Positions 1 through 55,696 of a stretch of 55,696 nucleotides of DNA are shown here, piece by piece. The translations under genes and the position numbers were made by a program. The DNA comes from Rickettsiales bacterium (GTDB taxonomy: Bacteria; Pseudomonadota; Alphaproteobacteria; Rs-D84): NCBI GenBank assembly GCA_031265235.1, contig JAISCX010000013.1, forward strand, positions 1-55,696, in the 5' to 3' direction. Positions within the stretch are counted from its first letter, which is position 1, and each line of letters starts with the position of its first letter. The notes under the pieces were generated by a model. The model saw nothing but the letters and a program-made list of their open reading frames with translations. It did no database searches and was not told where the DNA came from.

Positions 1-66
1 AAGGCGTAAAATCACACGAAATTTAGCCTCTGAAATATGAGAACGGTTCAAATACTTGTTTTTCAT
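1..66 (-). CDS. First 22 codons of an ORF that runs off the left edge; faint resemblance to N-termini of IS1595/ISXO2-like transposases
   Basis: ATG at 66 on the minus strand reads MKNKYLNRSHISEAKFRVILRL to the window edge. The family guess rests on recalled N-terminal motifs only. Confidence 0.25.
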   Translation of the reverse strand, partial: MKNKYLNRSHISEAKFRVILRL

Positions 67-286
67 TGGTTAACCATAGCATTGCGCCACCGCAAGTCAA
101 CCTAAACTTATCTTGAACCTTTAACAATTCTTGTTTTCTTTAAACCTCGTGCGACTTTTAATTTTCAAAAGTGTTTTTTATAACCAAGCAAGGACTTGAT
201 GTTCACAAAATTCATAACGCATACATAAATTTATGTTTTACACTGGTCTCGGAATGTGATATTATTATCGCATATGGAGATAAGGA

Positions 287-2722
287 ATGGTTCAACTTTC
301 TAAAAAATTATGCGCCCGCCTGGGTATTATTTGTTGCTTTATGTGCACACTGTGTTCTGTTCACGCGGCCGAACCGGTGCAGCGGCGCGGCGGCGGACAA
401 GTCCAGCAAACATCGGCGCCCGCGCCCGCGCCCGTATCTGCGCGCGCCGCGCGCGCACCCGCGACAGCGACCGTATCCGCGCGCAGCGGCGTCCCATCCA
501 TAGCGGCCCGCTCTGCCGCGCCGGTTGTTGCCGCGCGCGCCGCCGCCGCGGTCCCGACCCAAAAAGTAATAAGTGCCGCAACTTCTGTCGCCGCCGCCGC
601 CAGCACTTCGGGTGTTGTCGATCAGGTTTGCCGCGAACGCTTTTATGGCTGTATGGATAGTTTTTGCATGTCCGATACCAACAACGGGGGGCGTTGCTTG
701 TGCTCTAACCAGCAATCCAATCTTGACGCGATACTGATCGACATAGAAAAACTTGACGCCGCGACTTATAAAATGGCGACCGAAGGCGTTGAAAAGATAG
801 AGATGGGCACCAAAGCGGACTATGTGTTTAAACAGCAGGAAGCCGCCGCAAAAACATTGGAAGACGATAAAAAGAACGACGACCGCAGAAAGCCACCCAA
901 AAAAAAGTTGGATTTGACGCAATGGACCGCGGCATATGAAGAAGCCGGTATTTTAGAAGAAGGCGAAATCGCGACAGTCGATCCGCTGGCCGGAAAATCG
1001 GGCGACGCGCTGCATACCGCCGCGCGCCAGATATGCCTTGCCAGCATGCCGGAATGCGAAAAAGATCTGCGCATGTTGCAAACCATGTATAGTGCGAACA
1101 TATCAAACGATTGCCGCGCGTTTGATAACGAGCTGAAACGGCGCAAGCAATCGTCAGCGCAAAAGCTGGCGGCCGCGGAAAAGGCCATGCGAGACGCCGC
1201 GCTGGAATCGTACGAGACCGCAAACAAATGGGATCTGGGCCAGTGCACCGTTGAATTCAAAAAGTGCATGATAACGACCGGCGGCTGCGGGGAAGACTTT
1301 ACCGGCTGTGTCGGCATTGCCGCCGCGCAGAACGCCGCTTCCAGCACTGGTAATGCCGCGACATTGGTTTCCATCAGTGGCACCAAGACAACAATCGAGA
1401 TTGCCGCGTCAAGCTGGGATGCGCTGGCATCTAAACGGCCGCTTTGCGATTCTGTGACAAACAGCTGTGTTTTGGCGGTTCAAAAGGACAAGAATGCCGT
1501 GTGGGACACTTTTCTCCGTGAAATCGCACCTGCTATTAAGACCGCTGAACTGCTTGCCGAATCAGATCTTCGGACCAGCTGCATCGGAAATATATCATCA
1601 TGCTTTCAGAAAGCCTGCAACGACAGGATTGACCCAAATGACCCGGAAGGTTCCTATGACATGTGCCTGACGCGGCCCGAAACATTAAGCAGTTTGTGCA
1701 AGGTCCAGATCGACCCCTGCCAGACTGCAGAGCCACAGATCATGGAGTTCGTGCGCGCAAGACTTGCCAGCATGCGCGTCGATTCCTGCACCAAGGAAGT
1801 AAAGGCATGCCTGACGTCCGAAGATCGCTGTGGCAAAGACTATACGCAGTGCATAGGTCTGGACACCAACACCATCGTTCACATGTGCCCGTCCGACAAG
1901 CTGGTCGGATGCCAGTATAAGTACACGGGGGCGACGGAGATTTCTGGCGACGGTATTTACGACGAACTCGCACGCCTGGTTCAGGGCATCATGCTTGGCA
2001 TAGACAACGGGCTTTTGAACGCTTGTCAAGCCGCGGTTGATTCAAAGATGAATGAAGTTTGCGGCGGCATTGCGGACTGCATAGATAAATTTTCTAATGA
2101 TGCAAACTATGGAACGGATGGAATGGTGATCAACCTTGATACTGCGGATGAACTCCATATTATCGGTCTGCTTGATTTCAGTCTGCTGACCAGCGAACTT
2201 AATTCGGATTCGGGTGAGACTGACACCACACTCAGGTCAGGCAATAACAATAATAATAATCCCGTCCAAGAAAATAATGTCCGCAAGAACATCAAGGATT
2301 GGAGTGAAGCATCTTACAAGCTCTCGACTGACAACAGCTCTTCAACAGGCGAATACATAAAAGTCTCGCAGGCAAACGCGAACAATGTGGTCAGTAAAAT
2401 CAATCAAGTCATATCAATGTTCGAAAGCGACGAAAAAATCAAGCAGTGCACCCAGGGACGCAGTATAGCGCAAATCCGCGGCGCAGGCTCAACTATAAAC
2501 GACCAGACCCCGCGATTCCCGAATCTGATGGACGGATATATTTCGAAAATTGTGGATTCCGCCCTGATTGTCGCAAAAAGCAACCACGAGAAGAAAAAGG
2601 CCGCCCTGCTGGCAGAGGCCATGGACAAAATCGCGGCAATCAAGAAAGCCGCCAACGACATCAGCGGCGGTGGAATGTGTTACGATAAAAGCATCATGGG
2701 GGACCTTGACTTTATGAAATAA
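287..2722 (+). CDS. Large secreted cysteine-rich repeat protein (811 aa), paralog of 19646..22861
   Basis: GGAGATAAGGA lies just before the ATG. Signal peptide LGIICCFMCTLCSVHA, then an Ala/Pro-rich spacer, then about 30 Cys in C-x6-C-x6-C-x6-C and C-x6-C-x4-C modules. Confidence 0.85.
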   Translation: MVQLSKKLCARLGIICCFMCTLCSVHAAEPVQRRGGGQVQQTSAPAPAPVSARAARAPATATVSARSGVPSIAARSAAPVVAARAAAAVPTQKVISAATSVAAAASTSGVVDQVCRERFYGCMDSFCMSDTNNGGRCLCSNQQSNLDAILIDIEKLDAATYKMATEGVEKIEMGTKADYVFKQQEAAAKTLEDDKKNDDRRKPPKKKLDLTQWTAAYEEAGILEEGEIATVDPLAGKSGDALHTAARQICLASMPECEKDLRMLQTMYSANISNDCRAFDNELKRRKQSSAQKLAAAEKAMRDAALESYETANKWDLGQCTVEFKKCMITTGGCGEDFTGCVGIAAAQNAASSTGNAATLVSISGTKTTIEIAASSWDALASKRPLCDSVTNSCVLAVQKDKNAVWDTFLREIAPAIKTAELLAESDLRTSCIGNISSCFQKACNDRIDPNDPEGSYDMCLTRPETLSSLCKVQIDPCQTAEPQIMEFVRARLASMRVDSCTKEVKACLTSEDRCGKDYTQCIGLDTNTIVHMCPSDKLVGCQYKYTGATEISGDGIYDELARLVQGIMLGIDNGLLNACQAAVDSKMNEVCGGIADCIDKFSNDANYGTDGMVINLDTADELHIIGLLDFSLLTSELNSDSGETDTTLRSGNNNNNNPVQENNVRKNIKDWSEASYKLSTDNSSSTGEYIKVSQANANNVVSKINQVISMFESDEKIKQCTQGRSIAQIRGAGSTINDQTPRFPNLMDGYISKIVDSALIVAKSNHEKKKAALLAEAMDKIAAIKKAANDISGGGMCYDKSIMGDLDFMK

Positions 2723-2760
2723 AGACCGCCCGGCGCAGAATACCAAAAGGAAGCAATAAT

Positions 2761-3399
2761 ATGAAAAAACTTTTCGCAACAATAATCGCCGCCATATTTC
2801 TGGCCTTTGCCGCAGAGGCGAACGACTGCACGGTCGATGCGGTGGACGGAAAAAATTACGGCTGCAACGACAGTTGCGGCAACCCAGAGGTTCAAAGCGG
2901 ATTCTGGGTGTTCCGGACATACCCGAACATGTCTACATGCGTGACGCATTGGTGGAACGACTATTGGGACGATGAAGAAACCAGATATTGCGGCGGGTGG
3001 GACACCCGGTGTTCAAAGGCCGGCATGGAGCAAGACGCGGATTTGGGCGCGCGCTGTTGGAAATGTAAATGTCCCGCCGGACAATACTTTAAGGGAAACT
3101 CGGACGGCAGCGTGAATTTTGACGTATGCAAAGGTTGCAACGGGATTAGCGAAACCGTCCAGGGCAACATATGCTGGGATATCATATGCCCGAGCAAAAC
3201 GTCGGGCGATTTGACCTATGGCATGACTTTCGGCAAAGACGCGATAATTTGGAACGGCAAATGTCTGCCGGTGTGCGATTTGCAAACTGCGGGCGCGGTC
3301 TATAATAAAAGTGACAGCACATATATAAGCATTAAGTTCAAAACCGTTAATGCCGGAAAAATCGGTACTGGCGCGACGACGACGACCAGTTCCCAGTAA
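2761..3399 (+). CDS. Small secreted cysteine-rich protein (212 aa), co-oriented with the 811-aa gene
   Basis: AAGGAAG RBS, signal peptide IIAAIFLAFAAEA, many Cys including KCKCPAGQYF...CKGC, and a terminator-like hairpin downstream. Confidence 0.8.
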   Translation: MKKLFATIIAAIFLAFAAEANDCTVDAVDGKNYGCNDSCGNPEVQSGFWVFRTYPNMSTCVTHWWNDYWDDEETRYCGGWDTRCSKAGMEQDADLGARCWKCKCPAGQYFKGNSDGSVNFDVCKGCNGISETVQGNICWDIICPSKTSGDLTYGMTFGKDAIIWNGKCLPVCDLQTAGAVYNKSDSTYISIKFKTVNAGKIGTGATTTTSSQ

Positions 3400-3578
3400 T
3401 CACGCCAATAAAGACCGTATAAGGATTGCGGCGTTATGCCGCGTCTTTGTCGGCGGTCTTTTGTATAGTTCCGGCATTGGGTCGCAAAGGGTGTTTAAGG
3501 GGCAACAAGGGCTCTGGTGATAGGTATTAAATTTCAATCTTTATGTTCTTTATTTTCACAAAAGCCAGGGTTTGAAGC

Positions 3579-4136
3579 ATGAAAAACAAAGTGGTTCTTT
3601 TTTACGGCGCGCCATCCAGCGGAAAGTTAACCATGGCAAAAATGCTTGCCGAACGGAATGGATTTAGGCTTGTGGACAATCATTTATTCCACGACATTGT
3701 TCAGCCGTTTATAAAAAAAGACGGCAGCGAGTTCCAAGAATATGTAGATTTAATTATTCCGTTACGCAAAGCGTTTTATGACATTGTGACACGTTTCTAT
3801 CCAAAGGATGAACCTGCTAATTATGTGTTTACGGTTTGGTTGGCAGATTTAAAAGAAGATATTGAAGAATATAATAAAATTAAAGACTTTGCGGCAAAAA
3901 TAAATGCCGAATTTTACCCGATAGAGCTGAATGCCGCCGAAGAAGTTTTATTATCCAGGGTCGAAGCCCCGGAACGCGCCGCACGCAGAAAAATTCATTC
4001 CAAGGAAAAGCTTAGTGAAATTCTAAAACAATATAAGTTGTTTTCATCCGACCATAAAAACAAGTTGGCAATCGATGTTGGCATGCAAAGTATAGAAGAG
4101 AGATACGAACTTGTTAAAAATCATTTAGAGTTGTAA
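3579..4136 (+). CDS. P-loop NTPase / small-molecule-kinase-like protein
   Basis: Walker A GAPSSGKLT near the N-terminus, 185 aa, locally lower GC. Confidence 0.8.
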   Translation: MKNKVVLFYGAPSSGKLTMAKMLAERNGFRLVDNHLFHDIVQPFIKKDGSEFQEYVDLIIPLRKAFYDIVTRFYPKDEPANYVFTVWLADLKEDIEEYNKIKDFAAKINAEFYPIELNAAEEVLLSRVEAPERAARRKIHSKEKLSEILKQYKLFSSDHKNKLAIDVGMQSIEERYELVKNHLEL

Positions 4137-4180
4137 GCCGATGGTTCCCGACATATATCGGACATAGAAATCATGCCCGC

Positions 4181-4227
4181 AAAACAAATCGCCCGCAGAC
4201 CGTTTGCATCTGCGGGCGATTTGTTTT
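4181..4227. terminator. Bidirectional intrinsic terminator between convergent genes
   Basis: Perfect 19-bp stem AAAACAAATCGCCCGCAGA / TCTGCGGGCGATTTGTTTT with a 9-nt loop and A/T runs on both sides. Confidence 0.7.
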
Positions 4228-4235
4228 ACATGGAA

Positions 4236-6428
4236 CTATTTTTTTATCACCGGCGCGCCGGGATATCCCATCGCGGCGTGATGCGCGGGTATAAGAAATT
4301 CCGGCAATGGCGACGACTTTGGAATTTTCATAAGCTCTTTCATTTCGTCATCCGCGAACGCATACGGCGTGTCCGCCTCTATCGGTCTGTTCGCGAATCC
4401 CTGCATTATTATGATCTGTTTGTCTTTTTCCAATTTTAGAATATCCATCGGCGAATACAATGCGCCCTTGTTTTCCTTGTCCTCTTTCTCTTTGCCTTTG
4501 TCGTCTTTTGATACTTTGATCTCTATCTTTTCGCCCATCTGCTTGCTGAACTTTTCAGCGGTGTCCCAGTCGTTCTGGCGGAATACTATTTTCGCGGCCG
4601 TGGTTGACATGATTGTTTCCGCCGCGTCTTTGCCGTATTTTTCGCTGATCTGGTGAATGTTCTGGCCGATGATCAGATAAGACACTTTCTGTCCGCGGCC
4701 CAGATCCGGTCCCTGGATTACCGCCTGCATCTTTTGCATTTTCGGCATTTCGTCCAGAATAAACGCAACGGGAAACGGGCCCAGCTTTTGGTCGGCATGA
4801 ACTGCTTCCGGCAGATTTGACAGCAGGAATTGCGACATCAGTTCTATGAATATCGCGGTGATCGGATTCAAAGCGTCCGCATCCACCAGGTTTATCGAAA
4901 GATATACGCTGATCGGTTTCCACTTGCCGTCGGCCGAATCCTTGATTCCGCGCAGGTCGCTGAAATGAAAGTCCGAATGCGACGTCCGGTTTCGCACGGC
5001 CGCGTTGCGGAATATGGACAGCCCCGACATAACGGTGGAAAGGATGCTGCCGCGTTCCTTGTCCGGCGTGTTCGCCAATTGCGTCAATTCCAGAATAGAG
5101 CGGTGCGCGTATCCGTATTGGCGCGCCTCTTCAACAGCGGCCAGGAACAGTTCTTTCATGGAATCCGCCATCATAACCATCTGGTCGCCGGCCTTTCTGC
5201 GCGCTTCCAGGTCTTCGGTAATGCTTATCTGGCTGGTATTCAGCCAGTCCAAGATCATGGATAGCGACGCTTCCTTGCCGATCCATTGGGGCGGGATTTT
5301 CGCCCAGGTTCCGACATGGACATAATTCATCGCGGACATCTGGCCCATTTTTAATGTATGTCTGGCGGCTTCGGCGTTCGTGTCAAGCATGCTGGCATAG
5401 TAAGTATCCAACAGCGCCGCGTCCTCCCCGTCGAATTCGCCGGAATCCAGCCGCGACTTGAAATAATCATCGGCCTTGGCGCGTTCTATCTTTGAAACGA
5501 TGAATTGGACAAGTCCGGACAGCGCCGCGCGTCCGGAAATCGTCCAGTGCGGGTCGGCCGTGCTTGACGCCTTGTCCGCGATCAGAATCGTGCAGATGGA
5601 ATCGATATACAGATCGCGCTTTTCTTGTAGAAACGGCACATGTTCCGGCGACAGCGGATTCCAGGACGGATAATAAACCCCGCGCGACGGGTCGTCCTGG
5701 CCCGCCCAGTTTATGATGAATACCGGTCCGATCTTTGCGCGGTATCCGGACGTATATCCGTCCAGTTCAGGCTTTGGATCGTTTATGATCATAGACACGC
5801 CGTCGCACTTGAATATGGTCGGCAGAACGACGCCCATGGTCTTTCCGGTTCCGGGGGGCGCCACGCAAAGAACCGACAGGGTTTCGTCCAGCATCAGAAA
5901 TTTCTTTTTGAATTTGCCCAGAACGATTATGAATCCCTTGAACAGACCGCCGAACCGGCCCATCAGCGGGATGTCGCGCTCTATGGCTTTGCGGGATGAT
6001 TTCTCGTCGTATCTGTATTTTCCGTGCGGATTGAATTCTTTTAGAAAGTCTTCGTTGACAATAAGATTATATATTATGATCGGAATAAGCGGCATGATTG
6101 CCGGAATATCCGGGCGCATTACGGTCCGCGTCAGCCATGCGGGAATTTCCGCAAGCATGGCGATGCCCCCCGTCCAGACCAGCTGGTTGAAATAAGCAGA
6201 CAGCCATTTAAACGTTGCGGGCGAAAAGCCGTATCGCCATATATGTTCAATCGCAAACGACAGACCGAACGCCAGAACGGTCAAAATCCATATGCCGAAT
6301 ATCCAGCGAAGCCGCCAGAACAATATTTCAAGCGTCAGCCTTTCATGGTCTTTCGTATACGCGGACGTCTTGAATATCTCAAGCCCCTTGCCTTTGCCGC
6401 CTGCTGATAAAAGCTTGAATTTTGCCAT
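4236..6428 (-). CDS. virD4: Type IV secretion coupling protein, VirD4/TraG family
   Basis: N-terminal TM helices, Walker A APPGTGKT, Walker B FILDEMPKM, 730 aa, typical T4CP layout. Confidence 0.85.
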   Translation of the reverse strand: MAKFKLLSAGGKGKGLEIFKTSAYTKDHERLTLEILFWRLRWIFGIWILTVLAFGLSFAIEHIWRYGFSPATFKWLSAYFNQLVWTGGIAMLAEIPAWLTRTVMRPDIPAIMPLIPIIIYNLIVNEDFLKEFNPHGKYRYDEKSSRKAIERDIPLMGRFGGLFKGFIIVLGKFKKKFLMLDETLSVLCVAPPGTGKTMGVVLPTIFKCDGVSMIINDPKPELDGYTSGYRAKIGPVFIINWAGQDDPSRGVYYPSWNPLSPEHVPFLQEKRDLYIDSICTILIADKASSTADPHWTISGRAALSGLVQFIVSKIERAKADDYFKSRLDSGEFDGEDAALLDTYYASMLDTNAEAARHTLKMGQMSAMNYVHVGTWAKIPPQWIGKEASLSMILDWLNTSQISITEDLEARRKAGDQMVMMADSMKELFLAAVEEARQYGYAHRSILELTQLANTPDKERGSILSTVMSGLSIFRNAAVRNRTSHSDFHFSDLRGIKDSADGKWKPISVYLSINLVDADALNPITAIFIELMSQFLLSNLPEAVHADQKLGPFPVAFILDEMPKMQKMQAVIQGPDLGRGQKVSYLIIGQNIHQISEKYGKDAAETIMSTTAAKIVFRQNDWDTAEKFSKQMGEKIEIKVSKDDKGKEKEDKENKGALYSPMDILKLEKDKQIIIMQGFANRPIEADTPYAFADDEMKELMKIPKSSPLPEFLIPAHHAAMGYPGAPVIKK

Positions 6429-6432
6429 TTGA

Positions 6433-6540
6433 CTGTGATTTGTGATTTGTGAACTGTGAACTGTGATTTGTGTTGATTATAGCATAATTTAGGATAAAAT
6501 AAAAACTTCAAATCACAAATCACAGTTCACAAATCACAAA
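6433..6540. repeat. GTGATTT-heptamer palindromic element, copy 1
   Basis: Left arm CTGTGATTTGTGATTTGTGAACTGTGAACTGTGATTTGTG, AT-rich loop, right arm TCAAATCACAAATCACAGTTCACAAATCACAAA. It fills the divergent virD4/rsmE spacer. Confidence 0.8.
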
Positions 6541-6541
6541 C

Positions 6542-7375
6542 ATGCAAAATATACCGAGAATTTATCTGAATGAAAATCTGGAATTAGGAAAGGAATATCC
6601 TTTGCCGCCGGATACGGCGCATTATCTGACAAAGGTGATGCGTGTTTCGGCTTTGCCGAAACAGGACATGGATTTTTCTGTGTTTAATAATGGAAAAGAG
6701 TTCGGCGCAAAATTAATAGAAAGGACAGATGGCAAAAAATCTGTCTGCTATGCCTTGCTGACCGTTGGTTCTGACAGAATTGATCCGGCGGGCGCATTCT
6801 GTCTGGCGTTTGCGCCGATAAAGCAGTCGCGATTGGAAGAAATGCTGAATATGGCGACGCAATTGGGCGTTGCGCGTTTTCAACCGGTTATAACCGAACG
6901 GACGGTTGCCCGGCATATAAAATGGGAAAGGATTCAAAAAATCGCGATAGAGGCGTCCGAACAATCGGGCCGGAATTCAATTCCGTCCATTCTGCCGGAA
7001 ATAAAATTCGCGGACTTTATTAAAAATAACAAAAATATAATTTTTGCGGACGAGCGATTCGCGCATGATGATGTGTCATTCCGGACGCCGCAAAGCGGCG
7101 GTCCGGGATCTGGTCAGGATCAGGGAATAGAAAATATTTCCGATAGAAAAAACATTTGTAATTCCCAGCCCCACCAGATCCCGGATAATTTTGCGCAGAG
7201 CGCGCAAAATTTCCGGGATGACACAATCATTCTCATCGGGCCAGAGGGGGGATTTTCGGACAAAGAATTCGAATTGCTGGATGTCGCCGGCGCCGCTGGC
7301 ATTTCTTTGGGACGAACAATACTGCGCGCTGAAACCGCCGCAGTCGTTGCGATAGGAAAAATAGATAGCAGATAG
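6542..7375 (+). CDS. rsmE: 16S rRNA (uracil1498-N3)-methyltransferase RsmE carrying a ~51-codon in-frame insertion
   Basis: N-terminus IPRIYL and C-terminal LIGPEGGFSDKE..GRTILRAETA motifs. It is 277 aa against a typical length of about 240. Confidence 0.85.
   Translation: MQNIPRIYLNENLELGKEYPLPPDTAHYLTKVMRVSALPKQDMDFSVFNNGKEFGAKLIERTDGKKSVCYALLTVGSDRIDPAGAFCLAFAPIKQSRLEEMLNMATQLGVARFQPVITERTVARHIKWERIQKIAIEASEQSGRNSIPSILPEIKFADFIKNNKNIIFADERFAHDDVSFRTPQSGGPGSGQDQGIENISDRKNICNSQPHQIPDNFAQSAQNFRDDTIILIGPEGGFSDKEFELLDVAGAAGISLGRTILRAETAAVVAIGKIDSR
7072..7225. mobile_element. MITE-like palindromic element, copy A, in frame inside rsmE
   Basis: Termini TGTGTCATTCCGG ... CCGGGATGACACA, with internal inverted repeats CCGGGATCTGGT / ACCAGATCCCGG. 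It is homologous in reverse orientation to 49838..49970. Confidence 0.7.
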
Positions 7376-7475
7376 TAGATACTAGATATTAGATATAAGT
7401 TCACAGTTTGCCTGACTATGATTTCTAGATTCTGACCAATATTCTGCCAGTCGCAGATTAATATCTACTATCTAC
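7361..7475. repeat. AGATAGN-heptamer palindromic element overlapping the rsmE stop
   Basis: Left arm AGATAGC AGATAGT AGATACT AGATATT AGATATA; right arm GATTAATATCTACTATCTAC. Confidence 0.6.
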
Positions 7476-7609
7476 AAAATCGCGCATGCACGCGATTTTG
7501 TTTGACTTTTCCCGATTCGTGCGCCATAATGCGTCCGTTCTTAGAAATAAATTTCCAAGGGCGGGACTGAGAAGTCCCGCTCTTTAAGTATAAACAAGGA
7601 GCCTTTAAA

Positions 7610-9181
7610 ATGTCATTTGAATCCATGCCGCGCCAAGACTTGCTGCTGGCCATTGATAATCTGGCCGCGGAAAAACAGATTGCCCGCGATATTGTAATTG
7701 AAAGCCTGGAAGCGGCCATCGTCCGCATCGCGCGCAGCAAATACGGCGAAGAATTTAATATAACGGCCGAAATTTCGCGCAAGAACGGCGCGATTCATGT
7801 CCGCCGTCTGTTTGACGTTGTGGATCCTGACGCGCTTGGGATGGACGAAGAAGGCGAGCCGATCGAATTCAACCAAAGCACAATGATTACGGTTGCCGGC
7901 GCAAAGAAATACGCGAAAGATCCCAAAGTCGGCGATATCGTGGAAGACCCGCTGCCGGAACCGGAATTCGGCCGCATGGCGTTCCAGACCGCGCGCCAGA
8001 TTATGACCGCCCGTGTGCGCGACGCTGAAAAAGGACGCCAGTTTGAAGAATTCAAAGACAGCATCGGCGACATAGTGAACGGAATTGTCCGCCGCATCGA
8101 ATTCGGCAATGTCTTTGTGGATATCAACGGCAAAGCGGAAGGCTATATCAAAAGCACCGAACTGATTCCGGGCGAAAAGTTGCAGCCGGGCGACCGCGTC
8201 CGCGCCCTTATTATGGACGTTTCGCGCTCGAACAGCGGCCCGCAGATATTCCTGACCAGAACACATCCGATGTTTATGGAAAAGCTGTTCATCCAGGAAG
8301 TGCCCGAAATTTACGAAGGCATCATCAAAATCAAATCCGTCGCCCGCGCGCCGGGCAGCCATGCCAAGATCGCGGTCCAAACAGACGACCCCAGCATTGA
8401 CGCCGTCGGCATGACGGTCGGCATCAAGGGAACGCGCATCCAGCCGGTAGTGAACGAATGCCATGGTGAAAAGATTGACGTGATACTCTATTCCGAAGAT
8501 CCGGCGGTATTTATCGTCAACGCGATGCAGCCGGCGAAAGTCGCGAAAATTATCGTAGACGAAGACACCCACACGGCGGCCGTGATTGTGAACGAAGACC
8601 AGCAGTCTTTGGCCATCGGCCGGCGCGGGCAGAACGTCCGTCTGGCTTCGCAGCTGACGGGATGGAATATCGACGTTATGAACGAAGCGGAAGAACAGGA
8701 AAAACGCGCCCGCGAATTCAAAGAAAAGACCGAATTGTTTACCAAGGGATTGGATGTCGATGAAATGGTGGCGCAGCTGCTGATCACCGACGGATTCCGC
8801 ACGATTGAAGAAATCGCGTTTGTGGAATTATCTGAACTTGCCGGCATCGAAGGGTTTGATATGGAACTGGCGACCGAATTGCAGGGCCGCGCCCGCGCAT
8901 ATCTGGACAAGCAGGATCAGGAATACAAAGACAAGGGCCGCGCGATGGGAATGAAAGACGATCTTTTGTCGTTTGACTTTATAAAGCGCGATACGATTCT
9001 TGCGCTCGGCGCCGCCGGAATTCGTTCTTTGGAAGACCTGGCCGATCTGGCGGGCGATGAATTGATCGAAATTCTTGGACAGGACAATATGTCCGAACGC
9101 CTTGCCGGCCGCGTAGTCATGAAGGCGCGCGAATTGGCGTATGGAATCGGGGAAGAAGATGAAGAAAGTGTAGAAGTGTAG
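7610..9181 (+). CDS. nusA: Transcription termination/antitermination factor NusA
   Basis: LLLAIDNLAAEKQI start, S1 and KH regions (IGRRGQNVRLASQLTGW), acidic C-terminal repeats. Confidence 0.95.
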   Translation: MSFESMPRQDLLLAIDNLAAEKQIARDIVIESLEAAIVRIARSKYGEEFNITAEISRKNGAIHVRRLFDVVDPDALGMDEEGEPIEFNQSTMITVAGAKKYAKDPKVGDIVEDPLPEPEFGRMAFQTARQIMTARVRDAEKGRQFEEFKDSIGDIVNGIVRRIEFGNVFVDINGKAEGYIKSTELIPGEKLQPGDRVRALIMDVSRSNSGPQIFLTRTHPMFMEKLFIQEVPEIYEGIIKIKSVARAPGSHAKIAVQTDDPSIDAVGMTVGIKGTRIQPVVNECHGEKIDVILYSEDPAVFIVNAMQPAKVAKIIVDEDTHTAAVIVNEDQQSLAIGRRGQNVRLASQLTGWNIDVMNEAEEQEKRAREFKEKTELFTKGLDVDEMVAQLLITDGFRTIEEIAFVELSELAGIEGFDMELATELQGRARAYLDKQDQEYKDKGRAMGMKDDLLSFDFIKRDTILALGAAGIRSLEDLADLAGDELIEILGQDNMSERLAGRVVMKARELAYGIGEEDEESVEV

Positions 9182-9283
9182 TCGCAAAATCGTAAAACGA
9201 TTTTGCTAAGTGTAAATAGTGTAAAAAATTAACTGAATACTTTTACACTTTTTACACTCTTACACTATACACTAATTTGCGAC
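9181..9283. repeat. GTGTAAA-unit palindromic element in the nusA-infB spacer
   Basis: Outer arms GTCGCAAA / TTTGCGAC, inner hairpin GCAAAATCG..CGATTTTGC, arms AGTGTAAATAGTGTAAAAAA / TTTTACACTTTTTACACTCTTACACTATACACT. Confidence 0.65.
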
Positions 9284-9298
9284 GAAGGAGCAAATTGA

Positions 9299-11680
9299 AT
9301 GGCTACATTGACACTTAAAAAATCCGTCGATACCGGCGCGGTGCAGAGCGCCAAGGGTGCGACCATATCCGTGGAACGTCGCCGCAAAATCATGCTGCCC
9401 GGCGAGCGGACACTGCGAGACGAGCCAAAGTCCCCTGTGAAAAGTTCTGCCGCGGACGAAAAGCTTCGCGCAGTGCTGGAAGCTGCGAAAGAGCGCGAAT
9501 TGGTGCGAAAACAACAGGCAGAGGATGAAGACCGTCTGCGCATGAAGCGGGACGAACAGATCGCCGCGGAAAAAGAAGCGTATGAGCATACCAAGGAGCA
9601 GCTGCGCGCGCGCGAGGCGGCAATGGCGGAAACAGAACCCGATACGGATCATGCCGCGATTGGCGCGCCCAGGCCGACGTATGGTTCGTCCAGGGTTTCC
9701 GGGTCGGATGACGATGACGCCAAGGGGCACAAGGCGAAAGGGAAAAATACCGCGAAAAGCGCAAAAGATTTCGGCAAGGGCAAGATATCGATCCGCGACA
9801 TTGTAATGTCAGGCGACGAAGACGGCGACGAATCGATCGGCATCCGCGGCGGCGCCCACAGACGATCAGAAGCGTCGCTGAAACGTTTCCGGGACAAGGC
9901 CCGCGCAATGTTCAAGCCCACGGAAAAAATAGCGCGCGAAGTTTCGATCGGAGAAACCGTCACCGTAAAGGACTTGGCGTCCCAGCTTTCCGAAAAGGTA
10001 GGCGTTGTTATCAAAAAACTGATGGAAATGGGAATGATCGTGTCGCAAAACCAATCTTTGGACGCCGACACCGCGGAATTGGTCGCGACGGAATTCAGCG
10101 CGACCGTGCGCCGCGTCGTCACTGTGCCATATGACGCAGAGCTGAACCGCGCGCCCAATCCGGAACACTTGCTGCCGCGCGCGCCGGTTGTCACTGTTGT
10201 CGGCCATGTCGATCATGGAAAGACATCGCTGCTTGACGCTTTCCGCAACGCCAATGTTGTCGCGGGCGAAGCGGGCGGAATAACCCAGCATATCGCCGCG
10301 TATGAAGTGGAATCCAAATCCGGCAAGATGATAACATTCCTTGACACCCCGGGGCACGAAACATTTTCAGCCATGCGCGCCCGCGGCGCGCAGATGGCCG
10401 ACATCGTGGTTCTGGTCGTCGCCGCGAATGATTCGATCATGCCGCAGACGATAGAGGCCATCAATCATATCCGCGCAGCCAAGGTTCCGTTCATTATCGC
10501 CATTAATAAAATAGATCTGCCCGAAGCCGATCCCACAAAAGTCAAAACCGATTTGTTGCAGCATGAAATACAGATTGAAGAAATGGGCGGCGATGTTCAG
10601 GCCGTAGAGATTTCCGCAACCAAGAAAATCAATCTGGACAAATTAGAAGACGCGATTCTGTTGCAGGCAGAGCTTATGGATTTAAAGGCGGACCCTGATA
10701 TGCCGGCCCAAGGATCTGTCGTAGAGGCCCGGCAAGAAAAAGGATTGGGCGCAACGGCGACGACACTGATTCGCACCGGAACGCTGAAAATCGGCGATAT
10801 ATTCGTTGTGGGCGAAACATGGGGACGCGCGCGGGGACTTATCAATTCCGTTGGAATGCGCGTCAAGTCCGTGGGTCCCGGCCAGCCTGTGATAATATTG
10901 GGCCTTGAAACGGTGCCTTTGGCCGGCGACGAGCTGCGCGGACTGGAATCAGAAGCCCAGGCCCGCGAAGTCGTCAGCTATCGCGTCCACAGATCGAAAG
11001 AAAGCGCGAATATTGTAAAACGTTCGTCTTTGGAAGATCTGTTCGCAAAGCGGGACGAAACCAAGAAATTAATGCTGCCGGTCGTTCTTCGCGCGGATGT
11101 CCAAGGATCGGTCGAAGCAATCCGCGACATGATTAAAAAGATTGATTCCGACAAGGCGGGCATCGATGTCCTGTTGTCCGGCGTGGGCCAAATTACCGAA
11201 GGCGACGTGCGGCTGGCGGCGGCAAGCAACGCGGTTATAATCGCGTTCAATGTCCGCGCGGATGCGGTGACGCGGGAACTGGCCAGATCCATTGGCGTTG
11301 AAATCCGCTATCATTCAATCGTATACCGCATAACGGACGAGTTAAAGGATATGCTGACCGGAAAGCTTGCGCCGGAACGCCGCGAAAACTTTATCGGATA
11401 CGCCGACGTAATCGCGATATTCACGGTAGGCAAGGGCGTCAAAGTCGCCGGCTGCCGCGTTACCGAAGGCGTCGTAAAGAAAGACGCGTTTGTCCGGCTG
11501 TTGCGCGAAAACGTTGTTATTTACGACGGCAAGATCGGAATGCTGAAACGCGAAAAGAACGAAGTAAAGGAAGTCGGCACAGGCACCGAATTCGGAATGT
11601 CGTTCGACAAATACAACGACCTGCGCGAAGGCGACCGGGTGGAATGTTACGAGGTTGAAAATATCAAAGCAACGTTGTAA
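9299..11680 (+). CDS. infB: Translation initiation factor IF-2
   Basis: GGAG RBS, GTPase motifs [13 protein letters not shown] / DTPGH / NKID, 793 aa. Confidence 0.95.
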
Positions 11681-11705
11681 TTGTGTTCGCGCGATAATAC
11701 GTAAA

Positions 11706-11748
11706 AACGGCCCTTCGTGTATGTTTCAATACACGTCAGGGCCGTTTT
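11706..11748 (+). terminator. Intrinsic terminator after infB
   Basis: AACGGCCCT...AGGGCCGTTTT with a nested CGTGTAT..ATACACG hairpin. Confidence 0.75.
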
Positions 11749-11816
11749 CACACCACCTTGCCGCATTCTGACGCAACGCGCCCGGCATACGGGGGATTGT
11801 GCTATCTGATACCATT

Positions 11817-11996
11817 CTAATTAATTTTTACCGGTTCTTTTAAATCCGTCATTTCATTTGTTTGTTTTATTAACCTTTTATTTCTTTTTCGGCATTCCAG
11901 CAAGTATTTCGTTATGAAATCAAATGCCATATTATTTTGATACTTGTCGTTAAGAATTTCTTGAACTTCTTTATGGCTTATATATTTTATAAACAT
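11817..11996 (-). CDS. Small hypothetical protein (59 aa) in an AT-rich patch
   Basis: GAGAGG lies 5 nt before the ATG at 11996. Translation MFIKYISHKEVQEILNDKYQNN...KEPVKIN. It falls below the ORF-track length cutoff and was found by hand. Confidence 0.35.
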   Translation of the reverse strand: MFIKYISHKEVQEILNDKYQNNMAFDFITKYLLECRKRNKRLIKQTNEMTDLKEPVKIN

Positions 11997-12018
11997 TTTG
12001 TCCTCTCGTTAGTTATGT

Positions 12019-12176
12019 AAAAAACCACCTTTGAAAAAGGTGGCAGGAGGTTCAAAGCTATCACAATGCATAGTGTGGCGTATTCAATATATTCCACCAC
12101 CCTCCTGCCCAAGAGGACAGAAGGCAATATAAACATAGTGGAGGCTTTGAAACCTCGTTGCCGGAATGTTAATTCC
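12019..12176 (-). ncRNA. Candidate structured sRNA/leader, copy A (paralog of 17580..17742)
   Basis: Promoter-like TTGTCT-17-TATAAT at 12211..12183. Long-range helix GGCAGGAGG / CCTCCTGCC, conserved GAATATATTGAATA, terminator CCACCTTTTTCAAAGGTGGTTTTTT. Confidence 0.45.
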
Positions 12177-12259
12177 GATTGGATTATATGCCAGGTATCT
12201 TCAAAAGACAAGTGCAAATAATCATTTGCCCGTATAGGTTTTTATTATATAATCCCTGT

Positions 12260-13516
12260 ATGAAAAAATTTCCGGTTTATGTCCTTTGCCCTGTGATCTT
12301 TCTTTCCGCGTGTTCCACCATGGGGAATCGGCTGGATGCTGCGCGCGATGGTTTCGCGTCAGGCGATTATTCAAACAAAAAAATCGGCGATGATAATCTG
12401 GATCCGCTTCTTGCCGGAAACGCATTGTTCCAGCAAAACAAATTCAAAGAATCGGACGCCGCGTTCGAAGACATAAACAAACGGATGTCTGACGCCCAAA
12501 GCGCGTCGGTCGCGGGCGAGGTCGGCAAAGCATTAAGCAGCCAGATGGCGGGCAATTACAAGCCGTTCTTTATGGACGACCTGTTCGTGTCTTATTATCA
12601 AATTTGGGATGCGCTGGCGGACGGACGTGATAAAGACGCGCGGGTGATAGTCAACCAGTCATATGCAAAGCAACAGAAATTGTCCAAAGAATTCGCGTCA
12701 TTGATATCAAGACGCGAAACCGGCGGCAATGGTCTGGGCGCGAAGCTGCGGTCTGAAAATTCGGGATGGGAATCGTATCGCGATATAATGAATCCGGCGC
12801 TGACGTATCTGTCCGGATTGTATTTCTTGAACTTTGCCGCCGGGGCAAGCGATTTTGAAACAGCGCGGACGTATCTGTCGCGGGCAAGCGGCATGATGCC
12901 GGATAATGATTACATAAAATCCGACCTGGCCGCTGCTGTGTCCGGTAAAAAGCCGGGCGGCATGGCATGGATATTTATTGAATCCGGGTTCGCGCCAAAG
13001 CTGGACGAACGGCGTATAGATTGGCCGGTCATCGGCGCAAACGGCGTGACAAGCGTATCCGTCGCCGTGTCGGAACCGGTAATGTTTGTTGATATGCCGA
13101 CCCCGGACGGCGCGAGGTTATTGGCCGACGTCGATGCGATGTTCATGACGGAATTCAAGGAATACAGTGTGAACGACGCATTGCGCGCACTGGCCGGCGT
13201 GGCGGCCAAGACCGCGGTTCAGGCGGTTGCGAATAACCAGCTGGGGCCATGGGGGGGATTTGGCGCGATGATATATTCGATCGCCAGCACCGGTGCAGAG
13301 ATCAGGACATGGGCGACGCTGCCGAAAAAAATATATCTGATGCGCATTGATAAAACGGCAAATAGCAAAGAGCGAACAGAAAATAATGAAGAATTGATTT
13401 TGTTAAAAATTAATGGTAACGTCGTATCTGAAATAAAGGTTCCGGTTACCGGCAATGACTTGATATACATCAGACTGCTGAATGGCAAAATTGAACCGAA
13501 AATTATAAGAATTTGA
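12260..13516 (+). CDS. Lipoprotein of unknown function (resembles the COG3014-type partners of LpoB-like lipoproteins)
   Basis: Start moved to MKKFPVYVLCPVIFLSAC (lipobox LSAC). The upstream track start lies in the sRNA promoter region. 418 aa. Confidence 0.8.
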   Translation: MKKFPVYVLCPVIFLSACSTMGNRLDAARDGFASGDYSNKKIGDDNLDPLLAGNALFQQNKFKESDAAFEDINKRMSDAQSASVAGEVGKALSSQMAGNYKPFFMDDLFVSYYQIWDALADGRDKDARVIVNQSYAKQQKLSKEFASLISRRETGGNGLGAKLRSENSGWESYRDIMNPALTYLSGLYFLNFAAGASDFETARTYLSRASGMMPDNDYIKSDLAAAVSGKKPGGMAWIFIESGFAPKLDERRIDWPVIGANGVTSVSVAVSEPVMFVDMPTPDGARLLADVDAMFMTEFKEYSVNDALRALAGVAAKTAVQAVANNQLGPWGGFGAMIYSIASTGAEIRTWATLPKKIYLMRIDKTANSKERTENNEELILLKINGNVVSEIKVPVTGNDLIYIRLLNGKIEPKIIRI

Positions 13517-13561
13517 ACCCGCTGGCATAGCGGGCCCGAATGACAACGATAAAAAAAGGAT

Positions 13562-14320
13562 ATGCCCATGAAAAAAATTACATTATGCCTTGTGCCTTAT
13601 GCCTTGTGCCTTGCGCTTTGCGCATGCGGCGGAACCAAGGTTGTTGACTTGGAAGATCAGGACGAGGTCGCGGAAATGACCGACGTGATGGAACTGGAAT
13701 ACCGCGACTGGACCAAGACCGCGGAAAAAATGACGAATTCCATGCTGAAATCCGGCGCATTTGCAGAGATCAAAAAGCCCGTCATCGCCATGGGTCCCAT
13801 GACCAACGACACCTTGCAGCGGTTTGACACCGACATTATGACCAAAAAGATCCGCACGACGTTGGTCAATTCCGGCCGCGCCCAGATTGCGACAAGCTTT
13901 CAGAACAAGACCGTGTCGGCGACGGGATATGTCCCTGTAAAGGCGGAATTGAACGCGATGTCCGCAAACGGCAAGAATACGTCCACAATAAAGGCCAAGG
14001 CCGAAGGATACGCCGCGGTTGAATATGAAAAGCCGGCCAGCGAAGACGACACCACGCACCAGGTGCGCGCCCAGCGCGGCAACGCGGAATACGACGCCGG
14101 CACGGTCGCGGACAAGGGAACCTTGGTCGCGCCGAACATGTCGCTGTCGGGCAAGATGATGCAAAGAAATCTTGGATTGGAAACATGCTGGCTGTGTGCA
14201 AAGAAAGAGCGCGTGGAATATTACCTGCAACTGACGCTGACGGATGTCCGGTCCGGGCTGTCGGTTTGGGAAGACGAACAGCCGATTATCAAGGAAGGCA
14301 AAAACGCCCCAAAATGGTAA
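13562..14320 (+). CDS. LpoB-like (COG3417-type) lipoprotein
   Basis: Lipobox LALCAC|GG, DW..TAEKMTNSML and MGPMTNDT motifs, C-terminal YYLQLTLTDVRSG. The signal peptide is encoded by a TGCCTTG heptamer tract. Confidence 0.75.
   Translation: MPMKKITLCLVPYALCLALCACGGTKVVDLEDQDEVAEMTDVMELEYRDWTKTAEKMTNSMLKSGAFAEIKKPVIAMGPMTNDTLQRFDTDIMTKKIRTTLVNSGRAQIATSFQNKTVSATGYVPVKAELNAMSANGKNTSTIKAKAEGYAAVEYEKPASEDDTTHQVRAQRGNAEYDAGTVADKGTLVAPNMSLSGKMMQRNLGLETCWLCAKKERVEYYLQLTLTDVRSGLSVWEDEQPIIKEGKNAPKW
13586..13623. repeat. Solo TGCCTTG heptamer tract encoding a lipoprotein signal peptide
   Basis: TGCCTTG TGCCTTA TGCCTTG TGCCTTG CGCTTTG CGC translates to LCLVPYALCLALCA. Confidence 0.7.
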
Positions 14321-14468
14321 ATCAATTATAATGGACGCCTGCACTGCGATTTGCTCTGGTCATGTATTTTTATACACTCCCGGCGCAAATCGCGGCGCAT
14401 TCGTCTCATTCTAATTGATTTATAAAGTGCGTCCTATGGGCGCGTTTTTTATTGCTAAATAACTTTTC

Positions 14469-15305
14469 ATGATTAATAATTCCGCTGTGAAAAAATTAAT
14501 TGCGGCTTTTCTATTCCTATCATTTCCTGCATTTGCGGAAATTGAACCGATGGATAAAGTCGTATTTCCAAATCCTATGGATACCGTTCAGACCAAAGAA
14601 CGCGATCTGGTTCCGCCGTCGCAACCGCGTCTGGACAAGGCCGAAAGGACTTACATATCCGGCGCATTGCTGGCTGGCGTGGTTCAGATGCCCGGCTGGG
14701 CCGAAGATACGGTCATAAACGGCGCGATGTTGAACGGAGACAGAGAAACGCTGGCCGGAATGACGCCGGTGTTTTTCAATGTGAATGTTGGATACAATTT
14801 CAGCCGCTGGGGCGCGCTTTTCTTCGGCGGAACATTCGCGGCGCCTGTTGAAAACAAACCGTGGGCCAAAGAAGCGGGCGGCCCGCAACTCGTTTGGGGC
14901 GAAGTTTGCCCGCTTCCCGGCGTTTGCTATCCGGGATATACTGTTATCCATCCTGAAAATTATGATTTAACGGTCCGGTCCAGCTATTACGAAATATTCG
15001 CGGGAACCCGATTCAATATCGGCGATGCGTCAGGTTCTGTCGGTATGTTCGGCATGTTCGGGTTACAGTTCGACTGGTATGTTGATTTGGGAATTTCTTA
15101 TAATAATCTGACGCTGGAATATTCCGGAGATTTGTCCGCGCGCGAAAATTTTTCCGGCGTGTCCCCGCTTTTCGGCACGGGTTTTGAAATAAGTTTTCCG
15201 GAATCCCAGACAGTATTTGACATCGGGCTTCGCATGACCGGCATTGGCGGGGATAATGTTTCCGGCACCGCTGGGGTAAGCATGGGATTCAAAAGATATT
15301 TTTAA
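14469..15305 (+). CDS. Outer-membrane beta-barrel protein
   Basis: Signal peptide FLFLSFPAFA, alternating Gly/aromatic strands, C-terminal ...GFKRYF. Confidence 0.8.
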   Translation: MINNSAVKKLIAAFLFLSFPAFAEIEPMDKVVFPNPMDTVQTKERDLVPPSQPRLDKAERTYISGALLAGVVQMPGWAEDTVINGAMLNGDRETLAGMTPVFFNVNVGYNFSRWGALFFGGTFAAPVENKPWAKEAGGPQLVWGEVCPLPGVCYPGYTVIHPENYDLTVRSSYYEIFAGTRFNIGDASGSVGMFGMFGLQFDWYVDLGISYNNLTLEYSGDLSARENFSGVSPLFGTGFEISFPESQTVFDIGLRMTGIGGDNVSGTAGVSMGFKRYF

Positions 15306-16693
15306 TTTTCATACGGGTTTTCGGCTTTCTTGTATTCTATCGCCACCGGCAAAGCTTCCCATTTCAATGCCTTGGCAATGCCGCGGCGCAGATAGCGCGT
15401 GTATGATTCCGGAATGTCCGACGCGCCGCCCACATTGATTGTTATGGTAATCGGATGTTCGCGCGTTTGCGATGCGAACTTTATTTTCATAGGACGCTTT
15501 AACCGCGACATAGGCGGCTGGTGCGCGGCAACCAATTTTTCAACCGTCCGATTGATCAGCGATGACGGCGCGCGCACGTTCGATATGTCCCATAATTCAA
15601 ATGCGCGTTTCAGCATGTTCTTGACGCCTGTTCCGGTTTCCGCGGATATCGGCAGAATCAAAGGCCGTATGATTTGCGAGAATGAATTATTGAACTGGTG
15701 TTTTAATTTCAGCAGTTTGTCGTCGCGTTCTTCCGCGGGCACCATATCCCATTTGTTCAGCGCCAGCACCAGGATTCTTCCCGCGTCATAAACGCGCCCC
15801 GCGATGCCGAGCGCCTGGTTTTCAATATCTTTGGTCGCGTCCGCCATCAAGATGACGATATCGGATTTTGACAGCGCGTCAAGCGATTTCAGCGCAGCAA
15901 GCGTTTCGACATCGTCGGTGATGCCGGCCTTGCGCCGCAGTCCCGCGGTATCGACCAGCGTGAAATCCCGCCCCAGCGCGTGCGTCTTGATGTTTATAGT
16001 GTCGCGCGTAACGCCGGGTTCGTCGCGAACGATTACGCGATCTTCCCCCAATATCTTGTTTACAAGCGTTGATTTCCCGACATTAGGCTGGCCCATGATT
16101 GCAATTCGCAACTGCGAATTGCAATCATGGGGAAGAGGGAAGAGGGAAGAGGGATATGTATTATCGCCATTCCCTTTTCTCTTTTCCCTCTTCCCTAATT
16201 CTTCAATCCATTCGTAAATCTTATCAAACCCGATTTTGTGTTCCGCGCTGATGGCTGTCGGCGCGCCGAATCCAAGTTTATAAAATTCGGATGTGTCCGC
16301 AAGGCGTTTTCCGGATTCCGATTTATTCATCAATAATAACACCGGCTTGTTTTTTTCCTTTTTTCTTATTCCTTTCGCAAATTCCATATCTTCCGGGGAC
16401 AGCCCCGTCTTGCCGTCAACCACAAACAAAATGGCGTCCGCGGCGGATATCGCGGACAACGCCATGCCCGTCGCCTGCGCCGCGATTCCTGTCTTTGCTT
16501 TTTCAAGGCCGGCCGTGTCAAAAATTGTGATTTGTGATTCGTGATTTGTGATTTGTGATTTTAATTGTCCCGCGACAACGTCGCGGGTAACGCCCGGACG
16601 GTTGTGGACAAGCGCGGCCCTGGTTCCGGTCAAAGCATTGAACAGGGTTGATTTGCCAGTATTCGGCCGCCCTATGATCGCAATTTTGAACAT
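15302..16693 (-). CDS. der: Ribosome-biogenesis GTPase Der (EngA) with repeat-derived insertions
   Basis: Two G domains (GRPNTGKST / DTAG / NKSE and GQPNVGKST / DTAG / NKWD) plus a KH-like C-terminus. Confidence 0.93.
   Translation of the reverse strand: MFKIAIIGRPNTGKSTLFNALTGTRAALVHNRPGVTRDVVAGQLKSQITNHESQITIFDTAGLEKAKTGIAAQATGMALSAISAADAILFVVDGKTGLSPEDMEFAKGIRKKEKNKPVLLLMNKSESGKRLADTSEFYKLGFGAPTAISAEHKIGFDKIYEWIEELGKREKRKGNGDNTYPSSLFPLPHDCNSQLRIAIMGQPNVGKSTLVNKILGEDRVIVRDEPGVTRDTINIKTHALGRDFTLVDTAGLRRKAGITDDVETLAALKSLDALSKSDIVILMADATKDIENQALGIAGRVYDAGRILVLALNKWDMVPAEERDDKLLKLKHQFNNSFSQIIRPLILPISAETGTGVKNMLKRAFELWDISNVRAPSSLINRTVEKLVAAHQPPMSRLKRPMKIKFASQTREHPITITINVGGASDIPESYTRYLRRGIAKALKWEALPVAIEYKKAENPYEN
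16095..16196. repeat. Nested palindromes inside the der inter-domain linker
   Basis: 15-bp perfect stem ATGATTGCAATTCGC aact GCGAATTGCAATCAT. Next to it are GGGAAGA x3 and the complementary TCCCTTT TCTCTTT TCCCTCT TCCC. Confidence 0.75.
16525..16562. repeat. Solo GTGATTT heptamer tract inside der G-domain 1
   Basis: GTGATTT GTGATTC GTGATTT GTGATTT GTGATTT is translated on the minus strand as KSQITNHESQIT, between the G2 and G3 motifs. Confidence 0.75.
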
Positions 16694-16774
16694 GTATTTT
16701 TTCCATTGTTTTTTGTTTGATTTGTTTCTATTATAAAATAGAAAACTGCAAATAGCAAACCAAGAGGGCCACGC

Positions 16775-17389
16775 ATGCAGAAGAAGAGCTTTATTAAAAA
16801 TATAATAAGGAAATCATTTGGGCACATCGTTCAGATACTGACCGATCCAAAGCGGTTTTTTTCAAAAATAGTTGCAGACGGCAATATGGAAGAATCAATG
16901 CTGAAAGCGTTCCTTTACGGACTGTTGGGCGGTGCATTGGTGTTGATTATGCAATTGCTGGGCGGCGCAACCGTAACAATATCGGTCGTGTTTTCAAAGC
17001 TGGTCATCGTGCCGGTGCTGGCGGTCGCGATATTGTTTGTCATGGGCGGGCTGCTTATGCTGGTGTCCGAAATCACAGGCGGGGAACGCGATTGGGAAAT
17101 CGCGATCAAGGGTCTGGCAAGCGTATTCTTTATTTATCCGGTGATTCTTGTTTTGAATGCGCTGGCGTTCAACTGCACATCGCTTTGGGTGGTCAGCGCG
17201 GTTGTCGACGGATACATTCTGTTTCTGTTGTATAATATCGGGGTATACTGTATGCGGGGCAGCCGCGCGCGCGTTCTGCTTGTCATCGGCGCGTTCGCGT
17301 TATTTGTTCTGACCGTGTATCTGACGGATTATCGTTTCGGCTGGTTCATGTTAAAGAATACCTCTGCCGCGTTAAGGTGTCTGGTATAA
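16775..17389 (+). CDS. Yip1-like polytopic membrane protein
   Basis: About five hydrophobic helices, 204 aa, followed by a terminator. Confidence 0.7.
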   Translation: MQKKSFIKNIIRKSFGHIVQILTDPKRFFSKIVADGNMEESMLKAFLYGLLGGALVLIMQLLGGATVTISVVFSKLVIVPVLAVAILFVMGGLLMLVSEITGGERDWEIAIKGLASVFFIYPVILVLNALAFNCTSLWVVSAVVDGYILFLLYNIGVYCMRGSRARVLLVIGAFALFVLTVYLTDYRFGWFMLKNTSAALRCLV

Positions 17390-17395
17390 AATAAT

Positions 17396-17419
17396 CGCCG
17401 CGAAAGCGGCGTTTTTTTT
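17396..17419 (+). terminator. Intrinsic terminator
   Basis: CGCCGC gaaa GCGGCG followed by T8. Confidence 0.75.
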
Positions 17420-17420
17420 A

Positions 17421-17494
17421 TGGAGGCCCGGGTCGGAATCGAACCGGCATTCAAGGATTTGCAGTCCTCTGCATAACCACTCTGCCACCGGGCC
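17421..17494 (-). tRNA. tRNA-Cys (GCA)
   Basis: Cloverleaf GGCCCGG acceptor stem, anticodon loop CUGCAAA, T-loop TTCGATT, encoded CCA. There is one C.A mismatch in the T stem. Confidence 0.88.
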
Positions 17495-17544
17495 GTGCAG
17501 ACAAATGTAACAGATAAGATTTATATTTTCAATATAAAAATATC

Positions 17545-17573
17545 TTGAACTTTTTCACAGAGTTATGTATTAT
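17545..17573 (+). promoter_or_regulatory. Sigma70-like promoter for sRNA copy B
   Basis: TTGAAC, 17-nt spacer, TATTAT. Confidence 0.4.
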
Positions 17574-17579
17574 CTGAAA

Positions 17580-17742
17580 GTCTTGGGGATTTCCTGGGAC
17601 GGGGTTTACAAACTTCTCGTAAGCGTCAGAAAAGACGAAAAAACTCCAACCTGTGGTTGGAGGGCGTGAATATATTGAATAAACGCACAATTCTTACGAT
17701 TGTTTGTAACCTCCAACCACCTTTATTTTATGGTGGTTTTTA
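17580..17742 (+). ncRNA. Candidate structured sRNA, copy B
   Basis: Helix GGTTGGAGG / CCTCCAACC, conserved GAATATATTGAATA, terminator CCACCTTTATTTTATGGTGGTTTTT. Confidence 0.45.
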
Positions 17743-17907
17743 TTTGGTTGGAAGGTGTCGGAATATAACTGAATACGGCGCTTGGCTTTGTCACCATGCA
17801 CGACTTCCAGCCATTTGTGACCGGGGGCTCTCTCTCCTAGCAAAGTGCCCCGGTCGCCATTAAAATTTCTCTTTCCTGCCGGTGTTTTTGTACTATACTC
17901 ATTAATT

Positions 17908-18975
17908 ATGATTGAAACTATTACTATTACCGATTTTCGAAATCATGCAAGCGACCGGATTAAAACCGGGGGTGCCAAAAATATCGTGATAACGGGTCCG
18001 AACGGCAGCGGAAAAACCAGTGTGTTAGAAGCGATCAGCATACTTTCCCAAAGCGGATCTTTGCGCGGCGCGGCGCCCGCGGAGATGATCAGAATTCCGG
18101 ACGCGGTTGGTTTCGGCGTCGCGACGACGCTGGCGGACGGGTCGGAAATTTCAATGTCGTTCGCGGCCGGCGACGTCAAGCGACGCGTCAGAATCGACGG
18201 CGACGCCGCGCCGATTTCCGATATCGGCAAACATGCCCGCGTGCTTTGGCTGACGCCAAAGGAAGACCGTCTGTTTGCCGACGCCCCGTCCGAACGCCGC
18301 GCATTCTTTGACCGCATGTGCGCAAGCCTGGATTCCGCCCATGGGGCCAGAATTGTGCGGATGGGCAAGCTGCTGCACGAACGCGCGTTCGCATTGAAAA
18401 ACGGCTCGAACGACAGTTGGCTGAATTCAATAGAACATCAGCTGGGCGCAACCGCGATCGCGGTTGCTGCGGCGCGCGTCAGATACGCCGGAGAGATTAA
18501 TTATTTTCTGAAAGATTCGTCATACGCGGTCGCGGTTTCCGGCATGCTGGAAGAACGGCTGGGCGCGGGCATGTCCGCCGCGGACGCCGAGCGCGAATAT
18601 GCGGAATATCTGCGGGCGAACCGCGAACTGATCGCGGACAAGATGAATATGGACGGACCGCACAGAACAGACTTTGGAATGATCAACGGCCGCCTGAACA
18701 TGCCTGTCGCGAATACTTCGACAGGACAGCAAAAGTCGGCGTTGCTGCAACTGGTGATGTCCAATGCGAAACTGGTCCGCGCGCGCGCGGGGCTGCCTGT
18801 TTTTATTTTACTGGACGAAGTGGCGGCGCACTTGGATGCCGCGGCGCGCGCGGCGCTGTTTGTCGAATTGCAGGCGACGGATGCGCAAATATGGATGACG
18901 GGATTAGAGATGGAATCTTTTGCTGGCATTGCCGATGCAAAGTTTGTATATTGTGAAAATGGAATCTGTGTGTGA
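17908..18975 (+). CDS. recF: DNA replication/repair protein RecF
   Basis: Start moved to MIETITITDFRNH. Walker A GPNGSGKTS, signature STGQQKS, Walker B ILLDEV. Confidence 0.9.
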   Translation: MIETITITDFRNHASDRIKTGGAKNIVITGPNGSGKTSVLEAISILSQSGSLRGAAPAEMIRIPDAVGFGVATTLADGSEISMSFAAGDVKRRVRIDGDAAPISDIGKHARVLWLTPKEDRLFADAPSERRAFFDRMCASLDSAHGARIVRMGKLLHERAFALKNGSNDSWLNSIEHQLGATAIAVAAARVRYAGEINYFLKDSSYAVAVSGMLEERLGAGMSAADAEREYAEYLRANRELIADKMNMDGPHRTDFGMINGRLNMPVANTSTGQQKSALLQLVMSNAKLVRARAGLPVFILLDEVAAHLDAAARAALFVELQATDAQIWMTGLEMESFAGIADAKFVYCENGICV

Positions 18976-19069
18976 CAAATGAAAAGTAATAAGTGACGCC
19001 AGTCCGCGACAGGAATCGTATTTATTCCGATACCGGTATCGCTTGTCACTTTCGCCAGCGGGGCAAACA

Positions 19070-19531
19070 ATGAAACTAGATTATCCGAATCTTCTTGAAA
19101 AAGCGCTGAAAATGGTGGTGAAAGAGGCATTGGTCTGGGCCCATATTCACGGGCTGGACAGCGGCGCGCATTTCTATATAACCTTTAAAACGCGCGATCC
19201 TGGCGTGGTGATTCCGGATTTTCTGAAAATGCGTTATCCTGATACGATGACGATCGTCTTGCAGCATTCGTTTTACAATCTGAATGTGGGCGACGAAGAA
19301 TTCGGCGTGACCCTGACCTTTGACGGCCGGCCTTTTTACATTCGCGTGCCGTATAATGCGATGGTTGAATTCAAAGACCCCAGCGTGGACTTTATGTTGC
19401 AGTTTCACCCAAAGACAGAACTGGCCGCGGGAAATGATTTGGAATTGCCGCTGGCGGACGAAAAATCAGAAACAAAAGACGATAAAAGAATCGTGTCGCT
19501 GGACGAATTTAGAAAGAATAAAAAAGCGTAA
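19070..19531 (+). CDS. sspB: ClpXP adaptor SspB-like protein (alphaproteobacterial type)
   Basis: MKLDYPNLLEKAL..HFYITFKT..PDTMTIVLQ..F..L.V, with an acidic tail. Start moved to the ATG at 19070. Confidence 0.7.
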   Translation: MKLDYPNLLEKALKMVVKEALVWAHIHGLDSGAHFYITFKTRDPGVVIPDFLKMRYPDTMTIVLQHSFYNLNVGDEEFGVTLTFDGRPFYIRVPYNAMVEFKDPSVDFMLQFHPKTELAAGNDLELPLADEKSETKDDKRIVSLDEFRKNKKA

Positions 19532-19645
19532 GCGCAAACAGTTCGGATTGCAGGGCCAGCTATATTTATTCTATCAAAAACTGCTTGCACTAATACTTGC
19601 GCTTGCCCCCTTTTTATGATAAAATTATCAGAAGAAATCCATATC

Positions 19646-22600
19646 ATGGAGATGAGAATGTTCAATGTGTTTAAAAAAATCAATGTGTTTGCTCTTAGTT
19701 CTTTGCTAGTGGCTCTTTGCGCGCAAAGCGCACAGACGGCGTCGCCGATACAAACCAGCGGACTGGTTACGAATACGTCGCTGACAGGGCGGCCCGCCTT
19801 GGCCCCCGCATACAGCGTGGCCGGCGTGAATACAATCGGCGGACGTATGCCGACGCTGCGCACGACGTCTGGAACCGGAATATCTACAACCACCACCGGC
19901 GCCGTTTCCGTCACAGACAAAGAATGCATAGATTCTTATCTTGAATGCGCGAAACAGCCGGATGTCTGCGGCCCCAACTTTGAAGACTGCACCAATAATT
20001 CTCTGTTCTTTGCAAAAAAATCCAACTGCACGTCTATTCTTTTGACCTGTCCGGCGAACGGGATAAGCCAGCTGTTCGGCACGACCAGCACATCCGTGCT
20101 TGCCACCAAGAGCACCACCGACAAGGACGAGAACGGCGAATACGTGTATATCTATCCGAACGAGAATTCCATCCTTGGCACAATGATCGTCGGCGCCAGC
20201 ATTACCCAGCGTCTGAATACCCAAGACTGTGTCCGGAAATATACCCAGTGCTTGAAAAAAGACGATGTTTGCGGCGCGGATTTCGAACTTTGCACATCCG
20301 ATACCGAATTTAGAAAACAAAAAGTATTCTGCCAGTCCACGTTGGCGCGCTGCCAGCTGGAAGGCAAGGTGGATCTGTGGGGAACGACGAACGTGACTGC
20401 AAACCCGCAGAATCCTGGCCGGCTGCGCGATATGATTGACGAAGGCGCGGCGTTGGCCGCGGTGAATGCCGTAGCTACTTGTTACAAAGTGGCGGACAAC
20501 TGCATACTGCAAGCGTGCGCGAAGAATCCGTATCTGTGCAAGGAAGGCACAGACCCGAAACTGTATTGCACGGCCGGCGAAGTCGTTGACCCAGACGACG
20601 TGGCAAGGGGTTGCTCTGACTTGTCCGGCATCGCATTCACGGGCGCAATCAACCGGAATGAAATTCTCGGCCGCGTCAAGAATGCGTGCTTTGATACCAT
20701 CGGCGGAAACAAATACTGCTATTCCACGGTCCGGGGCAACATGCCGACAGCGGCGCAGCTGAAAGACGAAGACAATAAGGACGACGTGTTTTCAGACATG
20801 TATTCGTCGCGCTTTAATACTGGAATGAAGACCAAGGTTGACGACCTGATTGAAAAGTTCAAGACAAAGCAGATGCAGAAATGCCGCGATGCGATTGTTG
20901 GCTGCGCGATGCGTTCGTGCGGCGAAGGCGTGGGTTCCGTATGCTATGCGGGCGCATACAACACAACTACTAAAACAATCGATGTGACCCAGGTCAAGCC
21001 GAAAGGCGAGATCCAGGCCGGATGCGCGACGATTATAAACAGCGACGCGTCATGCAAATATGCGACCGCGACGTTTGACGATGCCACTGCCGTGCTGGGT
21101 TACGAAGAAAGCGGCGGCATATTCGGAAAGCTGTTCACAAGTCCCACGGATGAAGATGGTTCGCGCGATCCTGTCGGCGCGGTTGCCGCATTGAACGCAC
21201 GGTTGGCGAATTCATACAGCACTGCCGCGCTTGCCGCTATGCAGAAACAGTGCCAGGGCATCGCGCAAAGTTGCGTCAAATCCATGTGCGGCGGCGAATA
21301 TGAAAATTGTTACCGCAATCGGACGGACGTTTATTCCGCACTGACCAACACCAGCAAGACCGCGTTTGATAAAAGCATGAACAAGGTTGGCGGCGTGCTG
21401 GATCACACCATCATAATCGGCCTTTGCATCAATACGGTCAAGAACAACCCGATATGTGAAGAGCATATAAAGGTAGAATCCGCGAAGATAGCGAACGGTA
21501 CCATCACGACCGACTCGGTATGGGGCGACGCAACATCTGCCCGCGAAGGGTGGCTGGGCGCCGGAGTGTTTAGCATAACTTCCGAAAATTCCGTCCAGGA
21601 TACCGATGCGGACGGCAACCTGTTGTGTTGCGCAGCGCTTGCGGATAGTACCGCATGTACGTCGTTTGGGCGCTGTGATGATGCGGGCGGCCTGTTCGTG
21701 ACGCCGAAAATGATAGAAATCGGCGATTATCAGGTTCAAAAGGTCACAGAAGGCATATTCGCAAATCTGATATACGATCTGGAAGTAGAGGCCCAGGCGA
21801 AATACAATGCCAAGATAACGGCCCAGATGAACATGTGCCACGCGGAAAACAGCGGCGGCGTCATGGGCGCCAGCGACATGAATTCCACTTTCCAGTGGGC
21901 AAAGCTGAAATCCAAGAATGTGCCGGCGGACTATTCGGTCAAGGGTCTGCCCGACAGTGCGGTCCAGGCATCGAATGACCTGTATGGTTCGTTCTGCCGC
22001 GTTCGCGTGGAAATACGTTCAAACGACGCGATGATCAAAAAAGCCATAGAGGAAAACGGCAAGACGTGGACGCGCACGAACTTTGCAATCGGCGACGCAT
22101 TCACATGCGGTTCATGGATTCCGCAGAAAGATCTGGAAGAGATATCCCAGCTTGTATATAACAATAAATATGAAGCAGAGACTAAGAACGATGGCAGAAC
22201 GCGCGGATGGATGACGGCGCTGGGTTCTGTGCTGGGCGCGGTCGGCGGCGGCGTTGGAGTGAACGCGTTGCAGAAAAGCAGCTTTGGCGGCCTGATTAAT
22301 ACGAATAAGCAGGGCGGCGCAGAAGCGCTTCGGGCGGAAAGCTGCAAGAATAAGTTCCAGAATGCGATAAAAAGCCTGACAGGTCAGAATTATGCAACCC
22401 AGAGTGAAATGGTAAATGGCGCAGATGGTACATTTGTCGGATGGACTTATAAAGCTTATTCTCTGACGCCGGCACAAACAGCTGGACTTGCAGCGGCACA
22501 AGATCAGGCAGCATATCTGTCGGCGCTAAACGTTGTCACGGCTTCGTCTGCAATATCTACTATGACGACCTATGCGGAAAGCGAACAATGCGGGAAATTC

Positions 22601-22861
22601 AATGGCGGCAATGGCAATAGTCTTTGGACCGATGGACGTGGCAAGACGCTGGCGACTATTGGTGGCGCTGTGATTGGCGCGGTCGGCGGCGGATTCTTGG
22701 CGAATGCGATAACAAAGGATGTCCAGGAATCATCCGCGGAAAAGGCTGCGAACGAGGCAAAGACGGAATGGTTCAACAGTATCGGCAGCAAAATATTGTG
22801 CTATATAGGTTCCGAAGAAGTTGGCGTTTACGGCGATATACGTTCGACAAGCATGGAATGA
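19646..22861 (+). CDS. Giant secreted cysteine-rich repeat protein with C-terminal glycine-zipper segments
   Basis: Signal peptide VFALSSLLVALCAQSAQT and about 40 Cys in the same modules as 287..2722. Glycine-zipper segments LGSVLGAVGGGVGV and IGGAVIGAVGGGFLA near the C-terminus. Start ambiguous (19616/19646/19652/19658). Confidence 0.85.
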   Translation: MEMRMFNVFKKINVFALSSLLVALCAQSAQTASPIQTSGLVTNTSLTGRPALAPAYSVAGVNTIGGRMPTLRTTSGTGISTTTTGAVSVTDKECIDSYLECAKQPDVCGPNFEDCTNNSLFFAKKSNCTSILLTCPANGISQLFGTTSTSVLATKSTTDKDENGEYVYIYPNENSILGTMIVGASITQRLNTQDCVRKYTQCLKKDDVCGADFELCTSDTEFRKQKVFCQSTLARCQLEGKVDLWGTTNVTANPQNPGRLRDMIDEGAALAAVNAVATCYKVADNCILQACAKNPYLCKEGTDPKLYCTAGEVVDPDDVARGCSDLSGIAFTGAINRNEILGRVKNACFDTIGGNKYCYSTVRGNMPTAAQLKDEDNKDDVFSDMYSSRFNTGMKTKVDDLIEKFKTKQMQKCRDAIVGCAMRSCGEGVGSVCYAGAYNTTTKTIDVTQVKPKGEIQAGCATIINSDASCKYATATFDDATAVLGYEESGGIFGKLFTSPTDEDGSRDPVGAVAALNARLANSYSTAALAAMQKQCQGIAQSCVKSMCGGEYENCYRNRTDVYSALTNTSKTAFDKSMNKVGGVLDHTIIIGLCINTVKNNPICEEHIKVESAKIANGTITTDSVWGDATSAREGWLGAGVFSITSENSVQDTDADGNLLCCAALADSTACTSFGRCDDAGGLFVTPKMIEIGDYQVQKVTEGIFANLIYDLEVEAQAKYNAKITAQMNMCHAENSGGVMGASDMNSTFQWAKLKSKNVPADYSVKGLPDSAVQASNDLYGSFCRVRVEIRSNDAMIKKAIEENGKTWTRTNFAIGDAFTCGSWIPQKDLEEISQLVYNNKYEAETKNDGRTRGWMTALGSVLGAVGGGVGVNALQKSSFGGLINTNKQGGAEALRAESCKNKFQNAIKSLTGQNYATQSEMVNGADGTFVGWTYKAYSLTPAQTAGLAAAQDQAAYLSALNVVTASSAISTMTTYAESEQCGKFNGGNGNSLWTDGRGKTLATIGGAVIGAVGGGFLANAITKDVQESSAEKAANEAKTEWFNSIGSKILCYIGSEEVGVYGDIRSTSME

Positions 22862-22883
22862 TGCGCGTGGCGCGGTAAATTAT

Positions 22884-22911
22884 ATAGGGGCGGTTCGTGA
22901 ACCGCCCCTAT
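22884..22911. terminator. Bidirectional terminator between convergent genes
   Basis: ATAGGGGCGGTT cgtg AACCGCCCCTAT, a perfect 12-bp stem. Confidence 0.75.
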
Positions 22912-22934
22912 TGTTAAACAAATATTATTCTGAC

Positions 22935-24326
22935 TTATTTGCTTTTCTTTTTATCCGGGGCGCATTCCCCGCTTTTTTCATTTTCCAGAAACGATTCCAG
23001 CCAGTGGTTGTCCGTATTCAAGCTGCGCACGTCTTTGTTCTTTAATAGTTTCTGTTGCAACGGGATTGTGGTTTTCACGCCTTCGATCACGAATTCGTCC
23101 AGCGCGCGCATGCCGCGCATAATGCATGCCGGCCTGTTCGGCGCCCATACGATCAGCTTTGCGATCAGCGAATCATAGGTCGGCGGGATTTTGTATCCCG
23201 AATATACGGCGGAATCCACGCGGATGCCCAGCCCCCCTGGCACGGAATACTGGGTAATGGTGCCCGGATTCGGAATGAATGTTTCCGGGTCTTCGGCGTT
23301 TATTCTGAATTCAATGGCATGCCCGCTGGCGATCAGGTTTGCCTGGGAGTATCCAAGCGGCTCGCCCATCGCGACGCGTATTTGTTCGCGCACCAGATCC
23401 ACGCCGTAAACCATTTCCGTCACGGGATGTTCCACCTGCAGCCTGGTATTCATTTCCAAGAAATAAAATTTTCCGTCTTCGAACATGAATTCCAAGGTTC
23501 CGGCATTCGTATACCCCATCTTTTTCACAGCTGTTTTGCAGACTTCTATCATATCGTCGCGCTGTTTCTGGGTTAACGCCGCCGCCGGACATTCTTCCAT
23601 AACCTTTTGGTTCCTGCGCTGAAGCGAACAATCGCGTTCGCCGAATACCACGGCATTGCCGTGGTGGTCGCCAAGAACTTGAAATTCTATGTGGCGCGGG
23701 TGCAGCAGCAGCTTTTCCATATAAAGGGTGTCGTCGCCGAATCCCCCCAAAGCTTCCCGTTTTGTCATTTGGAACGCTTCTGGCATATCGGCCGCATTCA
23801 TTACTGGCCGCATTCCCTTGCCGCCGCCGCCGGCAGATGCTTTGAGCATAACGGGATATCCGATTTTTTCGGCCCAAGATAACGCATCTTCCAATGTATC
23901 CACCGCGCCGCTTGACCCCGGCACCACAGGCAGCCCGCATTCCACCGCGGTTGCCTTGGCATTGACCTTGTCGCCCATTTTGGCGATCATTTTCGCCGTG
24001 GGCCCGATCCATATCAGTTTGTGTTGTTCAACTTTTTCAACAAATCCGGCGCGTTCCGACAGAAATCCGTATCCGGGGTGAATCGCGTCGGAATTGGTAA
24101 GCAATGCCGCGGTCAAAATCGCGGATTCATTCAGATATGAATCGCGCGCGGCGGCGGGCCCGATGCAGACCGATTCGTCGGCCAGATGGACATGCGCGGT
24201 ATCTTTGTCGGCGGTGGAATATACGGCGACGGAACGTATTCCCATGTCGCGGCACGCGCGGATTATCCGAAGCGCGATTTCCCCACGGTTTGCGATAAGT
24301 ATTTTTTTAATTTGGGACATATTCAA
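22935..24326 (-). CDS. accC: Acetyl-CoA carboxylase biotin carboxylase subunit
   Basis: KILIANRGEIALRIIRAC, ATP-grasp motifs, 463 aa. Confidence 0.95.
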   Translation of the reverse strand: MNMSQIKKILIANRGEIALRIIRACRDMGIRSVAVYSTADKDTAHVHLADESVCIGPAAARDSYLNESAILTAALLTNSDAIHPGYGFLSERAGFVEKVEQHKLIWIGPTAKMIAKMGDKVNAKATAVECGLPVVPGSSGAVDTLEDALSWAEKIGYPVMLKASAGGGGKGMRPVMNAADMPEAFQMTKREALGGFGDDTLYMEKLLLHPRHIEFQVLGDHHGNAVVFGERDCSLQRRNQKVMEECPAAALTQKQRDDMIEVCKTAVKKMGYTNAGTLEFMFEDGKFYFLEMNTRLQVEHPVTEMVYGVDLVREQIRVAMGEPLGYSQANLIASGHAIEFRINAEDPETFIPNPGTITQYSVPGGLGIRVDSAVYSGYKIPPTYDSLIAKLIVWAPNRPACIMRGMRALDEFVIEGVKTTIPLQQKLLKNKDVRSLNTDNHWLESFLENEKSGECAPDKKKSK

Positions 24327-24785
24327 TTATTCGATTACAATAAGCGGCGTGTCGAATTCGACCGCCTGGCCGTCTTGGACCAGAATTTCTTTCACGACGC
24401 CGTCACGTTCGGACTTTACGGGGTTGAATGTCTTCATTGCTTCTATCAATGCGACGGTGTCGCCCGCCTTTACGGTGCTGCCCAGGGATGTAAAGGGCTT
24501 TGCGCCCGGTTCCGGCGACAGGTACGCAATCCCGACCATCGGGGACTTTAACGCGTTAATCGTGCAAACCGCGGGGTTTGTAGAGTCTTCGCAGGATGTT
24601 TTGGAAAGCGGCGCGCTGGCCGCGTGGGTTGCAAATTGCGACGCGACGGCGATTTTCGGTTGTTTGGACAAATGAATTTCCTTTTTCCAAACCCCGAAAA
24701 GGAATCCCGATTCCACTTTTAATTCAGTAAGCCCCATTTTATCCATCATTTGGGACATTTTTTCAATCGCGCTATACGATGACAT
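24327..24785 (-). CDS. accB: Biotin carboxyl carrier protein
   Basis: Biotinyl motif EAMKTFN, immediately upstream of accC. Confidence 0.9.
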   Translation of the reverse strand: MSSYSAIEKMSQMMDKMGLTELKVESGFLFGVWKKEIHLSKQPKIAVASQFATHAASAPLSKTSCEDSTNPAVCTINALKSPMVGIAYLSPEPGAKPFTSLGSTVKAGDTVALIEAMKTFNPVKSERDGVVKEILVQDGQAVEFDTPLIVIE

Positions 24786-24903
24786 TTATTTTCCTTTTAG
24801 TATTCTCTCACATGCGCTTTTTGATGCGCGGGGTCATGTTACCAGATATTGGCCGAAAGTCAAGAAAGCGATGGTGCGGCGCTTTGCAAATCGCCATCGC
24901 AAC

Positions 24904-25119
24904 TTATGCGACCGGGTCGTACCCGAATCCCCCGCCGGGACGACAACGGGATATCCGCCTTATCGCCAGGCACAAGCCGCGGACGCATCCGTATTTCTCT
25001 ATTGCCTGGGCCGCGTATTCGCTGCAGCTTGGGACAAATCTGCATGCCGCGCGTCCGCCGAATATCGGGGATATGGCTGATTGATAGATTCTTATAAGAA
25101 ATATGGCGGACTTTTTCAT
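24904..25119 (-). CDS. yidD: Membrane protein insertion efficiency factor YidD
   Basis: IRIYQSAISP..CRFVPSCSEYA..AI.KYG. Start moved to MKKSAIF, 2 nt after the permease stop. Confidence 0.85.
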   Translation of the reverse strand: MKKSAIFLIRIYQSAISPIFGGRAACRFVPSCSEYAAQAIEKYGCVRGLCLAIRRISRCRPGGGFGYDPVA

Positions 25120-25121
25120 TA

Positions 25122-26339
25122 TTATTCGTGCCGCAGGCTGTCGATCGGATTCAGCTTTGCCGCCTTGTTCGCCGGGAATACCCCCGACGCTATGCCGACC
25201 ACGACCGCCACCGCGATGGACAGCACGACGGACCACATGCTTAGCGGCACGCTCATATCCATGACCTTTGGCAGAATGGTTTGCGATATGATCAGTCCCA
25301 GGATAAATCCGATCATCGACCCAATGAAAGAGATCAGTATCGATTCCGACAGGAATTGCGTCGTAATATGTTTTTCCTTGGCGCCTATGGCCTTGCGGAT
25401 TCCGATTTCGCGCGTGCGTTCCGCAACGCTTACAAGCATCATGTTCATAATGCCGATGGAACCCACAAGCAATGACACGCTTGCGATCGCCATCAGCAGC
25501 ATTTTTAAAAATCCCGTGATGGTGTTCATGGTTTCCATTACCTGCTTCATATCCATGATTTGAAAATCGTCCACATCTGCGTCTTTTAATTTATGCCGGT
25601 CGCGAAGCAGCGCCGTGATCTGTTCCGTCACCAGCGTGTTGTCCGCATCCTGGTAAAGCTTTACTGTGACGGTCTGCACGGCGTCCGGAAAACGTCCGCC
25701 TTGGATGCGTTTTTTAAGCGTCGTGAACGGTATTATGATCATGTCGTCCTGGCTGCCCATCATGCTGTCGCCGCGTTCCTTGGTTACGCCGATCACGACG
25801 AACGGCATGTTTTGGACGCGTATAACCTGGCCGATGGGGTCAAGCGGCAGGTCCAGTTCCGTCGCCGTCTTTGGGCCGATCACCGCGAAAGTGGATCCGT
25901 TTCTGATGGCGGACGTGTCAAAGAACGTCCCCGATTCCATTTCTATGTTTTGCACGGCCGCGTAATCCGGATATGTGCCGATAAGCGATGTGCCCCAGTT
26001 TCTGTTGCCGAAAACCGCCTGGGCGGATGCGTTCTGGACGGGCGCCGCTGCGGAAACGTCGGGCAGTCTGGCGATCGCCTGGGCGTCCTGGGTTGTCAGG
26101 GTCATGCGCATTCCGGTGCGCACGCCGGATGTCTGGGCCGCGCCGGCGCGGACGATTATGGTGTTGGTGCCAAGGGATGAAAACTGGTCGGTAATCTGCT
26201 TTTGCACGGCGTCGCCGACAGACATCATGACCACGACCGCCATAACGCCGATGATGATGCCAAGGACGGTCAGAAAGCTGCGCACCTTGTTGCCAGATAT
26301 GGATAGCCAGGATTCTTTCAAGATATCGTTAAAAGTCAT
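25122..26339 (-). CDS. MacB/FtsX-type ABC transporter permease
   Basis: N-terminal TM helix, large periplasmic domain, C-terminal FtsX helices, RTREIGIRKAIGA motif. Confidence 0.9.
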   Translation of the reverse strand: MTFNDILKESWLSISGNKVRSFLTVLGIIIGVMAVVVMMSVGDAVQKQITDQFSSLGTNTIIVRAGAAQTSGVRTGMRMTLTTQDAQAIARLPDVSAAAPVQNASAQAVFGNRNWGTSLIGTYPDYAAVQNIEMESGTFFDTSAIRNGSTFAVIGPKTATELDLPLDPIGQVIRVQNMPFVVIGVTKERGDSMMGSQDDMIIIPFTTLKKRIQGGRFPDAVQTVTVKLYQDADNTLVTEQITALLRDRHKLKDADVDDFQIMDMKQVMETMNTITGFLKMLLMAIASVSLLVGSIGIMNMMLVSVAERTREIGIRKAIGAKEKHITTQFLSESILISFIGSMIGFILGLIISQTILPKVMDMSVPLSMWSVVLSIAVAVVVGIASGVFPANKAAKLNPIDSLRHE

Positions 26340-27072
26340 GTATTCCCTTTCCGTAATTATTTAACACTGCGAAGATAAAGTCGTCTTCGGTCACTGTTTT
26401 CCGGGGCGCATATTTGACGGCCGTATTTGAATCCAATGGATTGGATACGCCTTTTTTACATGAAACAAATTGTATCAGTTTTTCATATTGTTCCGCGGTC
26501 AGACGCATTAATCCAAGCTTTATTCCGGATAAATTCTCGAAAGTCTTTCTATATTTGTCCGCGACAAAGTCGCCGAACTTCAGCTTGCCATAATTTAATA
26601 TGAAATGCCGTATGTTTTCAGGCGGATAACCGTATCCGGCGCCGCGGATAAAATGCAACGCCGACAAGGCGTCCCCGGTTTCCGGCATATTCCTTAATTT
26701 GTAATTGTCATTCATTACCTTTGCGGCGTATTGCTGTATCCGTTTCCTGGCATCGGATTTTTTATTATCCAGATCGCTTGCAAGATCACGGTCTATATTT
26801 AAAAATTTATGCGAAACTTTTTCTATATTCTCTATCTGTTGCGCCGGAAAGGCGCGCAGCCATAATTCGTCGGTCGCAAGAATGAATTTTGCGGGATCGT
26901 CAGGCAGCTTGTATTCGTGAAAAAACTTTTCGGGATAATTGAATCCATTTGCGACAAGGTCTTCATCGAATTTCTTTGCGTCCGATGAATACCCCGCGTT
27001 TCCGATGAGAGTATCGCGGAATATTTCGGACAGTTCGTCAAAAGTTTTTATTTCGATGGTATCGGTCATCAT
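26329..27072 (-). CDS. Hypothetical cytoplasmic protein wedged between the ABC ATPase and permease genes
   Basis: Its ATG overlaps the ATPase stop by 4 nt and its stop overlaps the permease start by 11 nt. It is visibly AT-richer than its neighbours and has no TM helix or recognisable motif. Confidence 0.7.
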   Translation of the reverse strand: MMTDTIEIKTFDELSEIFRDTLIGNAGYSSDAKKFDEDLVANGFNYPEKFFHEYKLPDDPAKFILATDELWLRAFPAQQIENIEKVSHKFLNIDRDLASDLDNKKSDARKRIQQYAAKVMNDNYKLRNMPETGDALSALHFIRGAGYGYPPENIRHFILNYGKLKFGDFVADKYRKTFENLSGIKLGLMRLTAEQYEKLIQFVSCKKGVSNPLDSNTAVKYAPRKTVTEDDFIFAVLNNYGKGIHDF

Positions 27073-27788
27073 AATGCCCTTGCGTCTTTCGGCACGCCGC
27101 CGTCGTGGGTAATCTTGCCGTCGCGGATATGAATCAGCCGGTTGGAATATTTCGCGATCTCGAATTCATGCGTGATCGTCACGACCGTGATTCCCATCTC
27201 TTTGTTCAGCTGTTTGAAAAAGCTGAGTATCTCGTGCCCCATTTTGGAATCGAGCGCGCCCGTCGGTTCGTCCGCCAGAATCAGTTTCGGTTCCCCGGCC
27301 AATGCGCGGGCGATGGCGACGCGCTGGCGCATTCCGCCGGACAGCTGTGTCGGAAGATACGTTTCAAATTTTTCAAGATCGACTTTTTTAAGCATTTCGC
27401 GCGCGCGGCGAATCCGTTCATCCATAGGCAACCCGCGATACATCAGCGGCAGCATGACATTGTCCAGGACGCTGCGCTTGGTCAGCAGGTTAAAGTTTTG
27501 AAATACAAATCCGATGTATTCGTTTCGCGCAGTCGCCAGCTCGTCCGGGGTCATGCGCGTTATGTCGTTTCCATACAGCTCGTAAGTTCCGGATGTCGGC
27601 GTGTCCAGTGCGCCGATTATGTTCATGCATGTTGATTTGCCCGAACCGCTTGGCCCCATGATTGACACGAACTCGCCGGCGCGTATTTCAAAAGACAGGT
27701 CGAACAGGACCTGTTGCGTCCCGCCGATTTCCATCGGAAAGCTTTTGCAGATTTTGTTGAATGAAATAATCGATGGCTGATTTTTCAT
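27069..27788 (-). CDS. MacB/LolD-type ABC transporter ATP-binding protein
   Basis: GPSGSGKST, LSGGMRQRVAIARAL, ILADEPTGALD. Confidence 0.93.
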   Translation of the reverse strand: MKNQPSIISFNKICKSFPMEIGGTQQVLFDLSFEIRAGEFVSIMGPSGSGKSTCMNIIGALDTPTSGTYELYGNDITRMTPDELATARNEYIGFVFQNFNLLTKRSVLDNVMLPLMYRGLPMDERIRRAREMLKKVDLEKFETYLPTQLSGGMRQRVAIARALAGEPKLILADEPTGALDSKMGHEILSFFKQLNKEMGITVVTITHEFEIAKYSNRLIHIRDGKITHDGGVPKDARAL

Positions 27789-27832
27789 TTTGCATCCGTT
27801 TTTAATTGATTCCGGGTTATGCCCTGCGCCAC

Positions 27833-29104
27833 TTATCTTGGACCGCCGCCGCCGTTCTGTCGCTGGCGATCGCCGAATTGCTGGCCGCTGCCGGCTTTCG
27901 CGGCTTCGCCCAGTTTTCCGGTGACAACCTTGTCGCCTTGCTGAATCTGCGTGTCGTCTGTCGGAATGATTTCTGTTTCCGTCGCGGTCGTAAGTCCTTT
28001 TTTATAAGGAATAAGGACAAGGTTGTTCGGGCCCTTGCCCCTTTCTATCAGAATCGCGTTGCGTCCGGTAAGATCGCCCGACTGTACGCGCGGATCGTCG
28101 GAAAGCGATTTCAGATCGCGGACAAGAAATGCGGAATTGGCGGCTTTCCACACGTCTTCTTTTTCTTCTATCATGATCGTGACAAACGCGGTCATTCCCG
28201 GCATCAGACGCATGTCTTCATTATCAACCTCTATAATAACCGTATAAACTACGACGTTCTGGGTTGTCGTGGGCGACAGTCGGATTTGCTGCACGGTGCC
28301 TTTGAATGTCTGTGTCGGATACGCGTCCACGGTGAATGTCACGGGTTGGCCGATTTTTATCATTCCTATGTCCGCTTCGGACACCGATGTCTGTATCTGC
28401 ATCAGGCGCAGGTCTTCGGCAATTTCAAACAAATCTGGCGTCTGAAACGACGCGGCGACCGTCTGGCCCTTGTCAACCTTGCGCGATATCACGGTGCCGT
28501 CAACCGGCGATATGATCGTGGCATATCCCAGATTGGTCACCGTCTGGTCGTATTGGGATTTCATCTGCTTTACGCGCTGTTCGGATGTTTTAAAGTTTGT
28601 TTCGTCATTTTCCAGCTCTGTCCGCGCAATGAATCCGTCGGCATACAGGGTTTTGCTGCGGCTGTAATCCGATCCGGCTTTGCTGTGTGTGGCCTCGGCC
28701 GATTCCAGCGCCGCTTTCGCCTCGTCCACGCGCGCCTGGAGAACAGACGGATCGATGGTAAGCAGAACCTGGTTCTTTTTCACAACGTCGTTGTAATCGA
28801 CGTAAATCGTTTCGATAAGGCCCGATACCTGGGATCCGACCTTGATGGTGTTCACCGGCTTGATTTCGCCTGTTGCGGTCACAACCTGTCTGAGGGCGCC
28901 GCGGGTGATCGGGACGGTCGCGAATTTCACGGCGGTTTTATTTCCGGAAGATCCCGCGAAATAAAACGCGCAAACAATCGCGATAATCGCAGCGGCCGAC
29001 CACAACCGATGCCGCCAGATATAATGCAGCAGTCGTTTTATCAATCCCAATGTTGCCATTGCGGTTTCTCTGATTGTTTTTTTATGAACTTTTTCCTTCT
29101 TCAT
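27833..29104 (-). CDS. HlyD/MacA-family periplasmic adaptor
   Basis: N-terminal TM helix, lipoyl/hairpin/beta-barrel arrangement, conserved I.SPVDG.V motif. Confidence 0.9.
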   Translation of the reverse strand: MKKEKVHKKTIRETAMATLGLIKRLLHYIWRHRLWSAAAIIAIVCAFYFAGSSGNKTAVKFATVPITRGALRQVVTATGEIKPVNTIKVGSQVSGLIETIYVDYNDVVKKNQVLLTIDPSVLQARVDEAKAALESAEATHSKAGSDYSRSKTLYADGFIARTELENDETNFKTSEQRVKQMKSQYDQTVTNLGYATIISPVDGTVISRKVDKGQTVAASFQTPDLFEIAEDLRLMQIQTSVSEADIGMIKIGQPVTFTVDAYPTQTFKGTVQQIRLSPTTTQNVVVYTVIIEVDNEDMRLMPGMTAFVTIMIEEKEDVWKAANSAFLVRDLKSLSDDPRVQSGDLTGRNAILIERGKGPNNLVLIPYKKGLTTATETEIIPTDDTQIQQGDKVVTGKLGEAAKAGSGQQFGDRQRQNGGGGPR

Positions 29105-29135
29105 ATCCCTCTCCCCCCCTTTTTGTTAGCGGCGA

Positions 29136-30479
29136 TTATTCTCCGCGTTCGAATTCTTCCCCAAGTTCCCCAAGCGCCTGGGCCATCGCCGCGCGTTTGA
29201 TATACAGGTCGTATTTTGCGGCGATATCCTGGCGCTTTGCGGACGCCAGTTCCGCCTGCTGCGTCTGCCAGTCCAGCATCGTGCTGCGTCCCACTTTATA
29301 CATTCCGGCCGTGACCCTTTCGCTTTCCGTGGCGGATTTCAGCAGGGACGTCGTTTGTTCCAGAACTTTTTGCGCGGTCTGATAATTTTGATATGCGGTC
29401 CATATATCCATCTCTACGGAATCTTCCTTGGACCGGCGCTGTTCTTCCGCGCGTTCATAATTCGCCTGCTGCGCGCGAACGCTATACGCGTTTGCAAAGC
29501 CTGCGAATATCGGCACGCTGGCGCGGAGCCCGATGCTGGCGCCCAGCTTGTCGTTCGGTCCTGCGCCATACGCGGAATACGTGTCGGCAATATCGTATGA
29601 CAGGCTGCCGGTGGCGGAAATGCTGGGCAGATTGCGCAGGAACGCTGAATTGCGCCGATGCCATGCCGCATTTTTGGATTCTTCGGCCGACAACAGGTCC
29701 GGGCGCTGTTTTTTTGCCTTGTCAATCAGTTCTCTGACCGTTTTGTTTTCATCTGCGCCGCCGAACGATGCGGGCATGTCCATTATCTTCAGCTCGTTTT
29801 CCTGGGGAAACGACAGCAGATACAACAGACGGCCCTTTGCGATTTCGCGGTTGCCGTTTGCGCGCTGCAATTCCAATTCCCGCGCCGCAAGCGTTGTTTC
29901 CGCTTTCAATACGTCCGCTTTTGCGACGGCGCCCGCCGCGAATTTTTTTGACGCCGTGTCTTTTGCGCCGTTTGCGACCGCGACAAGTTCCGTTGCAGCC
30001 CTGACTTCCGCGTCTGTGGACAGCATTCCGTAATAGGCGGCGACGACTTCATAGACATAATTCTGGACCGCGTTGCTGTAATCAAATCCTGTGGCGCGCC
30101 AGACCGCGGCCAGCTGGTTCAGATCGGCAAGGCGCTTTCCAAAATCAAAAATCAACCAGCTGGCGGATAGCGACGCGCCGGCGGTATGATCGGACCATTC
30201 TTTGTTCCTGTATTGTTTTGAACCCGAAACAGACGCGTCAACGGACGGCAGATACGGGGCATATCCCGCGTTTTTGGACAGACGGGCGGATTCGGCCGAA
30301 AGATACGCGGCCGCGGTCTGGGGATTCCGGCAAAGCCCGATTCGCACTGTTTCTTCCAGTGTCAGTATTTCCAAAGGCGCCGATGTCAAATCCATGCAGT
30401 TTGATGGCGAGGCATATGCGCCAGAGTTTGCAGCCGTAAAAACACAGGCGGCCGTAAAAAGCAAAAATTTTGGTTTCAT
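29136..30479 (-). CDS. tolC: TolC-family outer-membrane channel
   Basis: Signal peptide, two-fold repeat with long helical segments, 447 aa, first gene of the efflux operon. Confidence 0.88.
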   Translation of the reverse strand: MKPKFLLFTAACVFTAANSGAYASPSNCMDLTSAPLEILTLEETVRIGLCRNPQTAAAYLSAESARLSKNAGYAPYLPSVDASVSGSKQYRNKEWSDHTAGASLSASWLIFDFGKRLADLNQLAAVWRATGFDYSNAVQNYVYEVVAAYYGMLSTDAEVRAATELVAVANGAKDTASKKFAAGAVAKADVLKAETTLAARELELQRANGNREIAKGRLLYLLSFPQENELKIMDMPASFGGADENKTVRELIDKAKKQRPDLLSAEESKNAAWHRRNSAFLRNLPSISATGSLSYDIADTYSAYGAGPNDKLGASIGLRASVPIFAGFANAYSVRAQQANYERAEEQRRSKEDSVEMDIWTAYQNYQTAQKVLEQTTSLLKSATESERVTAGMYKVGRSTMLDWQTQQAELASAKRQDIAAKYDLYIKRAAMAQALGELGEEFERGE

Positions 30480-30555
30480 TGCTGAATTCTCTCTTAAGTC
30501 AGATGGAAATTATATCATAGAAAGGCATAAATTAAAATTTTTTATGCGTCGTCGT

Positions 30556-31392
30556 CTATTTCACCGGCGTCCCGCTTGTCGCAAAGAAAGCCTCTCTTCC
30601 AACGTTTATGATGAAATTTCCGTCGGTGTCTTGCGACATTTCGGGCGCGGCTTGTTTTTTAATTTCCGTTTTCCAAAAAATTTCGCCGTTGCGCAGGCTT
30701 ATCGCGTAAAGGTGATTATTAGTGTCGCTTACGAACGCCGCGCCGCCCGCAATCAAGAACGGCGCCGCAGTCCCGATATTGACGCACCAGATTATGCTTC
30801 CCGAAGATTCTCTGATCTTGCAAAACGCGTCGCCCAGTCCGCCCGCGTAAACGGCCGCGTCAATAACTTGCACAGGCGCGACAATATCCAGAATTGACGC
30901 CCCGCCGGTCAGCGCGTTTTGCTTGTATACATCCGTCACCCATACGGGCGCGCGCTTTCTCGGGTTTATTTTTACAACCTCGCCCGTGGACAATCCCGCA
31001 TATACGAATCCGTTTTTTACGACCGGCGTCCGCTGGCTGTCCACGCGTGAAGTCGTGGCGAGGCCGGAAAATATCTTGCGGCGCGGACCATCGCCGGACA
31101 CTTCCCATACCGCGTTGCCCGCGTCCTGTTCGTATGTTCGCGATTCGCCCGCCGCGGGCCGCGGGCCGTTGTTTTGGATTTTCAATATACCGTCGGGGAT
31201 CGTTTTGTTTTCAACGACAATATCCCCCGTTTCAAATACGGGTATGCGCACGCCGGAAAGTATGGGATCGTGCTTTGAGCAAGAACAAAGGGCAAATAAC
31301 GAAAAGCAAGCGGCGAAAAAGCATGGCAATTGCGAAAAACGCCCTATTTTTTTCGCTGTTTGTTTTTTGCCATATGCCCTTTGCTTTTTCAT
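30556..31392 (-). CDS. Short PQQ-like beta-propeller lipoprotein, BamB-like
   Basis: Lipobox LCSCSK and repeated VYAG/LYAI...G...W blade motifs. ATGA overlap with the upstream YfgM-like gene. Only 278 aa. Confidence 0.65.
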   Translation of the reverse strand: MKKQRAYGKKQTAKKIGRFSQLPCFFAACFSLFALCSCSKHDPILSGVRIPVFETGDIVVENKTIPDGILKIQNNGPRPAAGESRTYEQDAGNAVWEVSGDGPRRKIFSGLATTSRVDSQRTPVVKNGFVYAGLSTGEVVKINPRKRAPVWVTDVYKQNALTGGASILDIVAPVQVIDAAVYAGGLGDAFCKIRESSGSIIWCVNIGTAAPFLIAGGAAFVSDTNNHLYAISLRNGEIFWKTEIKKQAAPEMSQDTDGNFIINVGREAFFATSGTPVK

Positions 31393-32081
31393 TTCAATGC
31401 TTCTGCCTGCGCGGCGATGACGGCCGGCGCGTCCTTGTCCGTTATGATTTTGTCCAGCCAGACGTTTGCGGATACAGAATCGTTCTCGCTAAGATATTTT
31501 TGGGCGACGAACAGCAGGCCCGTATAGTAAAAAGGTGATCTCTTTGTCTGCAATGGCGCAAGGTATTTTTCAAAATCCGCGGCGCGCATCGAATCCGCGC
31601 GCAGAACCGCCAGATTGATCAGCGCCATATCGCGGAAATCCCGCGTCGCGCCCTTGTCGGCCAAGCGTTCCAACTTTGATACGGCCATGTCGCGCGCGCC
31701 GGTCTGCAAATCGATTTTCGCGGAATTAAACAACGCCAGATCGCCCATTCCGCCGCTTGATTTTTTTGCAACGCGCACCAGGGCGTCAACGGCGGCGGCA
31801 GGGTTTCCGTTATCCAGCATCAGCATTGCCGATTCGTATGCGGCGGCAGAATTCAGCCGCGCGCGCGCGTTGGATTTTCGAACAACCTGCACGCTGATGA
31901 CGATTATCAGCAAGGCGGCGGCGGCGGCGATCAGCATCTTTGCGTGTTTTTTAACAAAATCGTATGCTTCCTGGGCTTTGACTTCTTCGGACACTTCGCG
32001 ATACAGCGCGTCTTCGGCATGCTGTTCCAAAGTTTTTTGCGGAACTTTTGCTTTTTTGAATCTTTCCAGTATTGTGGCCAT
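31389..32081 (-). CDS. YfgM-like membrane-anchored TPR protein
   Basis: Single TM helix followed by TPR-like helices, in the conserved position upstream of a bamB-like gene. Confidence 0.7.
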   Translation of the reverse strand: MATILERFKKAKVPQKTLEQHAEDALYREVSEEVKAQEAYDFVKKHAKMLIAAAAALLIIVISVQVVRKSNARARLNSAAAYESAMLMLDNGNPAAAVDALVRVAKKSSGGMGDLALFNSAKIDLQTGARDMAVSKLERLADKGATRDFRDMALINLAVLRADSMRAADFEKYLAPLQTKRSPFYYTGLLFVAQKYLSENDSVSANVWLDKIITDKDAPAVIAAQAEALK

Positions 32082-32198
32082 GAAAAAATACTCCGTAATT
32101 TAAATGTTATGGCGTGCAGTTTGCAAAGTGCACATTAAACATTCTTCACCAAATTTATCCCTATTGCAAATGAATTTTATTTCCCTATAATAAATGAC

Positions 32199-33122
32199 AT
32201 GTCAAAATCCACAGCAGTATCTTTGCCCAAAAGTTCGGTGCCCGTTCTAAGCGACGAAGGCGGCATGGAACGCTATATAAGACAGGTTCAGAGCTTTCCG
32301 TTGCTTTCCGCCGCAGAGGAATACGATTATGCGAAAGCCTGGCGCAATGATCATGACAGAATTTCGGCGGAAAAACTGATCACCAGCCACTTGCGCATGG
32401 TGGTGTCGGTGGCGTATGATTTTAAAAACTATGGCATACCGGTAAGCGACCTGATCGCATCCGGGAATCTGGGATTGATGCAGGCTTTGCAGAAATTCGA
32501 TCCCGAGAAAGGATTTCGGTTTTCAACATACGCCATGTTTTGGATTCGGGCAGAGATTTATGAAACCATCCTGAATAACTGGTCGATCGTAAAGATCGGC
32601 ACGTCCGCGAATCAAAAGCGCGTATTCTTTAATCTGGCGCGCGCAAAGAGGGCGCTGGGCATAATGGACGGCAATTTGTCGGGAGAACAGGCGTCAAAGA
32701 TTGCGGAATATCTTGACGTGCCGGAATCGGACGTCGTCCGTATGGCAACCAGAATTTCCGCGCGCGATTTGTCGCTGAACCGGCCGGCGCACGACGAATC
32801 CGATTCCGCGGACATGCTTTCCAATCTTGCGGACACGTCGGATTCCATAGAAGACAGGCTGGAAGATATGCAGTTCAGGAAAACGGGCCACGAATTGCTG
32901 CAAAAGCATCTTGCCGGATTGCAGGATCGGGACCGCGAAATTCTGATAGCCAGACGCTTGTCGGATCCGATCCAGACGTTGGAACAGCTGTCGGAAAAAT
33001 ACGGGGTGTCGCGCGAACGCGTGCGTCAGTTGGAAGAGAGGGCGTTTGCGAAATTGCGTGATGCGATTTTGCGCGAGACACAGGATACGAAATTCAATAC
33101 GCGGGATAAAAAAGCAAGCTAG
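32199..33122 (+). CDS. rpoH: RNA polymerase sigma-32 factor RpoH
   Basis: Regions 2-4 of the sigma70 family plus an RpoH-box-like NQKRVFFNLARAK. Confidence 0.9.
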   Translation: MSKSTAVSLPKSSVPVLSDEGGMERYIRQVQSFPLLSAAEEYDYAKAWRNDHDRISAEKLITSHLRMVVSVAYDFKNYGIPVSDLIASGNLGLMQALQKFDPEKGFRFSTYAMFWIRAEIYETILNNWSIVKIGTSANQKRVFFNLARAKRALGIMDGNLSGEQASKIAEYLDVPESDVVRMATRISARDLSLNRPAHDESDSADMLSNLADTSDSIEDRLEDMQFRKTGHELLQKHLAGLQDRDREILIARRLSDPIQTLEQLSEKYGVSRERVRQLEERAFAKLRDAILRETQDTKFNTRDKKAS

Positions 33123-33136
33123 GAAAAACGTTGATC

Positions 33137-34192
33137 ATGAAAAGGCATACAAGAATTTTTCTTTTATCGTGTTTCGTGTTTCGTGCTTTGTGTCTTGTGT
33201 TTCCCGCGCAGGCGCTGGAATACAATTACGGCAGCGTCGGAATAAAGCTGTCCGGCGAAGGAATGCTGGGCGGGGCGGATGCGCGCGATCCCGATTCTTA
33301 TGCAATATCCGATTTTCGCTTGCGCGGTCAGGCAAATTATGCGGCGTCAAGCGGCTGGACGTTGGGCGCCGTGTATTCCATCGACCAAATTTCGGCAGAG
33401 CATAATTATTTTGCCCGCGATGCGTTTGCGTTTGCAGAAAGTCCGTGGGGACGGGCGGAACTTGGCTGGACGGAATCAATCGCGGCAAAGCTGGGGCTGG
33501 GGCTGCCGGATGTCGGGTCGCTGCGCATGAACGATTACCCTGTCCTGTATAATATTGCAAATCCCGATGTTCCGTTAATTTCAAACCCGACCGTCAGCGA
33601 CGCAAGATATTCATTCCGCGCAAGCTTTGCCAGCGTTCCGACCAAACCGTGGCAGGCCGGCGTGTCTGTGGCGCCGTGGTCGGAAAATTTTAAGAGCGCA
33701 ACCGACATTGGTATAAAATACAGGCATAGCCGCGGCAAGACAAAAATCGCGATGACCGCCGGCGCGTCATACATCGATTCGCCGAAAAGTCTGCGCGCGG
33801 ATTTCTTTGCCCCGCGCGTAACGGCGGATTTGCGCGCCGAATTGGCGGCGGGACTTAATATTCAATACAACAGCTGGATCATTGGCATGAACGCGCGCGG
33901 CATTTATGACCGGAATCCGATTGGCGCGCCGTCGGACGGCATGCGGTTGGGCGCCGGGGTGTCGTATGATTTTATAAAGTTCAGCGCGTCGGCGTCTTAT
34001 ATATTTTCGGATACGGGTATTTGGCACGATTCACGGTTCACGGTTCACGATTCGCGTGTTGCCCATACCGGTGTTGTTTCATTGCGGTATAAGATTGACG
34101 AGCACCTGGATGTCTGGACATCCGGCGGACTGGCTGCGTCAGATGTGTTTGCCAGTCCGTTCATAGCCGCGGGACTTCATGGAAAGTTTTAA
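33137..34192 (+). CDS. Outer-membrane porin
   Basis: Signal peptide ending PAQA, beta-strand pattern, C-terminal GLHGKF. Start placed at the ATG at 33137. Confidence 0.8.
   Translation: MKRHTRIFLLSCFVFRALCLVFPAQALEYNYGSVGIKLSGEGMLGGADARDPDSYAISDFRLRGQANYAASSGWTLGAVYSIDQISAEHNYFARDAFAFAESPWGRAELGWTESIAAKLGLGLPDVGSLRMNDYPVLYNIANPDVPLISNPTVSDARYSFRASFASVPTKPWQAGVSVAPWSENFKSATDIGIKYRHSRGKTKIAMTAGASYIDSPKSLRADFFAPRVTADLRAELAAGLNIQYNSWIIGMNARGIYDRNPIGAPSDGMRLGAGVSYDFIKFSASASYIFSDTGIWHDSRFTVHDSRVAHTGVVSLRYKIDEHLDVWTSGGLAASDVFASPFIAAGLHGKF
33168..33202. repeat. Solo CGTGTTT heptamer tract encoding the porin signal peptide
   Basis: CGTGTTT CGTGTTT CGTGCTT TGTGTCT TGTGTTT translates to SCFVFRALCLVF. 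Confidence 0.7.
34026..34060. repeat. CACGGTT heptamer tract inside the porin gene
   Basis: CACGATT CACGGTT CACGGTT CACGATT CGCGTGT translates to HDSRFTVHDSRV. Confidence 0.7.
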
Positions 34193-34312
34193 TTCGCACG
34201 GGGGAACGCAAGGCGCAAAATAGCGGGATTGTTGTTTGCATTGCGCGACAATAATCTCCTTGACCGGCAAAATAAAATTGTTCTATGATACATGTGTAGA
34301 GAGGGAGTTTTT

Positions 34313-35329
34313 ATGCCAAAAAAGAAAATTCAAAAGAAAACGGCCACGCCAAGTCGTATAAAAAAACATGTCAAAGCCGCCCGCGTAATCGCGGAATCCC
34401 GCGCGCTGCCGAAACCCGATTCATCGCGGTTCGCGCTGTATGTTTATTGGCTGATAATAATGTTCTTTGTAGGGTCCACGTTTTATATTCTCGGCCGCAG
34501 TTATTCGATAATGAATCCGGACAATGTTGAAATATCGGAAACGTCGGCCGTGAATGTGGATAACATGTCCGCAGAGGCGCGTGCGGATTTTGCCGCCGAA
34601 TATTCAAAATCCGGAAAAAGCAGATTGCTTTCCGGCGACGTCGGCGGCGCGATACTTGATCTGAATATTGCGATAGAAGCCGATCCGGATTCTCCGAATT
34701 CGTTCATCTATCGCGGCGAAGCATATATGCAGACATCGGATTATGCGCGCGCGATGGAAGATCTGAACATGGCCGTGAATCTGGATCCATTGAATCCGAT
34801 CGCGCTTTATGACCGCGCCGTTCTATCTGCGCGGATGGAAAATTTTACCGCGGCCGTGGTTGATTTGAATGATGCGCTGAATGCGAATTCTATGCGTCCG
34901 AACGAAATACTGCCGACGCATGATATTTATGCAAAGCGCGCGCAGATAATGCTGTGGAACAAGGATTTCGAAGGCGCGGTCGCGGACTATAATGCCGCGC
35001 TTGGGTCAACTTCCGTTCCGGATTATCTGGATTATGCCGGCCGGGCAGAGGCTTGGACGGCGCTCGGCCAATATCAAAACGCGGCGGAAGATTATCTGGC
35101 CGCGATAACGGTGATATCGAATACCATACAAAATGCCGCGTCGGATGAATCGCGCAATGATATGTCCAGAAACGCGCTTGCGTATTTTGAAAAGTCCGGT
35201 GCGCTTCATGTAAAGACAGGCGATTTTGCGTCCGCCAAAACGGATCTGGAAGCGGCGCATACCTTGGCGGCGACGCTTGGGGACAATGATACGGCGAACA
35301 GATTACAATTGCTGTTGAATGATTTGTGA
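34313..35329 (+). CDS. Membrane-anchored TPR-repeat protein
   Basis: GAGGGAG RBS before the ATG at 34313, basic N-terminus, one TM helix, several TPR units (A..Y..A......P). Confidence 0.8.
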   Translation: MPKKKIQKKTATPSRIKKHVKAARVIAESRALPKPDSSRFALYVYWLIIMFFVGSTFYILGRSYSIMNPDNVEISETSAVNVDNMSAEARADFAAEYSKSGKSRLLSGDVGGAILDLNIAIEADPDSPNSFIYRGEAYMQTSDYARAMEDLNMAVNLDPLNPIALYDRAVLSARMENFTAAVVDLNDALNANSMRPNEILPTHDIYAKRAQIMLWNKDFEGAVADYNAALGSTSVPDYLDYAGRAEAWTALGQYQNAAEDYLAAITVISNTIQNAASDESRNDMSRNALAYFEKSGALHVKTGDFASAKTDLEAAHTLAATLGDNDTANRLQLLLNDL

Positions 35330-35343
35330 TTAAAAGTTAATGT

Positions 35344-35420
35344 GCGACAAGTAATAAGCGGCCATAGGTTTGGGGCATAGTATAGCCCCGACATGGCGTC
35401 AATTATTACTGTCGCTTATT
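35344..35420. repeat. Palindromic element between convergent genes, overlapping the pseudouridine synthase C-terminus
   Basis: GCGACAAGTAATAAGCG ... TTATTACTGTCGCTTATT with an inner GGGGC..GCCCC hairpin. The right arm encodes KKISDSNN-stop. Confidence 0.5.
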
Positions 35421-36175
35421 TTTTTCAATTCGTCTTTGTTCAGTTCGCGAATTTCACCGGGGGCAAGGTTGCCAAGCTTTATAGGGCCATAGGCCACGCG
35501 GCGCAATTTTGAAACGGGCAGCCCCAGATAGTCAAACACTATCCTTATTTCGTTCTTCTTGCCTTCTTGCAATCTGATTCGCACGTTCAGCGGGTATCTG
35601 GATAATATTTCTATGTCCATTGGCGCGTAATGCACGCCGCCGAGCGTCAATCCGCGTCTGGCCGCATCGAAAATTGAATCGTCAGAAGACATCGGGGACA
35701 GAAATCTTCGCAAGTTTCGGGCAATGGTTCCGGATTTTATTTCACCGATGTTTTTCGGGTGCAATTTTGCCTCGTACTCGCGGATAATGCCATTGGCCGG
35801 CAGCGTCAGTCTTCTCGCCAGTTCGCCATTGTTTGTTAAAAGCAAAAGCCCCGCGGTTTTAAAGTCCAGCCGCCCGACGTATTTCAGATTTTTGCATTTT
35901 TCCGGCAGCGCATCATAAATGGTACGCCGTCCGTTCGGATCGTGCGCAGTGGTCATGATGTCAATGGGCTTGTTAAAAGCAAAAACGCGCGTCTTTGCAG
36001 AAGCGTCGATTCGTTTGCCGCGTATTTCAATCTTGTCTTGCGGCCCGACAAAAAATACGGGCGATTCTATGACCGCGCCGTTCACGCGGACGGCGCCCGA
36101 TTCGATCAGGCGTTCCGCCTCGCGACGGGACGCGGCGCCGTTGTCGGCAATAAACTTTGCAATGCGGATTTTCAT
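35399..36175 (-). CDS. RsuA/RluB-family pseudouridine synthase
   Basis: S4 domain (SRREAERLIESGAVRVNG) and catalytic GRLDFKTAGLLLLTN. Confidence 0.88.
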   Translation of the reverse strand: MKIRIAKFIADNGAASRREAERLIESGAVRVNGAVIESPVFFVGPQDKIEIRGKRIDASAKTRVFAFNKPIDIMTTAHDPNGRRTIYDALPEKCKNLKYVGRLDFKTAGLLLLTNNGELARRLTLPANGIIREYEAKLHPKNIGEIKSGTIARNLRRFLSPMSSDDSIFDAARRGLTLGGVHYAPMDIEILSRYPLNVRIRLQEGKKNEIRIVFDYLGLPVSKLRRVAYGPIKLGNLAPGEIRELNKDELKKISDSNN

Positions 36176-36176
36176 G

Positions 36177-36245
36177 TTGTGATTTGTAATCTGTGATTTG
36201 TGATTTGTGGGTTCAAGTCACAGGTCACAAATCACAGATCACGAC
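36177..36245. repeat. GTGATTT-heptamer palindromic element, copy 2
   Basis: GTGATTTGTAATCTGTGATTTGTGATTTGTGGGTTCAAGTCACAGGTCACAAATCACAGATCACGAC, about 80% identical to copy 3. Confidence 0.8.
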
Positions 36246-37222
36246 AGTATCTCCTTTAACTCTCTCATATCATCCGGCAGACGCGCCTTGAATTTTAGCG
36301 TTTCGCCGGTCACGGGATGGTTTAGTTCCAAGACCTCTGCGTGCAGCATCTGGCCGGAATGCGTCTTTATAAATTCCAGCAACAGCGGATTCCGGACGCT
36401 TCCCAGCCGCGTATTTCCGCGCCCGTAAAGCGGATCGCATAAAACAGGGAATCCGTGCGCGGACAAGTGCACGCGGATCTGGTGCGTGCGCCCGGTCCAC
36501 AATGTGCACCGCAATTCGGATACATTGCTGCGCGGCCATGCGTTTATTACGGTCGCTTGTGTTCTGGCCTCTCTGCCCCCTATTTTAAGCAGCGTCATTT
36601 TCTGACGATTTTTTGTGCTGCGCCCGATGTTTCCGGTTATGTCCGCATCTATCCAATTGGGCACCCCCCATACGAACGCGATATATTTTCTGATTAAATC
36701 ATGATTGGCAAATGTTTTTACAAGCGCGCGGAACGCCATGTCGGATTTTGCAAAAATAACGACGCCGGATGTGTCTTTGTCCAGCCGGTGCACGACGCCG
36801 GGCCGGACATCGCCGCCAAGCGTGGACAGACGGGTATGCGCGCACACCCCCTGGACCAGGGTTCCGGTTCCCCGCCCGGCGCCGGGATACATGGCGATCC
36901 CGCGGGGTTTGTTTATAACGATAATGTCTTCGTCTTCGAATAGAATGTCCAGCGGCATTTTGTCATGAGACGCGGATGGCAAAACGCAAGTAGTATTTTT
37001 TTCCGGAATTTCCACCGCGTATTCTTCGTCCGATTTTACTTTATCGGACAGTTTTATTTTTCTTGCTTCTTGCCTTGAATCTCGGATAACGAATTTCTGA
37101 ATTTCGCTGCGGGATAGATCCGGCATTTTTGTGGATAAAAATTTATCCAGCCGCGTCCCCGCGTCTTCTTTCGATACTATAAAAGTTTTAATTTTATCAT
37201 TCATCAGCCGTTCATTTTGCAT
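36239..37222 (-). CDS. RluA/RluD-family pseudouridine synthase
   Basis: S4-like N-terminus (GTRLDKFLS) and catalytic HRLDKDTSGVVIFAKS. Start placed at M13 to avoid overlapping the upstream ORF. Confidence 0.88.
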   Translation of the reverse strand: MQNERLMNDKIKTFIVSKEDAGTRLDKFLSTKMPDLSRSEIQKFVIRDSRQEARKIKLSDKVKSDEEYAVEIPEKNTTCVLPSASHDKMPLDILFEDEDIIVINKPRGIAMYPGAGRGTGTLVQGVCAHTRLSTLGGDVRPGVVHRLDKDTSGVVIFAKSDMAFRALVKTFANHDLIRKYIAFVWGVPNWIDADITGNIGRSTKNRQKMTLLKIGGREARTQATVINAWPRSNVSELRCTLWTGRTHQIRVHLSAHGFPVLCDPLYGRGNTRLGSVRNPLLLEFIKTHSGQMLHAEVLELNHPVTGETLKFKARLPDDMRELKEILS

Positions 37223-37700
37223 AGTCTTTCCATTCCGGCCCCTGCGTGCAGTTTTCAAGATGCACTTGTATTGTGCCGCCGGCTGCGGCTGTTTCGCAGA
37301 CCAGTATCCCCGCAGTCCGTCCCTGGTTGGCGTTTTTTGACACTTCGCGCCATGCGAACTGCATTGTTTTCGGCACCGCCAGACAGGTTATGCGCCCGCG
37401 CGCCGCGTTGCTGTCATCCCATTCGAAATTCATGGCGGGCGACACCCAAAGCCGTCCGCTTTCCGTCTGTCCATAGCACGGGAATGCGTCCAGAAAATAA
37501 AGCTCTATCCCGATGTTTGTAACCGTTCTGTCGCGGCCGAATTTTATTTGATATTCCCGCAGGCGCAGCCCTGTTACGGCTTCCCAGTCTATGCTGGTTG
37601 AAAAAATGGCCGGACGCGCTATCGGATCCGCCGCCAGCGCGGGCACGCCGATATGGCACAAAAGCGCGGATATTGATAAAATAGATAAATATGTTTTCAT
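37212..37700 (-). CDS. Secreted hypothetical protein (162 aa)
   Basis: Signal peptide LSISALLCHIGVPALA, no recognisable motif, co-oriented with the pilin-like genes. Confidence 0.6.
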   Translation of the reverse strand: MKTYLSILSISALLCHIGVPALAADPIARPAIFSTSIDWEAVTGLRLREYQIKFGRDRTVTNIGIELYFLDAFPCYGQTESGRLWVSPAMNFEWDDSNAARGRITCLAVPKTMQFAWREVSKNANQGRTAGILVCETAAAGGTIQVHLENCTQGPEWKDYAK

Positions 37701-37717
37701 AATAAATCCTGGGGCGG

Positions 37718-38227
37718 TTAACTGTCGGCTTTTTCAAATTCTATCCCAAATTTTCTGGCTTCCGGGACAGATTCGGCAATCGTGTGCTTGAACTCTACCG
37801 ATTCGCCCGCATCCAAAAGCGGCGCCGGCGGCAGAAATTTCTGGACGGCGATGGTATCGCCGTCCTTGTTCTTCATCGCAATTACAAAGTTGGGGATGCC
37901 TTGAATCTTGTCGGTACGGTTTGAAATCCGCCCGCTGACAACCCAATGGCCCAGACCGTTTGCGTCCGAAATCTGACGCACCGGTTCAAGCTTGACGGTC
38001 AACGGGGCGTTTCGGGAAATGTTGCCGGCATGGTGCTTTAAAACGATGGTCGCAGAAAATATGGCGGCCGCCAGCAATGCGCATATGCTGGCGAATATCA
38101 ATAGAAAAGAACCGCCGTTTTTCTTGGGCGGGGTCCATACTTTGCCGCAGCACGCGCATTTGACCGCGCGCGCATTCGGCAAATTCGCCGCGTATTCGGC
38201 ATTGCAAACAGGACATATTATTTTCAT
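37718..38227 (-). CDS. MJ0042-type zinc-ribbon membrane protein with DUF3426-like C-terminal domain
   Basis: CPVC..(17)..CACC ribbon, one TM helix, then a beta-rich domain. Confidence 0.8.
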   Translation of the reverse strand: MKIICPVCNAEYAANLPNARAVKCACCGKVWTPPKKNGGSFLLIFASICALLAAAIFSATIVLKHHAGNISRNAPLTVKLEPVRQISDANGLGHWVVSGRISNRTDKIQGIPNFVIAMKNKDGDTIAVQKFLPPAPLLDAGESVEFKHTIAESVPEARKFGIEFEKADS

Positions 38228-38333
38228 AGTGTTTGGTGGCTCGCGCTGGTGGTGCTGATAGGGTAAATATATAGCATATTTATGAATAAATCAAATATTT
38301 CATACAGTAAAATAATGCCGCCGCAATCACGGT

Positions 38334-39692
38334 CTATTCCAAGTTCAGCTGATTGTATTTCATGCGGACGCGCGTTTCCATGTCCGACAGGGCGTTCATA
38401 AAATCGGACACGGTCGCGTTCGTATTTGCCGCGACGGCGGACATTATTTTTTCGGATTCTGTTTTTTTTACGGACGACTCGTTCTTGACCGCGGAAACCA
38501 TCATCCCCGAAAGCGAAGGAAAGGACATATCCTGCATTACCGCGACGCTATCAGCAAGGTCCCAATACAGATCGGCGTTTGCGGAATCTTCGATGCGGTC
38601 GCGCACGGACAGACGCGGCGTCACCGAACCCGCGAATCCGACGCTGACGAACAGCGCGGATATGCGCCCGCCGGTCATGTCCAAAGTTTGATTGACGGAA
38701 AGTGTCGCAAGCTTTCCGTCCGCAGGCAGCGATATTCCGGATAACGACAAATCCCCGGCCCACATCTCTCTGGCGTTCACGCCGGCAAACCGCGCGGTTT
38801 GACTGACCGTTATTTTGTCGGCTTTCAAAGCCCTGGAATCGGACGACAGCGCGCCATTCACGATCGTATCCCCGGATACTGTTATTTTCCCATCCAGCGT
38901 CGGTCTGTTTTCAATCGCTGCGCGGTCGGCCGATATGTTGTCCGTGTTCATGAATTCCGAAAAGTTTGCCGTTTCCGCCGCCAAAGTCCGCGCGTTTACA
39001 ATATTGTGCCCGCCAAGCGACAAATCGCTTGCCATTGTTGCGTCAAGCGCGTTGTCCGTCGCCACCCTTTTTATAAATTCATCCCCTGCGCGCGACACCG
39101 GCGTCATATCCAGCACGGCATTGTTTGAAAAATTGGCGTTCCATATATGGACGTTCTGCGTCCAGGTGCCGAATGCGCCGTATGCCTTTAATCCTTCGGC
39201 AAAGCCTGCGGCTTCGCCCGATAATTCCGCCACTTCGCGTGTGCGCAGCGCCGACATGTCGCTGTTTTCCATGATTACGATGCCTTGCAGAAACGACCGT
39301 CCGGCGCGGTCAGCGGTCTTTATAACGCGCAGCTGATATTTTTCGGATTTGTTTATCGCGTCAATGCCCAGCCCATATTCGGCAAGATCCGAAATGGATA
39401 CGCGCTTGACATTTCTGGTGATCGTCGCGGTCATCGCCGCTTTCTTGTCTTCGATGTATCGTTCCAGCGCGGATTTTACCAACGCCATGTCGCGTGCGAT
39501 TCTGATGTTTTCCGCGCGGCGGACCCGGGCCGTTTCCGTCCGCAGTAAAAACGGCAGCATGGCGGCCGCCAGCGAAAGCGCCAGCAAAAATTCCACCATC
39601 ATGCCGCCATGCTGCGCACGCGCCGCGCCGCGGCGAGAGAAGACGGAAAAGGAAAGAGAGAAGAAAGATTTATTCAATCGGTGCCCCCGCAA
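38334..39692 (-). CDS. Large prepilin-like protein C
   Basis: N-terminus ..AQHG|GMMVEFLLALSLAAAMLPF, repeat-rich C-terminal half. The TTG start at 39692 overlaps gene B by 23 nt; the alternative ATG at 39602 would leave no leader. Confidence 0.7.
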   Translation of the reverse strand: MRGHRLNKSFFSLSFSVFSRRGAARAQHGGMMVEFLLALSLAAAMLPFLLRTETARVRRAENIRIARDMALVKSALERYIEDKKAAMTATITRNVKRVSISDLAEYGLGIDAINKSEKYQLRVIKTADRAGRSFLQGIVIMENSDMSALRTREVAELSGEAAGFAEGLKAYGAFGTWTQNVHIWNANFSNNAVLDMTPVSRAGDEFIKRVATDNALDATMASDLSLGGHNIVNARTLAAETANFSEFMNTDNISADRAAIENRPTLDGKITVSGDTIVNGALSSDSRALKADKITVSQTARFAGVNAREMWAGDLSLSGISLPADGKLATLSVNQTLDMTGGRISALFVSVGFAGSVTPRLSVRDRIEDSANADLYWDLADSVAVMQDMSFPSLSGMMVSAVKNESSVKKTESEKIMSAVAANTNATVSDFMNALSDMETRVRMKYNQLNLE

Positions 39693-40995
39693 TTTTGGTT
39701 TTCAGGCTTTTCCATCCGCTGCCCAGAATCTTGTTGTATTCCGTTTCGTTAATCGCTGTCTTGTTTAAAACATCCCCCCCGGATTTTTTCAAGACCAGTG
39801 CGGAAAATCTTGGGTTTGAAGACGACGGGAAACTCCAATTGCCAAGTTTCAAGGGGCCGGAAGAATATCCGCCGGCCAGTTCGCTGGATATGGTGATACC
39901 GAAACCGTTTGCAAAATGCATTTGATCCGCAGAGATGAACGGCACGGACGCGGAATATGCCGAAATTACGGAAAACCCGGATACCGTCCGCGCGGACGTT
40001 GTCCGCAGGGTCAGGTTCCGGCCCACATGCACCGCGTCCGCGATGCTGGCCCTGTCTGCGATCATGTTACCCTGCGACGACCAGTTTGACGAAATGCCCG
40101 CGCCTTCAAACCTGTTCGTTTCAATATTGCGGAACCCGAGAACATCGCCGGAAACTTTTAAATAATTGAACATCGCATCGGACGGGTCAATGTTCGCGCC
40201 GTTTGGAAAAACAGCATCAGCTGCGTCAAAGATATCCGCGTTCGCAAACCATGCGGCCGCCATTTTTGAATCAAGGGACAACGAATGCAGCGCATCTATG
40301 TCAACAAGATTGCGTCGGCCCATGTTCAAGTCGCGTTCCATCGTGTTCAGCCTGTCGTCGTCCAGCTTCATCCTGTGCAGATAAAGACCCGCGGCATCGT
40401 CGGATATTGTGGTCGACACGCGGTATACGATGTCGTGTTGAAGAAAGCTTTCCGATTCGATGCTGAATCCGCCGGCGACGGAATATGCGACGCCGAACTC
40501 GTTCACGATGGCGGCGTCGGTTCCCAGATTTTTTGCGATTTTCGCGATGCGGATTTCCGACATCGTGCCCCCGCGGAATATCAGGTAAGAATCGATCGTC
40601 GTGCCTGCCTTGTGCTTGTATTTATCAAGAAACGCGGCATATGGAATCAAATTTCCCTTTCCTTCTTCCCCAAGTATTTTATACATTTCATCCTGATCAA
40701 GATCCACCTCGGCGTCTTGCGGCCAGTCGGCCTGGTTTTTTCGCACGTATCCAGCGATTCTGTCTTTCCATAAAACAATTTCCTTGGCGGCCGTTATGTC
40801 TTGTATCTCGCGGCTTGTTTCCGCAATACGGTTGTAAACAAAAGGCGTCATCAAAGCGACAAGGCCGATGGCGAGAAGCGTTTCCAATAGATTGCTGCCA
40901 CGTTCGCAGTGGGAACGGGATACTGGATACGCGCAAAAAAATGCAACGAACTTTCGCATCTTGTCCCTCGCATTTCGTCTTTCGTATTTCAGCAT
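39670..40995 (-). CDS. Large prepilin-like protein B
   Basis: ATG at 40995 overlaps the gene A stop (ATGCTGA), with a purine-rich RBS. N-terminus ..CERG|SNLLETLLAIGLVALMTPF. Confidence 0.75.
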   Translation of the reverse strand: MLKYERRNARDKMRKFVAFFCAYPVSRSHCERGSNLLETLLAIGLVALMTPFVYNRIAETSREIQDITAAKEIVLWKDRIAGYVRKNQADWPQDAEVDLDQDEMYKILGEEGKGNLIPYAAFLDKYKHKAGTTIDSYLIFRGGTMSEIRIAKIAKNLGTDAAIVNEFGVAYSVAGGFSIESESFLQHDIVYRVSTTISDDAAGLYLHRMKLDDDRLNTMERDLNMGRRNLVDIDALHSLSLDSKMAAAWFANADIFDAADAVFPNGANIDPSDAMFNYLKVSGDVLGFRNIETNRFEGAGISSNWSSQGNMIADRASIADAVHVGRNLTLRTTSARTVSGFSVISAYSASVPFISADQMHFANGFGITISSELAGGYSSGPLKLGNWSFPSSSNPRFSALVLKKSGGDVLNKTAINETEYNKILGSGWKSLKTKIAGAPIE

Positions 40996-42452
40996 CCGCC
41001 CTTTCCTTCCAACATGCATTTTTTCAAATCTATCCTGCGTTCCAGTCTTTGCCAGAATACATACCGGCAAACGATGTTTTGCGATAATGATTTTTGATTG
41101 TATGCAACGCCGCCGGTCAGCGCGCCGATGATATTCCGGCACCCGGTCACCGCGCCGGAATCGTCGTCGATTTGTGATGGAATCCCGATCGCGTTGTTGT
41201 CTATGCCGTCAATGGTGATGTCCGGCAGAACGGACACCCCCCCAAGGCGCAAGTCGATCAAAACCGGTCCGGTGCCGCCATTTAAAAGACCGCTTGACGT
41301 CTGGTCGCGCAGCGTCAGATTTGCGGCAGAGACAACGTTCGCTTCTATCCCGCTTTTAGAGGCATAGGTCAAATCGTATTCGTTTATGAAAACATCCTGG
41401 CCGCGGCTGGCGTTTATAAATCCGCTGACTTCCAATTGTTCTGCATCCAGTGTCACGTTTTCCAATACGGCGTTGCCTTTGACTTCCCATTTGGCGGGGC
41501 CGTTGAATCCGGTTCTGCCGGCCGCCATTGAAAAGTCATATACGGACAGCGTGTCCGCGGTCAGATTTCCCGCGTCCCCGTATTTTGATATCGAAGACGA
41601 CGACAGGTTTCCCGCGTTTAAAATTCCCTTGGTGACGTTCATGGAATCGCCGAAAACGGCGCGCCGGATATTGAACGCCCCGAATCTGTTTCGCATTTTT
41701 TTCCCGTCTTCCATCCCGGATAATCTGATGTCGCCTGCAAGGATTGTTTTGAAATTCCCTTCGCGCGCAGAGATGTCGTTTATTCCCTTTATATCGTATC
41801 CCCCCATGATCAGGTCTGTATGGAACTTGTTGTCTTCTGTATTTTTCGATCTTTTTGCGACCAGTTCCGACAGTTCGCGAAATGCCGGAACGCGGACATA
41901 GATAGTGTTTTTGTCCGGACGCCAGCCGAATTCTTCGGTTCTTATTTCCCAACCGCCGGTGGCGCCGCGTAGGATTTTTTCATCCGCATCGAATTCTGCC
42001 GCCCAAAAGCCGATGCGGACGGCAAGTTCCGCCATGGCGGCGGCGCTTGTCTTTGGGTCGGATATGCCGATGAATGACAGCGTCTCGGATTCGCTTTTAA
42101 CGGTCGTCATAAAGATATTTTGCCCGAAAGGTGTCTTTGGAACAAACCCCAGCGAAAGCCCGTAAGATTCCAGCGCGTCCGTAAATTTGTCGTCTTTGAA
42201 TATTGCGACCCCGTATGGCATCCGGTCGGCATTGTCGCGGATGAATTCGCGCGCGGCGCCCGCCGCCGCTTCGATCTGGGCGGTTGTGGCCGCCATTCTG
42301 GATGCGAATTCATTGCCGGATATTTTGCGGACAAGAAAAGGCATGAACGCGATGACAAGTGCCAGCGCCAGCAAGGCTTGGAGCATGAAATTACCACGCT
42401 TGGCGCGCGCGTCGTGATAAGCGATGCGTGATAAGTGATACATGAGATGCAA
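40989..42452 (-). CDS. Large prepilin-like protein A
   Basis: AGGAGG lies 6 nt before the TTG at 42452 (first ATG at 42443). N-terminus ..AKRG|NFMLQALLALALVIAFMPF. Confidence 0.75.
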   Translation of the reverse strand: MHLMYHLSRIAYHDARAKRGNFMLQALLALALVIAFMPFLVRKISGNEFASRMAATTAQIEAAAGAAREFIRDNADRMPYGVAIFKDDKFTDALESYGLSLGFVPKTPFGQNIFMTTVKSESETLSFIGISDPKTSAAAMAELAVRIGFWAAEFDADEKILRGATGGWEIRTEEFGWRPDKNTIYVRVPAFRELSELVAKRSKNTEDNKFHTDLIMGGYDIKGINDISAREGNFKTILAGDIRLSGMEDGKKMRNRFGAFNIRRAVFGDSMNVTKGILNAGNLSSSSISKYGDAGNLTADTLSVYDFSMAAGRTGFNGPAKWEVKGNAVLENVTLDAEQLEVSGFINASRGQDVFINEYDLTYASKSGIEANVVSAANLTLRDQTSSGLLNGGTGPVLIDLRLGGVSVLPDITIDGIDNNAIGIPSQIDDDSGAVTGCRNIIGALTGGVAYNQKSLSQNIVCRYVFWQRLERRIDLKKCMLEGKGGC

Positions 42453-42604
42453 AACATCCCTCCTACGAGGAATAGGATAGCCGTTTAAAATTTTTATTGC
42501 AATTAGTTTTAAGATGGTTTATGTTTGGCTGGTTCAAGCTGATATGTGAACAAATAGATTCCATAGTTTTTTAGCTGTTAGTTTTATTTAAAGGAAGACT
42601 TCCT

Positions 42605-42895
42605 ATGCAATATAAGAGAAATCAAATGTCTGTCGGGCTGATGATTCAGCGGTGCCATCGCTGGCGCCAAAAGCGCAAAACGTATCTGGATCAGGCGCGC
42701 CAAACGCAGGACGAGATAGAGCGCGAGCGTCTGTTGCAGCTTGCCGAACATTACGGCCGCATTGTCAGCGACGAACAGGGAAAGATTGATACGACCCGCG
42801 GCCCCGGCAAAAACGACCAGGCGTCGGGCGTCGGGGATGATGAAAAAGAAGATGACGATGACGAATCGTTCCCGGATTTTTTAAAGCAATTGTAA
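42605..42895 (+). CDS. Small DUF4167-like protein with acidic tail
   Basis: ERLLQLAEHYGRIV resembles the AE.YLQHAEHY.R core of DUF4167. The tail is DDEKEDDDDE. Confidence 0.6.
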   Translation: MQYKRNQMSVGLMIQRCHRWRQKRKTYLDQARQTQDEIERERLLQLAEHYGRIVSDEQGKIDTTRGPGKNDQASGVGDDEKEDDDDESFPDFLKQL

Positions 42896-42897
42896 TT

Positions 42898-42987
42898 AAA
42901 AGTGCAAGTGTCAGCGCAAATAGTTCGGATTATTGGGCGGGTTGTGTAATTCTATCCGAACCAACTTGCGCTTGCACTTGCACTTTT
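42898..42987. repeat. GTGCAA-unit palindromic element
   Basis: AAAAGTGCAAGTGTCAGCGCAAATAGTTCGGAT ... ATCCGAACCAACTTGCGCTTGCACTTGCACTTTT. It shares AGCGCAAAYAGTTCGGATT with 19531..19606. Confidence 0.7.
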
Positions 42988-43007
42988 CCTTGTTTATACT
43001 GAATCCC

Positions 43008-44102
43008 ATGAAAATCCTTGACCGTTATTTTACGCGCCAGCTGGCGATGTTCTCTGTAATGCTGCTGCTGGTTTTATCCGGCCTGGCATGGATGATGCAG
43101 ATACTTTCCATGCTGAAGTTTCTGATTCAATACGGAATCGATCTTTGGGGTTTTCTGGGGCTGACCGTTTTAATGCTGCCTTTTATAATTTCCATAATAT
43201 TGCCGTTCGCCATATTTATCACGGTAATGTTCGTATATAACAGAATGATAGCAGATCAGGAAATTGCCGCCATGGCGGCCAGCGGCCTGTCCCCTATGCA
43301 GCTGGCGCGGCCGGCGATAACATTGGCCGGGATTCTGGCGGTCGCGCATCTTGTTCTGAACATTTGGATCGTGCCTGCGACGCAGGTAAGGTTTTTTGAT
43401 AAACAGTGGGAAATGCGCTATGGGCTTGCGCACTTGAAGCTTCAAGAATCAACGTTCACCCAGATGTCCAAGGGGCTTGTAGTTTTTGTGGAAAAAGTCA
43501 AAAGCCATGATTTGTTCGGCCTGATGCTTTTTGATGCGCGCAACAAAGCGTCCGAAATGACAATTTCCGCGGGGGTTGGAAAAATGGTAAACACCGACCG
43601 GGGGCTGTCCATGGTCATGACGAACGGCAGCATTCAATATCGCGACAGTGGATTTATCATCGGAACGTTCGATTCGTTTGACATGGATATGAACGTGTCG
43701 GACAAGGGCAATGACACAAAGTTCAGGGCCCGTCGCACCCCGACCTTGGAATTAATATCTGTCGTCCGATCCGGGTGGAATTTGGACGCAAAAGGATACA
43801 AGGACGCAATATCGGAACTGGCGACCCGGTTTCTTGGGCCGCTGATGGGGGTCATATTGGTTTTGATCGGCATGGCTGTCCTGTTAAAGTCGTCGCTTTT
43901 GCGCAGATCAGGATTCAACATGGCTTCCCCTGCGGCCGTTGTCCTTATCGCCGCGGCCCAGACCTTGTTCATGATGCTGTTGGATATGATTGTCGGAATC
44001 CGCGGATTGTTTGCGCTCTGCGGGCTGCAGATTGCCGCGATAATTATTTTACTATTTGTCCTGATGGGAAAAAGAGAAAAGGGCAGAGAGAAAAGAGAAT
44101 AA
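43008..44102 (+). CDS. LPS export permease, LptF/LptG family
   Basis: Start moved to MKILDRYFTRQL. Six TM helices plus a periplasmic domain, directly upstream of lptD. Confidence 0.88.
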   Translation: MKILDRYFTRQLAMFSVMLLLVLSGLAWMMQILSMLKFLIQYGIDLWGFLGLTVLMLPFIISIILPFAIFITVMFVYNRMIADQEIAAMAASGLSPMQLARPAITLAGILAVAHLVLNIWIVPATQVRFFDKQWEMRYGLAHLKLQESTFTQMSKGLVVFVEKVKSHDLFGLMLFDARNKASEMTISAGVGKMVNTDRGLSMVMTNGSIQYRDSGFIIGTFDSFDMDMNVSDKGNDTKFRARRTPTLELISVVRSGWNLDAKGYKDAISELATRFLGPLMGVILVLIGMAVLLKSSLLRRSGFNMASPAAVVLIAAAQTLFMMLLDMIVGIRGLFALCGLQIAAIIILLFVLMGKREKGREKRE

Positions 44103-44186
44103 GGAATGCAGGGACAATTCCGCTGTTTTTCCGGGACCGTTTATGCCGCATTTGTTTTTGCGCTGTTGTTTCCCCTTTCCCTCTTT
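44066..44186. repeat. Purine/pyrimidine heptamer palindrome spanning the lptF/G stop and the lptD signal peptide
   Basis: GGGAAAAAGAGAAAAGGGCAGAGAGAAAAGAGA encodes GKREKGREKRE-stop. TTTCCCCTTTCCCTCTTT encodes LFPLSLF. Confidence 0.5.
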
Positions 44187-46181
44187 GCCGCGACCATCGA
44201 TCAGAACGGGCCAAAGGCGGTCATCGCGGATAAAATAGAATATAATGTGCGTGACAAATCAATAAAGACGGCCGGAAATACAGAGGTTTGGACAAAATCG
44301 GGACAAAGGATGACCCTTGCTGATGCATACGTTGACGAAGGCGGCGTAATCGCATATGGAACGTCCGCCGAGATATTTCTGAATTCCAAAACGCGGATCC
44401 GGGCCGCCGAGATTGTAAAATCCGGTGATGTCACCACGGCGGAAAGAATAACGTATACCGCATGCCACAGCTGCGAAACAAAAGTGAACGCGTGGGAGAT
44501 TTCAGCCGCGCGCCTGAAACACGACAACGAAACCCATTACATGCATTTTGAAAATCCTGTATTCCGTACTTATGGCATTCCGGTCTTTTGGTTTCCTTAC
44601 ATGACTTATCCGGATCCGACCATACGTCATAAAAGTGGTTTGTTGTTGCCATATATCAATTCAACAAACAATATGGGGACGCAGATTAACATTCCGCTGT
44701 ATATCGCTGTTTCCGATACGCACGATTTTACATTTACCGCGTCGTACTTGACGGCCGAAAATCCGTTGTGGCAGTTAGAGCACAGGCTGAACGCGAATCG
44801 TTCCAGATTCAGAACCGCCGGTTCTTTCACCAGTAATCAGGAAGGCTTGAACCGCTGGCATATGTTCAATGACGACGAGATAGAGCTGGGGACACATGCG
44901 CGGGCAGAGATTTTCTTTCAACGCACTTCTGACAAGACGTATTTGCAAAAATACGGGTTTTATGACGCCCAGCCGTATCTTGATTCCGGTGGCCGCGTCG
45001 AGTTGTTTGCAGAATCCGGATATGTTTCGACAGAGGTTCATTTTTTTCAGGAATTGCGCGCCTTTTCCAGCAAATACAGCAATTATGGAAATCTGACCGA
45101 CCCGTCTGGTGATATTCTGCCGAATATTCATGGCGTTTTCCAGACCATGCCGCTGTTCGCAGACACATACATGTCGTTCATGGGCGATATGATAGGCATT
45201 AATAATTCGGATACGGGATCCGCGACGCAGCGTATGCTGGGCGCGGCCGTTATAACGTCGCCTTGGACACTATTTTGGGGACAAAAACTGTCCTTGTCCG
45301 GATCGGTGCGGTATGACGTTTATAATTTCATCAATACGGATCTTCTCGACGGCACGAATAATTGGACGGGCATAAAAAACCGCTTTCTGCCAAGCGGATA
45401 CGCCGAATGGTCATGGGCGCTGGTCAACAGGCAAAATAACTGGACCCATGTATTGGAACCGCGTATTCGCGTGACAACCATGGGACAGGTAAAAACGCCG
45501 GCGTTTGCAAATATTGATTCTTCGGGAACGATACTGTCCGACGCGACGCTGTTTTCCGGCAATCGGTTTTCAGGATATGACTTGTGGGAAAACGGGACTT
45601 ACACGGATTATGGTTTAAGCCTGTTCTCGTATTACGGCAGCAATGTCGCCCTGAACGGATTCTTTGGGCAGTCTTATGATTTTTCCCCGCCTATTGATCT
45701 GGACCCGAATTCAGGATTCCATGATGGCTTTTCGGATTATGTCGGGCGCGTCGGCGTGGAATATGACGGCTGGATTTCGCTGAATAACCGATTCCGGTTC
45801 GCGGAAAATAACCTCGGCCTGCGTCATTTGGAAACAGTTGCAAAAATCGGCGCCAGGAATTATATTGAAGGAGGATATATAATCGCGGCGCAACTGCTGG
45901 ACGCGGATACGGTGGACAAGAACATAAGCGAGATTGTCGCCGGATTCGGGATTAATCTGACCGATCGTTTTTCAGCGCGAATCCGCACCATATACAATAT
46001 AACGGATATGCGGATTCAGCGGCAGAATGCAGGAATATATTACGATCATCCGTGTTATACGGTCGCATTCGAATATAACAAGGATGGCGCCGTTCGCGAA
46101 AACCTTGCCGTCGGCGAAAACTATCGTGGAAACACTACATTCAATCTTACGTTTAGTCTGAAGCTGACGGAGACTAAGTGA
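44106..46181 (+). CDS. lptD: LPS-assembly protein LptD
   Basis: OstA-like N-terminal domain and large beta-barrel, 691 aa, conserved lptG-lptD-surA order. Confidence 0.9.
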   Translation: MQGQFRCFSGTVYAAFVFALLFPLSLFAATIDQNGPKAVIADKIEYNVRDKSIKTAGNTEVWTKSGQRMTLADAYVDEGGVIAYGTSAEIFLNSKTRIRAAEIVKSGDVTTAERITYTACHSCETKVNAWEISAARLKHDNETHYMHFENPVFRTYGIPVFWFPYMTYPDPTIRHKSGLLLPYINSTNNMGTQINIPLYIAVSDTHDFTFTASYLTAENPLWQLEHRLNANRSRFRTAGSFTSNQEGLNRWHMFNDDEIELGTHARAEIFFQRTSDKTYLQKYGFYDAQPYLDSGGRVELFAESGYVSTEVHFFQELRAFSSKYSNYGNLTDPSGDILPNIHGVFQTMPLFADTYMSFMGDMIGINNSDTGSATQRMLGAAVITSPWTLFWGQKLSLSGSVRYDVYNFINTDLLDGTNNWTGIKNRFLPSGYAEWSWALVNRQNNWTHVLEPRIRVTTMGQVKTPAFANIDSSGTILSDATLFSGNRFSGYDLWENGTYTDYGLSLFSYYGSNVALNGFFGQSYDFSPPIDLDPNSGFHDGFSDYVGRVGVEYDGWISLNNRFRFAENNLGLRHLETVAKIGARNYIEGGYIIAAQLLDADTVDKNISEIVAGFGINLTDRFSARIRTIYNITDMRIQRQNAGIYYDHPCYTVAFEYNKDGAVRENLAVGENYRGNTTFNLTFSLKLTETK

Positions 46182-46289
46182 AAGAGTGAAAAAAGTGAAA
46201 ACAGTTATCAAACAAAGGAATTTTATTATGAAAAAATTATTAATATTTTCGTTCACTCTTTCACTCTTTCACTTTTTCACTTTTTCACT
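46179..46289. repeat. GTGAAAR-unit palindrome spanning the lptD stop and the SurA-like signal peptide
   Basis: Left arm GTGAAAGAGTGAAAAAAGTGAAAAC. Right arm GTTCACTCTTTCACTCTTTCACTTTTTCACTTTTTCAC encodes FTLSLFHFFTFSL. Confidence 0.75.
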
Positions 46290-47079
46290 TGACGCGCAAA
46301 GCGCGTCTGTCGTGGCGACGGTGAACGGCGCGCCGGTAACGGACGTTGATATTACGGCGCGGACAAAGCTTATGGCGCTGCAAGGCCAGGTGTCCACAGA
46401 TAACAGGCAAAAGGCCCTGACCAGCATAATTGACGATCACATAAAGATATCGTATGCCGAAAACATAAAGATGTCGCCGTCAGATTCGGACGTTGCCCGG
46501 GAAATAGAAGCGATGAAGGCGCACGGGCTTGATACGGACGCTTTTGACAGCACCGGGCTGGCCATGATCAGACAGGCGGTCGCTGCAAACATGGCATGGC
46601 AGATAGTAATCGGCCGCACGATCATGCCGACAATCAGCGTATCCGAAGAAGAAATTGCCACAGAGATGTCCGATCTTGAACGCGAACAGGGACTGCCGAT
46701 AGAGTTGACGGTAATTCGTCTTGTCGGGATTCCGCTTGACGTTGCGAAAAAGCTTTCTCCGCCGTCCGATTGCAATGCCGCCGAAGATATGGCGCGTTCA
46801 CTTGGCGGCGCGCCGCAAAAGATGACTTTGAACGAATATGAATTTTCCCAAGACATACGCGAACGGTTGGTTGGCCTGCCTCTCTTGACTTGGTCGAAAC
46901 GCGTTGACGATTCCGTGCTGCTTGTCTGTTCAAAAAAGAAGACAAAGGAATACGGAAAACTGGATGAAGTCGTAAAACAAAACGCGACATACAAACGCGC
47001 GTCATTCGTCGCGGACCAGCAATTGAAACAGCTGCGCAGAAAGGCTGTGATTGTGATAAATGATGAAAGGTATAAATAG
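46228..47079 (+). CDS. surA: SurA-like periplasmic chaperone (SurA N-terminal domain, short form)
   Basis: Start moved to MKKLLIF. The mature N-terminus VVATVNGAPVTDVDI is typical of SurA, and the gene sits right after lptD. Confidence 0.75.
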   Translation: MKKLLIFSFTLSLFHFFTFSLDAQSASVVATVNGAPVTDVDITARTKLMALQGQVSTDNRQKALTSIIDDHIKISYAENIKMSPSDSDVAREIEAMKAHGLDTDAFDSTGLAMIRQAVAANMAWQIVIGRTIMPTISVSEEEIATEMSDLEREQGLPIELTVIRLVGIPLDVAKKLSPPSDCNAAEDMARSLGGAPQKMTLNEYEFSQDIRERLVGLPLLTWSKRVDDSVLLVCSKKKTKEYGKLDEVVKQNATYKRASFVADQQLKQLRRKAVIVINDERYK

Positions 47080-47143
47080 TGATTTGTAATCTGTGATTTG
47101 TGACCTGTAGGTTCAAATCACAAATCACAAGTCACGATCACAG
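47078..47143. repeat. GTGATTT-heptamer palindromic element, copy 3
   Basis: GTGATTTGTAATCTGTGATTTGTGACCTGTAGGTTCAAATCACAAATCACAAGTCACGATCACAGC. Confidence 0.8.
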
Positions 47144-47145
47144 CG

Positions 47146-48222
47146 ATGACAAACAAACCCATCCTCTTCAACATGACCCCGGGCGAATTAGAGCATTTCA
47201 TCGCCGGGCTGGGGCAACCCAAATTTCGCGCAAAGCAGATTGCCGAATGGATGGGACGCGGCGCGCCGGATTTTTCCGTAATGAAAAATCTGCCGGAAAT
47301 TTTGCGCGCGCAGCTGTCCGCATCGGCGCGGACTCTGCCGATCCAAATTGTGAAAAAGCTGGAATCATCGGATGGCCAGACGACAAAGTTTTTATTGGAA
47401 TTGCAAGATGGCGAAGTTGTCGAAACCGTCCTGATGAAAACCACATATGGCAACAGCGTATGCGTATCGTCCCAAGCCGGATGCGCGATGGGATGCAAAT
47501 TCTGTGCGTCCACGCTTTTGGGATTAAAGCGCAATTTAACCATGAACGAGATGGTTTCGCAGATTTTGGCGGCGCTTTGGGAACTTCGCGCGGCTATTTT
47601 TTCGCCACGCGCTTCGCGTCCCAATGGCGATCCGAACAATTTTGACGTTTCGCATATCGTGGTCATGGGAACGGGAGAGCCATTGCAAAACATCGAAAAT
47701 TTAAAAGGCTTTTTGGAATATGCGAATGCGCATCTTGGGATATCATGGCGACGGATGACGGTATCGACCTGCGGGCTGGTGCCCGGGATAAACGGACTGT
47801 CCGATTGGGGCCGTCCGATAAATCTGGCGATATCGCTGCACGCGCCGAATGACGATTTGCGAAATCAGATAATGCCGGTAAATAGAAAATATCCGGTCGC
47901 GCAGGTTCTGGACGCGGCGTTCGCGCATTCCGCAAAAACAGGCCGGCAACTGATGATCGAATACATATTGCTGGCGGAATTGAATGATTTGCCCGAACAC
48001 GCGCTTGCGCTGGCGGAATTATTGAAAGGGCGCAATTGCATGGTAAACATTATTCCTTGGAATAATGTTGCGGAACGTGAATTCGCGGCGCCCAGCGGCA
48101 ATGCCGTCCATCGGTTCCAGGATATTTTAATAAATAACGGAATCCATGCGCGCATTCGGCGCGAACGCGGCGCGGACATCAGTTCGGCCTGCGGCCAATT
48201 GCGGCTGAATAATTCCATCTGA
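47146..48222 (+). CDS. rlmN: 23S rRNA/tRNA (adenine-C2)-methyltransferase RlmN (radical SAM)
   Basis: FRAKQI N-terminus, CAMGCKFCAS cluster, C-terminal GADISSACGQL. Confidence 0.93.
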   Translation: MTNKPILFNMTPGELEHFIAGLGQPKFRAKQIAEWMGRGAPDFSVMKNLPEILRAQLSASARTLPIQIVKKLESSDGQTTKFLLELQDGEVVETVLMKTTYGNSVCVSSQAGCAMGCKFCASTLLGLKRNLTMNEMVSQILAALWELRAAIFSPRASRPNGDPNNFDVSHIVVMGTGEPLQNIENLKGFLEYANAHLGISWRRMTVSTCGLVPGINGLSDWGRPINLAISLHAPNDDLRNQIMPVNRKYPVAQVLDAAFAHSAKTGRQLMIEYILLAELNDLPEHALALAELLKGRNCMVNIIPWNNVAEREFAAPSGNAVHRFQDILINNGIHARIRRERGADISSACGQLRLNNSI

Positions 48223-48278
48223 GATAGCGCGGACGCAAATGCCGGAATTTATGCGCACACCAAAGTCAATGCATACAT

Positions 48279-48302
48279 AAAGCCCGCAGACAGCGGGCTT
48301 TA
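48279..48302 (+). terminator. Terminator-like hairpin after rlmN
   Basis: AGCCCGC agaca GCGGGCT followed by TTTA; the T-run is weak. Confidence 0.55.
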
Positions 48303-48430
48303 AGGTATATCGTATATTATATTAAGATTAATGGCGGATGACATATGACAAGTTTCGAACTGATGACTTCCAAATTCTTGCAAATTTAGCGAGTAATATC
48401 CAATGTTTCAAAACCAAAATAAGCACGTAA

Positions 48431-49075
48431 TTAATATTGTAATACTAAGTCAGGGGCAAATCTTTTATATAACCACGCAAACTCAATGAGCTGCCCTTCA
48501 TATATTTTCAATAATCTCTCTTCATTAAAATCAGACAACTGAGCATCCTGACCTTTTGTTATATCGGCATGTACACAGCACATATCAATAAAGGTTTGCA
48601 ACCAAAATGATTTTTGTCGAAGTTGTTTGTTTAGTGAATTTGCTAACTCTATTTCACTTTTAACTTTTGACCTTTTGTCCCAAATAGGTTTGAATTTTTT
48701 GTTCAATTCGTCTATTTCGTTTAATGCGTCAGCAATTATACTGATCATTTTTGTATATTCTATACTGGTCATGCGTTCCGCTGCAAAACGAACTTTGTCA
48801 TATGGCCATCCATATTGCAACCGTTGGGAATATTTTGGACTTTGCAACGATGTGCTATCTATCTTGTATTCAATTTTCTTGGCACAAGCATTTTGCTGTT
48901 CGCCAAACACAACCGTGTTTTCGAATTTCAAGCCGTCATCAACACAATAATCACCAAATATAATCGTTGGAAGTTCTTGATTATTTATCGTCATTATGTG
49001 CGTCTGCGCGCGTGACAACTTGGCTGTCAAAACTAAAATTGTTGCTAGCCCAAAAATTTTAACCCAGTATTGCAT
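48431..49075 (-). CDS. Secreted hypothetical protein in a low-GC islet
   Basis: Signal peptide IFGLATILVLTAKLSRA, 214 aa, strongly AT-rich codon usage compared with the flanking genes. Confidence 0.65.
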   Translation of the reverse strand: MQYWVKIFGLATILVLTAKLSRAQTHIMTINNQELPTIIFGDYCVDDGLKFENTVVFGEQQNACAKKIEYKIDSTSLQSPKYSQRLQYGWPYDKVRFAAERMTSIEYTKMISIIADALNEIDELNKKFKPIWDKRSKVKSEIELANSLNKQLRQKSFWLQTFIDMCCVHADITKGQDAQLSDFNEERLLKIYEGQLIEFAWLYKRFAPDLVLQY

Positions 49076-49313
49076 TATATACCTTTTTATATCTCACAAT
49101 GTTGACAATGGTATCACTTTGTTTGGTTTAGTCAATAAGCTAAGAGAATTTTAGTAAAAATAATTTCTTTTCTCATAAGAGGAAAGTTAAAAGAATAAAT
49201 GAACTATAACCATCAAAAAATCTTAGATTTCCAAGGACGGGTTCGAAAATGGCTTGATTTTAGCGCTTTTTAAAAAACAAAGTTTCGAACTGGGCGTAGA
49301 ATATGGCAGACAT

Positions 49314-49340
49314 AAAAAAACAACCGGAATTATCCGGCTG
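49314..49340 (-). terminator. Terminator downstream of tRNA-Val
   Basis: On the minus strand: CCGGATAATTCCGG hairpin, then TTG and T7. Confidence 0.55.
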
Positions 49341-49347
49341 TAATAAG

Positions 49348-49424
49348 TGGTGGATGACGAGGGACTCGAACCCCCGACCCTCTGCGTGTAAAGCAGATGC
49401 TCTAACCAACTGAGCTAGTCATCC
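49348..49424 (-). tRNA. tRNA-Val (UAC)
   Basis: GGATGAC acceptor stem, D-arm GCTCAGTTGGTTAGAGC, anticodon loop UUUACAC, T-loop TTCGAGT, encoded CCA. Confidence 0.92.
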
Positions 49425-49515
49425 GGGAAACGTGGGGCGTCCAGCGTGAAGCGCGCAACAATCATTATGTTTTATTGCGCTTTACGGAATAATTTCTGCA
49501 CGTTACGCGCAGAAA

Positions 49516-49815
49516 TTATTCAGGCATCGGCATTCCGGCGGTCGCTTCGCCCATGACTTTATCGATCGCCGTGTCGGCTTTCTCTTTTGCGTCATTAAAC
49601 CCGGCCGTTATCATGGCAGTCACAGTTTCCAGGTCTTCTTTTAACAGATCCGGATTGATCGTCAATTTCACCAGGTCGTATTTGCCCGACATTTCAACAA
49701 TCACCAGCCCCGCGCCGGCAATGCCCTTGACCGTCATCGCGCCAAGCGTTTCCTGGGCCGCGGCAACCTTGCCTTGTAGTGTTTTTGCCTGTTCCATTAA
49801 TGCTTTCATATCCAT
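49516..49815 (-). CDS. ybaB: Nucleoid-associated protein YbaB/EbfC
   Basis: AAGGAG RBS before the ATG at 49815. MDMKALMEQAKTLQ...GAGLV.V...G......I family pattern. The track ORF is over-extended into the MITE. Confidence 0.88.
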   Translation of the reverse strand: MDMKALMEQAKTLQGKVAAAQETLGAMTVKGIAGAGLVIVEMSGKYDLVKLTINPDLLKEDLETVTAMITAGFNDAKEKADTAIDKVMGEATAGMPMPE

Positions 49816-49837
49816 TTTGCTCTCCTTTGTTATTCTG

Positions 49838-49970
49838 GGTGTCATCCCGGAAATTTTTGCGACTGCAAAAATTATCCGGGATTTGGTTGATACAACTATA
49901 TTCCAAATATCCGGTTTAAAGTTGTTTTGACCGGATCCCGGGTTCGCCTGTGGCGCACCGGGATGACACA
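49838..49970. mobile_element. MITE-like palindromic element, copy B (intergenic ybaB/pnp)
   Basis: GTGTCATCCCGGAAATTTTTGCG...CACCGGGATGACACA aligns along its length with the reverse complement of 7072..7225. Confidence 0.7.
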
Positions 49971-49976
49971 ATCTTA

Positions 49977-52124
49977 CTATTTCTTTTCTTCCGCGCCTGT
50001 TTTCTGGTTTATCCCAACCATGCTCATGCGGGTTTTGCCGCGCTTGTCGGTGCCCAGATACCGGACGAACACATTGTCGCCTTCTGCCAGTTTCGCGTCG
50101 TCTATGGTTTTCAAGCGTTCGCCGGTGATTTCGGAAATATGCACCATGGATTCGAAATTGCCGTTCATGATTTTCACAAACAGTCCGAAATCCTTAATGC
50201 CCGACACGACGCCCGGATAAATCACACCGACCTCTGGCTCTGCGGTGATCGCCTTGATGCGCGCAACGGCCGCATCCGCGTCTTCCTTGGCGGTCGCCAT
50301 GATTTTTACGGTGCCGTCGTCCGAAAGGTCGATCTGGGTGTTCGTTTCGCGGGTCAGCGCTTGGATTACGCTGCCGCCTTTGCCGATCACTTCGCGAACC
50401 TTGTCCGGATGTATTTTAATAATGGTCGCCTGGGGCGCGTATTCGGAAAGTGCCGAACGCGGCGTCTTGATAGCCTTGTTCATTATGCCGAGTATGTGCA
50501 GACGTCCGTCTTTGGCCTGGGATAGGGCTTGCTTCATGATTTCGAACGTGATGGATGTGATTTTTATATCCATCTGCAACGCGGTGACGCCGCGTTCTGT
50601 CCCGGTAACTTTGAAATCCATGTCGCCAAGGTGGTCTTCGTCGCCCATGATGTCGGTAAGCACTTCATATTCGTCGTTTTCCTTGATCAATCCCATGGCG
50701 ATTCCAGCCACAGGACGAACCAGCGGCACGCCGCCGTCCATCAATGCCAGCGTTGTTCCGCAGACCGTCGCCATGGAAGAAGAACCGTTTGATTCCAGAA
50801 TGTCGCTTACCATGCGGATTGTATAATCAAAGTCGCTTTGTGCCGGCAGCATCGGATGAATCGCGCGCCAGGCCAATCTGCCGTGACCCAATTCGCGCCG
50901 TTTCGGTGCGCCCATGCGGCCGATTTCGCCAACGGAAAACGGCGGAAAATTATAATCCATGATAAAGCGTTCTTCGTCCTTGCCATCCATTGATTCCAAT
51001 GGCTTTGCGTCAGATCCGCCGCCAAGCGTAAGCGTGACCAACCCTTGCGTTTCGCCGCGGGTGAACAGCGCGGACCCGTGCGCGCGCGGCAGGATGCCGA
51101 CTTCGCATTCTATTGGGCGCACGGTTTTGGAATCGCGGCCGTCAATGCGGGGTTTTTTATCCAGAATATTCCGGCGCATGATGCGCGCGGTGATGGATTC
51201 AATGATTTCATGCGCCCATGCTTTTTGCAAATCTGTCGCGTCGACCGGCTCTGCTTTTGTCTTGATTGCGTCAAGTGCGGCATAGCGTTCCATTTTCGCG
51301 GCAATAGTCAGCGAGGATTCAATATCGGCTGCGAATTGTTCCAAGTCTTTTTCCAAAGCCTTGTATTCTTGCGCGCGTTCGCGGACAACCCATTTTTCCT
51401 TGTCGGCTTTCGCGGCCAGTTCATTGATTGCGGCAATCACAGGCTGGAAAGCGTCAAATCCGAATTTCACGGCGGAAAGCATTTCTTCTTCGGATAATTC
51501 GCCCGCTTCGGATTCGACCATCAGCACGCCGTCCTTGGTTCCGGCCACGACCAGTTCCAGTTCGCTGTCTTCCAATGTTTTGCGCGACGGGTTCAGCAAA
51601 TATCTGCCGTCTTTGAATCCAACCTTGGCCGCGGCGATGGGCCCCATAAACGGGACGCCAGAAACCGCAAGCGCCGCGCTGGCGGCAATGATGGCCAAAA
51701 TGTCAGGAGAATTTTTCTTGTCGTATGAAAACACTGTCGCGACAATCTGGGTGTCGTTGGTGAATGTTTCCGGAAACAGCGGACGTATGGGCCGGTCGAT
51801 CAGGCGCGCGGTCAGCGTTTCATTCAGCGACGCCCGTCCTTCGCGGCGGTCGCGCGATCCCGGGATTTTTCCAGCGGATGCGAATTTTTCTTGATAATCG
51901 ACGGTCAGCGGAAAAAAGTCCTGGCCTTCTGTGACGTTTTTGGAAGACACCACCGTGGCAAGCACCATAGTTTCGCCAAGCGTCGCCATAACCGCGCCGG
52001 TCGCCTGTTTTGCGAATCGGCCGGTTTCCAGCGTCAGTGTTTCGTCGCCATATTGCAAGGAAACTTGCAGGGGGTTGTTCAAGACATTTTTGGCAGCCTT
52101 GTCGCCAAATAAACCGAATAACAT
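49977..52124 (-). CDS. pnp: Polyribonucleotide nucleotidyltransferase (PNPase)
   Basis: GGAGAA RBS before the ATG at 52124. Two RNase PH domains, KH and S1 domains. Confidence 0.95.
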   Translation of the reverse strand: MLFGLFGDKAAKNVLNNPLQVSLQYGDETLTLETGRFAKQATGAVMATLGETMVLATVVSSKNVTEGQDFFPLTVDYQEKFASAGKIPGSRDRREGRASLNETLTARLIDRPIRPLFPETFTNDTQIVATVFSYDKKNSPDILAIIAASAALAVSGVPFMGPIAAAKVGFKDGRYLLNPSRKTLEDSELELVVAGTKDGVLMVESEAGELSEEEMLSAVKFGFDAFQPVIAAINELAAKADKEKWVVRERAQEYKALEKDLEQFAADIESSLTIAAKMERYAALDAIKTKAEPVDATDLQKAWAHEIIESITARIMRRNILDKKPRIDGRDSKTVRPIECEVGILPRAHGSALFTRGETQGLVTLTLGGGSDAKPLESMDGKDEERFIMDYNFPPFSVGEIGRMGAPKRRELGHGRLAWRAIHPMLPAQSDFDYTIRMVSDILESNGSSSMATVCGTTLALMDGGVPLVRPVAGIAMGLIKENDEYEVLTDIMGDEDHLGDMDFKVTGTERGVTALQMDIKITSITFEIMKQALSQAKDGRLHILGIMNKAIKTPRSALSEYAPQATIIKIHPDKVREVIGKGGSVIQALTRETNTQIDLSDDGTVKIMATAKEDADAAVARIKAITAEPEVGVIYPGVVSGIKDFGLFVKIMNGNFESMVHISEITGERLKTIDDAKLAEGDNVFVRYLGTDKRGKTRMSMVGINQKTGAEEKK

Positions 52125-52432
52125 CAGTTTTCTCCATTTTGTTGTGTCCCACGCGGCAAAATGAAGCGTGGCACATGATGCGCGATGCATGACGCGGATT
52201 ATTTCGTCGTTCAAGTTCGCGCGTTTGGGTTAAACGTTGCGTAAAATTACGCGACTTCTTCTGATGGAGAAAAATCATTCGTCATTATACTCTTGATAAG
52301 TATAAGAAGGAACAATCTTTTCTCCACGCGAAACGCATTATAGTAGTTTGTTTTTCAATTATCAAGGAAAAGTGTAAGCGCCGGCACTAATGCTTGCGCC
52401 ATCGTCATTTTTCTGCTACGTTTTTATTAATT

Positions 52433-53887
52433 ATGAACTTTCTAAAAAAAATTTTTCCTGGGCAAAAAGCGCCGAAGATTTCCGTAAATCTTCCGATTTA
52501 TAATACAAATCCCGCGCACTTGCGCGAATGTATCGAATCAATTCTGAATCAAACTTTTTCGGATTTTGAGCTTTTGATATTGAACGATTCTCCTGACAAT
52601 GCGGAACTGGACGCCGTTGTCGCGGAGTACAAAGATCCGCGGATCGTTTATCGAAAAAATGATAAAAATCTCGGCATTTCCGGATCGCGGAACAAATTGC
52701 TGGATATGTCGCGCGGAAAATACGTGGCCATTTGCGATCATGACGATGTATCCATGCCGACCCGATTCGAAAAAGAAGTGGCGTTTCTTGATGCTAATTT
52801 GCGTTATGGCGCGGTCAGTTCCAATTTATATAATGCGGATATGACGCCGCAGTATTACGGCGCGAATGAAAATGTAGATATAAAAAAGAAATTTCTTTTT
52901 CATATAAACTTCCTGCATCCGGCATGCATGCTTCGCCGGTCCGTTCTGGATAAAAACAACATAAGGTACGAAGGGGAATTCTCTCCATCCGAAGATTACC
53001 GCCTGTATACGAAACTTGCGGAATGCACAATGTTCAAAATTCTACCGGACCTGCTGGTGATGTACCGGGTGCACGAACAATCCACGTCAGTATTGCAGGC
53101 GGCCAAGGCGGCCGAAATAACCGAAGAGATTCTGTTCCAGTACCGGAACAGATTTCCGTTCAGCGCGCTGGAACAAAATCTTAACGTATTGCGCGAAAAA
53201 ATCGACGCCTTGCGACCGTCCAACTGCCATGCGGTTCCGAACTTGCGCGAATCGGGGCGTGTAAAGCCTGGCGACGGGAAAATCAAGATTCTGATAACGG
53301 TTCCTTGTTTCGAACGCATTTGCGTCCAGACATTTAAGTCTATATATGACTTGTTCATTCCGGACGGCGTGATTGCGGAATTTCGCTATCAGGCCGGATA
53401 TACGATCGAGCAGGCGCGAAACAACCAGGTTAGCGAATCTATCGCAGGCGGGTTTGATTATACGCTGTTTGTTGATTCGGACATGGTTCTGCCAAAGGAT
53501 GCGATAACAAGGCTGTTGGACGCAGACGCGGATTTTGCGACCGGCTGGTGCTTGCAAAAAATACCTAATAGCCGTGGAATTACCACTCTTAAAAGCGCGC
53601 GCGGGGAAGACTGGCTGAGCGAGGCCGAAGTTGTGCAGGCCGGCGGCGCGATAATTCCGATAATCGCATGCGGATTGTTCTGTGCGCTGGTCAGAAATTC
53701 CGTATTCGGCGATTTAAAGGAATACGACGACAACTGGTTCAGGTATGTGGATGCCAAACAGCCGGACGGGACATGGCTTACGGTTTCAGAAGATTTGGAT
53801 TTTTGCAACAAACTGATGTCGAAAGGAAAAAAATTGGTATGCGATACTGGTCTGCGCTGCGGACATATCGGCGTTGTGGAATTCTAG
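52433..53887 (+). CDS. Two-domain glycosyltransferase (N-terminal GT2 plus a second GT-A-like domain)
   Basis: ISVNLPIYN...ILNQTF.DFELLILNDSP, DHDD, and a second half with VDSDMVLP. Start moved to MNFLKK at 52433. Confidence 0.85.
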   Translation: MNFLKKIFPGQKAPKISVNLPIYNTNPAHLRECIESILNQTFSDFELLILNDSPDNAELDAVVAEYKDPRIVYRKNDKNLGISGSRNKLLDMSRGKYVAICDHDDVSMPTRFEKEVAFLDANLRYGAVSSNLYNADMTPQYYGANENVDIKKKFLFHINFLHPACMLRRSVLDKNNIRYEGEFSPSEDYRLYTKLAECTMFKILPDLLVMYRVHEQSTSVLQAAKAAEITEEILFQYRNRFPFSALEQNLNVLREKIDALRPSNCHAVPNLRESGRVKPGDGKIKILITVPCFERICVQTFKSIYDLFIPDGVIAEFRYQAGYTIEQARNNQVSESIAGGFDYTLFVDSDMVLPKDAITRLLDADADFATGWCLQKIPNSRGITTLKSARGEDWLSEAEVVQAGGAIIPIIACGLFCALVRNSVFGDLKEYDDNWFRYVDAKQPDGTWLTVSEDLDFCNKLMSKGKKLVCDTGLRCGHIGVVEF

Positions 53888-53909
53888 GGCAAATGTCGCG
53901 GAATTTTTA

Positions 53910-54125
53910 TTAGAACAAGCGATCAAGGGAATATTTTTCGATTTTATTAATTCGCATCCATTCTGTTTTTATATAATATTTGATATGTTTGGTATTCTGT
54001 TTTTGGCATAAAATGTGGCGATCTGCATAATATATTTTACAAAACGCGCGGATTGTTGCGGATATTGCGATTTTTGGCGGAATTCTCTTTTGTTGCGGTG
54101 AACGATATTCGTAATTTTTTTTCAT
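53910..54125 (-). CDS. Possible small basic protein (71 aa) in AT-rich DNA
   Basis: AAGGGGAAA precedes the ATG. No recognisable motif, and it overlaps the proposed rRNA promoter region. Confidence 0.25.
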   Translation of the reverse strand: MKKNYEYRSPQQKRIPPKIAISATIRAFCKIYYADRHILCQKQNTKHIKYYIKTEWMRINKIEKYSLDRLF

Positions 54126-54132
54126 TTTCCCC

Positions 54133-54161
54133 TTGACTTTTTTTATAAAACGCTTTATATT
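54133..54161 (+). promoter_or_regulatory. Candidate rRNA operon promoter
   Basis: TTGACT, 17-nt AT-rich spacer, TATATT, then a GC-rich discriminator GCGGGC, about 425 nt upstream of the 16S gene. Confidence 0.5.
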
Positions 54162-54316
54162 ATGCGGGCTTTCAAGTTGACTTTAATTGCCAACCCCTGA
54201 AATTCCAAGGTTTTTTCGGAAACGTGCGATTCGGAAATTTTTCCAACCATAGGAAAAAAGAGAATCTGTTTTCGAAAGCAAATCTGTTTTTGTTAATAAA
54301 AGCAGCTCATCAAAAA

Positions 54317-54383
54317 GTGTGATTGGTGATGTGTGACCTGTGATTTGAATTCAAATCACAAATCACGAATTACAAATCACGCA
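54317..54383. repeat. GTGATTT-heptamer palindromic element, copy 4, in the rRNA leader
   Basis: GTGTGATTGGTGATGTGTGACCTGTGATTTGAATTCAAATCACAAATCACGAATTACAAATCACGC. Confidence 0.8.
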
Positions 54384-54584
54384 AGAAGGGATGTGCAGAC
54401 AGTTGAAGTGGATTTTTCCAAACTTTGACAAAGTCAAAGCACATCACTAAGAGATAGGTAGTAGGTTACAAATTCGTTTTATAACCTCGTTATTCCTATC
54501 TTGCGATATATAAAATATGTAAAGACGAACTGATTTTTTAAAGTCAGCTTTGTTTGATGTGCAGGACTTACCCAAGTTTTTATA

Positions 54585-55696
<1,112 letters not shown>

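Follow-up and report, generated by a model that had tools for sequence, protein, structure and literature searches.

Tandem arrays and palindromes of the window

The window, that is, the whole stretch of DNA analyzed here (56 kb; 55,696 nt; contig JAISCX010000013.1), derives from an uncultured termite-gut alphaproteobacterium (Rickettsiales bacterium) belonging to a clade of termite-gut, Enterousia-related Alphaproteobacteria. Arrays were called with TRF (period 6-9, at least 2.8 copies) against a null model of 50 dinucleotide shuffles of the window, and hairpin strength was expressed as a folding z-score relative to shuffles. The comparison covered nine related loci of termite-gut origin (177 kb; the clade sample) and 409 kb from vertebrate-gut relatives, while copy number in the source metagenome run (X1) was judged from Logan contigs and their depth, hence from contigs and not from reads. 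The window contained 21 arrays of period 6-9 (mean of 0.48 and maximum of 2 in the shuffles) and 3 inverted array pairs by a strict search, or 9 by a sensitive partner search (0 in the shuffles). Eight of these pairs folded much better than shuffles (z -4.7 to -9.6). The features are as follows, with strand where one was assigned:

6434-6540: GTGATTT-family palindrome occupying the whole divergent traG/rsmE spacer; arms 6434-6472 and 6509-6540 around a 36-nt AT-rich spacer; z -9.6 over 6432-6542
7362-7475: AGATAGN palindrome near the end of rsmE; 5' arm 7362-7396, 3' arm 7459-7475
9209-9266: GTGTAAA/TTTACAC palindrome in the nusA-infB spacer; z -4.7 over 9205-9270
13586-13613, plus strand: (TGCCTTG)4 array forming the LpoB lipoprotein signal peptide
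16092-16131, minus strand: perfect 19+19 palindrome in der, adjoining the next feature
16130-16196, minus strand: GGGAAGA/TCTTCCC palindrome inside der; z -9.0 over 16092-16196
16525-16561, minus strand: unpaired (GTGATTT)5 array inside der, encoding KSQITNHESQITI in the variable G2-G3 loop
19528-19612: degenerate second GTGCAA copy between sspB and a gene of 1081 aa
33167-33203, plus strand: (CGTGTTT)5 array forming a porin signal peptide
34025-34053, plus strand: (CACGRTT)4 array, internal to the porin gene
36177-36242: GTGATTT-family palindrome filling the gap between two minus-strand pseudouridine synthase genes; z -8.7 over 36176-36243
40968-40990, minus strand: unpaired heptamer array, sense AAATACG/AAAGACG
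42414-42440, minus strand: unpaired (GTGATAA)n array, N-terminal in an uncharacterized gene
42898-42987: GTGCAA/TTGCAC palindrome 5' of lptF/G; z -7.9
44070-44186, plus strand: one tract rich in purines, encoding the LptF/G C-terminus, and one rich in pyrimidines, in the LptD signal peptide
46176-46290, plus strand: GTGAAAR/YTTTCAC palindrome at the end of lptD and start of surA; z -5.2
47079-47138: GTGATTT-family palindrome from the surA stop codon to the rlmN ATG; z -5.9 over 47076-47140
54319-54380: GTGATTT-family palindrome about 200 nt 5' of the 16S rRNA gene; z -6.9 over 54319-54381

Elements fill spacers, running from the stop codon of one gene to the start codon of the next. At traG/rsmE, both arms adjoin start codons as G-poor (CAAAUCA)n leaders lacking a Shine-Dalgarno sequence, and a promoter-like site (6473-6500) lies between them. 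The element at 36177 carries the upstream stop codon in its 5' arm and abuts the downstream ATG with its 3' arm; it shares the variant order GTGATTT-GTAATCT-GTGATTT-GTGA with the element at 47079. The unpaired array at 40968-40990 separates two uncharacterized co-directional genes, lying after the stop codon of one and before the start codon of the other. In the AGATAGN palindrome, the 5' arm includes the rsmE stop codon, and the element as a whole lies 5' of the nusA terminator (7474-7501) and promoter (7502-7530). A plain hairpin (9183-9206) precedes the GTGTAAA palindrome and is separate from it. The GTGCAA palindrome at 42898-42987 has a nonrepeat inner stem (AGTTCGGAT/ATCCGAAC) and is a member of a dispersed family, with AGCGCAAAYAGTTCGGATT and ACTTGCGCTTGC also found in the degenerate copy at 19528-19612. 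At lptD/surA, the lptD stop codon lies in the 5' arm, the surA ATG (46229) with its ribosome-binding site in the loop, and the codons of the SurA signal peptide in the 3' arm.

All tracts named by a first-pass annotation of this DNA were present at their coordinates, although not all of its readings held. Its AGATAGN palindrome at 7361 is real and keeps its position in a relative (L005), but folds only modestly as a hairpin (z -2.3 over 7361-7476, with a 12-bp perfect stem). A GGGAAGA palindrome at 44066-44186 was rejected (z -0.2, folding no better than shuffles). The claim that all two-armed elements sit at gene boundaries is contradicted by 16130-16196, which encodes GKREKRKG...PSSLFPLP within the linker that joins the two GTPase domains of der (engA). 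The three one-armed tracts (13586, 33168, and 34026) do exist, and all are coding sequence, the last being internal to the porin ORF and close to its C-terminal end (relative position 0.86). More generally, tolerant coding segments also host arrays, in rsmE, in signal peptides, and in the loop and linker of der, and recF, udg, and divergent spacers contain palindromes of like design. Related units appear elsewhere in the clade: L016 has TGCCTTA arrayed in an N-terminal, signal-peptide-like sequence, and L208 has an 8-base unit, AGTGATAA, related to the GTGATAA of 42414-42440.

Clade-wide design and strand asymmetry

Cataloguing of relatives, as the first-pass annotation had proposed, yielded 118 arrays in the 177-kb clade sample, 90 of them with period 7, compared with 11 in the 409 kb from vertebrate-gut relatives, where heptamer arrays are about 19 times scarcer. 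At least 12 types of unit were distinguished in the window and 55 across the clade sample. These units had been called unrelated; they are indeed of many types, but 8 of the 12 in the window have a GTG core, and a strongly strand-asymmetric composition (A141 G111 T97 C36) is common to the clade. Most units are incapable of G-quadruplex formation. About half of the arrays belong to inverted pairs, with the G-rich arm 5' in 32 of 34 elements (p = 7e-8), and elements persist at orthologous sites among genomes with about 70% protein identity. The heptamer-palindrome trait is a property of the whole lineage and not of one mobile sequence: one architecture, in which a spacer parts a tandem short unit from its tandem complement, recurs with many units. 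To this extent the earlier suggestion of more than one mobile sequence is supported.

RNA folding, protein binding, and the complementarity of arms

If the elements were functional RNA hairpins under selection, candidate roles would include intercistronic processing or stabilization of the transcript, gating or coupling of translation, and unconventional termination. Their exact span of the stop-to-start gap in co-directional gene pairs, their very stable stems, and a site 5' of nusA that is conserved in three genomes are in keeping with this, as are four genes that have the G-poor arm as a leader without a Shine-Dalgarno sequence while other genes have AGGA/GGAG. However, sense-strand folding was no better than antisense folding, and G·U pairs were equally frequent on both strands (51 sense versus 51 antisense in 21 elements). 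No element fits the terminator pattern, and elements are absent from the five convergent gene ends, which have plain terminators or REPs. The same design lies within the coding regions of der, recF, and udg, and in divergent spacers the two arms are not co-transcribed. We infer that arm complementarity is maintained at the DNA level and not via selection on an RNA fold, and we consider RNA function an unlikely general explanation.

Complementarity at the DNA level would also suit candidate binding sites for unit-specific regulators or nucleoid proteins, as hypothesized for Geobacter metallireducens (PMC2700814). Elements lie 5' of genes, promoter regions included, and the unit RAATCAC is common to several genomes. 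In L005 the AGATAGN palindrome has its orthologue at 21129-21277; the two retain the exact unit TAGATAC while the loop has become unalignable, a conservation that could reflect sequence-specific function instead of neutral turnover. Against this, 55 units in about 177 kb would require implausibly many specific proteins, a 7-bp pitch is insufficient for one protein per unit, arrays occur within essential coding regions, and the unit at a given site differs between genomes. Different units occupy the site 5' of nusA between conserved flanks, and the same holds for the nusA-infB spacer, where L002 has a TCGTGC/CACGAG palindrome and L005 has none. Protein binding thus also appears unlikely to account for the elements as a class.

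Local change, dispersal, and relation to known repeats

Evolution in place at the DNA level is evident from the comparison of orthologous sites. Unit numbers vary between relatives (5/2 and 3/5 units in the window and L005 orthologues of the AGATAGN palindrome), and the rsmE leader and coding-region arrays co-vary between L005 and L016. The der linker holds eight different units at one site in eight array-bearing clade genomes, three of which keep the loop GATAAT, and the arms of L001 and L016 are homologous yet differ in all units at once. In the perfect palindrome at 16092-16131, one arm is formed by the conserved LRIAIMG codons at the start of G-domain 2 and the other by their inverted copy, which sits in the variable linker and reads as HDCNSQ. 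Perfect Watson-Crick stems of 19 bp in the window, 12 bp in L001, and 13 bp in L002 fit each genome's own codon choice; those of L207 and L016 are short and weak.

Such cases invite an explanation by purely local generation, in which slippage expands a 6-9-mer in situ and a fold-back or template switch makes the complementary arm, with no movement. It is favored by the 16092-16131 palindrome, whose origin must be local given that conserved codons make up one of its arms, by the single copy of the der GGGAAGA palindrome in X1, and by the replacement of units at orthologous sites. The source metagenome nevertheless holds multiple copies of most units: GTGATTT arrays have about 10-fold depth (about 10 copies), AGATAGN recurs at least once more (98 nt including the loop, with 5 differences), GTGCAA recurs with its nonrepeat inner stem, TTCACTYT is multicopy, and the 3'-arm array at 46176-46290 has at least one more copy. 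By their similar depth, the additional contigs with AGATAGN, GTGCAA, and TTCACTYT were assigned to the same genome, within which the elements would be multicopy. Across genomes, 11 of the 55 units are common to at least two, recurring at the same or other loci and sometimes with homologous internal sequence; a TAGATAC element lies at a different locus in L207, with the internal AATATATTGGACAA common to L207 and L005. Repeated independent origin of one heptamer is implausible, the units did not all arise purely where they now sit, and generation without movement is improbable.

An enzyme of the kind proposed earlier (TnpA-REP/IS200-like) does exist in the clade: the closest relative (L207) has a RAYT gene whose HUH motif is intact, and so do three further termite-gut contigs rich in heptamers. 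A Y1/HUH transposase that recognizes hairpin structure might mobilize the heptamer palindromes as REPINs and alternative substrates, and the G-first chirality that they share with GTAG-type REPs would agree with this. Yet the enzyme is tied to the GTAG-type REP: classical copies (GTAGGGGCG...CGCCCCTAC) flank all four RAYT genes examined, and heptamer arrays flank none of them; REP copies also lie inside the RAYT gene in the three scanned (L207, L210, and L211). The window itself has no RAYT and a single GTAG REP, at the position syntenic with the L207 RAYT. No conserved GTAG-like motif was found beside heptamer elements, and no insertion sequence, transposase, target-site duplication, or empty-site/filled-site pair was seen for them. 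Mobilization by RAYT is accordingly doubtful. Least probable is that the arrays are assembly artefacts of low-complexity reads or phase-variation (contingency) loci, despite interruptions of the Logan assembly at 7277-7438 and 46281 and arrays in envelope-protein signal-peptide codons reminiscent of the CTCTT repeats in those of Neisseria opa genes: an artefact, the refutation foreseen in the first-pass annotation, is ruled out because independent Logan contigs of the source run match base for base and three assemblies of a relative, from three samples, are identical (100% over 16.7 kb, including 16 arrays). The arrays are imperfect (poor slippage substrates), in frame within essential housekeeping genes (der, surA, and lptD), and in many cases conserved between genomes.

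The explanation we prefer, with about an even chance of being right, is that the heptamer palindromes fall into several dispersed, REPIN/MITE-like families, which change by slippage and arm-to-arm templating. With similar, middling confidence, we regard the elements as short and noncoding, REPIN/MITE-like in distribution, STRR-like in composition, and typical of the termite-gut clade, with arms prone to slippage. Some copying or transposition step would seed new loci, and an element, once settled, would evolve in place. Replication slippage would alter unit number and spread unit variants along an arm, and intramolecular template switching between inverted arms, as in quasipalindrome correction, would copy the changes of one arm to the other, so that the arms would remain complementary while the unit drifts or is replaced. 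Slippage with template switching had been proposed at the outset; der arm copies, rsmE co-variation, and differing unit numbers favor it, but not as a purely local process. The mechanism is deduced from comparisons of contigs. The model does not foretell the strict G-first chirality or the preference for period 7, and the mostly unconserved spacers between arms also speak against it. As secondary consequences, the G-poor arm may serve as a leader without a Shine-Dalgarno sequence for traG, rsmE, rluX, and rlmN, and complete intercistronic hairpins may couple or gate translation.

Rickettsia palindromic elements, also alphaproteobacterial, are 100-150-bp families of conserved sequence, without tandem heptamers, that are tolerated in frame within genes and add peptide segments to variable regions. 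By that description, the elements found here are alike in host class and in placing in-frame palindromes in protein-coding genes, but differ in their coding copies, with eight units at one site in eight genomes.

Template switching is established for Escherichia coli quasipalindromes, in which one arm is copied onto the other and an imperfect inverted repeat becomes perfect (PMC7202029). The der palindromes, perfect, free of G·U pairs, and matched to codon choice, agree with such a process, although it is known from laboratory reporters, as a mutational hotspot, and is not known as a long-term shaper of dozens of genomic elements. Among repeats, the short tandemly repeated repetitive (STRR) heptamers of heterocystous cyanobacteria are, as summarized in PMC4692102, tandem 7-base units of unknown function; a genome has several types of them in many copies, most of which are intergenic, within a general bacterial excess of heptameric simple-sequence repeats. 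The present arrays share these traits of design, with period 7 strongly favored over 6, 8, and 9; judged against the same account, they differ in that about half form inverted pairs, in their fixed G-first chirality, in lying also inside essential coding regions, in their termite-gut alphaproteobacterial host, and in units unlike the cyanobacterial ones. Xanthomonas GGGAATC repeats are likewise mostly intergenic heptamer arrays of about 4 units, a subset of which form convergent inverted pairs capable of stem-loops (PMC4692102). They constitute one G4-forming unit family, in contrast to the diversity of units here, and the inverted arrangement that is the exception there is the rule here. The "global regulator sites" of G. 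metallireducens, in three or four classes of 3-5 tandem 7-9-mers (GTTGCTYN, TCTCCGTS[Y], and MTYCTGA), form opposite-strand pairs at variable distance in tens of copies, with insertion sequences at a fixed distance, and binding of IHF/HU or a regulator was proposed without test (PMC2700814). They too realize one design with differing units in a single genome, but with insertion sequences, which were not seen here, and coding-region copies and a chirality rule are not described for them (PMC2700814). REPs and REPINs are short extragenic palindromes in many copies, with doublets that form hairpins, associated with RAYT transposases (PMC3116915). The likeness extends to orthologous spacers holding different elements in each genome, G-first chirality, and RAYT genes in the clade; the differences are arms of tandem heptamers without a conserved GTAG motif, a separate classical REP at the RAYT flanks, and many families here as opposed to one family per RAYT. 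Together, the palindromes are a lineage-wide form of the bacterial "REP / heptamer repeat" phenomenon, and neither a new machine nor an artefact.

Tandem-arm palindromes in the window and across the termite-gut clade

The 55.7-kb window (G+C content of 50%) carries chromosomal housekeeping genes and was contained in one public run only, a termite-gut metagenome. Its nearest named relatives by Der sequence (64 to 75% identity) were uncultured Alphaproteobacteria, "Rickettsiales bacterium" MAGs, and Candidatus Enterousia.

Features of the window
4236-6428, traG/virD4 homologue adjoining rsmE
6542-7375, rsmE, divergent from the traG/virD4 homologue
7610-9181, nusA
9299-11680, infB
15302-16693, minus strand, der/engA
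43009-44102, lptF/G
44106-46181, lptD
46229-47079, surA-like gene
54585-55696, first 1.1 kb of the 16S rRNA gene, truncated by the contig end
6428, 6542, 36175, 47146, start positions of genes with leaders lacking a Shine-Dalgarno sequence
39640-39690, 13586-13613, 33167-33203, 46252-46290, repeat-encoded signal peptides
287-4136, 12179-13516, 37212-42452, 48431-49075, regions of ORFs without a Pfam match
Also in the window: two tRNAs, recF-like, sspB, accBC, a MacAB-TolC-like pump, bamB-like, rpoH-like, a porin, two rlu genes, rlmN, and pnp

Rfam matches in the window were limited to the 16S rRNA and the two tRNAs, and no Rfam family matched the heptamer elements. The presumed rrn leader holds a GTGATTT palindrome, some 200 nt ahead of the 16S rRNA gene. 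Nine sizeable ORFs (162 to 811 aa, including three adjacent ones of 452 to 490 aa) had no Pfam match and probably encode lineage-specific envelope or secreted proteins. The neighborhood of rsmE and the traG/virD4-type coupling-protein gene, unusual for a conjugation gene, is kept in three genomes (the window and the related loci L005, positions 1-2797, and L016, positions 123-870), and its spacer holds heptamer arrays in all three, with a unit that differs per genome.

The tandem-arm palindromes proposed in the first-pass annotation are real. Tandem Repeats Finder (TRF) identified 21 arrays in the window (period 6 to 9, at least 2.8 copies), whereas 50 dinucleotide shuffles averaged 0.48 and never exceeded 2; 16 of the window arrays had a period of 7, and at least 12 unit types were represented. 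Nine arrays had a significant inverted partner no more than 100 nt away, compared with zero in the shuffles, and eight elements folded with z-scores of -4.7 to -9.6 relative to shuffled sequence. The arms were 74 to 94% complementary in extended alignments, with perfect sub-stems of 11 to 21 bp. Two individual elements fared less well: the palindrome claimed at 44066-44186 folded no better than shuffles (z = -0.2), and the hairpin at 7361-7476 exists but folds weakly (z = -2.3). The arrays are not assembly artefacts, as had been raised as a possible undoing of the idea, because those in the source run were reproduced exactly by independent Logan contigs and three assemblies of a relative, the contigs bearing the L002 der gene, were 100% identical over 16 arrays. 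As regards contingency (phase-variable) loci, which have perfect repeats, units here matched one another imperfectly (70 to 100%), and contigs showed no indel variants at arrays. The array at 40968 does not mark a broken gene, since the overlapping ORFs of 39670-42452 proved to be distinct genes whose stop and start codons bracket the array; RNA runs sharing words with the 16S end came from other organisms.

The same architecture, built from other units (e.g., ATTTACG, GATGGAT, GAGAGTT, TGGTCGT, AGTGACAA, GGTGGCT, TAGATAC, AAGGAAC, and TAAGAAT), was found in all nine loci (177 kb) of a clade sample comprising the window, L001, L002, L005, L016, L027, and L207 to L209, all from termite-gut genomes or genomes rich in such arrays, with der loci taken from relatives. 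This bears out the proposal that more than one mobile sequence is at work. Among 118 arrays in the sample, the period was 7 in 90, 6 in nine, 8 in nine, and 9 in three. The 21 vertebrate-gut Enterousia-type loci (409 kb) had 11 arrays of period 7, a period they did not favor, and most other Alphaproteobacteria and outgroups were near background for arrays of period 6 to 9, with period 7 rare among them. The repeats were thus about 19 times commoner in the termite-gut clade than in sister lineages, and the trait is old, since termite-gut genomes are only 69 to 75% identical in Der. The 55 distinct units of the clade sample were strongly strand asymmetric, C making up 9% of the G-rich strand. 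Two candidate signatures of the clade were rejected: a GTG core, present in 8 of 12 window units, was only weakly enriched in the clade (17 of 55 versus 10.7 expected; p = 0.04), and the (GTGATTT)3 array occurred in >120 contigs from many habitats.

Placement relative to genes and copies within coding sequence

About half of the arrays lay in intergenic DNA, itself about 10% of the sequence, and the others at gene starts or edges, in linkers, and in signal peptides. The earlier generalization that every element occupies a gene boundary does not hold, as the one at 16130-16196 sits mid-gene in der, and the supposedly one-armed tracts at 13586, 33168, and 34026 turned out to be coding (two encode signal peptides and the third an internal part of the porin ORF close to its C-terminal end). 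Paired elements sat in divergent or co-directional spacers and were missing from all five convergent gene ends in the window. Of these ends, two were inspected and held an ordinary terminator (4181-4227) and a GTAG REP (22884-22911), a classical palindromic repeat separate from the heptamer elements. No tandem-arm palindrome matched an intrinsic-terminator pattern (GC-rich stem of 5 to 20 bp, loop of 3 to 8 nt, T-run); the plain hairpin at 7474-7501 was called terminator-like.

The 5' arm often contains the stop codon of the upstream gene, and the 3' arm often adjoins the downstream ATG. G-free (CAAAUCA)n tracts without a Shine-Dalgarno sequence directly precede the homology-verified starts of traG, rsmE, rluX (pseudouridine synthase), and rlmN; AGGA or GGAG precedes nusA, infB, lptD, surA, and accB. 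From sequence, we infer that a G-poor arm can act as an unstructured leader, and complete intercistronic hairpins may gate or couple translation. Promoters within loops were considered and rejected as a general feature because most loops are too short (4 to 16 nt), despite a plausible site at 6473-6500.

In several envelope proteins (LpoB, porin, SurA-like, and a 452-aa protein), short tandem repeats, pyrimidine or GT rich, encode the signal peptide, giving hydrophobic cores with a 7-residue periodicity, e.g., FSFTLSLFHFFTFSL. In rsmE, positions 7103-7225 insert some 30 aa in frame; the insertion is absent from relatives and contains a 13-bp hairpin (7102-7114 / 7173-7185); at least four more copies, 85 to 95% identical, occurred in source-run contigs of similar depth. 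This insertion is a repeat in a coding gene like the Rickettsia palindromic elements (RPEs) and distinct from the heptamer families. In-frame, non-disrupting palindromes of the RPE-like kind were found in the der loop and linker and in the rsmE insertion. The RPEs are among the closest mobile analogues of the heptamer elements (PMC10969869), a likeness that lies in the in-frame placement.

Mobile-element affinities and dispersed copies

The first-pass annotation had suggested a TnpA-REP/IS200-like enzyme as a co-distributed partner. Such an enzyme, a REP-associated tyrosine transposase (RAYT), does co-occur in relatives, but it is absent from the window, which encodes no transposase, and is tied to a different repeat. 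The closest relative, L207, encodes a 208-aa RAYT (region 3190-3883) at a spot syntenic with window 22862-22934; it has HUH and YY motifs, scores 31 bits against Pfam Y1_Tnp (above the cut-off) and 70.7 bits against NCBIfam REP_Tyr_transpos (below the cut-off of 80), and has homologues named RayT by JGI. This RAYT and those of three other heptamer-rich termite-gut contigs (L210 to L212) were all flanked by the classical REP GTAGGGGCG...CGCCCCTAC, with copies of the REP inside the gene in three of the four; that of L207 is interrupted in frame. No heptamer array lay beside any of the four. Mobilization of the heptamer elements by RAYT therefore has little probability, these flanks being GTAG REPs only. 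The window itself has one GTAG REP hairpin (ATAGGGGCGGTTC..GAACCGCCCCTAT), between a 1081-aa gene and accC and syntenic with the L207 RAYT, and the related locus L001 has five GTAG REP pairs in 15 kb.

In other respects the elements share properties with several known classes. Like REPs and REPINs, the latter also among their closest mobile analogues (PMC3116915), they include short imperfect palindromes in many dispersed copies (GTGATTT, AGATAGN, GTGCAA, and TTCACTYT), and like MITEs they have terminal inverted repeats. Neither a GTAG-type tetranucleotide nor another conserved motif was found at their flanks, no direct repeats flank them as target-site duplications, and no autonomous insertion sequence with heptamer-element ends was found in the window or compared loci. 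Since the GTAG motif, a cognate transposase, and target duplications were all lacking, the elements are not members of the REP/RAYT or MITE classes. As in STRR-type repeats and long SSRs, at least three 7-base units are arranged head to tail, beyond chance, in several unit types and mainly in noncoding DNA.

Copy numbers, estimated from source-run contigs of similar depth, showed that most units examined are dispersed. The GTGATTT arrays were at about 10-fold depth (about 10 copies). A 98-nt copy of the AGATAGN element, loop included and with 5 differences, lay on a 1.5-kb contig, for at least 2 to 3 copies. A degenerate second window copy of the GTGCAA element (19528-19612), with non-repeat inner sequence in common, and another copy on a separate contig brought that element to at least three. 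The TTCACTYT array occurred at one or more additional loci (at least two copies). The arms at 36177 and 47079 shared the variant order GTGATTT-GTAATCT-GTGATTT-GTGA. Across genomes, 11 of 55 heptamers recurred. In the window and L005 the TAGATAC palindrome precedes nusA, and in L207 it sits between recF and sspB, where its interior has AATATATTGGACAA in common with the L005 loop. Multiple copies, common inner sequence, and recurrence across genomes thus bear the mark of dispersed families rather than isolated local inventions. A purely local generation of each palindrome finds support in the GGGAAGA element, the sole single-copy case among window palindromes checked, yet is improbable in view of the dispersed multicopy units, some with a common non-repeat interior.

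The interior of the L207 TAGATAC element (7756-7831) contains a perfect 20-bp palindrome, TTGTCCAATATATTGGACAA, which looks like an operator, and a degenerate second copy; half of this sequence is also present in the L005 element.

Turnover in place, arm complementarity, and chirality

At orthologous sites the elements change while their surroundings do not. Upstream of nusA, the window and L005 agree exactly in their flanks (terminator, promoter, and 5'-UTR hairpin) and in the unit, with 5/2 units per arm in the window versus 3/5 in L005 and loops that cannot be aligned; L002 has an equal layout with GGTGGTT/GGTGCTG. The nusA-infB spacer holds GTGTAAA in the window, GTGCTC/CACGAG in L002, and no element in L005, next to a conserved flank, TTTGCGACGAAGGAGCAAAT. 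The linker of der carries an array in eight genomes, each with its own unit (GGGAAGA, CAAAGTG, AGAGTTT, TGCAGAG, TGGAGTG, CCAGCCA, CTAAACC, and CCATCAT), and is shorter in array-free relatives; the loop sequence GATAAT is kept in three of the eight while the arms vary. The 3' arms of the L001 and L016 der elements are homologous and differ at one unit position throughout, a uniformity that indicates concerted evolution.

The nusA upstream region is itself conserved in three genomes about 70% identical in Der (window 7474-7609, L005 20995-21110, L002 20128-20300). Its terminator hairpin shows compensatory changes, its -35/-10 promoter reads TTGACT-17-CATAAT, and its 5'-UTR hairpin (GGGCGGGAC..GTCCCGCTC), possibly a leader in NusA autoregulation, precedes AAGGAG. 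Window nusA is not preceded by rimP.

Within der, a perfect 19+19 palindrome (16092-16131) adjoins the linker array; one arm is the LRIAIMG codons, the invariant start of G-domain 2, and the other an inverted copy encoding linker residues. Perfect versions of 12 and 13 bp occupy the same place in L001 and L002, each fitting its own synonymous codons (in L002, ATC GCG ATT CTT), and the constrained arm consists, across genomes, of the conserved LRIAIMG/KIAILG codons. The three stems contain zero G·U pairs and zero mismatches; L207 and L016 have only short inverted repeats there (7 and 5 to 8 bp), individually not significant. In rsmE of L005 and L016, a coding-region array is complementary to a leader array 160 to 270 nt away, and the two co-vary (AGTTCTT/AAGAACT versus AGTTGTY/RACAACT), L005 still having one TAACAAC unit of the L016 type. 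For the 21 elements whose sense strand is known, 51 G·U pairs were predicted on the sense and 51 on the antisense strand, the sign of ddG was mixed, neither strand being consistently better folded, and no strand-specific pairing including G·U indicative of selected RNA structure was found. Codon-matched der stems, rsmE co-variation, and equal G·U counts suggest, in this small sample, that complementarity is maintained in DNA and not by selection on an RNA fold. An RNA function for the elements is accordingly hard to credit, given the even G·U balance and the unmatched terminator pattern. The der palindromes, with one arm apparently copied and perfect Watson-Crick pairing, resemble products of quasipalindrome template switching, a process able to maintain complementarity in DNA (PMC7202029).

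The paired elements also obey a rule of chirality: the G-rich arm is 5' and the C-rich arm 3' in 32 of 34 (p = 7e-8), the exceptions being the two long-range rsmE pairs. The rule holds for coding-region palindromes and for 11 of 12 (GTGATTT)n palindromes of unrelated metagenomes and is absent from ordinary window hairpins. Stop codons in three frames of the 5' arm fail as the cause for ATTTACG, GGGAAGA, GTGCAA, and TGGTCGT, and adjacency to start codons fails as the only cause because coding-region palindromes are G-first too; stop-codon, start-codon, and Rho-avoidance accounts each explain only part of the cases. In L212 (4697-6606) the RAYT gene lies directly downstream of rho, so that a Rho factor is present in at least part of the clade, which is relevant to the Rho-based account. 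This simple, previously unremarked rule is one for which any mechanism must account.

The best-supported account, to which we give about an even chance, is a hybrid: several families of heptamer-armed palindromes would have dispersed to several loci, where slippage would alter the arrays at each site and arm-to-arm templating would keep the inverted arms complementary in place. Bacterial heptamer excess, the STRRs of cyanobacteria, and the GGGAATC repeats of Xanthomonas, which include convergent inverted pairs, have been described without being explained (PMC4692102). In Geobacter metallireducens, paired sites in opposite orientation, made of 3 to 5 tandem 7- to 9-mers, fall into several classes and were read speculatively as regulator or IHF sites (PMC2700814); protein binding as the explanation of the present elements seems to us unlikely. 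The present elements unite traits of these systems; new relative to them are the many families of one design, coding copies with unit turnover, codon-anchored co-varying arms, and the chirality rule.

More speculatively, and at well below even chances, a largely sequence-independent DNA activity in this clade might build tandem heptamers, invert copies with the G-rich arm 5', and keep arms complementary over evolutionary time, even where one is conserved coding sequence or 150 to 270 nt distant, the unit families being one generator's successive products. It might reflect a peculiarity of the replisome or of repair, or else a structure-directed enzyme not yet recognized; if so, families with different units would not be separate mobile elements.

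Few unexplained features of bacterial genomes are as common as heptamer repeats and REP-like palindromes. This clade offers an unusually clean natural experiment, with dozens of unit families of one design, orthologous sites traceable over at least nine genomes, and copies inside essential genes in which one arm is fixed by protein constraint, making old questions testable: why the period is 7, and whether structure is selected or mutation templated. Short-read assemblies break at the elements, which also contribute peptide segments to Der, RsmE, and signal peptides. At some genes they take the place of a Shine-Dalgarno sequence, a point of importance for the annotation of these uncultured symbionts.

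Follow-up and report, generated by a model that had tools for sequence, protein, structure and literature searches.

PilV, the tip adhesin of the type IVb thin pilus of IncI1/R64 and Salmonella Typhi, is encoded in the pil operon by one gene with switchable C-termini, and its product has a prepilin-type leader ending in Arg-Gly, a Glu at position +5 and a Gly/Asn/Ser-rich C-terminal half. CofB (ETEC CFA/III) and TcpB (Vibrio cholerae TCP) are large type IVb minor pilins in which a pilin domain is followed by a beta-rich region and a C-terminal domain; both are homotrimers of one gene product, and the trimer primes assembly and caps the pilus. The GspI-GspJ-GspK tip and the type IVa PilV-W-X/FimU priming complexes consist of several minor pilins that are co-encoded and translationally coupled. 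Minor-pilin operons are commonly unlinked from pilus machinery genes, and those of the latter two systems often lie apart from the genes for the ATPase and the secretin. GspK of type II secretion, the top-most subunit, is a large member which lacks Glu+5.

The locus described here lies on a 55.7-kb contig of the order Rs-D84 which was analysed in its entirety (the window) and holds a trio of large PilV-like pilin genes, A, B and C, with the following layout:

38334..39692, minus strand: gene C, PilV-like large pilin, 452 aa (start TTG 39692) or 447 aa (start TTG 39677)
39670..40995, minus strand: gene B, PilV-like large pilin, 441 aa from ATG 40995
40989..42452, minus strand: gene A, PilV-like large pilin, 487 aa from TTG 42452 or 484 aa from ATG 42443
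42453..42604, no strand assigned: AT-rich divergent intergenic region upstream of A, holding an AGGAGG ribosome-binding site
42605..42895, plus strand: divergent 96-aa DUF4167-like gene, a neighbour in 80 of 82 related loci

Reading of the ORFs reproduced the coordinates and both overlaps given in the first-pass annotation. The AGGAGG stands 6 nt before the TTG 42452 start of A, the stop of A overlaps the start of B (ATGCTGA at 40989..40995), and the overlap of B with C measures 23 nt for the TTG 39692 start of C and 8 nt for the TTG 39677 start. The intergenic region is presumed, on consensus-level evidence, to contain the operon promoter; the sole sigma-70-like site nearby (42636..42609, minus strand) begins inside the divergent DUF4167-like gene. 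This gene is not kept beside the trio in distant lineages and is probably context only.

All three proteins start with the class III type of N-terminal design, which comprises Gly-1, Glu or Gln at +5 and Pro+18. The leader of A ends in AKRG (Gly-1 codon 42395..42393) and precedes the predicted mature N-terminus NFMLQALLALALVIAFMPF with Gln+5, that of B ends in ERG (40899..40897) and precedes SNLLETLLAIGLVALMTPF with Glu+5, and that of C ends in QHG (39608..39606) and precedes GMMVEFLLALSLAAAMLPF, again with Glu+5. A six-frame scan of the whole window for G-x4-[EQ] plus an uncharged hydrophobic stretch returned these three ORFs only. The design had first been noted in the window proteins and is kept in ~80 orthologues per family, among which Gly-1 is invariant as located by a pattern that itself demanded Gly and [E/D/Q]; the A sequences missed by this pattern show G-[NS]-F-x-x-Q by eye. 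Position -2 is mostly Arg, Ser or His within a conserved [QE]-[RSH]-G leader, and Pro+18, which Phe+19 adjoins in A, B and C, is conserved in 97-100% of the same orthologues. Position +5 is Glu in 80/81 B and 75/79 C orthologues and Gln in all 71 pattern-matched A sequences. All Rs-D84 A sequences have Gln+5, and the A-like proteins of the distant lineages L086, L088 and L089 have Glu+5.

At the level of curated models, window A, B and C match no pilin family in Pfam or NCBIfam, and N_methyl (PF07963/TIGR02532) gives no match to them at E<=1 in either database; sub-threshold N_methyl matches occur in 2/45 B and 1/45 C orthologues. The Pfam check proposed in the first-pass annotation (TadE, Tad_N and N_methyl) came back empty for the window proteins at E<=1. 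Membership of TadE/TadF/TadG was rejected, TadE (PF07811) and Tad_N (PF13400) being unmatched by the window proteins (E<=1) and by 130 orthologues (E<=0.01), and the Pfam families of T2SS pseudopilins are matched neither by the window proteins nor by their orthologues. The C profile matches, over residues 3-64, a type IV pilin N-domain of solved structure, that of Geobacter PilA-N (9egp; E 6.7e-4).

Profile-profile comparison shows that A, B and C are homologous over ~260-280 residues with 99.1-99.5% probability (hhalign E values of 6.5e-19 for B vs A, 1.6e-21 for C vs A and 2.6e-22 for C vs B). The homology covers the first ~200-280 residues and, in all three comparisons, aligns an internal motif that had been picked out by eye; the N-termini, the profile homology and the overlapping ORFs agree with the initial view of prepilin-like paralogs in a single, tightly coupled operon. 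The profiles also align with IncI PilV, with a probability of 96.6% for A (E 5e-10), 80% for B (E 1.3e-5) and 32% for C (E 4.8e-4). The alignment to the IncI/R64 constant region takes in the previously noted 'DL.MGG' motif, the homology to IncI PilV extends over NKxHTxxDMGxxxxxNxG, and the homologous N-terminal region of ~200 residues includes 'N-x-M-H-T-x-x-D-M-G-x-x-x-x-x-N-x-G'. Shufflon_N (PF04917), to which window A, B and C have no Pfam match, is matched by 5/40 A and 3/45 B orthologues, outside its orthologues the B profile matches one protein only, P0330, a true PilV encoded in a PilS-ATPase-PilV-SLT-PilM operon, and some trio orthologues are already named 'PilV' by NCBI. The comparisons indicate that the three proteins are distantly related to the PilV/Shufflon_N type IVb minor pilins, at a similarity below curated thresholds, which revises the earlier statement that they belong to no recognisable family. 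Their length, once considered odd at three to four times that of ordinary pilins, is normal for this group, since R64-type PilV has 435 aa and PilV and the trio all fall within 430-490 aa.

Like PilV, the trio proteins carry a leader ending in Arg-Gly and Glu+5 (the exceptions being the QHG leader of C and Gln+5 of A) and have a Gly/Asn/Ser-rich C-terminal half. They differ from PilV in the invariance of Pro+18/Phe+19, in Gln+5 of A and in being three fixed paralogs, encoded on a chromosome in a housekeeping context. A 3' cluster of inverted sfx repeats is lacking, the repeats found being scattered chance ones of 14-26 nt, and neither a recombinase (Rci) nor an integrase is found near the trio. 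Other pil/tra genes of a pilI-pilV thin-pilus operon are not found nearby, and tblastn with PilL-PilU matches nothing. That PilV, the closest known family, is plasmid-borne, and that the window contains a gene for a VirD4-type coupling protein (4236..6428), could suggest that the trio is what is left of an integrated IncI-like conjugative element in decay, with no current function; however, the conservation data effectively refute this. The ordered A-B-C trio, for which a survey of related genomes had been suggested, is intact in 260 species genomes, mostly of the order Rs-D84, and also in more distant low-GC alphaproteobacterial MAGs, and the ORFs remain overlapping at 35-68% identity with several deeper lineages included, which argues for strong purifying selection even in highly reduced genomes. 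The absence of an integrase, shufflon repeats and other pil/tra genes argues in the same direction, as does a GC content matching that of the flanks, which are always housekeeping genes. Rs-D84 genomes are reported to be 0.67-1.6 Mb in size, most of them below 1 Mb (PMC12306168).

An AlphaFold (AF2) model, made for A only, consists of a 53-residue N-terminal helix (19-71) and an alpha/beta head (78-184), both with pLDDT >90; an extended pilin helix is thus predicted for this protein. The best Foldseek match of the model, although weak (probability 0.90, E 0.049), is the TcpA filament subunit 8uhf_B, a full-length type IVb pilin and the major pilin of the CofB/TcpB pilus class. The trio resembles CofB and TcpB in the succession of pilin domain, beta-rich region and C-terminal domain, and neither Foldseek nor the other searches returned a sequence or fold match to these trimeric minor pilins. 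Whereas CofB and TcpB are homotrimers, the trio comprises three paralogs, for which a tip stoichiometry of three is proposed and which may form a hetero-trimer. The C-terminal halves contain 40% G/N/S/V/T vs 26-31% in the N-terminal halves, in keeping with the enrichment reported initially; their description as repeats resembling a beta-helix is not borne out, as BLAST self-comparison finds no internal repeats and the beta-rich middle of the A model is of low confidence (pLDDT about 40-70). Four Cys near the C-terminus of A are conserved, two of them invariant and two nearly so.

It is proposed, with moderate confidence, that A, B and C are anciently diverged PilV-type large type IVb minor pilins which form a heteromeric complex for the tip or the priming of a type IVb-like filament. 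The best reading of their role is that of a surface fibre or adhesin, as the first-pass annotation had put forward. The hydrophobic N-terminal helix would insert each protein into the inner membrane, where a prepilin peptidase encoded elsewhere, outside the loci examined, would cut after the invariant Gly. The three subunits would join via their N-terminal helices into the priming and tip complex, below which a small PilS-like major pilin would be polymerised. A candidate for the latter is a 153-aa PilS-like protein encoded 2 kb upstream of A in 59/82 related loci, with a leader MxxESG followed by RSLIE, two conserved Cys and weak PilS/N_methyl matches; its gene is absent from this contig and from the loci of the closest relatives. 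The divergent, Cys-stabilised C-terminal halves may be exposed at the tip of the filament and act as adhesins towards the surface of a partner or host, in line with the dependence on partners that has been proposed for Rs-D84, an order of reduced genomes. By analogy with GspK, the product of the first gene, A, with Gln+5 in Rs-D84, has the feature expected of a top-most subunit, which would have no subunit above to pair with.

The first-pass annotation had stressed that no PilB/TadA ATPase, platform protein, secretin or prepilin peptidase occurs within the 55 kb, and Pfam, tblastn and motif scans agree on this point: T2SSE ATPase, T2SSF platform, secretin and Peptidase_A24 are matched by no sizeable window ORF, and tblastn with IncI pil proteins and motif scans reveal no pilus machinery in the window. 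Prepilin peptidase, T2SSE ATPase, platform, secretin and GspD/E/F are also absent from 82 related loci (1.6 Mb, stretches <=20 kb), and the first four of these are found on no contig of five more distant lineages. Less weight should be given to this absence than before, as the window is a single 55.7-kb contig from a lineage with reported genome sizes of 0.67-1.6 Mb, minor-pilin operons commonly lie apart from the machinery genes, and relatives encode a candidate major pilin 2 kb upstream. In the lone published survey of Rs-D84 genomes, type IV pilus genes are reported for a different lineage only (PMC12306168). The missing machinery at every locus examined and the result of this survey would both suit an unlikely explanation in which A, B and C are uncleaved, signal-anchored bitopic inner-membrane proteins with periplasmic domains and no filament machinery, which might be pole-organised by the ZitP-like product of gene D, a conserved downstream neighbour of the trio in Rs-D84:

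37718..38227, minus strand: gene D, 169-aa bitopic protein of ZitP-like architecture (zinc ribbon CxxC-x15-CxxC, TM helix, DUF3426-like domain in the periplasm)
37212..37700, minus strand: gene E, 162-aa protein of no known family, carrying a Sec signal peptide and four invariant Cys, always after D

D resembles Caulobacter crescentus ZitP in the N-terminal CxxC...CxxC zinc ribbon, the single TM helix and the periplasmic DUF3426-like domain; in Caulobacter the DUF3426 of ZitP is needed for Tad/Cpa pilus biogenesis (PMC5182063). The likeness is one of architecture, D having 169 aa vs 311 aa in ZitP and window D scoring below the Pfam cut-offs with 20.8 and 18.5 bits for Zn_ribbon_4 and DUF3426, respectively. 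Among D orthologues the four zinc-ribbon Cys are invariant, Zn_ribbon_4 is matched in 41/44 and DUF3426 in 19/44 (best 1.5e-6). It is uncertain whether D and E are members of the trio module; in distant lineages D-E-RluD are kept together 3-5.5 kb away from the trio, and this separability speaks against the signal-anchor explanation. Moreover, a plain membrane anchor would hardly account for an invariant Gly-1 with a conserved [QE]-[RSH]-G leader, or for a buried Glu+5 that has persisted over very long evolutionary times, and the trio co-occurs with a small pilin of the classical kind, a separate protein whose leader is built in the same way.

The trio shares with GspI-J-K and PilV-W-X/FimU co-encoded, translationally coupled minor pilins, a location apart from ATPase and secretin genes and, in A as in GspK, one large member without Glu+5. 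In a further explanation it forms a short periplasmic pseudopilus or envelope-spanning complex like the GspH-I-J-K tip set, possibly serving or coupled to the type IV secretion system of the lineage. This is doubtful. NCBI does name the small 153-aa pilin 'type II secretion system (GspH family) protein', the window contains the VirD4-type coupling protein, and in lineage L085 VirB9 (CagX) and VirB10 (TrbI) are encoded 0.5 kb away from the A-like and B-like genes. However, such linkage to a type IV secretion system is seen in a single lineage, with RecO, RluD or LptF/G as flanks elsewhere, and GspD/E/F are not found in the window or in the 82 related loci. In contrast to the subunits of GspI-J-K and PilV-W-X/FimU, with which they have no Pfam-family similarity, all trio subunits exceed 400 aa and are mutual paralogs, and in sequence they are related to PilV, which is an adhesin of an external tip. 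It is improbable that these genomes lack any type IV filament machinery, A24 peptidase, PilB/TadA-type ATPase, platform and secretin alike, and that the trio and the small pilin constitute a pilin-derived envelope or contact apparatus for obligate attachment to partner cells, assembled by another route or used by a type IV secretion system.

The order Rs-D84 and its uncultured alphaproteobacterial relatives occur widely in the guts of animals, humans and termites, and the group is regarded as living off partner cells. That such tiny genomes spend ~4 kb on three large PilV-like pilins, the order of which is kept in 260 species and in deeper lineages, suggests a contact structure of central importance. 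If the machinery were truly missing, the trio would represent a new use of pilin proteins. If the trio does form a heterotrimeric pilus tip, it would stand as a natural 'fixed' counterpart to PilV with its shufflon-switched adhesin ends and as an asymmetric version of the CofB/TcpB homotrimer, and it would offer a handle for finding the receptor on the partner or host and for the enrichment or culture of these organisms.

Three overlapping genes on the minus strand, here called A, B and C and jointly the trio, span 38334..42452 and encode large PilV-like pilin-type proteins:

A, 40989..42452, minus strand, 487 aa from TTG 42452 with AGGAGG 6 nt before it, or 484 aa from ATG 42443 (the database gene call)
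B, 39670..40995, minus strand, 441 aa from ATG 40995
C, 38334..39692, minus strand, 452 aa from TTG 39692

The stop codon of A and the start codon of B share the sequence ATGCTGA, and C overlaps B by 23 nt if translated from TTG 39692 or by 8 nt if translated from TTG 39677. No convincing terminator was seen within the run, and its GC content is that of the flanks. By pairwise BLASTP the three proteins are weakly similar (22-24% identity, E about 1e-4); their paralogy is unambiguous by profile-profile comparison of orthologue alignments, which matches A with B (99.1%, E 6.5e-19, 258 columns), A with C (99.4%, E 1.6e-21, 278 columns) and B with C (99.5%, E 2.6e-22, 270 columns). An internal motif which the first-pass annotation had regarded as common to the three (FHTDLIMGG... 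in A, MERDLNMG... in B, MASDLSLGG... in C) aligns in all three comparisons. The C-terminal halves are mutually unalignable; they are rich in G/N/S/V/T (40%), and the repeats ascribed to them were dropped after self-BLAST, by which none are detectable.

The N-terminal design shared by A, B and C also holds. A six-frame search of the window for Gly-x4-[Glu/Gln] ahead of an uncharged hydrophobic run picks out A, B and C and no other ORF. Residues counted from the predicted cleavage after Gly-1 were tabulated for orthologues from 82 related loci in other genomes: Gly-1 precedes the hydrophobic segment in every orthologue, positions -3/-2 are mostly [Gln/Glu]-[Arg/Ser/His], Gln occupies +5 in all A, Glu occupies it in B (80/81) and C (75/79), and Pro+18 and Phe+19 are near-invariant in each of the three. 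The leader upstream of Gly-1 is conserved at the protein level, and translation starting at the Met residues right after Gly is therefore excluded. Judged by sequence, the prepilin-like signature is genuine and not a product of chance.

Neither Pfam nor NCBIfam gives a match to A, B or C of the window at E<=1, and their placement depends on family-wide scans and profile-profile comparison. Some of their relatives do match Shufflon_N (5/40 orthologues for A, 3/45 for B). NCBI gives the name 'shufflon system plasmid conjugative transfer pilus tip adhesin PilV' to several of the 466 database homologues of A; one carries PF04917. Compared with a genuine IncI PilV (435 aa, encoded with a pil operon on an E. 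coli plasmid), the A profile gives an alignment at 96.6% probability (E 5.4e-10), in which A 54-232 corresponds to PilV 43-236 and which ends with A NKFHTDLIMGGYDIKGINDISAREGNF opposite a 27-residue PilV stretch; the B profile (80%, E 1.3e-5) and the C profile (32%, E 4.8e-4) align in the same register. Searched against 5.8 billion proteins, the B profile has a single non-orthologous match, a protein of 487 aa that combines N_methyl with Shufflon_N and is encoded in an operon of the order PilS, T2SSE ATPase, PilV, SLT and PilM. The C profile matches the solved N-domain of a Geobacter pilin (E 6.7e-4). Profile HMM searches of PDB sequences with A and B gave nothing relevant. On this evidence the three proteins are best read as distant homologues within the PilV superfamily (type IVb minor pilins), which replaces the initial view that they belong to no recognisable family; their size, taken at first as an oddity, is normal for this superfamily. 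The kind of protein is thus already known, as automatic annotation hints. A shufflon at the trio was considered and dropped, clustered inverted repeats being absent.

An initial AlphaFold2 model of A from 40 sequences (pLDDT 64.7) gave no meaningful Foldseek match and was redone with 120 sequences, reaching a mean pLDDT of 75.8. The N-terminal helix that had been looked for is predicted as a single continuous helix at 19-71, followed by an alpha/beta head at 78-184 (pLDDT >90), a beta-rich region of low confidence at 190-410 and a confident segment at 410-484 with four conserved Cys (2 invariant, 2 nearly). The top PDB fold match, 8uhf_B (probability 0.90, E 0.049, target TM 0.44), is the full-length subunit TcpA from the type IVb pilus of Vibrio cholerae, with a second TcpA entry further down the list; CofB and TcpB are not among the fold matches returned. 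This modelled likeness is weak, yet agrees in direction with the sequence evidence.

R64 PilV is a tip adhesin which binds recipient LPS, CofB and TcpB are trimeric tip and initiator minor pilins, and GspK is the top-most pseudopilin and lacks Glu+5, which parallels the Gln+5 of A. The reading slightly favoured here takes the three proteins as substrates of a prepilin peptidase which, once cut, would assemble into a heteromeric priming and tip complex. The type IVb-like filament beneath it would be built from a small PilS-like pilin, and the three different C-terminal domains would be presented as adhesins.

A candidate for the major subunit of such a filament is a small pilin encoded by a 150-155-aa ORF which the same motif scan detects in 59/82 loci (for example L046:7418-7879, minus strand). 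The ORF has dnaX on one side and the gene of an OmpA-like lipoprotein on the other, and lies some 2 kb upstream of A on the other strand. Its leader reads MxxESG and its mature start RSLIExIGVLAI, with invariant Glu+5 and two invariant Cys. It matches N_methyl and PilS (the IncI/S. Typhi major pilin family) just below threshold; hhalign against R64 PilS is not significant (E 0.15), and alignment to another PilS is co-linear but weak (E 0.004). Some copies are named 'type II secretion system (GspH family) protein' by NCBI. The small pilin is absent from the window, where LptF/G, LptD and SurA are the neighbours on the upstream side.

The statement that the window lacks pilus machinery stands: none was found among its ORFs with Pfam, nor in the window and the 82 loci (1.6 Mb) by tblastn with IncI PilL-PilU or by regex scans for A24 GxGDxK and the T2SSE Walker A and Asp boxes, and none occurs on the contigs of distant carriers of the trio or of two of its genes (L085, L086, L088-L090). 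The one published genome survey gives type IV pilus genes for another lineage and not for Rs-D84 (PMC12306168). With these negative results on one side and a Gly-1 present in every orthologue on the other, it is improbable that A, B and C are uncleaved, membrane-anchored proteins which form no filament. A short pseudopilus or a T4SS-associated envelope structure is likewise an unlikely reading; the PilV alignments speak against it, and in its favour is a single distant locus (L085) in which VirB9/VirB10 lie 0.5 kb downstream of two trio-like genes.

Two neighbour genes follow the trio downstream:

D, 37718..38227, zinc ribbon with an invariant CxxC-x15-CxxC, a single TM helix and a periplasmic domain resembling DUF3426
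E, 37212..37700, protein of about 130 aa exported by Sec, four invariant Cys, unassigned to any family

D is ZitP-like in architecture; in Caulobacter, biogenesis of the Tad/Cpa pilus depends on the DUF3426 of ZitP (PMC5182063). The D and E families show no similarity to any IncI PilI-PilV protein. Because D, E and RluD remain linked when apart from the trio in distant lineages, D and E are weakened as firm members of the module and a functional link to A-C is suggestive only. Divergent from A lies a small, highly conserved DUF4167-like gene (42605..42895, plus strand; 45-86% identity), which keeps its position in 80/82 loci and is not kept beside the trio in distant lineages. Further genes of the window include:

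4236..6428, minus strand, VirD4/TraG-type type IV secretion coupling protein (PF02534, E 1e-51)
287..2722, 2761..3399 and 3579..4136, plus strand, ORFs alongside the coupling protein gene
19616..22861, plus strand, Cys-rich protein of 1081 aa without Pfam match, its N-terminus an apparent signal sequence when read by eye
12179..13516 (plus strand), 26329..27072 and 48431..49075 (both minus strand), sizeable ORFs without Pfam assignment amid housekeeping genes

The coupling protein adjoins 811-aa and 212-aa ORFs without Pfam match and a small P-loop NTPase-like ORF, and of the three ORFs without Pfam assignment the one of 247 aa lies within a MacAB-TolC-like efflux operon. The 1081-aa protein is 47% identical to a 1011-aa protein (L001:15925-18960) directly downstream of RluD and adjoining the A-E cluster in another Rs-D84 genome, and may be a lineage-specific surface protein.

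With one genome per GTDB species, relatives of A occur in 260 species. These are all MAGs recovered from the guts of termites, ruminants, rodents, birds and humans, under the labels Alphaproteobacteria, 'Rickettsiales' or Candidatus Enterousia. Enterousia belongs to the order Rs-D84, for which the survey gives genomes of 0.67-1.6 Mb with minimal metabolism and proposes an obligate symbiont or parasite lifestyle (PMC12306168). The window organism is probably of this group too, since termite-gut MAGs are its closest relatives. Among the 82 loci A and B are matched in all and C in 81, and the block of the divergent DUF4167-like gene, A, B, C, D, E and RluD is complete wherever the contig is long enough (76 loci), with variable outer flanks. 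A profile search run exhaustively over 1.84 billion representatives returned 197 matches in all, 52 at E<=1e-30, the tail consisting of 400-1070-aa proteins which match the N-terminal ~200 positions only. Looking up the context of distant members revealed the ordered trio in low-GC (29-37%) alphaproteobacterial MAGs as well:

L086, trio of 487-423-544 aa, then RecO
L089/L090, trio of 494-493-484 aa, then RecO
L088, trio of 435-495-521 aa, D-like gene and RluD at 3 kb
L085, two genes only (463-435 aa), D-like, E-like and RluD 5.5 kb upstream

In L086 and L089 the best-scoring profile is A for gene 1, B for gene 2 and C for gene 3. The triplet suspected at the outset is thus conserved in related genomes and keeps its order in distant lineages, from which it follows that the trio is much older than Rs-D84. 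That it is a dead plasmid remnant is effectively excluded by these conservation data. A giant branch of the family is represented by a 968-aa protein (L087:10001-12907) with the pilin-type N-terminus KG followed by SMMVEALAMLGLITMVTPI and a PilV-like N-terminal region, which adjoins the flagellar genes FliL and FliM in a 'Proteobacteria bacterium' MAG and has several relatives of about 950-1070 aa.

What is new is the fixed and ordered trio of PilV-like paralogs, chromosomal and without a shufflon, which alphaproteobacteria with very small genomes retain as a core operon and which is linked to an assembly machine in none of the loci examined. If complete genomes were truly to lack type IV filament machinery, the interest of the trio would be much higher.
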